Of a stretch of DNA of 64,000 nucleotides, positions 1 through 64,000 are shown piece after piece. The stretch is taken from positions 18,826,784 to 18,890,783 of the forward strand of contig CM121341.1 of the NCBI GenBank assembly GCA_051530055.1, given 5' to 3'. Numbering within the stretch: position 1 is the first letter of the stretch; each line of letters starts with the position of its first letter. This stretch comes from Neoechinorhynchus agilis. Lineage: Eukaryota > Animalia > Acanthocephala. The notes beneath the pieces are model-generated. The model searched no databases. It was not told where the DNA came from and saw only the letters and a program-made list of their open reading frames with translations. Position numbers and translations under genes: made by a program.

Positions 1-588
1 AGCAGCGGGAGCGCATGAAGGAAATTCAGGAGCAAAAGAAGCTACAAGTGGAAGCGGAGGAAAGGAAGAAGGACAATGAAAAAAGAAAAAAGGTTTACTT
101 AGGTCGTTTTAGAATTTAAAAAGATCATTTATCTTTTAGTTGGAAGAAGATCAACGGCTACGAGAAGACGAAAAGCGGAAGAGTGATGTACTTTATCGGG
201 AAATTAAACAAGGATTTGAGGTGTCACAAGAAGGTTTTGAGTTCGATGACAGTAAAAAGGTTGTTAAATCTTGCACCCCGAAGTCCGAATCGTCTTCTTT
301 GTTTCAATTTAGATTAGTGTGGCGGAATTCATAGAGTATTTGAAGACATCACGGGTTTGTCCTATTGAGGAAATAGCATCACATTTTAGCATGAAGTTCG
401 GAGATGTCATGAATCGCATTAATGATCTTCTTAATTCTGGAGATCTCATAGGTATTTTGGACGATAGGTGTCGTTTCATTTGGGTCGATGAAGACATCCT
501 CGATCGGCTAGCGAGGAAGGCAAAGTCGCTGGGAAGATTTTCGATATCTGAGTTCGCCGCGCATTGTAATGATATCGTTCTAAAATAA
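1..588 (+). CDS. DDRGK1: DDRGK domain-containing protein 1 (UFM1 pathway), 5'-partial; exons <1-92, 140-259, 313-588
   Basis: Charged coiled-coil followed by ...IKQGFEVSQEG..EFIEYLKTSRVCPIEEIASHFSMKFGDVMNRINDLLNSGDLIGILDDRCRFIWV, which aligns by eye to the DDRGK winged-helix domain. GT-AG introns 93-139 (47 bp) and 260-312 (53 bp) join the frames. Confidence 0.9.
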
Positions 589-599
589 AAAAATTAAAG

Positions 600-1700
600 C
601 GGATCTTATATTGTCCTTTCGTAGTGAGTCGAATTAACGCATTCATCAAAAACCTTTTTGAGAGCAATAAGATTGGATCGAAAAACTCAGCATTTAATTC
701 GACTGGGAACTCGAACTGCCTGTCCCAACGGATAAAAAACGTTAGTTTGACCCTTGGTTTGAGAAAAAAATCCGAAACATACTTGGTTCTTGTGCCTGCC
801 TTAAAGAACGAGCACGCCTACTCGTTGCCGCAACCAAAGGGTGCGATATTTTTCCTAACCCTTTACCAATCTCGTCGATTGATACTAAAATGAATGACAG
901 TTCTTTTGGTCTCGCTTCGACACTACGCTTAGGCGTGGCTTGCTCAATCCCTGCAGAATGCAAGTGAGGTGCAAAAATGGACAGCACATGAATCGCAAGG
1001 TTCTATTGTCCAAAAGCCAGGCACAATCTCCTTAGCATGTTGAATACTCTGAAACGTAGGTTTTGGCAATAGCATTATATCTCCCCTCGAGGTGGTCGGT
1101 TTTTGCCGATGAAGGGAAAAGACCGCACGGCGCATAAACAGTTCTGTTTCCGAATACGATTGCTAAAAGCAACTTGTTTCTTGCAGTTTAAGGAGCCGTT
1201 GAATTGGCGAAAAGGGCACTGATGTTAGACCAAACACCGCAGAATTTTAAAACAGGTATTAGATAGTTGGTCCCCGAGAATAAGCTGTGCGATTCAGAAA
1301 GGAAATGTTGGATCTTCAAGGCAATATGAGATAAAGATGTTCCTCCGTTCCCATCATAATTTGTTAACATAAATTGCGATCTGCTTAATCACATATTTTT
1401 TGTGTTGCTGCGTTCTAGAAACATGCTGAAAAAAGGGAACTGTATTGATTTATAACCACCAGGACAAGGTTCCCATTCTAACCTGCACTGCCTGTAATAA
1501 TATAGTGCTTGCAACGATTCGTGGATGCTGTCTAGTAAAATGTATGCTCGTAACAGATAGTCTATCGCATACTCTTTCGATCTAGCGCTTGTGAGCTCCA
1601 TATTGGGGAGAATTTAGAGAATCAAAAAATGAAAATCATTTACATATAGCAGTGTTAATGGCGAACAGTTCGGCATTGAGAGCGTCAGAATTGAATTCGA
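600..1700 (-). CDS. Probable multi-exon gene of unknown product, exon structure unresolved
   Basis: Chain of protein-like minus-strand ORF pieces (1389-1601, 944-1135, 742-987) convergent with DDRGK1, with candidate GT/AG sites; no recognisable domain. Confidence 0.3.
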
Positions 1701-1772
1701 TTATGATATTAATAAGTTGAAGAAAGCAAGCCAATTACGAAAATGTCGATATGTGAGGTACCGGGGTATATG

Positions 1773-2006
1773 ATTAGGATTATTATCATTCAATTTTAGT
1801 CAATCCCTTTCTTGTCCGGCTTGTTTATTTAGGCATGAAGCCAAACCAATTACATCAGAGAAGTGATATAACCACATCACTCCTCTGATGTAATTGGTTT
1901 GGCTTTATGCCTAAATAAATAAGCCGGACAAGAAAGGGATTGACTAAAATTGAATGATGATAACAATACCGGCTTGCCAGTAAAACTTAAAAAAATTAGG
2001 ATTATT
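1773..2006 (+). mobile_element. Foldback retroposon-like element, copy 1 (short), flanked by a 12-bp TSD
   Basis: About 85-bp inverted arms (1785-1962), then a tail accggcttgccagtaaaacttaaaaaa; exact direct repeat ATTAGGATTATT at 1773-1784 and 1995-2006. Confidence 0.75.
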
Positions 2007-2116
2007 GTTTAGGTCATCACCCGGTAAATAATTTTTTATTAAAGACGTTTCAAACCTCGTCAAACGTCTTTAGTAAAAAAATTATTCACCGGGTGATGAC
2101 CTAAACAATAATCCTA
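1997..2116. repeat. 120-bp near-perfect hairpin (MITE-like, TA at both ends)
   Basis: taggattattgtttaggtcatcacccggt...aaagacgttt pairs with aaacgtcttt...accgggtgatgacctaaacaataatccta. Confidence 0.75.
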
Positions 2117-3074
2117 GGTCAATTACGATATCCTTGCCATTAATAATTCCCAATAAAGTAAGTTTGACGTGTTATTTCGCATAAAACATTGATATGATTA
2201 ATATTATGTAAGTAGTGCGAAGTTCGTAAGTAATTATTTTCTGAAGCCTAAAATAATAAATTTAGGATATGATAAGCAATTACTTTCCCGTCGTGCATAT
2301 TAGGCGAGATGTCAATGTCATTTGTGACATCGGATTCTTCTACTTGGCGAACCTTAACGAAATCTAGAACGCAGAGTACTTGGTGATGGTAATCACTATT
2401 ATATCGCCTTTTGTCCGAGATATTAAATCAAATTCCACCGATATTTAAACTTCAAGTTTTCCGCCATAAAAATGGTATGAATCGTTTAACCTTCAAACAT
2501 TTGGATCAGTGAAACTGAATACGTTGAAACGGTCAAAAAAGATTTCTAACTGTTGAGATCTACATCCCTACCGTTTCATCATAATGCATTCTTCTCCAAC
2601 GCTCACTTAATGCTTCGGAAATTATCGACTTTTAACTAAAGTTTTCTATTTAAATCTCCTTTTTTGCACAACCAGACTTATGTTTTGCAGGAGGAATTCT
2701 ATTGCCTTCTGATCGCCAGTGATTCGTCTCAATCTATTAGACAATTGCTTGATCAGATCCTGTGCCGCAGTACCAAACGACCCGAGTGTCTCGACGCCAA
2801 AGGGAACACGATAATGATTTCGATAGAAATCAGTTTTGAGATTTTAGTTCATGAGTATGTTCGAAAATCGCTTGATATTTTTTATGTATGATAGTGGTTT
2901 GTACTGTGCTTTTACAACAAGAATGTTGCCCATGATCGCTCGAAACCCCATTGACAGTTTAAGCTGTTCTCTATCTCCTTAATAATAAAAATTAAGGCAA
3001 TGACGCCACTATTAGGCGGATAAACGAACTGAAATTCCTTCATCCTTAAGGAGAAATCTGATTTTTTTCCTGTT

Positions 3075-3325
3075 TACAAATGTATTCAATCAATCTTCAT
3101 TTCTCGACAATTAACACACTCACCACCTCCCGCCGAATTCCAGCTTTTGTCCTTCCTCGACCGTCGCTATCACGCTGGCAGCATTGCCCCGTTGTACTGC
3201 TAGCGAGATATTTTGTCGAAGGAATACGTCTGCTCTTGAGTCTCCGGTTGCCTCTCTCAATTTCTTCGAGAGATCCTGGAGCAGAGAGAGTGTCGAGCTG
3301 CCGAGAGCTCCATACGAATTTGATT
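3075..3325 (-). mobile_element. 3' fragment of CRE-like (RLE) non-LTR retrotransposon, family A
   Basis: Minus strand encodes ..REATGDSRAGVFLRQNISLAVQRGNAASV..; 3' UTR matches 52930-52975. Confidence 0.85.
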
Positions 3326-4194
3326 TTTGCTATCAACCATGGATCACAGCTGCTGTTCGATTTGAAAATCATTTCTGATTCTTTCTTTTGGTAGCGGATT
3401 TAAATTCACTGATTTATTTCTGATATATCGTCGGATAATTCCAATATTATCAAGGTTTGTCATTGTTTGAAAGTTTTTCAACTGTGAATTTCTGATTGTA
3501 GTGATTTTTTGGTAAGATATAAATCTGTTTTCTGTTATTTATCATGGCAAACTTAGTCAATGGCTCCTTTTAAATCCGATTGCCTTAAGATCGAAGATAC
3601 TCTCGAATGACTGAAGATCGATGATAGCCGAGTGTAGGTTTCTCATTCTTATAAGGGGATATTTTGCTTTTTAGGTCATCGTCGTAAACTTACCGGTTTG
3701 ATAAACTACCGAGCTCAATACCGATTTTTACTAGTTTTTAACAACAACTCTTTTTTCCGGTACTTTCATTGTAGTTATTTTTAGCAGAGGCCTTCGTTTC
3801 AAATAGAGTCCGTAAACACTTCTTGATGACATCCAATAACGCTGCCTCGGGTTTCTGAAAAGGCTATTTTCTTTGACAACTAGCTGGCACTTTCCAGCTG
3901 TGCTAAATATATTAGATATTACATTCCAAAATGACATGCTCTTAGGTTAAGATGATAAATCGTATGGTCATTATTCTGAATAATGAATAAAGTCTTTACA
4001 TTACTAAAAAATACTAATTTAAAACGATGATTGCCGTGCACTTGCTACTGTGTAAGCTTCCGGTGGCATCGTAAAGGAGTGAGGCATTCTATGTGTGAGA
4101 TGAAGTCTATGATACCCGAGATTCTGTCAACATTATAGGCTAGGGACTTACGGCTCTATCGGGCTTCGCTAATTTTCATTCGTCTTTCATACGT

Positions 4195-5256
4195 TTGAAG
4201 ATGTTGCCCGAATCGCGACGTGAACTTCCAACTATACGAGTTCCTGAAGGACGCTTTGATAAATGCATTCGACTGAATCTTAAAGATCACCCAATACTGC
4301 AGGAAGTAATGAACCGTAGATATCCTGGCTACGTTATATATGAAGATCCGTCGGTCGATGACTATTTCGTCGTCAGTGAAAAAGATCAAACTCTGATCGT
4401 TGATTTTAGGAATTATGAAGATATCGAGGATCCGTTTGAGGGTGTGGACATTCCTTCTTCAAGGACGAATGGTGTAAATCTAACAAGCGCTCAGTTAAAA
4501 CCATACATCCTGGAGAGATATGCAAGATTAAAGGTACGTAGCTTGTACACCAGCAACATGAACGGTATGAATACTACCAACAAAAGATTGCCGACTTCCG
4601 TCAACCCAACCATTCATAAAATATGCCGTGAAAATCTCACGATCGAAGGTTGTAACCGCAAGTCGACAAAGGAAGATATTTCAAATATTTTAAGAAATGT
4701 TATTGGATATCGACCCCCTTTGGAACCGGATAAATCCTGCGCAAGTTACAAAGATGTGATTACACATCGTTGCTTAATCTTTGGTGATCAGAATTTAAAA
4801 CAAATTGCTACCAAGCTTGATTTTCCATCGGAACTATTCGACAAAATAGCCACCTTTGTATTTTCTTGTCGATCGATCGAAGATACGTTGTATCACATAG
4901 ATCAAAAAATTTACCCCAAAGTTAAGTTCATATTGATTGTAATCGGAAAGGACCAATTCAAAAATAGTTCAAACGGGATGAATTTTCTGGAAAGTTTAAT
5001 TTATTTTCTGCGATCGATAAAGAGGCATCAGCAATTAGGATCAGCGTCTAGAATTGCAGTTTGCGAGGTCTTTCCATTAGATGAATCAGAATATTCATCG
5101 ACTGAAATCAATCACATCAATGGATGTCTCGAGGATATCTGCCGAGCGGATAATATTGAGATGATTCGTTGTAATGAGCCACCAAAGAGTGCATCTGACA
5201 CAGAGAGGGAATTGACTAAATCGATCGTACAATTCGTTATTTCATGTTTTCATTAA
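4195..5256 (+). CDS. Intronless 353-aa ORF with C-terminal SGNH/GDSL esterase-like fold (catalytically degenerate)
   Basis: Blocks LIFGDQNL (GDS-like), ILIVIGKDQ (GxND-like), IAVCEVFP, INHINGCLEDICRADNIEMI in SGNH order and spacing. Confidence 0.6.
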   Translation: MKMLPESRRELPTIRVPEGRFDKCIRLNLKDHPILQEVMNRRYPGYVIYEDPSVDDYFVVSEKDQTLIVDFRNYEDIEDPFEGVDIPSSRTNGVNLTSAQLKPYILERYARLKVRSLYTSNMNGMNTTNKRLPTSVNPTIHKICRENLTIEGCNRKSTKEDISNILRNVIGYRPPLEPDKSCASYKDVITHRCLIFGDQNLKQIATKLDFPSELFDKIATFVFSCRSIEDTLYHIDQKIYPKVKFILIVIGKDQFKNSSNGMNFLESLIYFLRSIKRHQQLGSASRIAVCEVFPLDESEYSSTEINHINGCLEDICRADNIEMIRCNEPPKSASDTERELTKSIVQFVISCFH

Positions 5257-5647
5257 ATATTCGGCAACCTTGAACGTCGATCAAGACCACAAGCAGCGCG
5301 ATCAGGCCCCAAAGACCAAAACAATAAGCAAAGCAGTGAATCATCTCGACGAGTGTTTCTTTAAAGTAATTGTTATGTCACTTCAAATTAAACGAGGACC
5401 TGTTTTCACATACCAACACCAATTGATAATACTTTTTACGGTAAGTTCAGATCAAAAATAGCGCATGAATCCAATTCGTGTAGTAAACATTTTTTGCTTG
5501 AAACTATTTATTGTCACTTTTGTCGTACTGCCATTGGCTATGCATTAGCTCGCTTTCTTGTTTTTTAATGATGATAATATGAACATTTTTGTGAGGCATA
5601 ATCCATCACAACTATTATAATGCCGTTATAAATCCTGTTGCTTCGTC

Positions 5648-6163
5648 GGTGGCATCAACATCATCATTAAATTTTAGTTTGTCCCTTCTTACCCGGCTTA
5701 TTTTTTAGGCATAAAGCAGAGAAGTGATATTATCAGTCTCTAATGCACGGTTAAAAGTTTGTACATTTCTCCGGATTCTCAGATAGCTCCAGGAGGCGGG
5801 ACGCATCAGTGAGTTTCCTCCCTTCAGCGGTATTTCGCCTTCTTTGGTTGTGCGTCATTGGCGGTAGCGGATTCGAACCAGTTGACGCTTAACTTGGATC
5901 AAGAGCATTAGTCCGACGAAATACCGCTAAAGGGAGGAAACTCCCTGATTAGTTCCGCCTCTTGGAGGTATCTGAGAATCCGGAGGAATGTACAAACTTT
6001 TAACCGTGCATTGGAGACTATGTGGTTATATCACTTCTCTGATGTAATTGGTTTAGCTTTATGCCTGAAAGAATAAGCCGGACAACAAGGGACAAACTAA
6101 AATTCAATGATAACATGAAAACAAACCGGCTTGCCAGTAGAACTTAAAATAGGTGGCATTAAC
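5648..6163 (+). mobile_element. Foldback retroposon-like element, copy 2 (long), 12-bp TSD, tRNA-like spacer
   Basis: About 180-bp inverted arms (5663-5840 / 5918-6112) whose outer parts match copy 1; same accggcttgccagtagaacttaaaa tail; direct repeat GGTGGCATYAAC at 5648-5659 and 6152-6163. A further fragment lies at about 6410-6465. Confidence 0.75.
5859..5929 (-). other. Degenerate tRNA-like segment (SINE-head-like)
   Basis: Minus strand TAGCGGT...GGTTCGAATCC GCT ACCGCCA: B-box/T-loop, 6 of 7 acceptor-stem pairs, 71 nt; D and anticodon arms are poor. Confidence 0.45.
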
Positions 6164-7479
6164 GAAATTAAAAGAAGGGAAAAGCACGTCAGCTATAGAT
6201 AATTATCTTCAAAACCACATAACTATAATTTCAGCCTCTTAATAATTAACAGCTAACACTGGATGATTGGAACTAATTGAGTATATTGTGTATACGTGTC
6301 TCAGCCTATTACATTTCATGAAGTGTAAATGAGGTTAACCTTACACGGCTGAAGTTGGACGCATGGACAACCGATTTTTGTCGAAGAATCGCTGGTCTGC
6401 ACTAAATACCTGACAGGTATCTCCAGGAGGCGGAACTTATCAGTGAGTTTCCTCCATTCAGACTGTGCCTAAATTCAGTTGTGTAGGGTTAACTTCATTT
6501 GCACTTTAAAAAATTGAGGAAAGCTCAATTTTATGATAATATGGATGCCAATATCTCAAATCAAATGACTTTCTAAGGAAAAAGATAAAATTTAATCATG
6601 AAGCACGTTGTAAAAATCTCGTAATCGAGACGTTATTTAGACGTTTTGAGTCTACACAAACCTGGGCATTCTTTTTTCCTAATCAAATGTTTCGATGGTA
6701 AACCTTTGAAACTAGATATCATTGAATCAATCCTGTCGGATGATGCATGACCTCGTATTAGCTCCCATTTTTCTATAATTATCGGGATGTTAGGTACATT
6801 CGAGTAAATCACTACATCCTTGTATCCACGGAAATAAATAAACTCTTGTACGAAGGTTGCAGCGAAGCGTAATCCCGCCTGAGTGTATACAAATGTTTTG
6901 GAAATTTTTAAACTCAGAAATTAGGACTAAAATACAGCCAAAATCGAAATTCCTGATGTAAGATAACACGTAACTTCGCTCCGCATTTGTCTTGATTCAG
7001 GCTAAGATTCGTAAGACTCTCAATTATGACCGGAAATTCAATATAACATTTAGCTGGTGCTAGAGGGTTCCTAATTACATACACAGAATTAATTGAGGCT
7101 GCAATTGTTAACAAGCAGTAAATGTACTTCAATGTAGCGGAAAACATACTTCGCAATTGAATAATCTCGAAATAAAAAAGACAGTAATTTAAACCTGTTT
7201 AGAGCATCTTCAATTCGCTGAGAAAATCCTAAGTAACCATAAAATGCTTGTCTCTTTAAGTGTTTTTTGACTGACTAAGCTTGTATGTCATTTGTACGAC
7301 GTATTACTACAATCCAAGCACCAAGCGAGGACATATGCTTTAGAAAAGTCGAAGAGGACCGTAATCAAATTAGTGTACTCGTTTATGATGATCATGAAAT
7401 ACACGTAAGTGAATGTGGGACGAGCCAGGCTTAAGTTAGTTTAATATGACAGGACGGCACCTTGAGATACGTCTTTGAT

Positions 7480-8530
7480 TCAGCGTCAGGTTACCTTCTC
7501 TATCAGCGCATCCTTCACAAAAGGCGTACCTCAAAGTGCCGTCCTGTCACAACTTCTTTTTAATATTTTCTTAAACGAACTTAAACCTCTCTCCTCTCAC
7601 TCTAAACTTTTCTTATGTGCCGAAGATCTCACCCTCATCTCCCATTCACCACCCCAACTCTCCCTTTCCTTAACCTCTAATGAAATCACACACATAAAAG
7701 ATTTTTGCACCAATCACAAACTCCACCTGGATTTCTCTAAATGCTTCGAAATGTTCCCTTCGTTCTCCCGCAACCCCACATTCTACCTCAAGCTTCTAAA
7801 TGATATCCAACGAGTCGCTTCCCTCAGAATTCTTGGTTTCCAATTTCAATCAAACCTGAAATGGGACTCGCGCATTACACTCTCCCTTAAGCGCAATACC
7901 TTTAAATTCAGATCCTCAAACGCCTCGGCCATTTAAAAATCAGTTCACCCGATCTCTCCAAATTCTACTATAGCTTTATTTTACCCTCCCTCACCTACGG
8001 CTATCCCGTCTTTTGAAACCTGTCCAAATCACAAATCCGTCGTCTTGAAATGTTTCAGAAAAGAGCATCTAAAATTTGCACAGTTGATTTTCTCCCGTTC
8101 GTCAAATACCTTTATAAAATTTTAATCAAACAATCAAAACGTCCCTCAACCCTATTACCACCATTTTTACCACATGTCGTCCTTTTTTCACACGAGCACA
8201 ACACTCGCAATCCCAATTCGTTTCATCCTCCTCCTATACTTCGCATCTCTCTATACCTAAGCTCCTTTTCCACACTGCCCAATCTTCTCGGATATCATGC
8301 CTCGAAATGAACCTGAGGAAAGACTCAAGCTCTCCTGCAAAAAATATCCGCAAATCCCCAACAGACGGACATCTTCCGACCGAATATTCCCACCTTACCA
8401 AAACAGTAATGTACTCAATAATCAACATACGCATTCTTTGATCAACTCTGAACTCGGGCGCTTATGAGGACCGAAGGTGCACAAGTCCTATTCTTTGTAT
8501 TTTAGCAAATAAAAGTGTTATTATTATATT
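7480..8530 (+). mobile_element. Decayed 3' part of CR1/L2-like LINE (RT C-terminus plus 3' UTR)
   Basis: KGVPQSAVLSQLLFNIFLNEL..LCAEDLTL (GVPQG/YADD homologues); 3' stem-loop at about 8466-8490; aataaa and (TAT)n-like tail. Confidence 0.75.
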
Positions 8531-8871
8531 ATAACTTGCTGAAAAACATACAACCGAATTCCTCCTTAGAAAAATCAAAAATGAAATAAGTGGCCCTCGA
8601 AATTGAACAACCATTATCTCTTAATAATGAGCTAAGCTTCGTGATTTCAAGTTTTTTTGCGTCGTGCAACAAATGAATACGGCTGTGATTGCTTTCGATG
8701 ATGGCAATCTTTGGAAAAATATAAATGCGGATTTCACCTTCTGAAACTCCAACTCTGATCTACATGACAAAAATGTTGTGCATATAGTTAAGTTGTTACT
8801 TGAAAAAATGGTCTAATGTTCCAAAAATACGGCATTGTCATAGGAAATTATAATAATTGATTTATTTATTT

Positions 8872-8905
8872 GATAATTTTCAGCCTTCGCGTAGGCATTC
8901 TTCAG
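8872..8905 (-). ncRNA. Degenerate hammerhead ribozyme motif (PLE type)
   Basis: Minus strand CTGAAGA a t GCCT acgcga AGGC t GAAA attatc; loop resembles the 62613-62646 copy; stems I and III are poor. Confidence 0.45.
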
Positions 8906-9056
8906 TCTATCTAAAATGCGCCCACAAACGTATCCGTTTTTTGTATCATGATGGCCTTCATCATCACTCTGTCGCGCCTTTCATTTGGTCCTGAGTTTAT
9001 TCTGACCCCAAGAATTGGAGCCCTGCAGTTGAGAAATAAGATGGAAGATATGGTTT

Positions 9057-9755
9057 ATGACCTTTCAGTTCGGATTGTTTGAGTTTGAAAGAAATTACAA
9101 AATGGCAATTAGGTTAGGAATGAATTTTGATTCGAACGTAACAGAGAAGATATTAACTGAACTAAAAAGTATCAAAACGACGAATCGATTACGTATCCTG
9201 AAAATAGACAAAAGACATGGATTTTGTGTGTTAAACGAAGCTCAATTCTACCACCTGGGTACATCAATTCTAAAGGCGAAGAATTCAAGAGACTAGATGC
9301 TTGCCCCCCAGAAAAACGAGAAAAGAAGTTTAATGGATTGGTTTTGAAATTAACGAAACAGAAAGGTCTATAGAAGAGGAGTATAAAAGAATACGGCCTC
9401 TGAATGCCAATACGCTGAGGATGTATTTATTTAAAAAATACGAATATACCAGTGGAGGAGGTAATTGAACTAGCCACAAGCCTATTGTTCGAAAAATGTA
9501 CAGAATGGAAGAATTGGCAGCGCTATACATGAGATCACGGGAGAAGAAACACGTGTCGAGATTGAGCGGTGTAGAGCTATGGATGCGATATGTGGATGAT
9601 ACTTTCATTATCTTTGATCCAACGCAAGTTAAACTGAACAGCTCGAAAAAGAATTGAATAGCTGTCACCGGAACATAAAATGTAACATTATAGAAGAGGA
9701 AAATGATAGTTTAACATTCTTGGACCTATGCGTAAGGCGAAAATATAACAGGGGG
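9057..9755 (+). mobile_element. Decayed Penelope-like RT fragment
   Basis: ILKIDKRHGFCVLN and WMRYVDDTFIIF..LTFLDLCV motifs; stops and an internal deletion. Confidence 0.8.
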
Positions 9756-9775
9756 TTCCGCATATGGTCTTGCCA

Positions 9776-10640
9776 TGTATTGTATTGTATGCAACGGTAC
9801 TTTCCTACGTTGCACCGTAGGTATAAGCCCGTCAAATAGAATTAGACTCAGCAAGGGATGTAAAATACACGACAGCAGTCCTGTTATGCGGGCAATTCGC
9901 GTTTCTTAAAATCAGGTCATCGTATGTACAACAGTTCCCTTTGCCTTTACGATACAATGTCGTTGGCTTCCAGAAAAGGAACTGTTGCACGACCTGTGGG
10001 CAGGATGCATCGGACCGAATCATATTGCTCGTGAACTGCAGTCGTCTGCGGCGCAAATATTCACTGGGCGGTTGGACTCCGGCTCTCTTATACAGTGCTT
10101 TGTTGGTCACTTTATCTGACCATCTGACCTTGAACGCCGCACGTAAGAGAGATGAATGATTTTGGTCCAACTGCTTCGCCGCCGTTGGTGACAGTGTCCA
10201 GGTCTCTGCATTGTAGTAGAGAATGCTCTAAGTTAGAGTCCTGAACAGCTGCGAACGGAGTTCATCTGGCAAAGACTCACTGTCAAACAGTGGTTTAAGT
10301 TGCCCCATTGCTCTCCAAGCTATAGCTCTCCGTCGGCTGACATCCGCACTCACCTCAGGAACGACAGCTCCCAGAAAGACATACAGCTCTATCTGTTTTA
10401 ATTGCTCAACGCCATTCGGCCCTTCGCTAGAGACTGTATGCGCGACATGCGGAATCGTCAAGAATTCCGTCTTTTTCGAGTTGATGGTCAGAGCAATCAT
10501 ACTCGCTCTCTCGCAGTCTATTTAGCATGCGTTGAGCTCCATCGACTGTTGAGGACATCAATACGATGTCGTCGGCATAAGCAATGTAGGAGGCGCGTAT
10601 CTCAGGATACCTGCGACCTCTTTTCTTCAACAGAAGAAAT
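9776..10640 (-). mobile_element. RTE family A, 5'-truncated copy
   Basis: Near-identical to 16815-17697: AYADDIVLMS, and a (TACAA)n-type tail at 9776-9790. Confidence 0.9.
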
Positions 10641-10824
10641 CCATCTTCATCATTGCCTTTTCCCGTTGCACTGGTGCATTTTGTTACTCCCGTTCGCTGC
10701 CGCATCACCAAGTATAGCGGCACACCGACCCCGCGTTGACAGGCTACTATCAGTAGCTGTCTGGCCGCCGGAGCTGCTTCTTTTACGTGACCGACAAGAA
10801 TCAGTAACATCAAGTCCGATCATC

Positions 10825-11090
10825 GTGAAAGAAAATTAGGGACGTGGAATAATTGTTCAATGGTAATGTGATGCGCTCGAACGAGGGTGCCCTAGCGGGG
10901 GCTAGTCTAGAAATCGATGTGAAAGGCAAACGAGCCCGAGGTCGACCAAAACAACGCTGGCTCGATACCATTCGAAGCGATCTTCGAACGACCCGACTTA
11001 ATCCGGGCGAAGCCAGTGATCGAATAAAATGGCGGACACTTTCAAAAGTAGACGACCCCGCATCCAAACGTTACAAAGGCTGAAGAAGAA
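10825..11090 (+). mobile_element. RTE family B, 3' end
   Basis: GKRARGRPKQRWLDTIRSDL...DRIKWR..DP C-terminus followed by a (GAA)3 tail. Confidence 0.85.
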
Positions 11091-11287
11091 TTACACTTTC
11101 ACATGCATAACTTTACAACTACAATGCGTATAGTCCTGAGTCAAAGTGTACTTTACACTAAGAGTTGGATGCATTGTCATTTTAATAGACACTTATGTCT
11201 GTTGCAGCCGATTACTCATTTTGCTTAAAAAAGATCAACTTCTCGCGGGATTTCAAAGTTAGACATCACAAGTAAAACTTGGTAAAA

Positions 11288-13348
11288 ATGAAGGCATTCT
11301 GTGGAAATATCGTATACTTTCCAAGTTTTGATAAATTCGAAATCTTCGAAAATGGGTATATATTTGTGGATGAGGAAAATAGGATCGTCAAAGTGACTAA
11401 GGATGAACCAATGTGTCCAATCGTTGATTATTCGGACAAATTTATTATCCCTTCATTCACAGACTTACACGTTCATGCGTGTCAGTTCCGTAATATGGGT
11501 ATAGGGTACGACGAAACGCTACTCGAATGGCTTTGCAAATACACTTTTCCTGAGGAAACTAAATACAGTGACCTGGATTACGCCTCGAAGATTTACTCGT
11601 CGTTCGCTGATTGCCTCTTGTATCATGGCAGCCTTCATTCAGTTATAATGGCGAGTTTATGTTAGACGTTCTTGTAATTGTTTTGTTTCAATTGAGCGGT
11701 AAGATGAACTTTAAGAGCTTCGTTTATTACCATTTCATTTATTGAAATTGTTTTTTTGCCAATTGCAATCTAAGATTTTTAAGTAAATTAAGTTCTTTAT
11801 TTCGCACTAAAGGTCCCAACTTATTTCTATAAGAACGTTTTGCTTACATGAGAAAGCAACTAAGAAGTTAATTGATATTATAAACAATCTCGGATTGGTC
11901 GCATGCGTTGGAAAGTGCAACATGGATATTCCTCTCCATACCGAGAACTTTTCTAGTGATCTGTGTGAATCTTCAGTGGAGGAATCTATTGCTTCCACCG
12001 AAAGGCTAATAGGATATTCCAAAGCAAAGGACCGAATTCGCTACACGGTAACTCCTCGATTTGTGCCCTCGTGTACTAATGAGTTGCTATTAAAATTAGG
12101 CCAGCTCGCTGAAAAACATCAAACACCAATACACTCTCATTTGTGCGAAAATCAAGATGAGATTGATTCTGTGAAGGAACGTTTTCCTCTCATTAAAGGC
12201 GGATATACGGGAGTATATGAACACTTCGGCCTTTTAAACTTCATCTACAGTTTTCGAGGATTTATGACGTTCAAAGGGGCATTAGATCTCCTAGTCTTAA
12301 ACAAAACATTGTCTTCCTAACTTTAACCAGCTTAAGAGTAGCGACGGCATTATGGTAAGTTTAAATTTTTAGTAGCATAAATCCGTCGAAAATTTTTGCC
12401 GGGTTCACATGCATTCAATTCATGTTTTTAAATAAAAACGGTTGTTATTTTTTTACCGTTTAAGAACGACGTTGCCACAATTGGGATAAAGGCCAAAATA
12501 TTCAATGGTTGTAATTTCCTTGGCGAATAATTTACGTTTATTAGAGTAGGAGTTAAAAAAATTATTAATATGTTGTTTTATTATTATCTTTCCTAATTGG
12601 GAACCGTAATATTCAAGAAATATTTATCATTGACTCGCTCGTCGCTGACGATATCTCTGGTCACTATCTACGTTTAAATGTAATCCTGTTGTTTTCAAGC
12701 GCAAAAATTGCTGACGGAAATGTCAATTCAAGTATTCTTCGAATTTGAATCCAACTTTCTTCGCCCTCTCTATTCGAACTGTAATTGAAGGGATAAACAA
12801 GCGGACTGTAATGGCTCATTGCGTGCACATGACTAATGAAGAGTTAAATCTTATGAAAAAGAACGAATGTTTCATTGCCCATTGTCCAACTTCAAACATT
12901 AACCTAAAAAGTGGAACATGTCCTATCAAAAAGTTCGTACAAAGTGGAATTAACGTAGGATTAGGCAGCGATGTATCTGGAGGACACAGCATGGATATGT
13001 TCGAGATTATGCGATCAGCTATTATTTCATCTACGCAATATTTGATTCTTAACGGTGAGTTGCTCACAGAGTCAAAGATGCACTAAGTACCTTGACATGC
13101 AAACGAATTTTAAATTCGACCATCAGCTGTCGCCTACAAATGTCTTTTATTTGGCCACTAAAGGAGGCGGATCCTTTTTTGGCAAAACCGGCTCGTTTGA
13201 ACCAGGATACGAGTTCAATGCTTTAGTACTGAAGGAAAACGAAATCAATCATGACAGTCGATCGCTACAAGATAGACTGGAGCGCTTATTGTGGTCAGGA
13301 TCAGGAGAATTGATCATTAAGCGGTATTTGAGCGGTCAGTCACTGTAA
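11288..13348 (+). CDS. GDA: Guanine deaminase (amidohydrolase), interrupted at about 11660-11846, 12240-12798 and 13055-13112; may be a pseudogene
   Basis: DLHVH, LLEWLCKYTFPEE, VGKCNMD, TPRFVPSCT, HSHLCEN, MAHC, AHCPTSN, GSDVSGG, ATKGG..GSFEPGYEF; metal-binding and catalytic residues are present. Confidence 0.9.
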
Positions 13349-13373
13349 TAGACCTCGTTATTGAGAAAATTAT

Positions 13374-14296
13374 TGTTACAGCGTGACTAGCCATCAACTC
13401 TTGTTTTGTTTGGAAGACAAAAGTAACTTTTATTGGCTCGCATTCGCACACCTCAAGTAAAGTGGCGAGCGTACACAATGAGAGTATACACGAAAGAATG
13501 GTAGATCTGAAACGACGACACACAGAACTGTTCGCCCGTTATCGATAGAACGCACCCGACGCGTCACGATCGATCACTCTATAACATTTCTCCTTCCTCG
13601 TCTGAACAGGTCGTGTCATAATCTTATAACCATGCAGCTCCAGAAAAAGCCCTTAGCTGTTTCTTCGATGTCGGTGATGGACAATTTATCATTGATAACA
13701 ATTTTGTCTTTTGCGAACTTATCTTCCCGGCTCACCAATTCATTCCCAATATCTCTATGATTTCCTCCATAAATTTGCATTTTTCTACTTTTAGCGTCAG
13801 CCCCGCGGTTTCTAGAAGACTTAATACTCTTCTCAAGTTTGTTAAGTGTTTTTCATCGTTTTCTCCACTGATCACTATATCATCAAGGTAGGCCGCCACA
13901 TTCGGTATTCCGTCGAGTAGGTGGTTCACAAATCTTTGAAAGATGAATGGAGCGGTATTAATTCCCAAAGGAAGCCTGGTGAACTGATGGAATCCCATCT
14001 TGAAATTCTCTATTTTCTGGTCCTAGTCGGCAAGATCCGTTATCTTTTGATCCCCATGGTAAAGAATCCCACCGCCGTCACCAGTCGTTACAGCTTGACT
14101 AGCCATCAACTCTCGTTTTGTGGGGAAGACAAAAATTACCTTCATTGGCTCGCCTTCGCACACCTCAAGTAAAGCAGCGAGTGTACACAATGAGAGTAGA
14201 CACGAAAGAATGGTAGATCTGAAACGATGACACACAATTGTTCGCCCGTTATTGATCGAACGCGCCCGACGCTCCACGATCGATCACTCTATAACA
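13374..14296 (-). mobile_element. Internally deleted Gypsy/Ty3 LTR retrotransposon (about 920 bp)
   Basis: LTRs 14086-14296 and 13374-13586 (TG...CA); PBS at 14064-14083; PPT GAGGAAGGAGAAA before the 3' LTR; RT core LPLG..APFIFQR..YLDDIVI; TTAT on both flanks. Confidence 0.92.
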
Positions 14297-14409
14297 GTTA
14301 TGTAATGTTTCGTTTGAGTAACCTCACGATGGACTCCTATGATGATTGCAAAGATGCCCATCATTTACTTTTTTTATAGCGAATTATAATAAAAAGAATT
14401 TAACGAGTT

Positions 14410-14625
14410 TTATATTTATTTATTAAAATTTACAAGTTTTGGAAGATTATGTTCTGTGGAGCCGCGGTTTCTCTCACGCTGGCAGCAGTGTCGCACGCAG
14501 GTCCCTTTTCATCGCCATCGACCTCCTTGCTATATCTGAAACCAGCTGTGCCCCCGAACGTTTCGATCCCGAAAGGCACAAAATGGAAGCTCTCCCTCAG
14601 CTCAATGTATTTTGCCACTTTCTGA
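14410..14625 (-). mobile_element. Decayed CRE-like 3' fragment (another family)
   Basis: KVAKYIELRESFHFVPFGIETFG and ..AASVRET remnants. Confidence 0.7.
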
Positions 14626-14649
14626 CAATCCACTGCGGTCCAAACCCGA

Positions 14650-17600
14650 AATGAGCGATACTGTCGCCGTAGGCAACGAAAGCGTCAGTCGAAGCTCATC
14701 ACCGTGGTGGGTACGGACTGTTCAGGTGGCGCTGACAGCCGTGAGCCCTTTGGCCCAGCTATTTCAGATAGAAGAGGACTACGAATCGGATCCTTGAATT
14801 GTAGGAGTCTGCGAGCGCAATGGCGTAGGGGAACCCTGGCCATTGTGTTTTTACAAGAATTGCGCATAAGAAACCAGTCAGACACAGACGTAAGTCAGGA
14901 GGATTTAGGAGGATGCTGGTCATTATGTTGCCTATCTGCAGACAGTCGAGGAAATGGAGGTGTAGGCGTTTGTTTATCATCCCGCCTCCAAAACTCAGCA
15001 CTATGCAGTACCATAACTGACCGAATCCTTCGTGTTAGCATAAAGCTTCGGTCGAGAAATCTCTATGCTTTTGGCGTATATTCACCGACCTCCTCGTCGG
15101 ATGAAGAGGCGGTTGAAGGATTTTATGGAAATCTAGCCGAAGCATTAGATGATGTACCGAACAGAGACACCCTCCTAATAGCCGGTGACTTCAACGCGAT
15201 TTTACCGCATTCCGAAAGATCGCTATATGTGTTGAAAAGCGAGAATCGGAACAGCCGGTACTTGGTTGAGGCGCTCGAGCGGCATGATCTCGTGTCTGCT
15301 TACACTTTATTCCGGAAGCGTCCGTGGCGTTTGGCGACGTTTATGGGTCAAAAGAATCCTTCCAAACATGCCATGGGAAAAAATCCCAAGAGACGCTTAG
15401 CTCAGCTTGACCATATATTGTTGAGACGTAGGGAAAAATGTCGGGTCAAAAACGCTGACACATTCACAGTTGATGGGCTGCCAACCGACCACAAGTTGGT
15501 GATGTGCCAGTTGAGCATGAGTGACTCGTTGTTCCGTACGCCTCAGCATCCTCCACGTCCGTTCTATGGCGCCCTCGCTAATGAGGAGAAGAGGAAAGCG
15601 TTCGATATCGAACAAGAGAATCAACTGAGCTCGATGCCAGCTGCTGAAACGGATATTGGTTTTTATTACAAGTCAATCTGCGACGCAGTGACCGAAGCGG
15701 CCGAGAAAACCCTCCCAAAAATGAGGCGTATAAAAGCTGCAAAGGTTATATGACAAGAGGACTTTGAATTTATAGCAATGGCTGAGCAGATCAAAACTCT
15801 AAAAAAAGAGGAAACGATCTGAGGCTCGCATTGCAAATCTTGAACTTGCCAACCTCTATAATGAAAAGCAAAAAGCTTCGATAGAGGATGCAGTTCGTGG
15901 GATCGCATATAAGGAAGGTTTTGTTCGTACCTCCTTAGCATGGAGAACGATAAACACTCTCACAGGAAGATCCCAAAGACAGCCAACTTTGATTGAATGT
16001 CCCTCCCCGGAAATCAGAAAAAAAAAAGAATCGCAAATTATTTTGCGGAAATTCTCAATTCGCCATTATCGTCTTTGGAAGTGTCCTGCACTTCCAAAAG
16101 GCACAATCGTCCCAAGCACTGAGGCATACTTCACTGGACCGATTTCCGTGAAGGAAGCGATCGCTGCGGCGAAAATGATGCGTGCGGGACGTGCATCAGG
16201 TCCAGATGGGATAATGGCAGAGGTACTGAGGTTTGAATCTATTGCCAGAAAAATCATACCGATAGTGAATTGCATAATGAACGGTGGCTCAGTACCTCAA
16301 ATCTGGCAAACGGCGCATTTAACAATGATCCCCAAGAAATGCTGCTCGACAAAGGTGGAGGACTACAGAGGTATATCCTTGATGTCCAACACGGCAAAAC
16401 TTTTCAGTAGCATTTTGAGACGCCGAATTCAGCCAATCCTCGAACCGTTTCTAAGAATTGAACAGAACGGCTTGAGGAAAGGTCGAGGCACCACAGAGCA
16501 CATATTGGCTTTGAGGAGGATCCTCGAGGAGGCACGAATTCATCAAACGGATGTGACGCTGGTATTTGTTGATTTCCGTCGAGCCTTCGATTCGGTAAAT
16601 CGAACGATGATTGGCGGTATCTTAAAGGAGTGTGGAGTGCCGCCGATCATTATCACATCCGTTATGGCATTATATAAAAACACAAGGTCCGCCATAAAGA
16701 CAGCTGACGGTTTGACAGAATACTTTTCCACCACTTCAGGTGTTCTGCAGGGCGACACATTGGCTCCTTTCCTCTTCATCTTGGTGCTTGATTGGGTAAT
16801 GAGATGGGCACTACCTAATGATGAAAATGGATTTCTTCTGTTGAGGAAAAGAGGTGGCAGGTATCCTGAGATACACGCCTCCTACATTGCTTATGCCGAC
16901 GACATCGTATTGATGTCCTCAACAGTCGAAGGAGCTCAACGCATGCTAAATAGACTGTGCGAGAGGGCGAGTATGATTGGTCTGACCATCAACTCGAAAA
17001 AGACGGAATTCTTGACGATTCCGCATGTCGCGCATACAGTCTCTGTCGAAGGGCCGAATGGCGTGTAGCAATTAAAAGAGATAGAGCTGTATGTCTATCT
17101 GGGAGCTGTCGTTCCTGAGGTGAGTGCGGATGTCAGCCGACGGAGAGCTATAGCTTGGAGAGCAATGGGGCAACTTAAACCACTGTTTGACAGTGAGTCT
17201 TTGCCAGATGAACTCCGTTCGCAGCTGTTCAGGACTCTAATTTAGAGCATTCTTTACTACAATGCAGAGACCTGGACACTGTCACCAACGGCGGCGAAGC
17301 AGTTGGACCAAAATCATTCATCTCTCTTACGTGCGGCGTTCAAGGTCAGATGGTCAGATAAAGTGACCAACAAAGCACTGTATAAGAGAGCCGGAGTCCA
17401 ACCGCCCAGTGAATATTTGCGCCGCAGACGACTGCAGTTCACGGTCAATATGATTCGGTCCGATGCATCTTGCCTACAGGTCGTGCAACAGTTCCTTTTC
17501 TGGAAGCCAACGACATTGTATCGTAAAGGCAAAGGGAACTGTCGTACATATGATGACCTGATTTTTAGAGACGCGAATTGCCCGCATAACAGGACTGCTG

Positions 17601-17697
17601 TCGTGTATTTTAGATCCTTGCGGAGTCTAATTATATTTGACGGGCTTATACCTACGGTGCAACGTAGGAAAGTACCGTTGCATACAATACAATACAA
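14650..17697 (+). mobile_element. RTE family A, near full length (APE plus RT), disrupted
   Basis: SLNCRSL, LQELR, AGDFNA, LDHIL, TDHKLV; RT DFRRAFDSV, GVLQGDTLAPFLF, YADD; stops at about 15751 and 17066; 3' hairpin and (ATACA)3 tail. Confidence 0.93.
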
Positions 17698-18493
17698 GTA
17701 AGAAGGCTGGAATTCGTATTTACAACACTCAAGGAATCGCTCTCAGAAGCACATTCAAGAGGAAGGGTAGAATTGAGCCGACTCGTGGGATATATATAAT
17801 TCATTGTGAACTGTGTGAGAAAGTATATATCGACCAAACGATGCAATGCATCGAGAAGAGGGTCGCTCAACATAAGCAAGCTTGCAGTCGATTTCAGCAT
17901 TCGTCGTCAATCTCTAATCATCAAGAGACATGCAAGCATCGAGCGGATTTTGGTGGCACCGACTTCATTAAAATAGAGGAAAACTTGAAAAGGCGTCTTG
18001 TCTTGGAGGCCATGCACATCGCTTTGTCCAACACAATGGAAGGAAATAAAGCTAATTTGAGCTTGAAACTGCGAGCCAGCGACGTGCTAAAAGTCAATCC
18101 TAAAATCATGGAAAAAACGTAGTACGCGCATGGAGTTCGAGCGGATAATTGGTCCCCGAACTTCGGGTTTGGCGATCCCGCGCACTCGAGCTCAAAAACC
18201 TGAATAAGAAAAACATATTATTTTTAGATGACTGATGAGGCGAGGTCACCTCGCGAAATATTTCTAATAAATCAAAATCAAATGTGTTATTACCGGGATT
18301 ATTACCACCAAAATAATATTAATCAAAACGTCGGTAATAACAAGTGCGCCTACACCCATAGCAGATCAAACAAACCAACCTCAGTAATCCTTGACTCATC
18401 TGGGCGTTTCGGAGTGATCAATTCCTCATTAATAGTTCTTGCTAGCGCTGTAAGGGGAAAAAGTTCAATACGCTTTACTGAGTAGCCGTAACA
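17698..18493 (+). mobile_element. Penelope-like element 3' part (GIY-YIG endonuclease plus pLTR)
   Basis: GIYIIHCELCEKVYIDQT..RRLVLEAMHI..MEGNKA; same family as 42795-43065; hammerhead downstream. Confidence 0.9.
18232..18264 (+). ncRNA. Hammerhead ribozyme (minimal type, PLE pLTR)
   Basis: CTGATGA g GCGAGG tca CCTCGC GAAA TATTTC. Confidence 0.85.
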
Positions 18494-18564
18494 ACATTCA
18501 ACAACAACTCGTTCATAGATTAGTGTGTATTGATTTTATTTTGCATATGTACATATTAACGGAC

Positions 18565-18590
18565 GAGGACCCAAAGGTACATGGGTCCTC
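18565..18590 (+). repeat. CR1/L2-like 3' stem-loop fragment
   Basis: GAGGACCC aaaggtacat GGGTCCTC followed by ctttgtatttt; homologous to 8466-8500 and 53963-54000. Confidence 0.6.
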
Positions 18591-20531
18591 TTAAACTTTT
18601 CTTTGTATTTTCATTAAGTGTTATATATAACCGTAGGTGAGTATAGGTAAAATAAAGAAGAAGTAAATAAAAACGTTTGTTGGCTTTTATACAAAAATAA
18701 CAAGAAGATTTATATATCACGTTAAACATGTAGATGGAAGCTTAACAAAATCATGAAATCCAACGTTCAATACGGGAAGCACAGAAATTCCTCAACTCTC
18801 CGGCCCATGGAAACGCCAAGAAATCTAGGTCTTGGTGGAAAGAGTATACAAAAACAGTCTATTGTTCTGGGAGCGACATCTTGAGACAAATACTAGTAGC
18901 TCTTCCAAAGAGCCTGCGATTGTGTTGAGATTATTCTAAGATTTGTGGCTCGTCTTGCTTTTTTTGATACCTAATTTAAGCATTTTTTCATTCTTTTCAA
19001 GTCAAATCTGGGTGAAAGATTCGCTGTAAAAGTGTGTCTTAGGATTCACAATTTTAGTAGAGTGATAGAATTTTCCGGCGGGCATCATTAGAATAGTTGA
19101 TAAGCTTGTTAAAAAATTTCCGATCTCAAAGAATATTTTAGGAATTATTATGTGAAACGCAGGATCACGATCGACGCCCAAAATCGATAATCTAATATTT
19201 ATCGATCTACCGAAGAATCACTTTAATTGAAATATCTCGTCCAATCACAGTGGACTTCTTAGGTTAATTATTGCTTGTAAGTTTCAAATGTGTCAGTTGG
19301 TGTAATTCTTTGATATATAATTTTTCCCCACTTCTATATACTCATGGATTTTATCTTTATTTATCGATCTAACGATTAGTGCAAGGCCGATTAACTGGCA
19401 TTAATTGAAATCAAACTATTTTTTAAGTTAATTAAGCATTGTCAATTTAATTTTATTATATTCCATCACCGCAAAAAACCGCCTTTCGAGAAATAGATCC
19501 TTAGACTTTAACGAAATATTGACAGTCTTTATCCAATGTTCATCATGGGAGATATGCTGTATTTTTAATATTGAAGAAAAAACTGAGATAGAAAATAAAC
19601 ATGAAGTTCGGTTGCAAGGTGGAAAATCCGCATGCATTTAACTGCAGTTTTCTTTAAATGCTCACTTAGATTCTCAAGCGGTGCTTACCATTCATTATAA
19701 CGAAAATTTTATAAAAGTCGATTTTAAACATGAGGTCGGCGAGATGGCACAAACGTCAATAGGGCACCGCAAGGAATTAGTTCTTCAAAGGCGATATCGT
19801 TAACTAACACTGCTTTTTTCTAAATCATCCGTTCGTCGGATTTGTAGTTAAAAAGAGCTATCCCCTTGTCTCGATAGGCGTTCATTATTATAATGTTGGA
19901 GAAGTCGAAAAATGCGATTAGTGAGTCTTAAAAAGATTTCGGATTCTTAAACCGACCATTAATTTGGGACGCATTAACGATAATAAAAATTTATTTTCGC
20001 AAAGACACCCTTTTGGCTCTGCTTCGTTCTCTTCTCGAAAATCTACAAAAAGCATTTAAAAATATGCCACCTTCAAACCGGGGAACCAGGAGTCAGAATG
20101 TAGCCACTACACCTACCCGGTAATGAAATAAGGCATTGATCTTATTGTCGTCACCTTCCCGCCATGGAATGGACTTAGACCATTAGATGTTGCCATATCA
20201 GTTTGTGGGTCAGGACGATAACTATTTTCGCATCGAGTAACATTCTGTGATTACCGCGGATCCAACAACGACCGCAACCTGACAATTTGCTAAAAATGAT
20301 GTATATGTTGCAACTATCTCTTCCAACATAAATTTGCTTCTATTCCGATGCTTTGCATTTGACAGACATTTAAACAAACATCACAAATGAGCAAAACTAC
20401 TTTATCCTCTCATTTCCGCACTCAAATAAGAGTTGCAAATATTTATTTGTTTTATAGTTATCAGTTACAAACGCTATACACTTTTACTGGTTTTGTAGCA
20501 ACGTTCCGCCCACCCCATAATTTAATTTGAT

Positions 20532-21733
20532 TCACAGTTGTTTCCGCACCGGAGATTCTTCACTGTCATCAGATTTATCATTCTTTGTGGACAATGATTT
20601 TTCTGCTTCATCTGCTTCTGCTTCTTGCATATCTGAGTCTCCATAAAGAATTTTCCAATCAAAGTCGAAACGCTGCAGTTGTTCGACTTTCCTATTAGCA
20701 CCGCTGTTTAAAAAAATCCTCCAATCATAATCGCGGCATTCCTTCGTAGCTTCGGACCAGTCGGTATGCTTATCTTCCTCTTCCTTTTTTTTCATAAGCT
20801 TTATCCACGAAATATGTGCCCGCCGGTGACTTCTGATATTAGATAAAGCGTCTGGTTCCGGTACACCTTCTGCCGTTATTCGCCTTAGGTATCCAGCGTC
20901 ATCTTCTTCTTCTGGCTTCATCTCGGTTACTTGAATATATTTCCCATCATATTCCTCGGACGAAGAAATCATATTTTCCCAGCTATCTTCAAATCTAATA
21001 TTTTGATCAATTTTGTTTTGATGAACTCGTACTGGCCGCATTTTTCCCTCTAAAGTTCCATCTGAATTGTTGTAAAAATCTCTTGAACTGCAAGCGGTAG
21101 CGGTGGAAGATTCAGCGCTAACAACGTAGTCGCTATCACTTGACGGGATGGGCCGATTTGCTTGGTCATCAAAACTATCGATTCCTGACCAGTCATCACT
21201 GGGGTCGCTGTGCAAATCTTCAATTGAATTTTCATTTGCAATTTCTTCTTGGGCGTGGTCTGAAAGGATTATATTAGCTTTTAATTAAAGAATACTTTAA
21301 ACTTACTTGTGGCATTTGGAATTTGTTCCGTGTTTTGAAAATTTTCGTCCGGGGAGGTGTGGTCGGCGGAATTGTTTTCGGGTACAACCTCCGAATTTGA
21401 CTTTTCAATTGTAACAGTACGACTTTTATCGCACACTCGAATGGTATAATCAAAATTCATTTCGTCATTTAACTTTGAATTTGATATTAGATCGCATATA
21501 TATTGCCTAGTGATGCTTACCTCATTTTTGAAGCGAACACTGCTAAGTATTGCATTATTAAAGCGGCCTATCAATTCCAGGCACAAGTTCAAATCCGCTA
21601 AGAAATCTGATGATCGCACAAATCCGGTTCGATCGGTTGTGAGAGATTCATGTAGGATGACTCGGTAAGTGAATACATCGTTTCCGCGTGGAAGTATTAG
21701 AAAACGAGGAATATTACAGCTTTGATTGTTCAT
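20532..21733 (-). CDS. Orphan palindrome gene, copy 1 (384 aa); exons 21733-21307, 21259-20532
   Basis: ORFs 21281-21733 and 20532-21215 are joined in frame by a 47-bp GTAAGT..TTTCAG intron. Confidence 0.8.
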
Positions 21734-23264
21734 CTAAAAGAAGATTTACAATTTTTAGGAAATTTCAAATTCGCTCTAATATAGGTTTGGAATGCGATAG
21801 CGAAGCCTGATGTATCCTATCGGTTGATGTTAGTTAGCAATGAGTATAGTTCTAAAGAGAACTGGCTGGATTCCTTTGTTCATATGGAGGAAATGAAGCT
21901 GATTGGTCGCACTTGTTCAGCATATCACGTTTCTTTTTCCATCAAACTTCAAATAACCGCAGTTGTTACATCAATCAATCGGCTTTTAAGTGGTAGACAC
22001 ACATCATATATTTGCACTCGGTGAGATCAGATTGTGGTCAATATAAAAAGGCCGCACCGAAAAATCTATTTTCTCATTGTTTCTTAACAATGGGAAAATA
22101 TAGATATTTTCACAGCTGTAGTTTTTATGGCACTTAATGTTCATAATAGACATTGATGGGGATAATTGATGATTACACAAACGTTTTGCTTTATGATGGG
22201 TCATTAAAAGCATTTCGTACAAATGAAATGACTTAATTTTAAAACTAATATTTATTCCACACATTTGTATATTAAGTGAAATGTTCAAAGCGAAGATTTA
22301 ATGAATTGATGTAATTTGTAACTATATTCTCCATAATTTTAATTGTTGACTGTAGTGTATCATTTTTTGAATATTTCGTTCGGATTTTTAGAAGCGTTGC
22401 TTTTGTCTTGACCTTTTAAATAATTTTTTATTAAAGCCTTTTGGAACATCTTCGGGTTTAATCAATAGTTTCTTTGTAAGTTTTCGCAATTGGGAAAACT
22501 AAAAAACGAGATTCGAAAACACTTTAATAAAAAAAATTATTTTAAACGCCAAGACCTAAACAACATTTTTAATCATATACCACGGTACATCGCATATCAA
22601 CTGTAGAATTTTCCTTCACGTTGTTAATCTTTTGCCGCGAAGCCTTTCAAAAGATTAGATTGGGCATATATGCTGCCTACTGCTGAAGATGATTTTTTCT
22701 TTTTAGGAGCAAATTTTTTGTTTATGCTTAGCAATAAATATTAGTTTTAAAATTATGCCATTTCATTGGTGCGAAATGTTTTCAATGTCCTATTATAAAG
22801 CAACACGCATGTGCAATTATCAATTATACCCATCAATGTTTATTATAAAAACTCAGTGCAATATAAACCGCAACCGTGAAAATAGCCATATTTTCTTATT
22901 TTTATAAAGAAACATGAAACTTTAAGACGATAGCTTAATCTCTTCGGCCTTTTATATTGACCATAATCTGATCTCACCGAGTGCAAATATATGATGTGTG
23001 TCTACCACTTAAAAGCTGATTGATTGATGTAACAACTGCGGTTATTTGATGTTTGATAGAAAAAGAAACGTGATATGCCGAACAAGTGTGACCAATCAGC
23101 TTCATTTCCTCCATATGAACAAAGGAATCCAGCCAGTTCTCTTTAGAACTACACTCATTGCTAACTAACGTCAACCGCTAGGATACACCAGACTTCGCTA
23201 TCGCATTCCAAACATATATTAGAGCGAATTTGAAATTTCCTAAAAATTGTAAATCTTCTTTTAG

Positions 23265-24475
23265 ATGAACAATCAAAGCTGTAATATTCCTCGTTTTCTA
23301 ATACTTCCACGCGGAAACGATGTATTCACTTACCGAGTCATCCTACATGAATCTCTCACAACCGATCGAACCGGATTTGTGGGATCATCAGATTTCTTAG
23401 CGGATTTGAACTTGTGCCTGGAATTGATAGGCCGCTTTAATAATGCAATACTTAGCAGTGTTCGCTTCATAAATGAGGTTAGCATCACTAGGGAATATAT
23501 AGGCGATCTAATATCAAATTCAAAGTTAAATGACGAAATGTATTTTGATTATACCATTCGTGTGTGCGATAAAAGTCGTACTGTTACAATTGAAAAGTCA
23601 AATTCGGAGGTTGTACCCGAAAAAAATTCCGCCGACCACACTTCCCCTTACGAAAATTTTCAAAACACGGAACAAATTCCAAATGCCACAAGTAAGTTTA
23701 AAATATTCTTTAATTAAAAACTAATATAATCCTTTCAGACCACGCCCAAGAAGACATTGCAAATGAGAACCCATTTGAAGATTTGCACAGCGACCCCAGT
23801 GATGACTGGTCAGGAATGGATAGTTTTTATGACCAAACACATCGGCCCATCCCATCAAGTGATAGCGACTACGTTGTTAGCGCTGAATCTTCCACCGCTA
23901 CCGCTTGCAGTTCAAAAGATTTTTACAACAATTCAGATGGAACTTTAGAAGGAAAAATGCGGCCAGTACGAGTTCATCAAAACAAAATTGATCAAAATAT
24001 TAGATTTGAAGATAGCTGGGAAAATATGATTTCTTCGTCCGAGGAATATGATGGGAAATATATTCAAGTAACCGAGATGAAGCCAGAAGAAGAAGATGAC
24101 GCTGGATACCTAAGGCGAATAACGGCAGAAGGTGTACCGGAACCAGACGCTTTATCTAATATCAGAAGTCACCGGCGGGCACATATTTCGTGGATAAAGC
24201 TTATGAAAAAAAAGGAAGAGGAAGATAAGCATATCGACTGGTCCGAAGCTACGAAGGAATGCCGCGATTATGATTGGAGGATTTTTTTAAACAGCGGTGC
24301 TAATAGGAAAGTCGAACAACTGCAGCGTTTCGACTTTGATTGGAAAATTCTTTATGGAGACTCAGATATGCAAGAAGCAGAAGAAGCAGAAGTGGAAGAA
24401 GCAGAAAAATCATTGTCAGCAAAGAATGATAAATCTGATGACAGTGAAGAATCTCCGGTGCGGAAACAACTGTGA
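23265..24475 (+). CDS. Orphan palindrome gene, copy 2 (387 aa); exons 23265-23691, 23739-24475
   Basis: 47-bp intron 23692-23738 (GTAAGT..TTTCAG) gives a continuous frame. Confidence 0.8.
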
Positions 24476-25577
24476 TTCAAATTAAATAATGGGGTGGGCG
24501 GAACGTTGCTACAAAACCAGTAAAAATGTATAGTGTTTGTAACTTATAAGGATAAAACAAATAAATATTTGCAACTCGTATTTGAGTGCGGAAATGAGAG
24601 GATAAAGCAGTTTTGCTCATTTGTAATGTTTGTTGAAATTGTCTGTCAAATGCAAAGCATCGGAATAGAGACAAATTTATGCTGGAAGAGATAATTGCAA
24701 CATATTGCTGCACACTTTCTGAAGTGAAATGTCCAGGCTCATTGCCACATTTGGCGAATTTTATTGATCTCTTGGATTTTCATTCATTTTTTTATTTGGG
24801 GCCCTGGGCACATTAAGTATCATTACTAAAAAGTACAATGAGATGAATAATGACACCAGCGACATCATTTTTAGCAAATTGTCGGGTTGCGGTCGTTGTT
24901 TGATCCGCGGTAATCACAGAATGTTACTCGATGCGAAAATAGTTATCGTCCTGACCCACAAACTGATATAGCAACATCTAATGGCGCTAACCATAAAACA
25001 AATAAATATTTGCAACTCGTATTTGAGTACGGAAATATTTTGAACTTATTTTTATTCCTCGACACAAATATTCGGAATGATAGTGCATTTTATTGGCAAT
25101 TGAGAAATTCCAAGAATAACTCTAATAATGCCAACAACGCATAAAATCTTTGAATGATACATTTTCGTGCTTTTGCTTGATGGTCGAATGATTTTATGCA
25201 CGTTGCCGGCTTCACACGTAGGTTCGTTCATTGTTTTAGTGTTACAAATTTATGTCGGATTTTTATTTATTTCATTGTATCAAGCTATCTTAAAGTATAA
25301 ATAATTATCTAAATTCGAAGAAGATTTGTCGATACCATGCGAATAAATGCAAAGATTATTAGGAACTAAAATATTTGTCAATACTGAATCGATCGAGGAA
25401 CGTCATAAGCTCAGTGCGCAATCAATATTTATAATGTGCTTATTAATATTGCGGAAGGAAATATTTTGTCATTAAGACGTTTCGATTGCGGTTTTCTTAT
25501 CACGAGTTAGAATCTACAGTCTATCAATTTTTATTGACACTTCTTCGTTGGAAGTTAAACTTTCTTTTTGAGAGTTA

Positions 25578-26915
25578 CTTTTTTTTAAAGAAAGATAAAT
25601 ATTTTAACAATTCAAACAATCTGTTTGAAGCACACTCCCCACATCCCGCCAAATTCCAGCTTTTGTCTTTCCTCGACCGTCGCCATCACGCTGGCAGTAT
25701 TGCCCCGTTGTACTGCCAGCGAGATATTTTGTCGAAGGAATACGCCTGCTCTTGAATCTCCGGTTGCCTCTCTCAATATCTTGGAGAGATCCTGGAGCAG
25801 AGAGAGTGCCGTGCTGCCGAGAGCTCCATACGTCTCTACCCCAAAGGGGACAAAATAGTGAGCCCTCGATAACTGAATATATTTCCGTATTTTCCTCCCT
25901 TCCGCTGTACTGGCGGCACCACCGGCGATTTCGAGGGAGTAGGGGATGTTGCTGGCTGCGAGGGCGTTCACACACGTGGCGTCCCAGAGAAGGCATTTGC
26001 CCTCCCGCCACGGGAAGACCGAAATTCCATCGGGCCTACGGCCGTCTAGTCGACAAAGGTGGGCGGGTTCCAGGATGTTCGGGAAGTTCGCCGTTCTCAA
26101 CGCCCGAGAAATTGCGTTATTGATTTCAGAATGACGTGAGAACCTTCCTCCTGACCTTCTGCAGACGAGACCGTGTCGCCCGAAAGCATCAACCAAAGAC
26201 CCACATCGACAGCGACGGGGCGTGCATATCGGGAGACCAAGTCTTAAGGATACTGCGATCCTCGTTACCTCATCAGTAAGAAGAGTTCCCACTGATGCCA
26301 GAGGAACAGCCTCCAACCACGCCCCAGATTCTCGTGTTGAAACTGCCAACTGTCTAGCTCGGACGACCCCATCGCGAGAACCGGAAAGTAGAGAGCTGTG
26401 AGCTCTCGCGACAAGAGTTCCGTCCCAGATCGACTGTCTGAGGCCATTCACGGGAACATGGTTAGCGCCTGTCTGCTGGCACCATTCCTCAACCGCCACC
26501 ACGAAATTCCGGTCAAGACAGAACTTTTCCTTCAAAATTTTCTTCGATACTGGTAGGCTCCCCTCAAACGATCCAAGAAAGGCCGGCAAAGCAAGGTCCA
26601 CTAGTGCCCGAATTCCCAATGCCCCAGATGACACAGGCAAAGAAGCTTGTCGCCACGCCCCATCCGAGAGCTGGACATTTAAAATACGCTCGAAGCAAGC
26701 CCCCACCTATCGTCCAGCTTTGCCAATCCTTTTTTGTGCTTGAAAAATGTTGCTGTGCGAACCTTGTACAATAATTTGGGGATGAAGAGCGCGTTCTTTA
26801 TGAGAAACAAGGTTTCATGAGCCGAGAGGGCGCACACCCTATCGCACAGCAACGAAAGTTTCGGTATGATATGGCCGATCTCATCTTCCACATTTGAATC
26901 GAAGACGCAACTAAG
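25578..26915 (-). mobile_element. CRE-like RLE retrotransposon family A, 5'-truncated
   Basis: CRCG..HGLVC..RHSEIN zinc motif, RPDGISVFPW..WDATC, VETYG restriction-like endonuclease; short poly(A) at about 25578-25586. Confidence 0.92.
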
Positions 26916-28015
26916 TCCTGGGGATTTTAGACTCATATCTATTCAAACCCCGTTAATTTCGATTATTGAGAAAGTTCTTAATAAAAAACTTATGACTTTT
27001 TTAGTTAACAAAAATCTTATCCCACCTAATTTTCATGGGTTTGTCCTGGGTAAGGTTAACTCTTTGTTAAACGAATTGCAAAGTTTTAATGATCAAACCA
27101 TTGGAGCAAATAAAGTCCTTGTTCAACTAGAAATTAACAAGGCATTTGACGCGATTAATCGCACTTTTATTTATGAGGCTATGGATGGCTTAAGAATCCC
27201 TAAAAAACTTAAAAAACTAACCCAATTTTTATTTGAATCAAAATCGTATTTTATTGGATAATTTTTTACTCGAAATATGGTGTGCCTCAAGGCTTCCCTA
27301 TTTCGCCTACTCTTTTCCTTATAGGAATGATTAAAATTTTAAAACAATTAAACAAGAAATATTGTAAATATTGGGCCTATGCGGATGATTCATTTTCCTT
27401 AATTTTCAATAAAAAAAAGGGAAAAGCTTATTAATCTTATTGGAGATCTTCTTATTAACTTAGATTGCATTTTAAAGAGAGCAAATCTCGCTGTAAATAG
27501 ACAAAACATTAATTATCCCCTTAACAAAGACGCCGAGTGTGAGAGCAAAACTCACTATGCTACTATGCGAAAATGATTTAACCAATGCTTGCTCTATTAA
27601 AAAACTGTTCCAAGGTCTTAGGGATTAACTTTCCGGCTAGCAACAAAAGAACGATTCTAAACTCCAACCTGGCCTCCTTTTTTATAAAAATCAAAAGACT
27701 GTGCTGGAGATTAATTAGACTTAACATTCCACATTTAAACAATCTACCTATTTTTAAAACCCTTTTGGGCGGTTCTTTCTGTTTTTTTGGCACCACCGGA
27801 CCTTAGACTCACTTTTGCCAAATTTTTTTATTAAAAAAGTAAATAATATCTTTAGTGACAAAGGTAGAACCATTTGTAATAAAACTTTTAGTGTGAACGA
27901 GCGATTGGAGTCTTTCCTATGGAAGACTTTTTTAACCAAAATTTTCATGTATGATAGTGTTAATAAAGAATGTTTTATCAATGCCAGCTGGCAAGATATA
28001 CGAATGGTGAATTAG
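26915..28015 (+). mobile_element. Decayed LINE RT fragment (related to the 35275 family)
   Basis: FRLISIQTP, FHGF, LEINKAFDAI, YGVPQGFPISP, YADD in shifted frames. Confidence 0.8.
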
Positions 28016-28529
28016 AGATGGAGCAATGATCAAGAAGTTAAGTATCTCGGATACTAAATCGATTTTAGAGGTAATCCCCAAAATGAATTCATACGATATT
28101 AAAAAAATCTTTTACAAAACAAGGACACAGAAGAAGGACAGTCATATGAGCCGTTTGTTATTCTATATTTTCGTTATCTATGCATTCCCATATTATTCAT
28201 AATTTGTATATCCCAAACCTTTTGTTATTTGGCCGTTACCATGCAGTCAAAATCTGGGGAGGGATATCCCGATTCTTATAAGACTGCAGAGCGTGCCGGA
28301 ATATCTCGCGGAAGATATTCCTTTTGTTATATCATTATTTTGTTACTTGATCTTGGTCTCTTCGGCTCCGAGATCAGCCAAACGGAAGAGTCAAGAATAT
28401 TTGCAAGGAGAACAAGATGGGATCACTTGGAATACAACTCTTTGTTGCTTTGAGCGAATTTGTATGCTGCGTACTTAAAATAAAAATAAACATAGTGTGG
28501 GATATTATTCGGATCGGTAATTTTTGCAT

Positions 28530-28850
28530 TCGGCCGGATTTCCCTTCCTGTTCCATATAAGTACAGTCGTGCTAATTTGCCACTCAATCGGATATCTTTC
28601 CACCTCTATCACTTTATTGAAAAAGGCTACAAGCCACGTGGCTGGGTTCCAGCATTTAGACTTCCAAAACTCGGCAGCTATGTTGCCTTGACCTGTTGAT
28701 TTGTCGCCCTTCATTGTTTTGATGGCCTGTTCAACTTCAGCTGTATCGATGCATAGAATAGGCCCGTCGATTGGTGATGCCGACTCAATTGGTGGGTGCG
28801 GAAACTCCTCGGTCGAAATTTCCTCAAAATAGCGTATTCTTGGTTTTAAA
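28530..28850 (-). mobile_element. RTE family B internal fragment
   Basis: YFEEISTEEFPHPPI..EVEQAIKTMK..WQISTTVLIWNRKGNPAECKNYR, the N-terminal part of an RTE RT. Confidence 0.85.
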
Positions 28851-29599
28851 AAGAATACAGCTAAATTGCACATCGCGATTAGATCATTAAGATCTTATCT
28901 TATATAGTTATCTTTTAAGTTCAAGCGTCATCTTATTTGAGGCTCACTACTCCTAAGTATTTTTTGCGAGGCGCTCGAAATTAATGCAGTCGTTAAAGGC
29001 ATAATATTGTCTGTAAAAAGGCGGAACAAAAAGTATTGAGGAATCAGTTCGATAATTCAAGTTGCTTGTCCCTTCCAAAAGCTTTATTCAACATTATCTT
29101 CAGATATTGCATGTGATGATGAATCCTTTTGTTCTTGTCGCATGCATAGATCTCGTCGAATACCATTGAAAGAAGGTACCACTAATACAAACGAGCTTTA
29201 ACTAGCAATCTGTATATGGGTTATAAGTATAATATGCCGATCTTTATTGAACTATTGAAGGTTATGCTTCTCACGATTCATCGGTACACTAAATGATTCG
29301 TTTCTGAATTATTCAAATATCATCATTTGTCGGATGTCTTAATGATTGTTAATCCATTTAATGAAATCGGGATGTCGGGATCAATATTCAGTTCAGAACG
29401 GCGATCACGTTTCTTAAATGCCTTCTGACCTTGAATTTATAACCAATCTACTTACTGCGAACAAAACTCTTCATAGAGTATGCACAGTGCACCCGTTCAT
29501 AAAGAATCTAATTTTTATCTTTTCATTTTCGAGATTAAAACCCAATCAATCACGGTCGTTAAATGATGAGGGGCACATGCGTCATCACGTTAAACCATT

Positions 29600-30475
29600 T
29601 TGACACTCAAATCTTTTTATGGCAGCGCTAGATGTAAAAGGGTTACCCATATTACAGGGAGTCACATCATGGCTCTCGCAGACCGGTCTGCAACAAGCTC
29701 CAACCAACGCGCACGAACAATCTGCTTGGGATAAACCCTTAATCCTGACGGCTCACAACAAACTAAAAGGCCAGATGGACGAGATGTCTCAAGCTAGACT
29801 TGTGGCCAGTTCCTCGAATGAGTCAGGCGCATGGTTGAACGTTTTGCCAATTGGTATTTTGGGAACTTTGCTGGACGACGAGACAGTTCGAATAGCCGTC
29901 GCTCTACGTTTAGGACTTCCAACCTGTGCCCCACACCAGTGCCGATGTGGAATAAAAGTTGACGTGCTCGGGAGACATGGACTCTACGGCAAGAGATCGA
30001 GCGGTCGTTTCCCAAGGCACGCAGAGCTCAACGCGATCATTAGCAGAGCTCTGAACTCGATACACGTTCCAACCATCCTGGAGCCCAATCACCTCTGTCG
30101 CTCGGATGGTAAGCGTCCCGACGGTATAACCGTTTTCCCTTGGAAAGAAGGGAAGAGTCTAATTTGGGACGCAACATGCGTGGACTCACTCGCCATGTCC
30201 AACCGGCAAGATGCTTTAGCGGAGACGGGAGGAGCAGCGAGTGCCGCCGAAAGGAGGAAAGCGGAGAAATACAATGAGCTGAAACAAAATTACATTTTCC
30301 TTCCTTTCGGCGAGGAGACACAAGGGGCGCTGGGATCTTCGGCACGAAGCTTTTGTGCCGAACTCGGAAGACGACTTGCAGCAGAAACAGGGGAGCGACG
30401 CGAGAGGATTTTCCTGATACAAAGAATAAGCCTCGCAATCCAACGAGGAAATGCGGTCAGCGTCCGGGGGGACGA
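29600..30475 (+). mobile_element. CRE-like RLE retrotransposon family B, 3' part
   Basis: ESGAWL, CRCG..HGL, RPDGITVFPW..WDATCVD, QRISLAIQRGNA. Confidence 0.9.
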
Positions 30476-31659
30476 TTTAATCATTCAATCAATATTTCCG
30501 CGAGTATCACGGTTTTTCGATTTCGATTATCCACTTGAATACGAGTAAAACAGTATAGATCACATTAAAACGCAATTAACGTCGATGAATCGTTTTTTAA
30601 CTCATGTAGCGCGCGATTTGCATTCATAAAAGTAAACTATAATGCATTATTTGATTTAGAAGACATTAAGCGATTTTCTACCAGTTGATGTTGCCGTGCG
30701 AGTTTATAATTCTTAATCGCTGGTCATTGTTGTCCTAAATTCGCCTTCGTATTACTTTGACGCCTAAATTTTCCGATTATGAATTTTTAAATCAAAAGTT
30801 ACCAATTTGTAAATGTTCCAATGGTCGTGTACACTAGTTTCCTCTCGTGCGACGCTCCAAAATACCAATGAAAAATGCAAGGGTTCGATACCTCCGGCGT
30901 TGAAATTTTGAAATAACCAGAATTAACCATGCAATGGTCGCAAACACGCCGTTGACTTATAATTCTGGGAAACAAGAAATTATCCACCCAGTCAAACAAA
31001 AAGGGAGGATAGTACAATCTTCAAAGACTCGCCAATCCAGCAGCCTTTTTAAGGGAAAGACACTGATGTCCAGAGTTTCGCGCCAGCGATCTCTTAGTTG
31101 CGCTTTACAAATTATTTTTGCCGTGTAATTAACGCATTTTGCATCAATAAAGCATAAATAAAAGACACTTTTATATACGTATCCTTATTTAGTGCTTCAA
31201 GAGACGAGTTGATTTGAGGCTCAATGCGAAAAACTCCTTGTATCCTCCTTAAAGTTTTTGAATTCGGAAAACTGGCCATTTGAGCTAAGCGCATAACGTA
31301 GTTATTTCAGTTTCAAATGAAAAATGCGCGTTTTCATGCGTGCTGAGAATGAAAAGTGGACTAAATTTGTCTCATTCCCGCGTTCAAAGCCTGAGAACAT
31401 TTCAGTTGCAACCAGCATTCATAGTCCAAAAGTGCATCGAAATAAGTGCAACAATAATGTTGCTTTTGAACTTTCTAAGACCGAACGATACGCGATTGCT
31501 CCTGGCCTTATTAGATTTTCTTAAGTTGAGCTCTACTGTATAATTATGAATTTTCGAAACAGCTAGTGTTTTCTTTAAAAAAAATGCGGGACAGTTTGAG
31601 ACATAAAGGTTCATTTTGTGTCTACCGATAAGCTATTTTCACGTTGATCCAAAATTGCG

Positions 31660-32457
31660 ATGTCAAAGACTGTGAAGATGTTGAAATTAAATCTAGAGCT
31701 TTTTTGCTCTAACATCTCTTTTGACATTTTTTTCACCTTGAGTAATGTAAGCAAAACAACTTTGTGTCACTTGTCTCGAACCTCCATTATACACTTTAGT
31801 AGCAAGGGTAACGGCAGAAAATCCGTCTCGTTAGATTTTATCACGTTTCTCATTGTGCTGGCCATCTACAATGTGCTCCATACGAGACGTACTCGAATCC
31901 GCATTTGGCTTTGTGATACTCTTAGTAGGTCTAGAAGCAGTGAGCAGAATCTCTCTTAGTCTTATTTTACTAACAACTCGATTCGTACCTGAGATTTTCA
32001 AGATTTTCTGTACATCATCCAACGAGCTATTTGATTTGACTACTAAGCTGAACAACGTAATCGGATCTATATCACTAGTTTGTGGACTGTTGCTCATTAC
32101 TGGACTGGTCTTAGGATGGTACGCGTTTTCGAAAGCTACTCCGATCGCATAAAGCAGCGACTATTGCTAGTTCTAGAGCAGTAGTTGATGCATTACCATC
32201 TTTTTACTGCATCCCTAATGCTTTGCTGTGCGTTCGATATGGCCACCCTTGCCACGATCTCGATCAAGACAAAATCGTATATAGAATCCGTTGATAGTAA
32301 CGACAATTCGCACACATTGGCAGCGTTCAATATCTTCCTTGGTATGGTAACAGTACTACTTCTTCTTATCCGGTTCATGAAAGTGACGATTTGTTACTTT
32401 GATTTTACACTCGATGAAGGAATGTGTCCTTCTCCGCCACCTCCTTATGTTCCATGA
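31660..32457 (+). CDS. Putative multi-pass membrane protein ending in PPPPYVP; tentative exons 31660-31747, 31834-32106, 32185-32457
   Basis: Several hydrophobic stretches; a GTAAGC donor and AG acceptors join the ORFs in frame; the second donor is weak. Confidence 0.4.
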
Positions 32458-32752
32458 CTAAAAATAAAGCAGGAGAGTTTGAGTTAAAGAATCGACCAAT
32501 GCGATGGGGATTTCACACTTTATACAATCTAAATCTACAAATTCAATCAGAGCAAAAAAAATACCACGACATAAATATGATTTTCCGAGTTTAAAAATTT
32601 AACACGGGGCGCGATACGGCTAAAATGTATTTTACCCGCGCCGTTAGCCGAATTTCTTATTGACCCTTATTAGTATAGTGTTTTAATCCATGAGGTGCCC
32701 TGTTGCCATAGCGATTCAACCCCACTAAGTAATTTTTTTACGATTCGGCGAA

Positions 32753-33385
32753 ATGAATTTGGAAACAGAAAGTGTAGACAAAGAACCATTGATTGTTGAA
32801 GATTCAAGTGCAAAAGTGAATGAAGTAGAAGCGAAACATTACGCAAGCCTTAAAAATAACGCTGCATCAACTTATAGGGAGTCTGACCGGGGATACAAAC
32901 AATCCGAAGAGAATGGGCCAAAAGTTTCAAGACAAAGTAACATAAAAAAGTTTATGCGATACAACCTTCCATCGGATCCTATTAAACTATATAAAATGGA
33001 GATCATTATTTCTAAGTATATGACGGATATGGATGTTGAGAATGCCCGTATAGTAATGGAAACGGTATTGTGCGCTTTAAATAAGTTGAACGATGATAAA
33101 TTAGTGCGAAAAGCGACTACATTGACGCCAGAGGAGAAATCAGGCAATATTGAAAAAATAATCATAATCAATCGTCCGTATTCAGAACTGGCATTAACCA
33201 TAAAGACGACACTTGAGACTTCAACTGCTCTAACGAAACTAATGGACGATTCGGGCTATAGTTTCAATGCATCCGGTTGGAATGTATTCGTCGGAACTGG
33301 ATTATCCGGTTTATTCCTGCATGCCTACTCGACTTTCATATGGTTCGAACACGAACAACTTGAGATTTTGATTTTTAGGATTTAA
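32753..33385 (+). CDS. Divergent dynein light chain (LC8-like) protein with N-terminal extension
   Basis: LALTIKTTLE...GWNVFVGTGLSGLFLH..FIWFEHEQLEILIFR parallels the LC8 pattern IAxxIKKEFD..WHCIVGRNFGSYVTH..FIYF..VAILLFK. Confidence 0.7.
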   Translation: MNLETESVDKEPLIVEDSSAKVNEVEAKHYASLKNNAASTYRESDRGYKQSEENGPKVSRQSNIKKFMRYNLPSDPIKLYKMEIIISKYMTDMDVENARIVMETVLCALNKLNDDKLVRKATTLTPEEKSGNIEKIIIINRPYSELALTIKTTLETSTALTKLMDDSGYSFNASGWNVFVGTGLSGLFLHAYSTFIWFEHEQLEILIFRI

Positions 33386-35274
33386 CGCAATAGTAGTTTT
33401 TTTTTTGTGTAAAATGCAATTAAAATCTTATGCAAAACTGAAAGCATAACAGCCGTCGTCGTTACGCAATCTCGAAATCCGAGAACTTGTTCCAAGATGG
33501 CCTTAATTTAGCAAGTGTCCATGTTGAAAGTCTTGGAAAATTCGCAAATGCCGTTTTCAGTTCAGGTCACGGATGGGTCCAAGTCCATTCCATGGCGGGA
33601 AGGTGACGACAATAAGATCCATCCCTTATTTCATTACCGGGTAGGTGTATTGGCTACATTCTGACTCCTGGTTCCCCGGTTTGAAAGTGACATATTTTTA
33701 AATGCTTTTTGTAGATTTTCGAGAAGAGAACGAAGCAGAGCCAAAAGGGTGTCTTTGCGAAAATAAATTTTTATTATCGTTAATGCGTCCCAAATTAATG
33801 GTCGGTTTAAGAATCCGAAATCTTTTTAAGACTCACTAATCGCATTTTTCGACTTCTCCAACATTATAATAATGAACACCTATCGAGACAAGGGGATAGT
33901 GCTTTTTTCTAAATCATCCGACGAACGGATGATTTAGAAAAAAGCAGTGTTAGTTAACGATATCGCCTTTGAAGAACTAATTCCTTGCGGTGCCCTATTG
34001 ACGTTTGTGCCATCTCGCCGACCTCATGTTTAAAATCGACTTTTATAAAATTTTCGTTATAATGAATGGTAAGCACCGCTTGAGAATCTAAGTGAGCATT
34101 TAAAGAAAACTGCAGTTAAATGCATGCGGATTTTCCACCTTGCAACCGAACTTCATGTTTATTTTCCATCTCAGTTTTTTCTTCAATATTAAAAATACAG
34201 CATATCTCCCATGATGAACATTGGATAAAGACTGTCAATATTTCGTTAAAGCCTAAGGATCTATTTCTCGAAAGGCGGTTTTTTGCGGTGATCGAATATA
34301 ATAAAATTAAATTGACAATGCTTAATTAACTTAAAAAAGAGTTTGATTTCAATTAATGCCAGTTAATCGGCCTTGCACTAATCGTTAGATCGATAAATAA
34401 AGATAAAATCCATGAGTATATAGAAGTGGGGAAAAATTATATATCAAAGAATTACACCAACTGACACATTTGAAACTTACAAGCAATAATTAACCTAAGA
34501 AGTCCACTGTGATTGGACGAAATATTTCAATTAAAGTGATTCTTCGGTAGATCGATAAATATTAGATTATCGATTTTGGGCGTCGATCGTGATCCTGCGT
34601 TTCACATAATAATTCCTAAAATATTCTTTGAGATCGGAAAATTTTTAACAAGCTTATCAACTCTACTAATGATGCCCGCCGGAAAATTCTATCACTCTAC
34701 TAAAATTGTGAATCGTTAGACACACTTTTACAGCGAATCTTTCACCCAGATTTGACTTGAAAAGAATGAAAAAATGCTTAAATTAGGTATCAAAAAAAGC
34801 AAGACGAGCTACAAATCTTAGAATAATCTCAACACAACCGCAGGCTCTTTGGAAGAGCTACTAGTATTTGTCTCAAGATGTCGCTCCCAGAACAATAGAC
34901 TGTTTTTGTATACTCTTTCCACCAAGACCTAGATTTCTTGGCGTTTCCATGGGCCGGAGAGTTGAGGAGTTTCTGTGCTTCCCGTATTGAACGTTGGATT
35001 TCATGATTTTGTTAAGCTTCCATCTACATGTTTAACGTGATATATAAATCTTCTTGTTATTTTTGTATAAAAGCCAACAAAATTTTTTATTTACTTCTGC
35101 TTTATTTTACCTTTACTCACCTACGGTTATATATAACACGTTTATTGAAAATACAAAGAAAAGTTTAAGAGGAGCCATGTACCTTTGGGTCCTCGTCCGT
35201 TAATATGTACATATGCAAAATAAAATCAATACACACTAATCTATGAACGAGTTGTTGTTGAATGTTGTTACGGC

Positions 35275-38200
35275 GGAACACAAATGCGCACCAATGTTTT
35301 GGCGGAGGGTGGCAAACGGCCACCCACTTCCCTGAGAATTCCCGTACCTCCGGAGGTTCGGAGTAGTATTCTCAATGACATGAAGTGCGACAAACAGCCA
35401 TCAATCACTGATTCAGGATCGAATCCCACTTCTCAGTTCCTGTTGGAAGGGTCCCTTTCTGATGAAATCCCCCAACAGCTGACATCTTCATTCAAAACTC
35501 AACGCGAGTACTCCGGTCAAGAGATGGCCGTGACGCGCTCATTCCATAACGATGGAGTTAAACGAATTGATCGTATTACTTATTTCGGAGGTATTCTGAG
35601 AGTGTACCTAACGGACAGTATTTGGTTATCCAACTTGAAGGACTTTGTTAAATCCAAGCTTCCCAGGGATGTCTTCTCGGTGGAAGAGATTACTCAAAGG
35701 GTACAGTTCATGGCTAACGGTCTACAGCCCAATTTAGCTGCTGAAGACAAAGTAGAGTTCGAAAAACTTTTCAATGTGAAGATAAAATTTTTCCTCAACT
35801 CCAGAAGGTCTGGCACTCCTATCTCGATAGCGATGGTGGAAGGATCCAGGCAAGTTAGGGATGACCTCTGTAAAAAAATGCACTGTGCCTTTAATTGTTT
35901 TGCGATTCGATTTACACAAAAATCGGGAAGCCATCAAGATGACTATATTTTTCCTCACTGCAACCTTTGCCACAAATGGGGACACTGGGTTCAACATTGC
36001 CCCAATCCGGATTCCCCGAAATGTGTTCACTGTGCCGAGACAGGTCATTCTGCTCAAAATTGCCCAAACAAGTCAATCAAAAGATGTGTCAATTGCAATG
36101 GACAACACTCTGTATTTTACAAAGGATGTCCTGAATTCAAGAAGTATTGGAATTGGGCTCAAAACGGGCAGCCCTTTGCTAAAAAAAGCGATAGCGCCGG
36201 GTGGAGACCGGCTGTCGCAGCAAACTCGTTCGCAGTGCCTCTTCAAAAGATACAACGATCTTGAAGAGCTCGGACTCTAAAGACTCGCATCGCTTACCTC
36301 CATCGCAGTTGGTTACCACGGAAATTCTGGAGGAACGTTTAGAGGAGTCTTGTAACAAACTTCTAACGGTCATGCAGGCGCGCTTCACTGAGGCCATCGT
36401 GGCTTTTGAGAGGAAGCTGAGTACACTCATTGGGAACTTGGTCAATCTTCCTGATTTGATTTCATCGAGTTTACCTAGTCAACGTGGTGCAAAGCTAAAA
36501 AGAGCGAATGCGACGGAAAAAAACTCTCATTGGGCCAAGAAACTCAATGTCGATTCTAGTATAAACCACTCAGATATCGAGGACGTCGTCATGGAAGTCG
36601 AAGAAACCGACTCTGAATATGTTAACAGGATCATTAACACTCAATCCTCGCTCATTAACAACGGAACTGCGGCCCTAATATCAGATGAAGTCGCCAGAAT
36701 ATGATAACTCGAAGGCACAGGTAATGGTGGGGGATCTCCGGGTGCTGCAATGGAATTGTGGAGGGGCGGCCAATCTTACCAGGCTCGCTCGGTTCACACC
36801 AGGCGTTTCCATCATCCTACTGCAGGAAACGAAAAGTATTCACACTCTACACCAACTTTATAACTATCTACCTCATCTTAACTGTTCAATGTTCTCCTCT
36901 TTTATTACTGACCCATTCAGTCCCGCCTCACAAGGTCTTATTTCAATTTTTCATTCCTCCTTAAATCCCCAACTTATAGCCTCCTACACCTCACCGGAAA
37001 TGTCGTACTCACTTTTTAAATTTCTCTTTAATCGGAAGTACCTCTCGATTGTTAATTTGTACCTCAGACCGGGTTTTATTCATCGTCCATATATCAAAAA
37101 CAAAATCAAATGGCTTCTCAATGCCAATATCGACTTTGTTGTGGGGGATTTTAACGACCCATCTTTAAAATGGTCCAGATCCATTGTCAACGCAGTCAAA
37201 CCTCTTTACTCTCTAACCCTCCCGAATACTCCGTCTTTCCACAATCTCGTATTAAATACACACTCGTTCTTAGATCTGATAATCTTTAAGAGATATCTTA
37301 ACTTTTCAATTCAATTCGATCGTCAGGTGTCTCTCTTTGACCTCCTAGGGCATGATATCCTTATCTGGTCATTCGTTCCTATGAATGCACTCCGCAAATC
37401 ATATCACATTTCTCCACTCAACGTGGCCTTTTTCCGTCTAATCAGCCAAATCGCTCTATCTTCGAGCACCTTACAATCTAATCGGTCATCCATTTTACCG
37501 TCTGTCAATAACATCCTCAATTTGGTTGCTAATACCTTTCTGTTTCGAACGGTAAAGGTTTTCTCTCGTCCTTACGAAAGTCGCTCTCTTCGCTTTCTCG
37601 GACGCCAACTTTTTCTGGCCAAACGTTCTGGAGACGTACTTCTCACGAAAATCTTATCTAGTCATTATTTGGCAGCCCAATGTCGACAGAGGATGCAACA
37701 GAAAGCAAATCTTCTTAATAGCCTGAAACCCTTTTCCTCACATTGGTGGCACACTTTTCAAAGGAAGAGATATATACCATGGAAATCGAAAATCTCCGGC
37801 TGGTTAAAATCAACGTCTATAGACGATATTTTGGGAGCCATTTTTGCTTTTCATTCAGAGGGCTCTGTCAAGGATGCTTTACCCGTGACAATCTTTCGAC
37901 GGGTCATTGCCGGTCGTGTAGATATTTTATTAAGTGACATCCTAAAAGTATGGTCCGACAATCCGAAATTGGCATCCTCCAACTCAAGCTCAGGCACCAA
38001 AATCTTTACTTTACTTCCCCGGGACTGCATCCTATGGCTGGCCGAATTAATGCTGAACTGCTCCCCTTATGCTTGGAGAGAGATTAATGTGGCTCGGCGT
38101 ATTTTTCTTATTAAAAATGGGAAAAAGTCAGTCTCTCAGCCTAAGGATCTCCGCCCAATTTCCCTACAGAACCCCTTTGTTACCATTTACGAACGAGCCT

Positions 38201-39236
38201 CAGCACTTCGCTTGAGAGCCTTTATAACAGAAAATAGCTGCATATCGACTAATTGCCACGGTTTTCAAAAGGGGAAATCCGTACACTCTGCTTTAACCAA
38301 TATTTACGATAACTTCACTAACACCAATCTACCCTTGAAAGCCATAATGGCTGTTGATCTATCTCAAGCGTTCGACAAAATATCTTTGTCTTTTATTATG
38401 GAGATATTAGAATTTTTAGCGTCCCTCATAATTTGATCTCCCGAATTCACAATATTCTTTTTACCAAGTCCTTCTTTTACGAGGATGATGCTTCGAAATC
38501 AACCTATTACATGACCACGGGTGTCCCACAAGGTTCACCGCTTTCCCCGATCCTGTTTCTACTTGCTTCGCAGTATATAGTTAAAAATTTCAAAACCCGT
38601 AATGTTTCTATAACCTGTTATGCGGATGACTTAACTTTCGTATTCTCTGCGCACAGAGCTTTCAAACTCAAAAGTTTGATTGAGCAGTGCATCCACTACC
38701 TCAATGTAGTCTTACCTCGTATGAATTTATCCCTCAATCCCTCCAAATCGTTCTGTATCTTCAAGGTTCGCTCAGGTAAACTTCGAAGGGATCTCAAATC
38801 TTTTTTTAACAATCTAATGAACCCCTTGAATCAGAAGCGAGCGGATAATGCCAATACTCCACTAAAATTACGCATTCTTGGACATACGTTAACGGTCAAT
38901 CTGTCACCCAGAACCGATATCAATAAGTTGAAAAGGTTGCTAAAAGTGGGCAAAAAATGGCCAACTCGTTACAAGCGCAAGCTATTTGGAAAACCTGGTG
39001 TATCCCCGGCCTTGTCTTCTTTTCCAGAGGTCGCCCCCCCCCGAACATAAGGCCTCCTTTATAGACGCCTTCACCCAGCACCTAGATTCCCTCCCATTTT
39101 CCTGGGCCGGAGAGTTAAAGAAGTTCTGTGAACCCAGAATTGGGCGATGGACAACATGACAGGTATTCTCTCACCAAACCGTTAATCTGTTCGATAAATA
39201 AGTCACGATAGCGCTCTAAAACCATGATATTATATA
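35275..39236 (+). mobile_element. Full-length I/Jockey-like LINE (ORF1 with 3 zinc knuckles; ORF2 APE plus RT), with frameshifts
   Basis: TSD TTGTTACGGC at 35265-35274 and 39237-39246; ORF1 CNLCHKWGHWVQHC, CVHCAETGHSAQNC, CVNCNGQH; ORF2 LQWNCGG, LQET, GDFN, DLSQAFDKI, GVPQGSPLSP, YADD. Confidence 0.93.
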
Positions 39237-39465
39237 TTGTTACGGCTACTCAGTAAAGCGTATTGAACTTTTTCCCCTTACAGCGCTAGCAAGAACTATT
39301 AATGAGGAATTGATCACTCCGAAACGCCCAGATGAGTCAAGGATTACTGAGGTTGGTTTGTTTGATCTGCTATGGTGTAGGCGCACTTGTTATTACCGAC
39401 GTTTTGATTAATATTATTTTGGTGGTAATAATCCCGGTAATAACACATTTGATTTTGATTTATTA

Positions 39466-39498
39466 GAAATATTTCGCGAGGTGACCTCGCCTCATCAG
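39466..39498 (-). ncRNA. Hammerhead ribozyme (copy of 18232-18264)
   Basis: Minus strand atta CTGATGA gGCGAGGtcaCCTCGC GAAATATTTC taat; stem I (atta/taat) is intact in this copy. Confidence 0.85.
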
Positions 39499-40561
39499 TA
39501 ATCTAAAAATAATATGTTTTTCTTATTCAGGTTTTTGAGCTCGAGTGCGCGGGATCGCCAAACCGGAAGTTCGGGGAACAATTATCCGCTCGAACTCCCT
39601 GCGCGTACTACGTTTTTTCCATGATTTTAGGATTGACTTTTAGCACGTCGCTGGCTCGCAGTTTCAAGCTCAAATTAGCTTTATTTCCTTCCATTGTGTT
39701 GGACAAAGCGATGTGCATGGCCTCCAAGACAAGACGCCTTTTCAAGTTTTCATGAAATAAATAAAAATCCGACATAAATTTGTAACACTAAAACAATGAA
39801 CGAACCTACGTGTGAAGCTGGCAAAGTGCATAAAATCATTCGACCATCAAGCAAAAGCACGAAAATGTATCATTCAAAGATTTTATGCGTTGTTGGCATT
39901 ATTAGAGTTATTCTTGGAATTTCTCAATTGCCAATAAAATGCACTATCATTCCGAATATTTGTGTCGAGGAATAAAAATAAGTTCAAAATATTTCCGTAC
40001 TCAAATACGAGTTGCAAATATTTATTTGTTTTATGGTTAGCGCCATTAGATGTTGCCATATCAGTTTGTGGGTCAGGACGATAACTATTTTCGCATCGAG
40101 TAACATTCTGTGATTACCGCGGATCAAACAACGACCGCAACCTGACAATTTGCTAAAAATGATGTCGCTGGTGTCATTATTCATCTCATTGTACTTTTTA
40201 GCAATGATACTTAATGTGCCCAGGGCCCCAAATAAAAAAAATGAATGAAAATCCAAGAGATCAATAAAATTCGCCAAATGTGGCAATGAGCCTGGACATT
40301 TCACTCAGAAAGTGTGCAGCAATATGTTGCAATTATCTCTTCCAGCATAAATTTGTCTCTATTCCGATGCTTTGCATTTGACAGGCAATTTCAACAAACA
40401 TTACAAATGAGCAAAACTGCTTTATCCTCTCATTTCCGCACTCAAATACGAGTTGCAAATATTTATTTGTTTTATCCTTATCAGTTACAGACGCTATACA
40501 CTTTTACTGGTTTTGTAGCAACGTTCCGCCCACCCCATAATTTAATTTGAATCACAGTTGT

Positions 40562-41501
40562 TTCCGCACCGGAGATTCTTCACTGTCATCAGATTTATCA
40601 TTCTTTGCTGACAATGATTTTTCTGCTTCACCTGCTTCTTCTGCTTCTTGCATATCTGAGTCTCCATAAAGAATTTTCCAATCATAGTCGAAACGCTGCA
40701 GTTGTTCGACTTTCCTATTAGCACCGCTGTTTAAAAAAATCCTCCAATCATAATCGCGGCATTCCTTAGTAGCTTCGGACCAATCGGTATACTTATCTTC
40801 CTCTTCTTTTTTTTATTAGCTTTATCCATGAAATATGTGCCCGCCGGTGACTTCTGATATTAGATAAAGCGTCTGGTTCCGGTACACCTTCTGCCGTTAT
40901 TCGCCTTAGGTATCCAGCGTCATCTTCTTCTGGCTTCATCTCGGTTACTTGAATATATTTCCCGTCATATTCCTCGGACGAAGAAATCATATTTTCCCAA
41001 CTATCTTCAAATCTAATATTTTGGTCAATTTTGTTTTGATGAACTCGTACTGGCCGCATTTTTCCTTCTAAAGTTCCATCGGAATTGTTGTCAAAGTCTT
41101 TTGAACTGCAAGCGGTAGCGGTGGAAGATTCAGCGCTAACAACGTAGTCGCTATCACTTGATGGGATGGGTCGATTTGTTTGGTCATCAAAACTATCGAT
41201 TCCTGACCAGTCATCACTGGGGTCGCTGTGCAAATCTTCAATTGAGTTTTCATTTGCAATTTCTTCTTGGGCGTGGTCTAAAAAGATTATATTAGTTTTT
41301 AATTAAAGAATATTTTAAACTTACCTGTGGTATTCTGAATTTGTTCCGTGTTTTGAAAATTTTCGACCGGGGAGGTGTGGTCGGCGGAATTGTTTTCGGG
41401 TACAACCTCCGAATTTGACTTTTCAATTGTAACAGTACGACTTTTATCGCACACTCGAATGGTATAATCAAAATACATTTCGTCATTTAACTTTGAATTT
41501 G
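40562..41501 (-). pseudogene. Orphan palindrome gene, copy 3 (5'-truncated, frameshifted)
   Basis: First about 230 bp of exon 1 missing; frameshift in the poly-A Lys run at about 40805. Confidence 0.85.
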
Positions 41502-43065
41502 CTCTGGAAACGATTTTTTGTTTTTCGTGTATGATAGTTGCAGCCTCGGATCCCCCGGTCCATAATCCTTTTGGGATATCCCCTCATTTTTAGCTCATGT
41601 ACTATCCTCTCCCTTTCCCTAAATCGAGCAGAAAAAATAAGAAAAGCTCTTCGGACAAATTTGAGAGGATGGCTAGAGATCTCACGAGAAGCAGAAAAAC
41701 TAAATTTAACGGTTTTCTCGGGAATTTGTTGAACCGGTCGTTGATCAGTCCTCAATTTTACAACATGACGCGATCATCATCGGCAAAATGTGCGTTTCTC
41801 TATCTCCTCCCGAATATACACAAGCCCATCCTACAGTACCGTCCAACTATAGCCAGTTATATGTCTTTCAATCATAGATTATCCAAAAGGATCAATTCTT
41901 TATTACGAGTGATTTTAAGCACATCTTCCTTGCACATCAAAGATGGACCCACGTTTGCGATTGAGATGAGGAAAATCAACATTAAGCACTACAAAATGTT
42001 TACGGCCGATGTGAATGCTATGTTCACCAACGTCCCGTTGACTAAAACGATCGAATTATCGGCTATGTTACTATCGAAGATTTGTAGTGAACCACGTTTG
42101 GACCTTGGCACGTGGCAGTCCCTAATTCAATGGTGCACGAGCATGATTGCCTTTGAATTTGAGGGTGTTTTCTATGATCAAAAAGATGGTGTAGCCATGG
42201 GATCGCCATTAGCTCCGACCTTGGTTTACATCTACAGGCGCGATTGGGAATCCACTTTCTTGGTGCTGCATAGTCATGTAAATCGGTGGTGGCGTTATGT
42301 AGACGATGTATTCATTTTTACTGATTCAAACTATAACGGAGATTTACTAAATGCTGAACTGAACTGTCATGATCCACACATACAGTGGTCAGTCAAAGAA
42401 GAGAACATCAACGGTGAGGTCTCTTTCGAGGACGTCCTGGTCAAGCGGTCTGCACAAGGCAAACTTAGCACGCCACTTTATCGTAAGGAGAATCTACCAT
42501 GGGGACCACCACACTGGTCAAGTACCCAACCGATGACGTATAAAATCTCGGCTGTCATGTCCTATTTCCGAAGAGCTTTTCTTATTTCCTCTACTCTATT
42601 TGCATGGATTAGGGAAAGAGCGAGGATAGTACATGAGCTGAAAATGAGGGTATATCCCAAAAGGATTATGGACCGGGGAATCCGAGGCTGCAACTATCAT
42701 ACGCAAAACAACAAAAAATCGTTTCCAGAGCCTGCATGCTTCGATAGAGTGCAATTCGTTTATGATGACACGAATCAAATGATTTACTCCATTATAAGTA
42801 AGAAGACTGGAATTCGTATTTACAACACTAAAGGAATCGCTCTCAGAAGCACATTCAAGAGGAAGGGTAGAATTGAGCCGACTCATGGGATATATAGAAT
42901 TCAATGTGAACAGTGTGAGAAAGTATATATCGGAAAAACGATGCAAGGAATCGTAAGAGGGTCGCTCAACATAAACAAGCTTGCAGTCGATTTGAGCATT
43001 CGTAGACAATCTCTAATCATCAAGCGACATGCAAGCATCGAGCGGATTTTGGTAGCACCGACCAT
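41502..43065 (+). mobile_element. Penelope-like element (RT, thumb, start of GIY-YIG) with a 5' inverted segment
   Basis: ADVNAMFTNVP, GVAMGSPLAP, WWRYVDDVF, GIYRIQCEQCEKVYIG; 41502-41655 is the reverse complement of about 42575-42730. Confidence 0.92.
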
Positions 43066-43237
43066 TAATAACCTTCAATTCTTCCATATGAACAAAGGGA
43101 CCCAGAGAGTTCTCTTTAGAACTACACTCATTGCTAACTAACATCAACCGATAGGATACACCAGGCTTCGTTATCGCATTCCATACTTATATTAGAGCGA
43201 ATTTGAAATTTCCTAAAAATTGTAAATCTTCTTTTAG

Positions 43238-44430
43238 ATGAACAATCAAAGCTGTAATATTCCTCGTTTTCTAATACTTCCACGCGGAAACGATGTATTC
43301 ACTTACCGAGTCATCCTACATGAATCTCACAACCGATCGAACCGGATTTGTGGGGTCATCAGATTTCTTAGCGGATTTGAACTTGTGCCTGGAATTGATA
43401 GGCCGCTTTAATAATGCAATACTTAGCAGTGTTCTCTTCAAAAATGAGGTAAGCATAACTGGGGAATATATAGGGGATCTAATCTCAAATTCAAAGTTAA
43501 ATGACGAGATATATTTTGATTATATCATTCGTGTGTGCGATAAAAGTCGTACTGTTACAATTGAAAAGTCAAATTCGGAAGTTGTACCCGAAAACAATTC
43601 CGCCGACCACACCTCCCCGGTCGAAAATTTTCAAAACACGGAACAAATTCAGAATACCACAGGTAAGTTCAAAATATTCTTTAATTAAAAACTAATATAA
43701 TCCTTTCAGACCACGCCCAAGAAGAAATTGCAAATGAAAACTCATTTGAAGATTTGCACAGCGACCCCAGTGATGACTGGTCAGGAATCGATAGTTTTGA
43801 TGACCAAGCAAATCGACCCATCCCATCAAGTGATAGCGACTACGTTGTTAGCGCTGAATCTTCCACCGCTACCGCTTGCAGTTCAAAAGACTTTGACAAC
43901 AATTCCGATGGAACTTTAGAAGGAAAAATGCGGCCAGTACGAGTTCATCAAAACAAAATTGACCAAAATATTAAATTTGAAGATAGTTGGGAAAATATGA
44001 TTTCTTCGTCCGAGGAATATGACGGGAAATATATTCAAGTAACCGAGATGAAGCCAGAAGAAGAAGATGACGCTGGATACCTAAGGCGAATAACGGCAGA
44101 AGGTGTACCGGAACCAGACGCTTTTTCTAATATCAGAAGTCACCGGCGGGCACATATTTCATGGATAAAGCTAATGAAAAAAAAGAAGAGGAAGATAAGT
44201 ATACCGACTGGTCCGAAGCTACTAAGGAATGCCGCGATTATGATTGGAGGATTTTTTTAAACAGCGATGCTAATAGGAAAGTCGAACAACTGCAGCCTTT
44301 CGACTTTGATTGGAAAATTCTTTATGGAGACTCAGATATGCAAGAAGCAGATGAAGCAGAAAAATCATTGTCAGCAAAGAATGATAAATCTGATGACAGT
44401 GAAGAATCTCCGGTGCGGAAACAACTGTGA
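43238..44430 (+). pseudogene. Orphan palindrome gene, copy 4 (two frameshifts)
   Basis: 2-bp loss at about 43325 (gaatctcaca vs gaatctctcaca) and 1-bp loss at about 44185. Confidence 0.85.
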
Positions 44431-45084
44431 TTCAAATTAAATTATGGGGTGGGCGGAACGTTGCTACAAAACCAGTAAAAGTGTATAGCGTCTGTAACTG
44501 ATAACTATAAAACAAATAAATATTTGTAACTCGTATTTGAGTACGGAAATATTTTGAACTTATTTTTATTCCTCGACACAAATATTCGGAATGATAGTGC
44601 ATTTTATTGCCAATTGAGAAATTCCAAGAATAACTCTAATAATGCCAACAACGCATAAAATCTTTGAATGATACATTTTCGTGCTTTTGCTTGATGGTCG
44701 AATGACCTTATGCACGTTGCCAGCTTCACACGTAGGTTCGTTCATTGTTTTAGTGTTAAAAATTTATGTCGAATTTTTATTTCATTGTATCAAGCTATCT
44801 TAAAGTATAAATAATTATCTAAATTCGAAGAAGATTTGTCGATACCATGCGAATAAATGCAAAGATTATTAGGAACTAAAATATTTGTCAATACTGAATC
44901 GATCGAGGAACGTCATAAGTTCAGTGCGCAATCAATATTTATAATGTGCTTATTAATATTGCGGAAGGAAATATTTTGTCATTAAGACGTGTCGATTGTG
45001 GTTTTCGTATCACGAGTTAGAATCTAGTCTATTTATTTTTATTGACACTTCTTCGTTGGAAGTTAAACTTTCTTTTTGAGAGTT

Positions 45085-45804
45085 ACTTTACTCTTGAATT
45101 TGACATTCATCTTTTGCACCACTTGTTTGCCTTGATTTTTTCGGCAATTGATACACCTCGAGCTGCTTTATCTCAATAAGTTTATCCAATTCCTCCTTAG
45201 CTTTTGATTTGTTCATCGATGCAATTATATTTCGTTACTTCATTTCTGCTCTGAGCTTTTGAGAATCTACATGGACATCGTCTCTGGGATTCATACTGTT
45301 AACCTCACGTGAGCGCCTTTCATTGAAAATTTTAGGACAATTCTCTCGATTGCATTTGTATCTCGCATTGAGATGCATTGGTGCGAAACGCACACTGGGA
45401 GTATCGATAATAGGCATTTTAACATTTTCGAGAAACCATCATCGTCGTCCTTTATGCTTCTTTTCCTGCTTATTTCGTTCATTATTCAAGTTAGAATTAT
45501 GGCATTGCGGTCTTTCGACTATTTGTTGATGATTCATTTCAGAGACCGACGTAGTGCTTGTTGGAATTATTCGCGATTCCGCGAATTTAATATTGGCGTC
45601 CATATCTTCATTTCCAGCCGCGGGGGCTGAATTCAAATCATTTTCTTCATTCAATGACGACAAAACGCTTGCATTAAAAAGGTGGATATTTTGGATAACG
45701 GTTTCCAGACAATTTTCTTCCGTAAATGAATATGCTGTTTCACCCTCCTTGGATTCTGAAATATAAATAGCTGGATAATCTGGTATTTTTCCAAAAACGA
45801 GCAT
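45085..45804 (-). pseudogene. Single reading frame of about 240 codons with two in-frame stops, unknown product
   Basis: ORFs 45439-45804 and 45235-45417 share a frame, which continues as NIIASMNKSKAKEELDKLIEIK after a TAA. Confidence 0.4.
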
Positions 45805-45859
45805 TTCCGGATTTCATTTTTTCTAAAAATCTAATGAAATCCTAGGAAGAAGTTTCAGA

Positions 45860-48165
45860 TTCAAACGCCAGAAAATTCTGATAATTCGATGGTCAGGGAC
45901 TTTCGGGTGTTATAATGGAACTGGGGGCGACTAATCTTGCTAATCTAGCTCGCTTCTTACCAGGTGTTTCTATTATCTTTCCGCAGGAAACGAAAGGTAT
46001 TTATACCCTGGACCAACTATATAACTTTCTACCTCAGTTGAACTGTTTAGAGTTCACCTCTTTCATTAGTACTCCATTCACTCTTGCCTCACAAGGTCTT
46101 ATATCAATTTTTCACTCCTCGCTAACTCCCACTCTAATATCTTCTTTCACATCACCGGAAATGTCTTATGCCCTTTTCAAACTCTTAGTGAATCGGAAAT
46201 TTCTTACCTTTATTAATTTGTACATTATACCGGGTTTCATCCATCGAACATTCGTTCAAAACAGAGTCAAATGGCTTCTCAAAGCTAATATTGATTTTAT
46301 TGTGGGAGATTTTAACGATCCATCTTTGAAATAGTCCAGAGCCCTCATCGTTAACGCAGTTAAACCTTCTTACTCCTTAACTTTTACTACTACTCCCTCA
46401 TTTCATAATCTCGTTTCCACTATACAAGAAATATCTGAACTTTTTGATTCAATTCGACCGTTAGGTGTCTCTTTTTGACCTTTTAGGTCATGATATCTTT
46501 ATAAGGGCATTCGGTTACAACTTTGCACTCCGAAAAACTTCTCATATCTCTCCACTCAACGTTGCATTTTTCCGTTTAGTCAGCCAAAATCTGTTATCTT
46601 TAGCTACTTTCGGTAATAATCCGTCATACACCTTACCGTATATTAACGATGCCCTTAATTCGGTAGCTAATATTTTTTTATTTCGTACGGTGAGGATTTC
46701 TCTCTCGTCCATATGAAAGTCGCTCTCTTCGCTTTCTAGGACGCCAGCTCTTTCTGGCAAAACGTTCTGGAGATGCACTTCTCACCAAAACACTGTCCAG
46801 TCATCTATGGGTAGCTCGTTAACGGCAGCAGATTCAACAGAGAGCAGATCTGCTTGCTAATCTGAAATCCTTTTCTTCTAAATGGTGGTATACCCTTCAA
46901 AAAAAAGAGCAACTTACCCTGGAAATCTAAAATCACTGGCTGAATGAAAACTTCATCTTTAGATGATATTTTGAAATCTCTCTTTGAATTCCATTCTTCG
47001 GGTTCTCTCAAAGGCGTTATTCCCGCAATAATTTTTCGGGGGAAATTCGTATACCGGGTAGATTTGACACGGTAGGATATTCTTGAGGTTTCGTCAAGCA
47101 ATCCGAAATTCGCATCGTCAAACTCCAGCTCTGGCACCTAAATTTCTAATCTACTCCCGCATCACTGCATCGTTCAATTTGCCAGATTAATGCTTAATTG
47201 CTCTACTTATGATTGGCGAGAGATTAACGTGGCGAGGCGTATTTTTCTTATCAAAAAAGGTAAAAAGTCAATCGCGCAGCCAAATGACCTTCGCCCAATT
47301 TCTTTACAGAATCCCTTTGTCACCATTTACGAAAAAGCCCTAACGCTTCGTTTGAGATCTTTTGCAACTGAGTTTAACTGTATATCGGCTAATTGCCACG
47401 GGTTTCAAAAGGGAAAATCAGTTCACTCTGCGCTAGCTGATATCTACGCGACTTTTTCAAACTCCACTCTACCTATGAGAGCCATTCTTGCGGTTGACCT
47501 ATCGTAGGCATTTGATAAGATCTCCCTGTCTTTTATAATCCAAATCTTGGAGTTCTTCGGCGTTCCTTACAATTTGATCTCCCGAATTTACAATATTCTT
47601 TTTGCCAAGTCTTTTTATTATGAGGATGATGATTCGAAATCACTTTTTTACCCGATCAATGGTGTCCCACAAGGAACACCACTTTCCCCGATCCTGTTTT
47701 TATTAGCATCGCAATATATCGTTAAGAATTTCAAAATTCGCGCTTTGCTCACCTGTTACGCGGATGACTTAACTTTTGCCATTTCTGCCAACAGATCTGC
47801 CAAACTCAAATGTCTAATTAAGCAATGCATCGACTACCTCAACACAATTTTACCACGTATGCATTTGTCCCTTAATCTATCCAAATCAATGTGCATTTTC
47901 AAGATCCGTTCATCTCGACTTTGGAAAGATCTTGAATCCCTTTTTAATAATCTGATGAACCCTTTGAAGGATACGAGAACGAACAACGTCAACCGGCCTG
48001 TTAATTTACATATTCTAGGGCACACGTCTACAGTTAATCTGTCCCCCAAAACTGATATTAATAAGATGAAAAACTTCTCAAATTAAGCAAAAATGGCTAA
48101 ACGAGCGTTGAAACTAGGTTTAAATTCATCGAAAAGCTCAAGCTACCTGGAAAACTTGGGGTATT
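45860..48165 (+). mobile_element. Decayed ORF2 of a LINE subfamily related to 35275-39236
   Basis: Collinear APE/RT translation (FPQETKG, GDFNDP, LRPISLQNPF, GVPQGTPLSP, YADD) with many stops and frameshifts. Confidence 0.9.
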
Positions 48166-48344
48166 CCCGTTGCAAGTCCGCGAGGTTTTAGTGATATGAA
48201 ATGTCATAAAATTTGCAGAAATTGCATTGGTTTAATTTAGGATTATTTAAATTCGAAGTGCGGCTATTTACCGACAGGTTAATAAAAACATTTTGCAGTT
48301 AAGTAACTGAACTTTTTCGTACACAATTAGAATAGTTGAGGCGT

Positions 48345-50110
48345 GATTTTTGTTAAAGTACAAAACGTGCAATCACCACCGTCCGCAAAATTGGAGCTTC
48401 TCTCCTTCCTCGGCTGTCGCTATCACACTAGCAGCATTGCCTCGTTGTACTGCAAGCGAGATATTTTGTCGCAGGAATACACCTGCTCGTGTGTCGCCGG
48501 TCGTTTCTCTCAATTTCTCCGAGAGATCCTGGTGCAGAGTGAGTGTCGAGCTGCCAAGTGCTCCATACGTCTCTACTCCGAAGGGGACAAAATAGTGGGC
48601 CCTTGCTAATTCTCTATATTTTCGTACCTTCCTCTCTTCCGCTGCACCTTCAGGGATTTCGAGAGAGTACGGAATGTTGCTTACTGCGAGAGAAGCCATT
48701 TACCTTCCCGCCACGGAAAGACCGAAATTAAGTCAGGTCGACGATCGTCTAGTCGACAAAGATTGGCGGGTTCCAAAATGTAGGGGAAGTTCGCCGTTCT
48801 CAACGCCCGAGAAATTATGCTATTGATCTCAGACTGGCGTGAGAACCTTCCCCCTGACTTTCGGCAAACGAGACCGTGTCGCCCGAAAGCATCAACCAAA
48901 GACCCACATCGACAGCGATGGGGCGTGCATATCGAGAGACAAAGTTTTAAGGATACTGCGATCCTCGTTACCTCATCAGTGAGACGAGTTCCCACATATG
49001 CCACAGGAACAGCCTCCAACCACGCCCCCGATTCTCGTGTCGAAACTGCCAACAATCTAGCTCGGACGACCCCATCGCGAGAACCTGAAAGTAGAGAGCT
49101 GTGAGCTCTCGCGACAAGAGTTCCGTCCCAGATCGACTGTCTGAGGCCATTCACGGGAACATGGTTAGCGCCTGTCTGCTGGCACATTCTTCAACTGCTA
49201 CCACAAAGTCTTGGTCAAGAAAAAACCTTCCCCTCAGAATTTTCTTAGCTATCGGTTGACTCCCCTCATACGATCCAACAAAGGCTGACAAGGCAAGGTT
49301 TCAACCGAGAGAGCGCTCACCCCATCGCACAGCAACGAAAGTTTCGGTATGATACGGCCGATCTCAACTTCCACATTTGAATCAAAGACGCAACTACCCA
49401 GGAGGCTGAGTTGCTCTCGAGTCACGAGTTTCAGACCTGGAGCTACGGCCTCGAACCCATCCATTAGCTCCTTGACTTTGGCGGCGTCTTCGATATTTAA
49501 TACTAAGAGCTCACACTTTCCAGCATTGAGCTCAATGCATATTCTCGAGGTCTCCCTAATCAGCATCTCCAAATCGCGCAGTACAACGGAGGGATAACAT
49601 CCGAGCGTAACGTCATCCAAGTACCAAGCGTTGAAGCTGGAATGGAGAGGGTGCGCTATTTGATTTACTGTTAGGGAGAATGCGATTGAGAGGATCTCCT
49701 TGCTGCACTCCTCTTTCGGACCAAATGAGGTGGTCTTCGAAAAGCAAAGGAGTCGCGGTTCCGTAGGCTTTGAGAAAATACTGGAAGGTTTTTCCTTGAT
49801 TGTTGATGTCAAAGACACCCCAGAATCATCACTAGTGCAAGGGACTAAGCGCGCGAATGCGAAGAGCCTTGTCCATGATGGCGTACAGTTCTTTTGGAGG
49901 CAATCGTTGAGCAATCCCGTGAATGCTTTGGCGACCTGATATCGTGCGCCCTTTGGGATACGTTTCGGGGCGTTCCTGGGCAGAACCCGCACGATATCAG
50001 ATATCGAAATAGAGTCAGTGGTGATCCGAGAGGTCCCAGGCATAAACAGATCGGTTGATTGTGGTGGAGAACCAGACCCGCTACAGCGGGATTTCGGGGA
50101 GCATGGGCAA
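48345..50110 (-). mobile_element. CRE-like family A element with internal deletions
   Basis: N-terminal PKRIPKGARYQVAK..WTRLFAF, RT WYLDDVTL, zinc motif and RLE domain. Confidence 0.9.
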
Positions 50111-50679
50111 ACAAAATCCCCAAATTGGTTAATTTAAAAGACTTACCGCACGTTGGTCTTCTCAGGTTGAGCGCGATCGATAAGTTGCGCGTTCAAGGTG
50201 TGTGCGTCAGTGTTTGGATTAATATAATTTAGGCCTGGTGTCCCGGCAGCGTTTGGCGTTTCCTCGGTCTTTTCACTTGGCTCATTTTCGGCGGGCAAGT
50301 TTCCGTCTTCATATTGTTGTCCAGCATCCAGGTTCCGAGCGAAGCGAGGGGACGGCATCGGTTGTGGGGGCGTTAAAGCTTCCAAAATATCGTCTAATCG
50401 TAGTTTCCTAATTTTAGATAGTTCAGAGCTTTGAAGCCTTCTAATTCTTATACGGATTTGAAGTATAACGACAAGACAACCATTCGGGATAAGAGCACCA
50501 CAAATCGAGGAAAGCGCACCATTCCTGTTAAACTACATCTCTGGTCAACGCAATATTTTCAGTCATCCAGATCCACCAACGTTTGACATTATTCACCAAG
50601 GTTCGATCGAGATGTCGAAATTTTTTTGGAAAATGCAGAAGATAACACTATAAATAATTGTGCACCTGCGCCCGACTTT

Positions 50680-51102
50680 GATGATTTCACTTTTATTTTC
50701 AATGAGTCCACCAAATATTGATGATTTCAATAACAACCATTCATCGATTGGAAATGAAGAATATTGTTACCTCCACCAGGCTTTGAAAATTGCGCATTTA
50801 CTCATCGCGATAACGAACCAGAAAACGAAAGATACTTCTCAACTCCACCAGACTTCGAGAACGTGGCTTTTGATTGTAACGATTCACGATCAGGAATAGA
50901 CGAATACGGCTCACCTCTTCTCAATTTTGGGAATCTGGCTTTTAATCACGAGGAGTCATGGAATGGAAACGAAGATTACTACGAATCGTTTCTCGATTTT
51001 CAGGAATCAGCCGTGATCTTCTATGAATCGTCGTTCGAATTCGAAAAATACTGCGATAAAAAGGCTATTCGGATATCATACGAATCAATCACGAGAATTT
51101 GA
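50680..51102 (+). other. ORF-like segment with imperfect PPxF(D/E)NxAF repeats
   Basis: APDFDDFTF, PPNIDDF, PPPGFENCAF, TPPDFENVAF, SPLLNFGNLAF across shifted frames. Confidence 0.4.
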
Positions 51103-51409
51103 ACACCAGGGCTCATGACGACCGATTAAGACGCTTAATATCGAGCCATTCACTGATAGATTAAAACAAAGCAGCGAAAAAGAGAACGGAATCGAGGTCG
51201 GAAGCAATAGATAGAGAATGCAGGAAATGACAAAAATATGCAAAAAACGACAGCATCCCCTCCTATCAAAAGCCAACCAGGAAGAAGTCAACGATATCGA
51301 AGACGTCCTGGAAGACCTCATGAAGAATATCTTAAAGGGTAGGAATAGGCGGGATGTGCAGATTGGCATGTTTTAAAGATTGGTGAATTTATTAAAATTA
51401 AATTAAGAT

Positions 51410-52800
51410 TGTCAATTGAATTCGAATTTTCGACCCTTTCGTGGGTCTTCATCAGGATATCTAAAAAAGGAGAGGTTACTAATCCCAGTCCGCAATATCA
51501 ACTGGTAATCAGCTTTGTTGCCTTCCATCGTGTCGCGAACGTGCATGTGTATCGATTAAACGATAACACGCGAATATCGATCGTCACTACGCATCAAGAT
51601 TTTGACATCTATACGGGCAGCCTCTTTTTTTAAAAAGGATTTTCCAAAAATCAATTTCTGATTTCAAACAATATTGATCAGAACAGTAATTGTAGGCCCT
51701 ACGAAATAGTGCGGCCATTCTGCTAATTTTGTATTTTATTGGCTGGACAGATATCCATGGAACAGGCTGATTGGGGATACCAGGTTTTCGAAAAACCTTC
51801 GTATTAAAAACGTTAGTTCGCTCAACCAGGACATCTAGGAAAGGAAGTGATTTACATTCCTTCACATCAGCACTCCACTGAATCGAAGAATCTGGACGAT
51901 TTAAAATGTCACAGATTGACTATTCGCCAATAGAGCTGTCCACGAGGAGAAATGTATCATCAACATATTGTAACCATAATTATACAAATGTGAAATTACA
52001 TACATTGGCATCTTCCCAGTGGCGCATGTAGATTTCTGCCAGAATTGGGGCGATAGGACTACCCATGGCTAATCCATTAACCTGATCGTAATGTGCACCA
52101 TTGTACTGGAAATTATTTTCCTTCGTACAGAAAGTTAAAAGCTTCATCCGATCTGATACAGTAAGATTCCAGCCTTCATTATTTTCCAAGAGGAAAGAGA
52201 TAGCCAAATCGATGGCTTTCTCGACCGGAATTTTCGTGAATAGAGAGGTTACATCTGCAGAGATCATTCTGTGATCTATAAAATGCGTTTTAGTCCGAAG
52301 GACTTCAAGAAACTCAATCCCGGATGCAACAGCTTTATTACTGTGAGGTATAATCCTTTTTAGCATATTTGCAATGGACCGCGATAGAGAAGTGGTGTAT
52401 GTAGAGTGCGCGGCAATAATTGGTCTTAATTTTATGGGGTTTTTATGTACTTTGGCAAGGACGTACATTTTGGGGGTATGGGCACCAACTGATCTATTAG
52501 ATTTATAGAGATCATCACTCATCTTATTTTTTTGCTTTTTTAAATTGAGGAGAAAAGTGTTGAGAGCCTTTTCTCGTTTTTCCGTATGGCAATTTGGTAA
52601 TTTTTCAAATTCTAGACCTAATAAAATATCATTTGTAAGTGATTCTAATTGAGTGTCATTCATGACACAAAAACCATGGCCTTTATCTGTTTTAAGAATA
52701 TTTATACCTTTGATATTTTTTAAAATTTGGATCCCACGTCGCATTCGTGTTGGCAAATTCGAGCTGTTTTGTTGTAGGGAATTATTGTACGCATTTTCGA
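51410..52800 (-). mobile_element. Penelope-like element (RT, thumb, GIY-YIG tail, pLTR), internally deleted
   Basis: ILKTDKG, SADVTSLFTKIP, GLAMGSPIAP, QYVDDTF, LPFLDVLV, TMEGNKADY. Confidence 0.9.
51418..51455 (-). ncRNA. Hammerhead ribozyme (PLE pLTR)
   Basis: Minus strand CTGATGA a GACCC acgaaa GGGTC GAA AATTCGAATT C; 10-nt palindromic stem III; stem I partner not evident. Confidence 0.75.
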
Positions 52801-52803
52801 TTT

Positions 52804-52993
52804 GCAACCGGAGATTCAAGAGCAGGCGTATTCCTTCGACAAAATATCTCGCTGGCAGTACAACGGGGCAATACTGCCAGCGTGATGGCGACGGTCGAGG
52901 AAAGACAAAAGCTGGAATTTGGCGGGATGTGGGGAGTGTGTTAATTGTCGAGAGATGAAGATTGATTGAAATAAAATATTTTCGATTAAAAAA
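52804..52993 (+). mobile_element. CRE-like family A 3' fragment with poly(A)
   Basis: ATGDSRAGVFLRQNISLAVQRGNTAS; near-identical to the corresponding part of 25612-25780. Confidence 0.88.
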
Positions 52994-53897
52994 AACTTGA
53001 ATCACCCTTCAGTTTAAGAAGTCGAAATGCTCGAATTCATTTTAAATCACTCGAAAGAGCGCATCGACCCCGATCTATTAAAATAGCGAACGAAACGTGC
53101 ACTCGATTCGACGTTGAAAAACAAAAATTTGTAAATAGGAAAGAAAGCCGGTTTTGTTTTTAGGCGTCGATCGCATTACGTCGACATATTCATTTATTGA
53201 CTTTACGTTTTGTTATCGTCAGAGAATTACCAACGTTCACATAATAAAACGTATTTTAGACTTCAAGAGTTGTTTACAATATACGCGCTTTGTTTTTTAA
53301 AAACATAGAATTATTGAAAAAATTAATCTTCTTTCAATTCTTATTTCGAATGTCTCCGATTGACCGAAAAGCAGAAAGTACTTCAAACTAAAGAAGTTTT
53401 CGACAAATTCGAATTGTTAGACTGAAGCAAGCTGTTATATTTTATTTTACTATTAATGTTGTGAAGTACTAAATAACCGCAGTCTTAAAATAAAATTTAA
53501 ACCTTTTTGGTCCTTTGCTTACACCCTGCAAAGATATGCTCATAGAAATTGGGTTTATTTAACTAATTTTAGTTTCTTAAATACTAGGCGATAGGGGAAC
53601 TTTTAAAGATCCTTGTTCAGTCGCACATCAATCGATTGTCAAATAATATTCTTTTTCTGGACCGATCAACAAGTGCAATGAATAAACCATATCGATTTCC
53701 TTAATTCTGTAAACACGATGAATTGTTCGAAAGTATTGTCAATTAAGATTTGTTCTTTATGTGTAACAACCAGAAAGAAATAATATGTAGAATTAAAAGA
53801 AATATCGGCGTGAAAAAGCATTTGGTATTCCTGATTTCGGGGTCAAAACGTAATTCTTGCGATAATTTGAAAGGCTAATCTCGCCAAAGAATACACA
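52993..53897 (+). repeat. About 905-bp direct repeat, copy 1 (partner 61695-62599)
   Basis: Near-identical from acttgaatcacccttc to gccaaagaatacaca. Confidence 0.9.
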
Positions 53898-53914
53898 GTC
53901 AATATCCTGAAGAC

Positions 53915-54020
53915 TAATCAACATCCGCTTTTTTAAACAACTCTGAAGTCGAGCGTTTATGCGGACCCAAAGGTACATGGGTACTATTCCTTGTATTTTA
54001 ACAAATAAACGTGCTATTAT
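53915..54020 (+). mobile_element. CR1/L2-like 3' end fragment
   Basis: Aligns to 8420-8525, including the stem-loop and aataaa. Confidence 0.7.
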
Positions 54021-55490
54021 AATGTGATTGTTTATTCCGGAGTGGATTACGATTCCGGTCGAACACTAAAGATAGTGGTTAATGCTTGTAAGTTTATAAG
54101 GTTGGGTCTTTAGTCCGATTCATTTCGGATCCTGATATCTGAGAAGATTGGGAGTGTAATAGCACGTATTATTTTAGTCAAAGTTGAGGAACGGTTATAT
54201 CTAGGTCCTCTGGAACACTCGAGTTCTGAACAGCTTAAATGAATGTGGTTGTTTATTTCTCAGTAGATGACGGTTCCAGTTCAACGGGAAAGTTAGTGGT
54301 TATTGTTTATAGGAGAGTTTGTCAGGTTCGGTAGCATCTCCTGCCGTGCAATACATCCAGTGAACCTACCTGATCTCCCATATTTATCCTAAAAGAAAAA
54401 TAATTTACGTGAAACTTTAGTATGGACGAATTTGTTTTGGCATTAAGCTCCAATCGGTCCAGGGCTTTTAACCGCAACTCTGCTTCTCAAAAAATACCCT
54501 CAATAGTTAGCTCTCTGAAAGACCTTCTTGTGCATGTTACCTCAATAAATTGAGCTTCGATGATTTTTAAAAAATCAAAACAAATAATGCAATCGTTATT
54601 TTGAAGTATAAGAGCGCAAATACGCTACTCAGTGACTCAGTATTACGTCACAGATTTTTAAACCTAACCGTCTCGTGTCTTAAACGAATGATAAATTCTA
54701 AACATATACATATTTAGATTTTTGTCACCTAATTCTACAGATTTTCACGGGTTTATTCGTCACTGTAGAATACAATCTCTGTTAGCGGAACTCCATTTTA
54801 TGAATGAGATCGCTGATGCAAATAAACTATTAATCCAACTGAATCTAAACAAAGTATTCGGGACATTAGACAAAGTACTCTTATATAAGATCTTATTTCA
54901 TTTTAATATAAGGTCTTAATATGATTTCTAAGATTCAATACTTGATGGAATCCAAATCTTATTATAAAATATGGCCTTCAACAGAGATCACCTCTTTCAC
55001 TGATCGCCGAGTTGCGGCAGCACAAAATATGCATAATAGGAGCCCCCTTGCATTGAAATCTTAAATGCCATAACTCTGAAAATCGTAGGCACATCGTTAA
55101 GATTTTAGTCTCGTCAATGAAACCCACACTCAAAGATAACGATACATCAACTGTTCCCGAGCTGAGGATCGCATAATCGGTATTGTTGTTATTTTGGCAC
55201 AAATATTTAAAATTAAAAATGTTATATTCCTATTTAATGAGCTTAAAGTCATTTTGATTTTATTATTGTGATGGATTAAACTTAGGAAAATTATTGTCCT
55301 TGACAGATACTTATGACAGATTAACAAATTCTTAGGATAAAATCTCTAAGAGATTCACCAATATCGACAAATGTATTAAAAGGCGGTCCCAACAATAGAC
55401 ATTTCAATCAGAAAGTGTGCAGAAACATGTTGCAACTATCTCTTCCAACATAAATTTGCTTCTATTCCGATGCTTTGCATTTGACAGACA

Positions 55491-55669
55491 AACTGGGGCA
55501 TCGACTGATCAACTCGACCAATGACAGGAGGGCTCGCTCGATCCTAGTGCAGAACATATCCTTGGCTATCAAGCGAGGAAACGCAGCGAGTGTCTTGGGG
55601 ACGGTGAAGGACAATTGAGAATAATATAAGTTTATTTAATAATAATAAAATTACATTTGAAAAAAAAAA
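55491..55669 (+). mobile_element. 179-bp 5'-truncated CRE-like insertion (another family) with poly(A)
   Basis: DRRARSILVQNISLAIKRGNAASVLGT then an A-run; absent at the homologous site in palindrome 1 (gacagaca|tttaaac, about 20368); no clear TSD. Confidence 0.85.
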
Positions 55670-55832
55670 TTTAAACAAACATCACAAATGAGCAAAACTA
55701 CTTTATCCTCTCATTTCCGCACTCAAATAAGAGTTGCAAATATTTATTTGTTTTATAGTTATCAGTTACAAACGCTATACACTTTTACTGGTTTTGTAGC
55801 AACGTTCCGCCCACCCCATAATTTAATTTGAT

Positions 55833-57034
55833 TCACAGTTGTTTCCGCACCGGAGATTCTTCACTGTCATCAGATTTATCATTCTTTGCGGACAATGATT
55901 TTTCTGCTTCATCTGCTTCTGCTTCTTGCATATCTGAGTCTCCATAAAGAATTTTCCAATCAAAGTCGAAACGCTGCAGTTGTTCGACTTTCCTATTAGC
56001 ACCGCTGTTTAAAAAAATCCTCCAATCATAATCGCGGCATTCCTTCGTAGCTTCGGACCAGTCGGTATGCTTATCTTCCTCTTCCTTTTTTTTCATAAGC
56101 TTTATCCATGAAATATGTGCCCGCCGGTGACTTCTGATATTAGATAAAGCGTCTGGTTCCGGTACACCTTCTGCCGTTATTCGCCTTAGGTATCCAGCGT
56201 CATCTTCTTCTTCTGGCTTCATCTCGGTTACTTGAATATATTTCCCGTCATATTCCTCGGACGAAGAAATCATATTTTCCCAGCTATCTTCAAATCTAAT
56301 ATTTTGATCAATTTTGTTTTGATGAACTCGTACTGGCCGCATTTTTCCCTCTAAAGTTCCATCTGAATTGTTGTAAAAATCTCTTGAACTGCAAGCGGTA
56401 GCGGTGGAAGATTCAGCGCTAACAACGTAGTCGCTATCACTTGACGGGATGGGCCGATTTGCTTGGTCATCAAAACTATCGATTCCTGACCAGTCATCAC
56501 TGGGGTCGCTGTGCAAATCTTCAATTGAATTTTCATTTGCAATTTCTTCTTGGGCGTGGTCTGAAAGGATTATATTAGCTTTTAATTAACGAATATTTTA
56601 AACTTACTTGTGGCATTTGGAATTTGTTCCGTGTTTTGAAAATTTTCGTCCGGGGAGGTGTGGTCGGCGGAATTGTTTTCGGGTACAACCTCCGAATTTG
56701 ACTTTTCAATTGTAACAGTACGACTTTTATCGCACACTCGAATGGTATAATCAAAATTCATTTCGTCATTTAACTTTGAATTTGATATTAGATCGCCTAT
56801 ATATTGCCAAGTGATGCTTACCTCATTTTTGAAGCGAACACTGCTAAGTATTGCATTATTAAAGCGGCCTATCAATTCCAGGCACAAGTTCAAATCCGCT
56901 AAGAAATCTGATGATCCCACAAATCCGGTTCGATCGGTTGTGAGAGATTCATGTAGGATGACTCGGTAAGTGAATACATCGTTTCCGCGTGGAAGTATTA
57001 GAAAACGAGGAATATTACAGCTTTGATTGTTCAT
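55833..57034 (-). CDS. Orphan palindrome gene, copy 5
   Basis: Intact two-exon frame; a few aa differences from copy 1. Confidence 0.8.
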
Positions 57035-58566
57035 CTAAAAGAAGATTTACAATTTTTAGGAAATTTCAAATTCGCTCTAATATATGTTTGGAATGCGATA
57101 GCGAAGCCTGATGTGTCCTATCGGTTGATGTTAGTTAGCAATGAGTACAGTTCTAAAGAGAACTGGCTGGATTCCTTTGTTCATATGGAGGAAATGAAGC
57201 TGATTGGTCGCACTTGTTCAGCATATCACGTTTCTTTTTCCATCAAACTTCAAATAAACGCAGTTGTTACATCAATCAATCGGCTTTTAAGTGGTAGACA
57301 CACATCATATATTTGCACTCGGTGAGATCAGATTGTGGTAAATATAAAAAGGCCGCACCGAAAAATCTATTATCTCATTGTTTCTTAACAATGGGAAAAT
57401 ATAGATATTTTCACAGCTGTAGTTTTTATGGCACTTAATGTTCATAATAGACATTGATGGGGATAATTGATGATTACACAAACGTTTTGCTTTATGATGG
57501 GTCATTAAAAGCATTTCGTACAAATGAAATGACTTAATTTTAATACTAATATTTATTCCACACATTTGTATATTAAGTTAAATGTTCAAAGCGAAGATTT
57601 AATGAATTGATGTAATTTGTAACTATATTCTCCATAATTTTAATTGTTGACTGTAGTGTATCATTTTTTGAATATTTCGTTCGGATTTTTAGAAGCGTTG
57701 CTTTTGTCTTGACCTTTTAAATAATTTTTTATTAAAGCCTTTTGGAACATCTTCGGGTTTAATCAATAGTTTCTTTGTAAGTTTTCGCAATTGGGAAAAC
57801 TAAAAAACGAGATTCGAAAACACTTTAATAAAAAAAATTATTTAAAACGCCAAGACCTAAACAACATTTTTAATCATATACCACGGTACATCGCATATCA
57901 ACTGTAGAATTTTCCTTCACGTTGTTAATCTTTTGCCGCGAAGCCTTTCAAAAGATTAGATTGGGCATATATGCTGCCTACTGCTGAAGATGATTTTTTC
58001 TTTTTAGGAGCAAATTTTTTGTCTATGCTTAGCAAATAAATATTAGTTTTAAAATTATGCCATTTCATTGGTGCGAAATGTTTTCAATGTCCTATTATAA
58101 AGCAACACGCAAGTGCAATTATCAATTATACCCATCAATGTTTATTATAAACATTCAGTGCAATATAAACCGCAACCGTGAAAATAGCCATATTTTCTTA
58201 TTTTTTTAAAGAAACATGAAACTTTAAGACGATAGCTTAATTTCTTCGGCCTTTTATATTGACCATAATCTGATCTCACCGAGTGCAAATATATGATGTG
58301 TGTCTACCACTTAAAAGCTGATTGATTGATGTAACAACTGCGGTTATTTGATGTTTGATAGAAAAAGAAACGTGATATGCTGAACAAGTGCGACCAATCA
58401 GCTTCATTTCCTCCATATGAACAAAGGAATCCAGCCAGTTCTCTTTAGAACTACACTCATTGCTAACTAACGTCAACCGATAGGATACACCAGACTTCGC
58501 TATCGCATTCCAAACCTATATTAGAGCGAATTTGAAATTTCCTAAAAATTGTAAATCTTCTTTTAG

Positions 58567-59777
58567 ATGAACAATCAAAGCTGTAATATTCCTCGTTTTC
58601 TAATACTTCCACGCGGAAACGATGTATTCACTTACCGAGTCATCCTACATGAATCTCTCACAACCGATCGAACCGGATTTGTGGGATCATCAGATTTCTT
58701 AGCGGATTTGAACTTGTGCCTGGAATTGATAGGCCGCTTTAATAATGCAATACTTAGCAGTGTTCGCTTCATAAATGAGGTTAGCATCACTAGGGAATAT
58801 ATAGGCGATCTAATATCAAATTCAAAGTTAAATGACGAAATGTATTTTGATTATACCATTCGTGTGTGCGATAAAAGTCGTACTGTTACAATTGAAAAGT
58901 CAAATTCGGAGGTTGTACCCGAAAAAAATTCCGCCGACCACACTTCCCCTTACGAAAATTTTCAAAACACGGAACAAATTCCAAATGCCACAAGTAAGTT
59001 TAAAATATTCTTTAATTAAAAACTAATATAATCCTTTCAGACCACGCCCAAGAAGACATTGCAAATGAGAACCCATTTGAAGATTTGCACAGCGACCCCA
59101 GTGATGACTGGTCAGGAATGGATAGTTTTTATGACCAAACACATCGGCCCATCCCATCAAGTGATAGCGACTACGTTGTTAGCGCTGAATCTTCCACCGC
59201 TACCGCTTGCAGTTCAAAAGATTTTTACAACAATTCAGATGGAACTTTAGAAGGAAAAATGCGGCCAGTACGAGTTCATCAAAACAAAATTGATCAAAAT
59301 ATTAGATTTGAAGATAGCTGGGAAAATATGATTTCTTCGTCCGAGGAATATGATGGGAAATATATTCAAGTAACCGAGATGAAGCCAGAAGAAGAAGATG
59401 ACGCTGGATACCTAAGGCGAATAACGGCAGAAGGTGTACCGGAACCAGACGCTTTATCTAATATCAGAAGTCACCGGCGGGCACATATTTCGTGGATAAA
59501 GCTTATGAAAAAAAAGGAAGAGGAAGATAAGCATATCGACTGGTCCGAAGCTACGAAGGAATGCCGCGATTATGATTGGAGGATTTTTTTAAACAGCGGT
59601 GCTAATAGGAAAGTCGAACAACTGCAGCGTTTCGACTTTGATTGGAAAATTCTTTATGGAGACTCAGATATGCAAGAAGCAGAAGAAGCAGAAGTGGAAG
59701 AAGCAGAAAAATCATTGTCAGCAAAGAATGATAAATCTGATGACAGTGAAGAATCTCCGGTGCGGAAACAACTGTGA
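58567..59777 (+). CDS. Orphan palindrome gene, copy 6
   Basis: Intact; both ORF translations are identical to copy 2. Confidence 0.8.
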
Positions 59778-61694
59778 TTCAAATTAAATTATGGGGTGGG
59801 CGGAACGTTGCTACAAAACCAGTAAAAGTGTATAGCGTTTGTAACTGATAAGGATAAAACAAATAAATATTTGCAACTCGTATTTGAGTGCGGAAATGAG
59901 AGGATAAAGCAGTTTTGCTCATTTGTAATGTTTGTTGAAATTGTCTGTCAAATGCAAAGCATCGGAATAGAGACAAATTTATGCTGGAAGAGATAATTGC
60001 AACATATTGCTGCACACTTTCTGTTGAAATGTGTTGTTGGGACCGTCTTTTTATACATTTGCCGATATTGATGAATCTCTTAGAGATTTTATCGTAAGAA
60101 TTTGTCAATCTGTCATAAGGATCTGTCAAGGACAACAATTTTCCTAAGTTTAATCCATCACAATAATAAAATCAAAATGACTTTAAGCTCATTAAATAGG
60201 AATATAACATTTTGAATTTAAAATATTTGTGCCAAAATAACAACAATACCGATTATGCGATCCTCAGCTCGGGGACAGTTGATGTATCGTTATCTTTGAT
60301 TGTGCAATCCCGACGAATCTTTTCCCTTTGGGTTTCATTGACGAGACTAAAATCTTAACGATGTGCCTACGATTTTCAGAGTTATGGCATTTAGCTTTTC
60401 AATGCAAGGAGGCTCCTGTAAGCATATTTTGTGCTGCTGCAACTCGGCGATCAGTGAAAGAGGTGATCTCTGTTGAACTCCATTTCTGGAAAAAAGATTT
60501 GGATTCCATCAAGTATTGAATCTTAGAAATCATATTAAGACCTTATATTAAAATGAAATAAGATCTTATATAAGAGTACTTTGTCTAATGCCCCGAATAC
60601 TTTGTTTAGATTCAGTTGGATTAATAGTTTATTTGCATCAACGATCTCATTCATAAAATGGAGTTCCGCTAACAGAGATTGTATTCTACAGCGACGAATA
60701 AACCCGTGAAAATCTGTGGAATTAGATGACAAGAATCTTAAAATGTATATATTTAGAATTTATCATTCGTTTAAGACACGAGATGATCGATTTTCTAGAG
60801 TTGTTCTTCGATGAAAAAACTTCGACTTTACCTCGCCTTAGAAAGGAATGCGAAGGTACTACACTAATTGACTTGAATCATTTATACACTGAGCAAGAAT
60901 ACCTGCAAGAAAATCGCTATGGTACGAAGGTTTGCCCAATGACAAATTACTATCATAAAGGACTTAATAACAAACAGAAACCGCTTGTTGATAACTTAGT
61001 AGCATATTGAAGATTCCAATGGAACTCAGCAGAGAAATTTACTCGAGGACAACTAAAAGAGAAACCAAGCGCTTAAATCCAAAGCGAACTATACAAATCG
61101 CAGCGCACGAAACGGGTCAGAATGAAGCGAATCGAATTTAGAAAAAAGCTAAAAAACAACAACAAGGAGATATCTGCAATCCAAGGAGACCGAGAATCTA
61201 AATCAAAGTCGAAAATGTCACAGGAAAGGAGAAGTCTGATCCACATCCATCTTTCCAATAGTGACAGAACCTCAGAATCTAATGGAAACCAAGAGCATTC
61301 AACTTGACAAAGAGATCAAAACACAAAAAAGCAAGATCGTTGTTGTGTCGTTTGGTAAAAGGCGTAATCGCTAGGTTTATGCGTCGTTTACAAGGGATCC
61401 TTCGATTTACATCGAAATCTATTCTAAAATGTAAACTGATAACTGCTAAGTAAAAAACTCTCTCTGAGTGTAAAATTCTGACGTTTACAATTTCTTTAAA
61501 ACGCAAACACAATAACGTTCAAGTAAAATCAAACATTCTCACGAACAAAAGTTTTTCTAGGTTTTTCCATTGCTTCATCTACTCTGAAACATCAGTCTGC
61601 AATTTTAGTGCGGAACAAAGTTAGATGATTTCCGCAGTTCAAAATATTACCGCAATTCCATGGAAAAATTGAAAGATTGATTTCCTTTTTAAAT

Positions 61695-62599
61695 GAACTT
61701 GAATCACCCTTCAGTTTAAGAAGTCGAAATGCTCGAATTCATTTTAAATCACTCGAAAGAGCGCATCGACCCCGATCTATTAAAATAGCGAACGAAACGT
61801 GCACTCGATTCGACGTTGAAAAACAAAAATTTGTAAATAGGAAAGAAAGCCGGTTTTGTTTTTAGGCGTCGATCGCATTACGTCGACATATTCATTTATT
61901 GACTTTACGTTTTGTTATCGTCAGAGAATTACCAACGTTCACATAATAAAACGTATTTTAGACTTCAAGAGTTGTTTACAATATACGCGCTTTTTTTTAA
62001 AAGCATAGAATTATTGAAAAAATTAATCTTCTTTCAATTCTTATTTCGAATGTCTCCGATTGACCGAAAAGCAGAAAGTACTTCAAACTAAAGAAGTTTT
62101 CGACAAATTCGAATTGTTAGACTGAAGCAAGCTGTTATATTTTATTTTACTATTAATGTTGTGAAGTACTAAATTAACCGCAGTCTTAAAATAAAATTTA
62201 AACCTTTTTGGTCCTTTGCTTACACCCTGCAAAGATATGCTCATAGAAATTGGGTTTATTTAACTAATTTTAGTTTCTTAAATACTAGGCGATAGGGGAA
62301 CTTTTAAAGATCCTTGTTCAGTCGCACATCAATCGATTGTCAAATAATATTCTTTTTCTGGACCGATCAACAAGTGCAATGAATAAACCATATCGATTTC
62401 CTTAATTCTGTAAACACGATGAATTGTTCGAAAGTATTGTCAATTAAGATTTGTTATTTATAAGTGTAACAACCAGAAAGAAATAATATGTGGAATTAAA
62501 AGAAATATGGGCGTGAAAAAGCATTTGGTATTCCTGATTTCGGGTTCAAAACGTAATTCTTGCGATAATTTGAAAGGTTAATCTCGCCAAAGAATACAC
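61695..62599 (+). repeat. About 905-bp direct repeat, copy 2
   Basis: Matches 52993-53897. Confidence 0.9.
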
Positions 62600-62612
62600 A
62601 TAATATTTTATT

Positions 62613-62646
62613 GAAATATTTCGACCCTCACGTGGGCCTTCTTCAG
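62613..62646 (-). ncRNA. Hammerhead ribozyme (inverted pLTR)
   Basis: attga CTGAAGA a GGCCC acgtga GGGTC GAAATATT tcaat; stem I attga/tcaat. Confidence 0.85.
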
Positions 62647-63978
62647 TCAATCTGAAAAGGTCAGGGTTTTTTGCGATCGCTTTTCCACTCCCCCTTATCA
62701 GGCGGTATTCTGAGTTTCAGTTTGTAGTCCGCTTTGTTACCCTCGAAAGTTGGAAGGTATTTGATGCAACTGGCTTCCATCACCAATCGTCCGAATCGAT
62801 CGAGATTACGTGACAACACCTTTGTGTTGTTGAAATCGATTCGATGACCAGTTTTCGACCAGATACGTCGACGACACGTTCATTTTGATGGATCCATCTC
62901 TCGTGACGCCTGCAGATCTCCATAAACAACTCAACACAAAAGACATGAACATCCAGTAAACGATGGAGGTTGAGGACCATGGTTGGAATCGGATTTCTTA
63001 AATTCCATTCCTGGTATCGTATTCTGGACCAGATACGTCGACGACACGTTCATTTTGATTGATCCATCTCTCGTGACGCCTGTAGATCTCCATAAACAAC
63101 TCAACACAAAAGACATGAACATCCAGTGGACGATGGAGGTTGAGGACCATGGTCATTTTTCATTTGCTGACGTTTCTATCCAACGGAGTGGATTACTTTA
63201 CACGACAAGTGTATACAGGAAACGAGGAGTCTCAAACGGTTTCGTACCGTGGAATACCATGCAATCTCAAATGTACAAGGTGTCTAGAGTAAGACCCTTG
63301 TTTTATAGAGCCTTCACACACTGTAGTAATGAACACATACGAAATGAGGAGATCAAATATATCATCGAAAAGTCGGGGTCGCTGGGATATTCCCTACACC
63401 TAGTGGAGAAGTGCTTCAAAGATGTCAAATACAGTTTCGGAAAATCGCCAACTATTAAAAAGGAGAAGATTTTTCTCGAAGTACCTTTCCTTGATGAAGT
63501 TTCATTTAGGAACATGAAAAGGACAATCAAGTATGCGAATGACGAGTTGGCGATCGAAGTTTTTTGCAGGAGAGGTAGAACTTTGAATACGATCATCTCA
63601 AATATAAAAACGGAGCCACGACTTGAGTCGGTCTATAAGATCCCTTGCATGGACTGTGACGAAGTGTATGTCGGACAAACTATTTATATCGACAGACGAA
63701 TCCGATAACAGAAATGTGCAGTTAGCAAAAAAGAAGGATCTTAGCTCAGCAGTAGTTACGCATGTCATGAAAACTGGTCATCGAATCGATTTCAACAACA
63801 CAAAGGTGTTGTCACGTAATCAGGATCGATTCGGACGATTGGTGATGGAAGCCAGTTGCATCAAATACCTTCCAACTTTTGAAGATAACAAAGCGGACTA
63901 CAAACTGAAACTCAGAATACCGCCTGATAAGGGGGAGTGGAAAAGCGATCGCAAAAAACCCTGACCTTTTCAGATTGA

Positions 63979-64000
63979 CTGAAGAAGACCCACGGGAGGG
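63979..64000 (+). ncRNA. Hammerhead ribozyme, cut by the window edge
   Basis: CTGAAGA a GACCC acggga GGG..; the G-U pair of the inverted copy would be A-U here if the sequence continues as in that copy. Confidence 0.7.

Follow-up and report, generated by a model that had tools for sequence, protein, structure and literature searches.

Six copies of a taxonomically restricted gene in three head-to-head palindromes of Neoechinorhynchus agilis, with apparent exchange between palindromes

The window analysed here is a stretch of 64,000 nucleotides from chromosome CM121341.1 of the thorny-headed worm Neoechinorhynchus agilis (18.83-18.89 Mb). It comes from a single ONT R9.4 and Illumina hybrid assembly of DNA pooled from about 50 worms (PMC12690905), on which both the gene copy number and the duplication between P1 and P3 described below depend. 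Long reads of at least 5 kb went into this assembly, and the region contains no N runs or gaps. The N. agilis genome paper makes no sex-chromosome assignment. Three head-to-head inverted repeats, P1 to P3, hold six copies of one gene, four intact and two broken, placed divergently around central spacers, in agreement, positions included, with the initial annotation. The repeat unit is an arm of 2-3 kb composed of upstream region, gene and 3' flank, and inverted repeats of such length and identity cannot have arisen by chance. The neighbourhood of the palindromes is rich in retroelements. The features of the palindromes, in window coordinates, are as follows.

P1: inverted repeat, arms 20181-22256 and 22733-24983, 94.1% identity over 1975 nt, spacer of 476 nt
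20181-22256, minus strand: P1 left arm, containing copy A
21733-20532, minus strand: copy A, exon 1 21733-21307, intron 21306-21260, exon 2 21259-20532; intact, 384 aa
22257-22732, no strand: P1 spacer, with a decayed inner inverted repeat (22388-22446 / 22512-22572)
22733-24983, plus strand: P1 right arm, containing copy B
23265-24475, plus strand: copy B, exon 1 23265-23691, intron 23692-23738, exon 2 23739-24475; intact, 387 aa
P2: inverted repeat, arms 39752-41501 and 43067-44786, 96.9% identity over 1074 nt and 96.8% over 285 nt
39752-41501, minus strand: P2 left arm, containing copy C
41501-40552, minus strand: copy C, cut at 41501 with the first ~83 codons missing; 2-bp deletion (frameshift)
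43067-44786, plus strand: P2 right arm, containing copy D
43238-44430, plus strand: copy D, 2-bp and 1-bp deletions (two frameshifts); first stop at codon 58
P3: inverted repeat, arms 54671-57557 and 58035-60783, 94.4% identity over 1912 nt and 91.3% over 847 nt, spacer of 477 nt
54671-57557, minus strand: P3 left arm, containing copy E, with a "type II" outer part
57034-55833, minus strand: copy E, exon 1 57034-56608, intron 56607-56561, exon 2 56560-55833; intact, 384 aa
57558-58034, no strand: P3 spacer, differing from that of P1 by 3 substitutions and 1 indel
58035-60783, plus strand: P3 right arm, containing copy F, with a type II outer part
58567-59777, plus strand: copy F, exon 1 58567-58993, intron 58994-59040, exon 2 59041-59777; intact, 387 aa

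The "type I" 3' flank of the P1 right arm runs on unpaired to 25581 and that of the P2 right arm to about 45722. The P2 arms are separated by a 1.57-kb fragment of a Penelope-like element (PLE), and the left arm of P3 carries an arm-specific, poly(A)-tailed LINE fragment of 178 nt (55491-55668).

The gene consists of two exons and a 47-bp GT..AG intron and encodes a product of 384 or 387 aa in the intact copies, which bears out the two-exon gene of about 385 aa proposed initially. In copy B the intron (GTAAGT..TTTCAG) leaves the reading frame continuous over the splice, and after splicing its product matches the deposited model ACOME3_004529 at 100% identity. Transcription of the gene is implied by a BRAKER model using RNA-seq hints (PMC12690905). 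The 47-nt intron is kept in all 12 copies examined, those on other chromosomes included, and its presence in every copy argues for copying at the DNA level. The protein is acidic (pI 4.6) and mostly disordered, and no hydrophobic segment, signal peptide or membrane segment was found in it. The earlier statement that it lacks a recognisable domain holds: Pfam yields no family even at E<=10, except for one noise match at E=4.1, and the PDB yields no match. Nor was it found to be a known TE accessory protein within ordinary TIRs. Its relatives among 1.84 billion representative proteins, from databases with few acanthocephalan proteomes, are N. agilis proteins only.

Values of dN/dS, an analysis that the initial annotation had proposed, are significantly below 1 in 7 of the 8 comparisons that include a live lineage: they range from 0.18 to 0.48 inside the locus and are about 0.4 between clusters (Fisher p 1e-4 to 4e-9 across both sets), against 0.78 for one pair of dead copies. 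In intact copies every coding indel has a length divisible by 3, whereas non-coding indels are not so restricted. The gene thus appears to be a real protein-coding, taxonomically restricted (orphan) gene whose frame is under purifying selection, a selection that constitutes the sole functional evidence for the protein. The restriction of its relatives to N. agilis and the dN/dS values lend support to the proposal of a lineage-specific amplified family.

Arm identities are 99.2% for A-E and for B-F, 94.1% for A-B, 94.4% for E-F and 96.9% for C-D. The closest relative of each arm of P1 and P3 is the same-orientation arm of the other palindrome, 35 kb away, and genes B and F are identical. P1 and P3 differ by 35 substitutions over 4.37 kb, with 0 in the interval 23215-24487 against 14.4 expected (Poisson P=6e-7). 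Along the length of the arm pairs, divergence is mosaic and varies from 0.5% to 19.5%. Between A and B it is 19.5% at 22733-22932, beside the spacer, where the arms are about 80% alike, 11-19% at the arm edges and 0.5% (2/400 sites) over the 3' half of the coding region. This last value is compatible with an arm-to-arm conversion tract. Copies B and G, the latter situated about 10 kb past the window end, differ by 0.6% upstream and by 8-12% within the gene, while the flanks of F and G are 99.8% alike and their genes 94%. The head-to-head pair is old, its arms standing 6% apart overall and about 19% beside the centre.

The initial annotation had drawn a parallel with mammalian sex chromosomes, on which arm-to-arm gene conversion maintains gene-bearing palindromes; applied to N. 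agilis, this proposal has such conversion preserving the palindromes and keeping the paired copies intact. The proposal would fit with the intact state of all four genes of P1 and P3, with A and B diverging far less over the 3' half of their coding region than at the arm edges, and with a slightly smaller distance between genes A and B (2.5%) than between A or B and C or D (3.2-4.1%). However, comparison of the arms does not support it. Mammalian sex-chromosome palindromes have arm identities above 99.9%, against 94% overall here. Same-orientation arms of P1 and P3, at 99.2%, are far closer than partner arms, which argues for exchange between palindromes and not from arm to arm. Moreover, P1 and P3 hold the same A-type and B-type differences, so that no arm-to-arm homogenisation has taken place since their separation, and C and D are broken although paired. 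Arm-to-arm maintenance is therefore improbable. Homogenisation instead appears to be family-wide, mosaic and between palindromes. The core appears to have been copied or overwritten between P1 and P3, presumably by non-allelic recombination or gene conversion acting across the family. Duplication followed by flank replacement is an alternative to conversion for P1 and P3. Neither duplication nor conversion fully accounts for the symmetric breakpoints 24732/60032 and the mirror positions.

The inner inverted repeat of P1 is centred at about 22490, the midpoint of the arms being 22494.5. This central hairpin is decayed (z=-2.9), whereas its homologue in L004, a paralogue on another chromosome, is well preserved (L004 9669-9859) and forms an almost perfect hairpin (-54.6 kcal/mol, z=-12.9). 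P1, P3 and G were all assembled with the same asymmetric centre. Large palindromes can be nucleated by short inverted repeats beside a break (PMC2444050), and the position of the centre on a decayed hairpin that is preserved in L004 suggests an inverted duplication of foldback type. Alternatively, the central hairpin may be a residue of the palindrome and not its seed.

The retroelements surrounding the palindromes include the following.

17690-20181, plus strand: 5'-truncated PLE, with the end of a GIY-YIG ORF (17637-18122) and a long 3' region (18485-20181)
35275-39233, plus strand: LINE-like retroelement with a zinc-knuckle ORF1 and an RT ORF2
39234-39751, minus strand: PLE 3' piece, running from near residue 108 of the GIY-YIG ORF into the 3' region
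41502-43068, plus strand: PLE 5' piece, with RT and the start of GIY-YIG; its ORF 41597-43141 reads into arm D
52978-53897, plus strand: left member of a pair of 920-nt direct repeats (98.2%) framing P3
61680-62600, plus strand: right member of the pair of 920-nt direct repeats framing P3

The 3' end of the first PLE abuts the outer end of arm A at 20181. The LINE-like element is inserted in a PLE 3' region with a target-site duplication of about 10 bp, TTGTTACGGC. The left 920-nt repeat adjoins a second PLE-like RT ORF (51599-53005, minus strand), and beyond the right one a pair of inverted repeats (62595-62856 / 63769-64030) encloses a third (62983-63708).

In P2, the first 155 nt of the PLE 5' piece (41501-41655) repeat part of its interior in inverted form (42731-42567), and the inverted 3' piece abuts the outer end of arm C. 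By reference to the intact copy at 17.9 kb, the pieces 41502-43068 (plus) and 39751-39234 (minus) break at most 15 nt apart, the 5' piece stopping 15 nt before the start of the 3' piece. P2 is probably a secondary structure, because the PLE is split within 15 nt and its pieces flank arm C in opposite orientations; we infer a former tandem pair made inverted by a single inversion. The PLE in P2 is an agent of damage and rearrangement, not of spread. The inversion model leaves the loss of the first 83 codons of C unexplained.

It was also suggested initially that PLEs may have helped the gene to spread. In its full form, this explanation has PLEs mobilising, in trans, a gene that retains its intron, and treats the head-to-head pairs as inverted, 5'-truncated insertions of PLE type; an inverted 5'-truncated copy typically adjoins PLE insertions (PMC8557442). 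The proximity of the elements stands, since PLE pieces abut arms A (20181) and C (39751/39752) and occupy the centre of P2, and P3 is framed by the 920-nt direct repeats adjoining PLE-like RT ORFs. The intron is kept in all copies on three sequence records, which plain DNA duplication predicts likewise. However, the features by which mobilisation of genes by PLEs is recognised, pseudo-LTRs (pLTRs) around the gene and a target-site duplication (TSD) (PMC3846280), were not found: PLE-derived sequence lies neither inside the arms nor symmetrically around single gene copies, no terminal repeats framing the gene were found, and no target-site duplication was seen at the ends of P1 or P3, other insertions having truncated most arm ends. 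For P3 taken as a whole, the 920-nt direct repeats beside PLE-like ORFs might still represent such a frame. Moreover, the arms have no common 3' terminus, they extend over more than 500 nt upstream, their symmetry reaches to within a few nt of the centre and so does not resemble an asymmetric 5' truncation, and the copies lie in local clusters amid other duplicated segments. In the window, no hammerhead ribozyme passes the Rfam gathering threshold. Mobilisation by PLEs is consequently unlikely.

A mobile foldback-like transposon, in which the palindrome core would have terminal inverted repeats of about 2 kb each carrying an ORF, is suggested by the occurrence of the 4.4-kb core twice at 99.2% between unrelated outer flanks (type I versus type II). 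It is very doubtful, given that the flanks beyond the core also form inverted repeats in P1 and P3, as insertion would not produce, that target-site duplications and any similarity to a transposase or other TE protein are absent, and that the unit in the single-arm copies G and L004-L008 has different boundaries; a foldback or long-TIR DNA transposon was rejected on the variable boundaries, the missing TSDs and the inverted flanks. Equally hard to credit is an assembly artefact, from foldback or chimeric long reads or from head-to-head scaffolding of haplotypes as in the 2013 Adineta vaga assembly: the hybrid assembly of pooled worms, the origin of an earlier rotifer assembly's palindromes in haplotype scaffolding (PMC8494291) and a P1-P3 identity within the range of allelic divergence leave room for it, but the arms are not foldback copies, because they are about 6% divergent with many indels; the flanks of P1 and P3 are unrelated to the left as well as to the right, so that the two palindromes are not haplotypes of a single locus; the sequence has no N gaps; the asymmetric centre recurs in P1, P3 and G; and the reads of at least 5 kb exceed the 4.4-kb core.

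At least six additional copies exist, all dead: G just past the window end, a second cluster of four, and a single copy on an unplaced scaffold. The family therefore comprises four intact copies (two protein variants) and at least eight dead ones, spread over three sequence records. The copies are mixed with other duplicated segments in local clusters, and the single-arm copies G and L004-L008 have the unit with different boundaries. Dead copies with common lesions (loss of the ATG, an 8-bp deletion, a +1 insertion and an in-frame TAG) are still 96-98% alike in at least five places, and the five copies beyond this locus appear to have been amplified after disablement. The evolution of the family is one of birth and death.

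The reading that we regard as probable, with some reserve, combines a species-restricted gene, segmental duplication at the DNA level, family-wide exchange, a foldback origin, the P2 inversion and birth-and-death. The gene would have multiplied by DNA-level segmental duplication in a recombination-prone stretch, without a transposon of its own. An inverted duplication on a hairpin-forming repeat of about 190 nt, some 775 nt upstream of the start codon, would have produced the head-to-head pair, the paired genes being transcribed outward from a common 1.5-kb region. Later, the 4.4-kb core may have been copied or overwritten between the P1 and P3 sites, 35 kb apart, and segments may have been swapped among the same-orientation copies B, F and G. 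A tandem pair C-D beside a PLE would have become the inverted pair P2 through one inversion, and in the second amplicon cluster, on another chromosome, members would have been disabled first and amplified afterwards.

The ampliconic palindromes of the mammalian X and Y chromosomes share with this locus inverted arms around a unique spacer with one gene copy per arm, a young multi-copy gene, several palindromes per region and dead copies beside live ones. Their arms measure tens of kb to Mb, whereas those of N. agilis are 2-2.9 kb long and about 94% alike, with the nearest relative in another palindrome. The Dox-family drivers of Drosophila simulans and their hairpin-RNA suppressors (PMC10292708, PMC10317233) likewise associate a young, fast-changing amplified family with inverted repeats derived from it, a resemblance that for N. 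agilis would be structural only. In Adineta vaga, which also belongs to the Syndermata, intron-containing genes mobilised by PLEs (PMC3846280) keep their intron and show inverted arrangements and adjacent PLEs; the N. agilis gene differs in having no framing pseudo-LTRs or TSD and in the clustering of its copies within larger duplicated blocks. The foldback palindromes of Tetrahymena, yeast and mammalian gene amplification (PMC2444050) have their centre of symmetry on a short hairpin-forming repeat, as here, but the N. agilis event would be germline and evolutionarily old, and is deduced from anatomy alone. The hairpin-forming repeat of N. agilis also occurs beside single-arm paralogues.

Concerted evolution and birth-and-death of tandem or inverted multigene families through non-allelic gene conversion are well established. 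The N. agilis family resembles these in its mosaic identity, its gene-centred tracts, one identical pair 35 kb apart and its accumulating pseudogenes. It differs from them in the converted unit, which here would be a whole palindrome core comprising both arms and the spacer.

The window carries, as far as sequence comparison can tell, a real small ampliconic system with a constrained orphan gene. Self-comparison recovers three head-to-head inverted repeats (palindromes P1, P2 and P3) at the positions proposed in the initial annotation, each holding two divergent gene copies, all with their 5' ends facing the palindrome centres. Four of these six copies are intact and two are broken, again as proposed.

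Palindromes and gene copies in the window (arms bear the letters of their copies).
P1: 20181-22256 (arm A) and 22733-24983 (arm B), 94.1% identical, spacer 476 nt
P2: 39752-41501 (arm C) and 43067-44786 (arm D), 96.9% identical
P3: 54671-57557 (arm E) and 58035-60783 (arm F), identity 94.4% (inner part) and 91.3% (outer part), spacer 477 nt
Copies A and E: minus strand, intact, 384 aa each
Copies B and F: plus strand, intact, 387 aa each
Copy C: minus strand, cut at about codon 84, with a frameshift
Copy D: plus strand, 2-bp and 1-bp deletions

The 47-nt intron predicted in copy B (23692-23738, GTAAGT..TTTCAG) preserves the reading frame and is retained in every copy. The full two-exon, 384-aa frame is intact in both A and E, despite the shorter models of 368 aa (20532-21733) and 169 aa (55833-57034), respectively, in the deposited annotation (BRAKER with RNA-seq; PMC12690905). 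Copy D is absent from that annotation, and the deposited model of copy C has an extra intron that skips its frameshift.

The spliced protein is a 100% match to a deposited model of N. agilis (Acanthocephala), and a HMMER search of 1.84 billion representative proteins matched N. agilis proteins only, as expected of a lineage-specific family. No domain is recognisable: searches with both exon pieces and the whole protein found no Pfam family even at E<=10, the sole match, to an acidic viral histone-binding family (E=4.1), being noise, and a PDB sequence search found no relative. The protein is acidic (pI 4.6), with no hydrophobic segment; its N-terminal ~110 aa have predicted secondary structure and are followed by a long middle part, acidic and rich in Ser, and the C-terminal part holds four of the six acidic-Trp motifs. 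A single-sequence AlphaFold2 model was unusable (mean pLDDT 34.5). The reading frame has been under constraint. Copies within the locus give dN/dS ratios of 0.18-0.48, and comparison with the other clusters gives ~0.4 (Fisher p 1e-4 to 4e-9); for a pair of dead copies the ratio is 0.78. In live copies coding indels are multiples of three, whereas flank indels are not.

The window spans 18,826,784-18,890,783 of the 19.38-Mb chromosome CM121341.1, ~0.5 Mb from its end. The 46.2-Mb assembly combines ONT and Illumina reads from a pool of ~50 worms with Hi-C scaffolding, and the genome paper gives no sex-chromosome, karyotype, repeat or heterozygosity information (PMC12690905). The palindromes might be an assembly artefact, made of foldback chimeras or merged haplotypes, and there is a precedent in Adineta vaga, where haplotypes were scaffolded together (PMC8494291). 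However, foldback chimeras would be expected to yield identical arms, and the arms differ by 6%, with indels. Moreover, the same asymmetric centre was assembled three times, and the flanks of P1 and P3 differ on both sides, so they cannot be one locus assembled as two haplotypes. N runs are absent from the region.

Ordinary host genes are interspersed with the amplicons, so that the cluster is not a gene-free repeat block: the end of an amidohydrolase gene (13265-13348), a dynein-light-chain-like ORF with a weak Pfam match (32753-33385, plus strand) and, further on, an Abl-interactor/SH3 gene (66496-67835 of the extended sequence, which is the window plus the DNA beyond; record L002). The last lies between copy F and a seventh copy, G (ACOME3_004532), ~10 kb beyond the window end. 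Scanning the window for Rfam families, tRNAs and tandem repeats gave no matches, and no hammerhead ribozyme was found in it. Inverted arrangements are frequent throughout the stretch, and several are unrelated to the orphan gene: an 880-nt inverted pair of LINE RT sequence (9776-10654 and 16817-17696) and two short self-complementary stretches (1780-1963 and 5717-6041).

Copy G is a single arm that retains the centre and 73 nt of the opposite side and has a premature stop at codon 265. Comparison of the arms shows the palindromes to be old and mosaic.

Arm identities over the ~1.9-kb core.
A-E: 99.2%
B-F: 99.2%
A-B: 94.1%
E-F: 94.4%
C-D: 96.9%
G versus other copies: 91-94%

Upkeep by arm-to-arm conversion, the analogy first drawn, is not what these values indicate: there is no preferential arm-to-arm homogenisation, the partner arms of P1 and P3 being ~94% identical as against 99.2% for A-E and B-F. 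The whole palindrome core, spacer included, is a direct repeat between P1 (20368-24732) and P3 (55669-60032), with 35 substitutions spread across both arms and spacer. A tract that covers the B/F gene together with the 50 nt before it and the 12 nt after it (23215-24487) is free of substitutions (0 observed vs 14.4 expected, P=6e-7). Partner arms diverge very unevenly: by 19.5% beside the spacer, 3-6% upstream, 2.5-5.5% over the 5' half of the gene, 0.5% over its 3' half and 4-11% beyond it; within that 3' half, a short tract of arm-to-arm exchange is conceivable. B and G differ by 0.6% upstream and by 8-12% within the gene, and the outer flanks of F and G are 99.8% alike. Two kinds of outer (3') flank occur, type I on P1 and P2 and adjoining paralogues on other records, type II on P3 and G. 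They are unrelated (local score 28; shuffled sequences averaged 25 and reached 34), and their apparent alignment by MAFFT was rejected. The arm mosaic reads as the product of exchange among copies, chiefly same-orientation ones 15-50 kb apart. P1 and P3 did not arise by a simple tandem duplication of 35 kb, since no other segment has that offset. A 44-nt direct repeat (24552-24595 and 24993-25036) brackets a ~400-nt segment that arms B and C contain, and A contains in part; arm D and every paralogue on other records lack it. The breakpoint between type I and type II flanks falls inside this segment.

Beyond the locus, the family has a second cluster on CM121343.1 (1.26-1.38 Mb) and, on an unplaced scaffold of 74 kb, a single copy. 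These five copies have common lesions: a lost start codon, an 8-bp deletion, a +1 insertion and an in-frame TAG. Those of the second cluster, in both orientations, are 96-98% alike, which implies that amplification went on after coding capacity was lost; amplification is a property of the DNA region and not only of selection on the protein. The second cluster includes a 5-kb inverted pair, 99.7% identical and ~16 kb apart (L004 3810-8797 vs L008 4981-1; CM121343.1 ~1.344-1.371 Mb). The copy in record L004 has a palindrome partner of 262 nt only, and none was found for the copies in L005-L008.

The centre of the palindromes points to how they may have begun. The P1 spacer contains a decayed inner inverted repeat (22388-22446 and 22512-22572) centred at ~22490, as against 22494.5 for the midpoint of the arms. 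Its homologue upstream of a paralogue (L004 9669-9859) is a near-perfect ~190-nt hairpin, with a folding energy of -54.6 kcal/mol (z=-12.9, vs z=-2.9 for the P1 version). Large palindromes can be nucleated by short inverted repeats adjoining a break (PMC2444050), and the inverted duplication was probably seeded by a hairpin repeat of this kind lying upstream of one single-arm unit.

P2 seems to have another history. Its centre (41502-43068) is occupied by a Penelope-like element (PLE) with an RT followed by a C-terminal GIY-YIG motif, GIYRIQCEQCEKVYIGKT. The first 155 nt of the element are an inverted copy of its interior, a feature typical of PLEs (PMC8557442), and the element ends inside the GIY-YIG region; the missing remainder, resuming after 15 nt, adjoins the outer end of arm C in inverted orientation (39751-39234). 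The two parts are contiguous in a copy at 17.7-18.5 kb. A single inversion of the PLE 5' piece together with C would restore an intact minus-strand PLE followed by C and D in tandem, and P2 is thus most simply read as a secondary inverted pair. A second PLE has its 3' end against arm A at 20181, so that PLE pieces do sit at palindrome boundaries (arms A and C) and in the P2 centre, in keeping with the initial annotation. Other retroelements have also entered. A LINE insertion with a target-site duplication of ~10 nt occupies 35275-39233, and arm E alone carries a 178-nt poly(A)-tailed LINE fragment (55491-55668, 10-A tail) from the 3' end of an element with a 364-aa ORF (25612-26706). This fragment is younger than the P1/P3 split, which indicates recent activity of its family. 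The ~360-aa ORF recurs (25612-26706 and 48376-49300, minus strand; 29619-30548, plus strand; 65237-65686 and 77924-78991 of the extended sequence) and has no Pfam match; its Cys/His and PDG...WD motifs resemble the restriction-enzyme-like endonuclease end of a LINE. Its 3' end adjoins the outer flank of arm B.

Whether PLEs also helped to spread the gene, as had been suggested, receives a divided answer. The signature of PLE gene mobilisation, pseudo-LTRs framing a gene with a target-site duplication (PMC3846280), was not found at the gene copies: the arms contain no PLE-derived sequence and lack a common 3' end, their symmetry extends to the palindrome centre, and no target-site duplications were found at the ends of P1 and P3. 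On the other hand, 920-nt direct repeats (52978-53897 and 61680-62600, 98.2%) adjoining PLE-like RT ORFs frame P3, and a PLE may therefore have had a part in moving a larger block containing it. The repeat that frames P3 also forms the 1-kb arms of a palindrome in the second cluster (L004 337-1372 vs 3956-5137). Beside F, a PLE-like RT segment with 262-nt inverted repeats (62595-64000, continuing to ~64030 outside the window) has a counterpart beside G in the opposite orientation (L001; 80080-81355 of the extended sequence). The flank around both is 99% identical, and the arrangement looks like a flip between the 262-nt repeats.

It is probable that the hairpin repeat seeded the palindromes, that non-allelic exchange reshuffled them and that retroelements damaged them. 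The locus offers a natural series, from a hairpin seed by a single arm through intact palindromes to an inverted wreck with a split PLE, that could reveal the birth and decay of palindromes and their reshaping by retroelements, especially PLEs. If sex-biased or germline-specific, the gene would be a candidate for acanthocephalan-specific reproductive biology.

A very improbable further reading, modelled on the Drosophila simulans Dox/hpRNA system, is intragenomic conflict, in which intact copies would be selfish or dosage-sensitive and degraded inverted pairs would be sources of hairpin RNA silencing the family. P2 is the clearest hairpin-RNA candidate: over ~1.1 kb its two arms show 97% complementarity, and immediately upstream, on the same strand, is a long LINE that seems close to full length, from which read-through would give antisense-C, loop and sense-D in one transcript. 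If true, it would be the first example from beyond the arthropods, housed in a parasite genome of 46 Mb.

Most known gene-bearing palindromes are those of vertebrate sex chromosomes, and arm-to-arm conversion is believed to safeguard the genes there. In contrast, 94% arm identity persists here and exchange takes place between palindromes instead. The locus joins the known palindromic and ampliconic young gene families that evolve by birth and death, and falls outside the class of conversion-maintained palindromes, to which it provides a small and tractable counter-example from an invertebrate whose genome is very compact.
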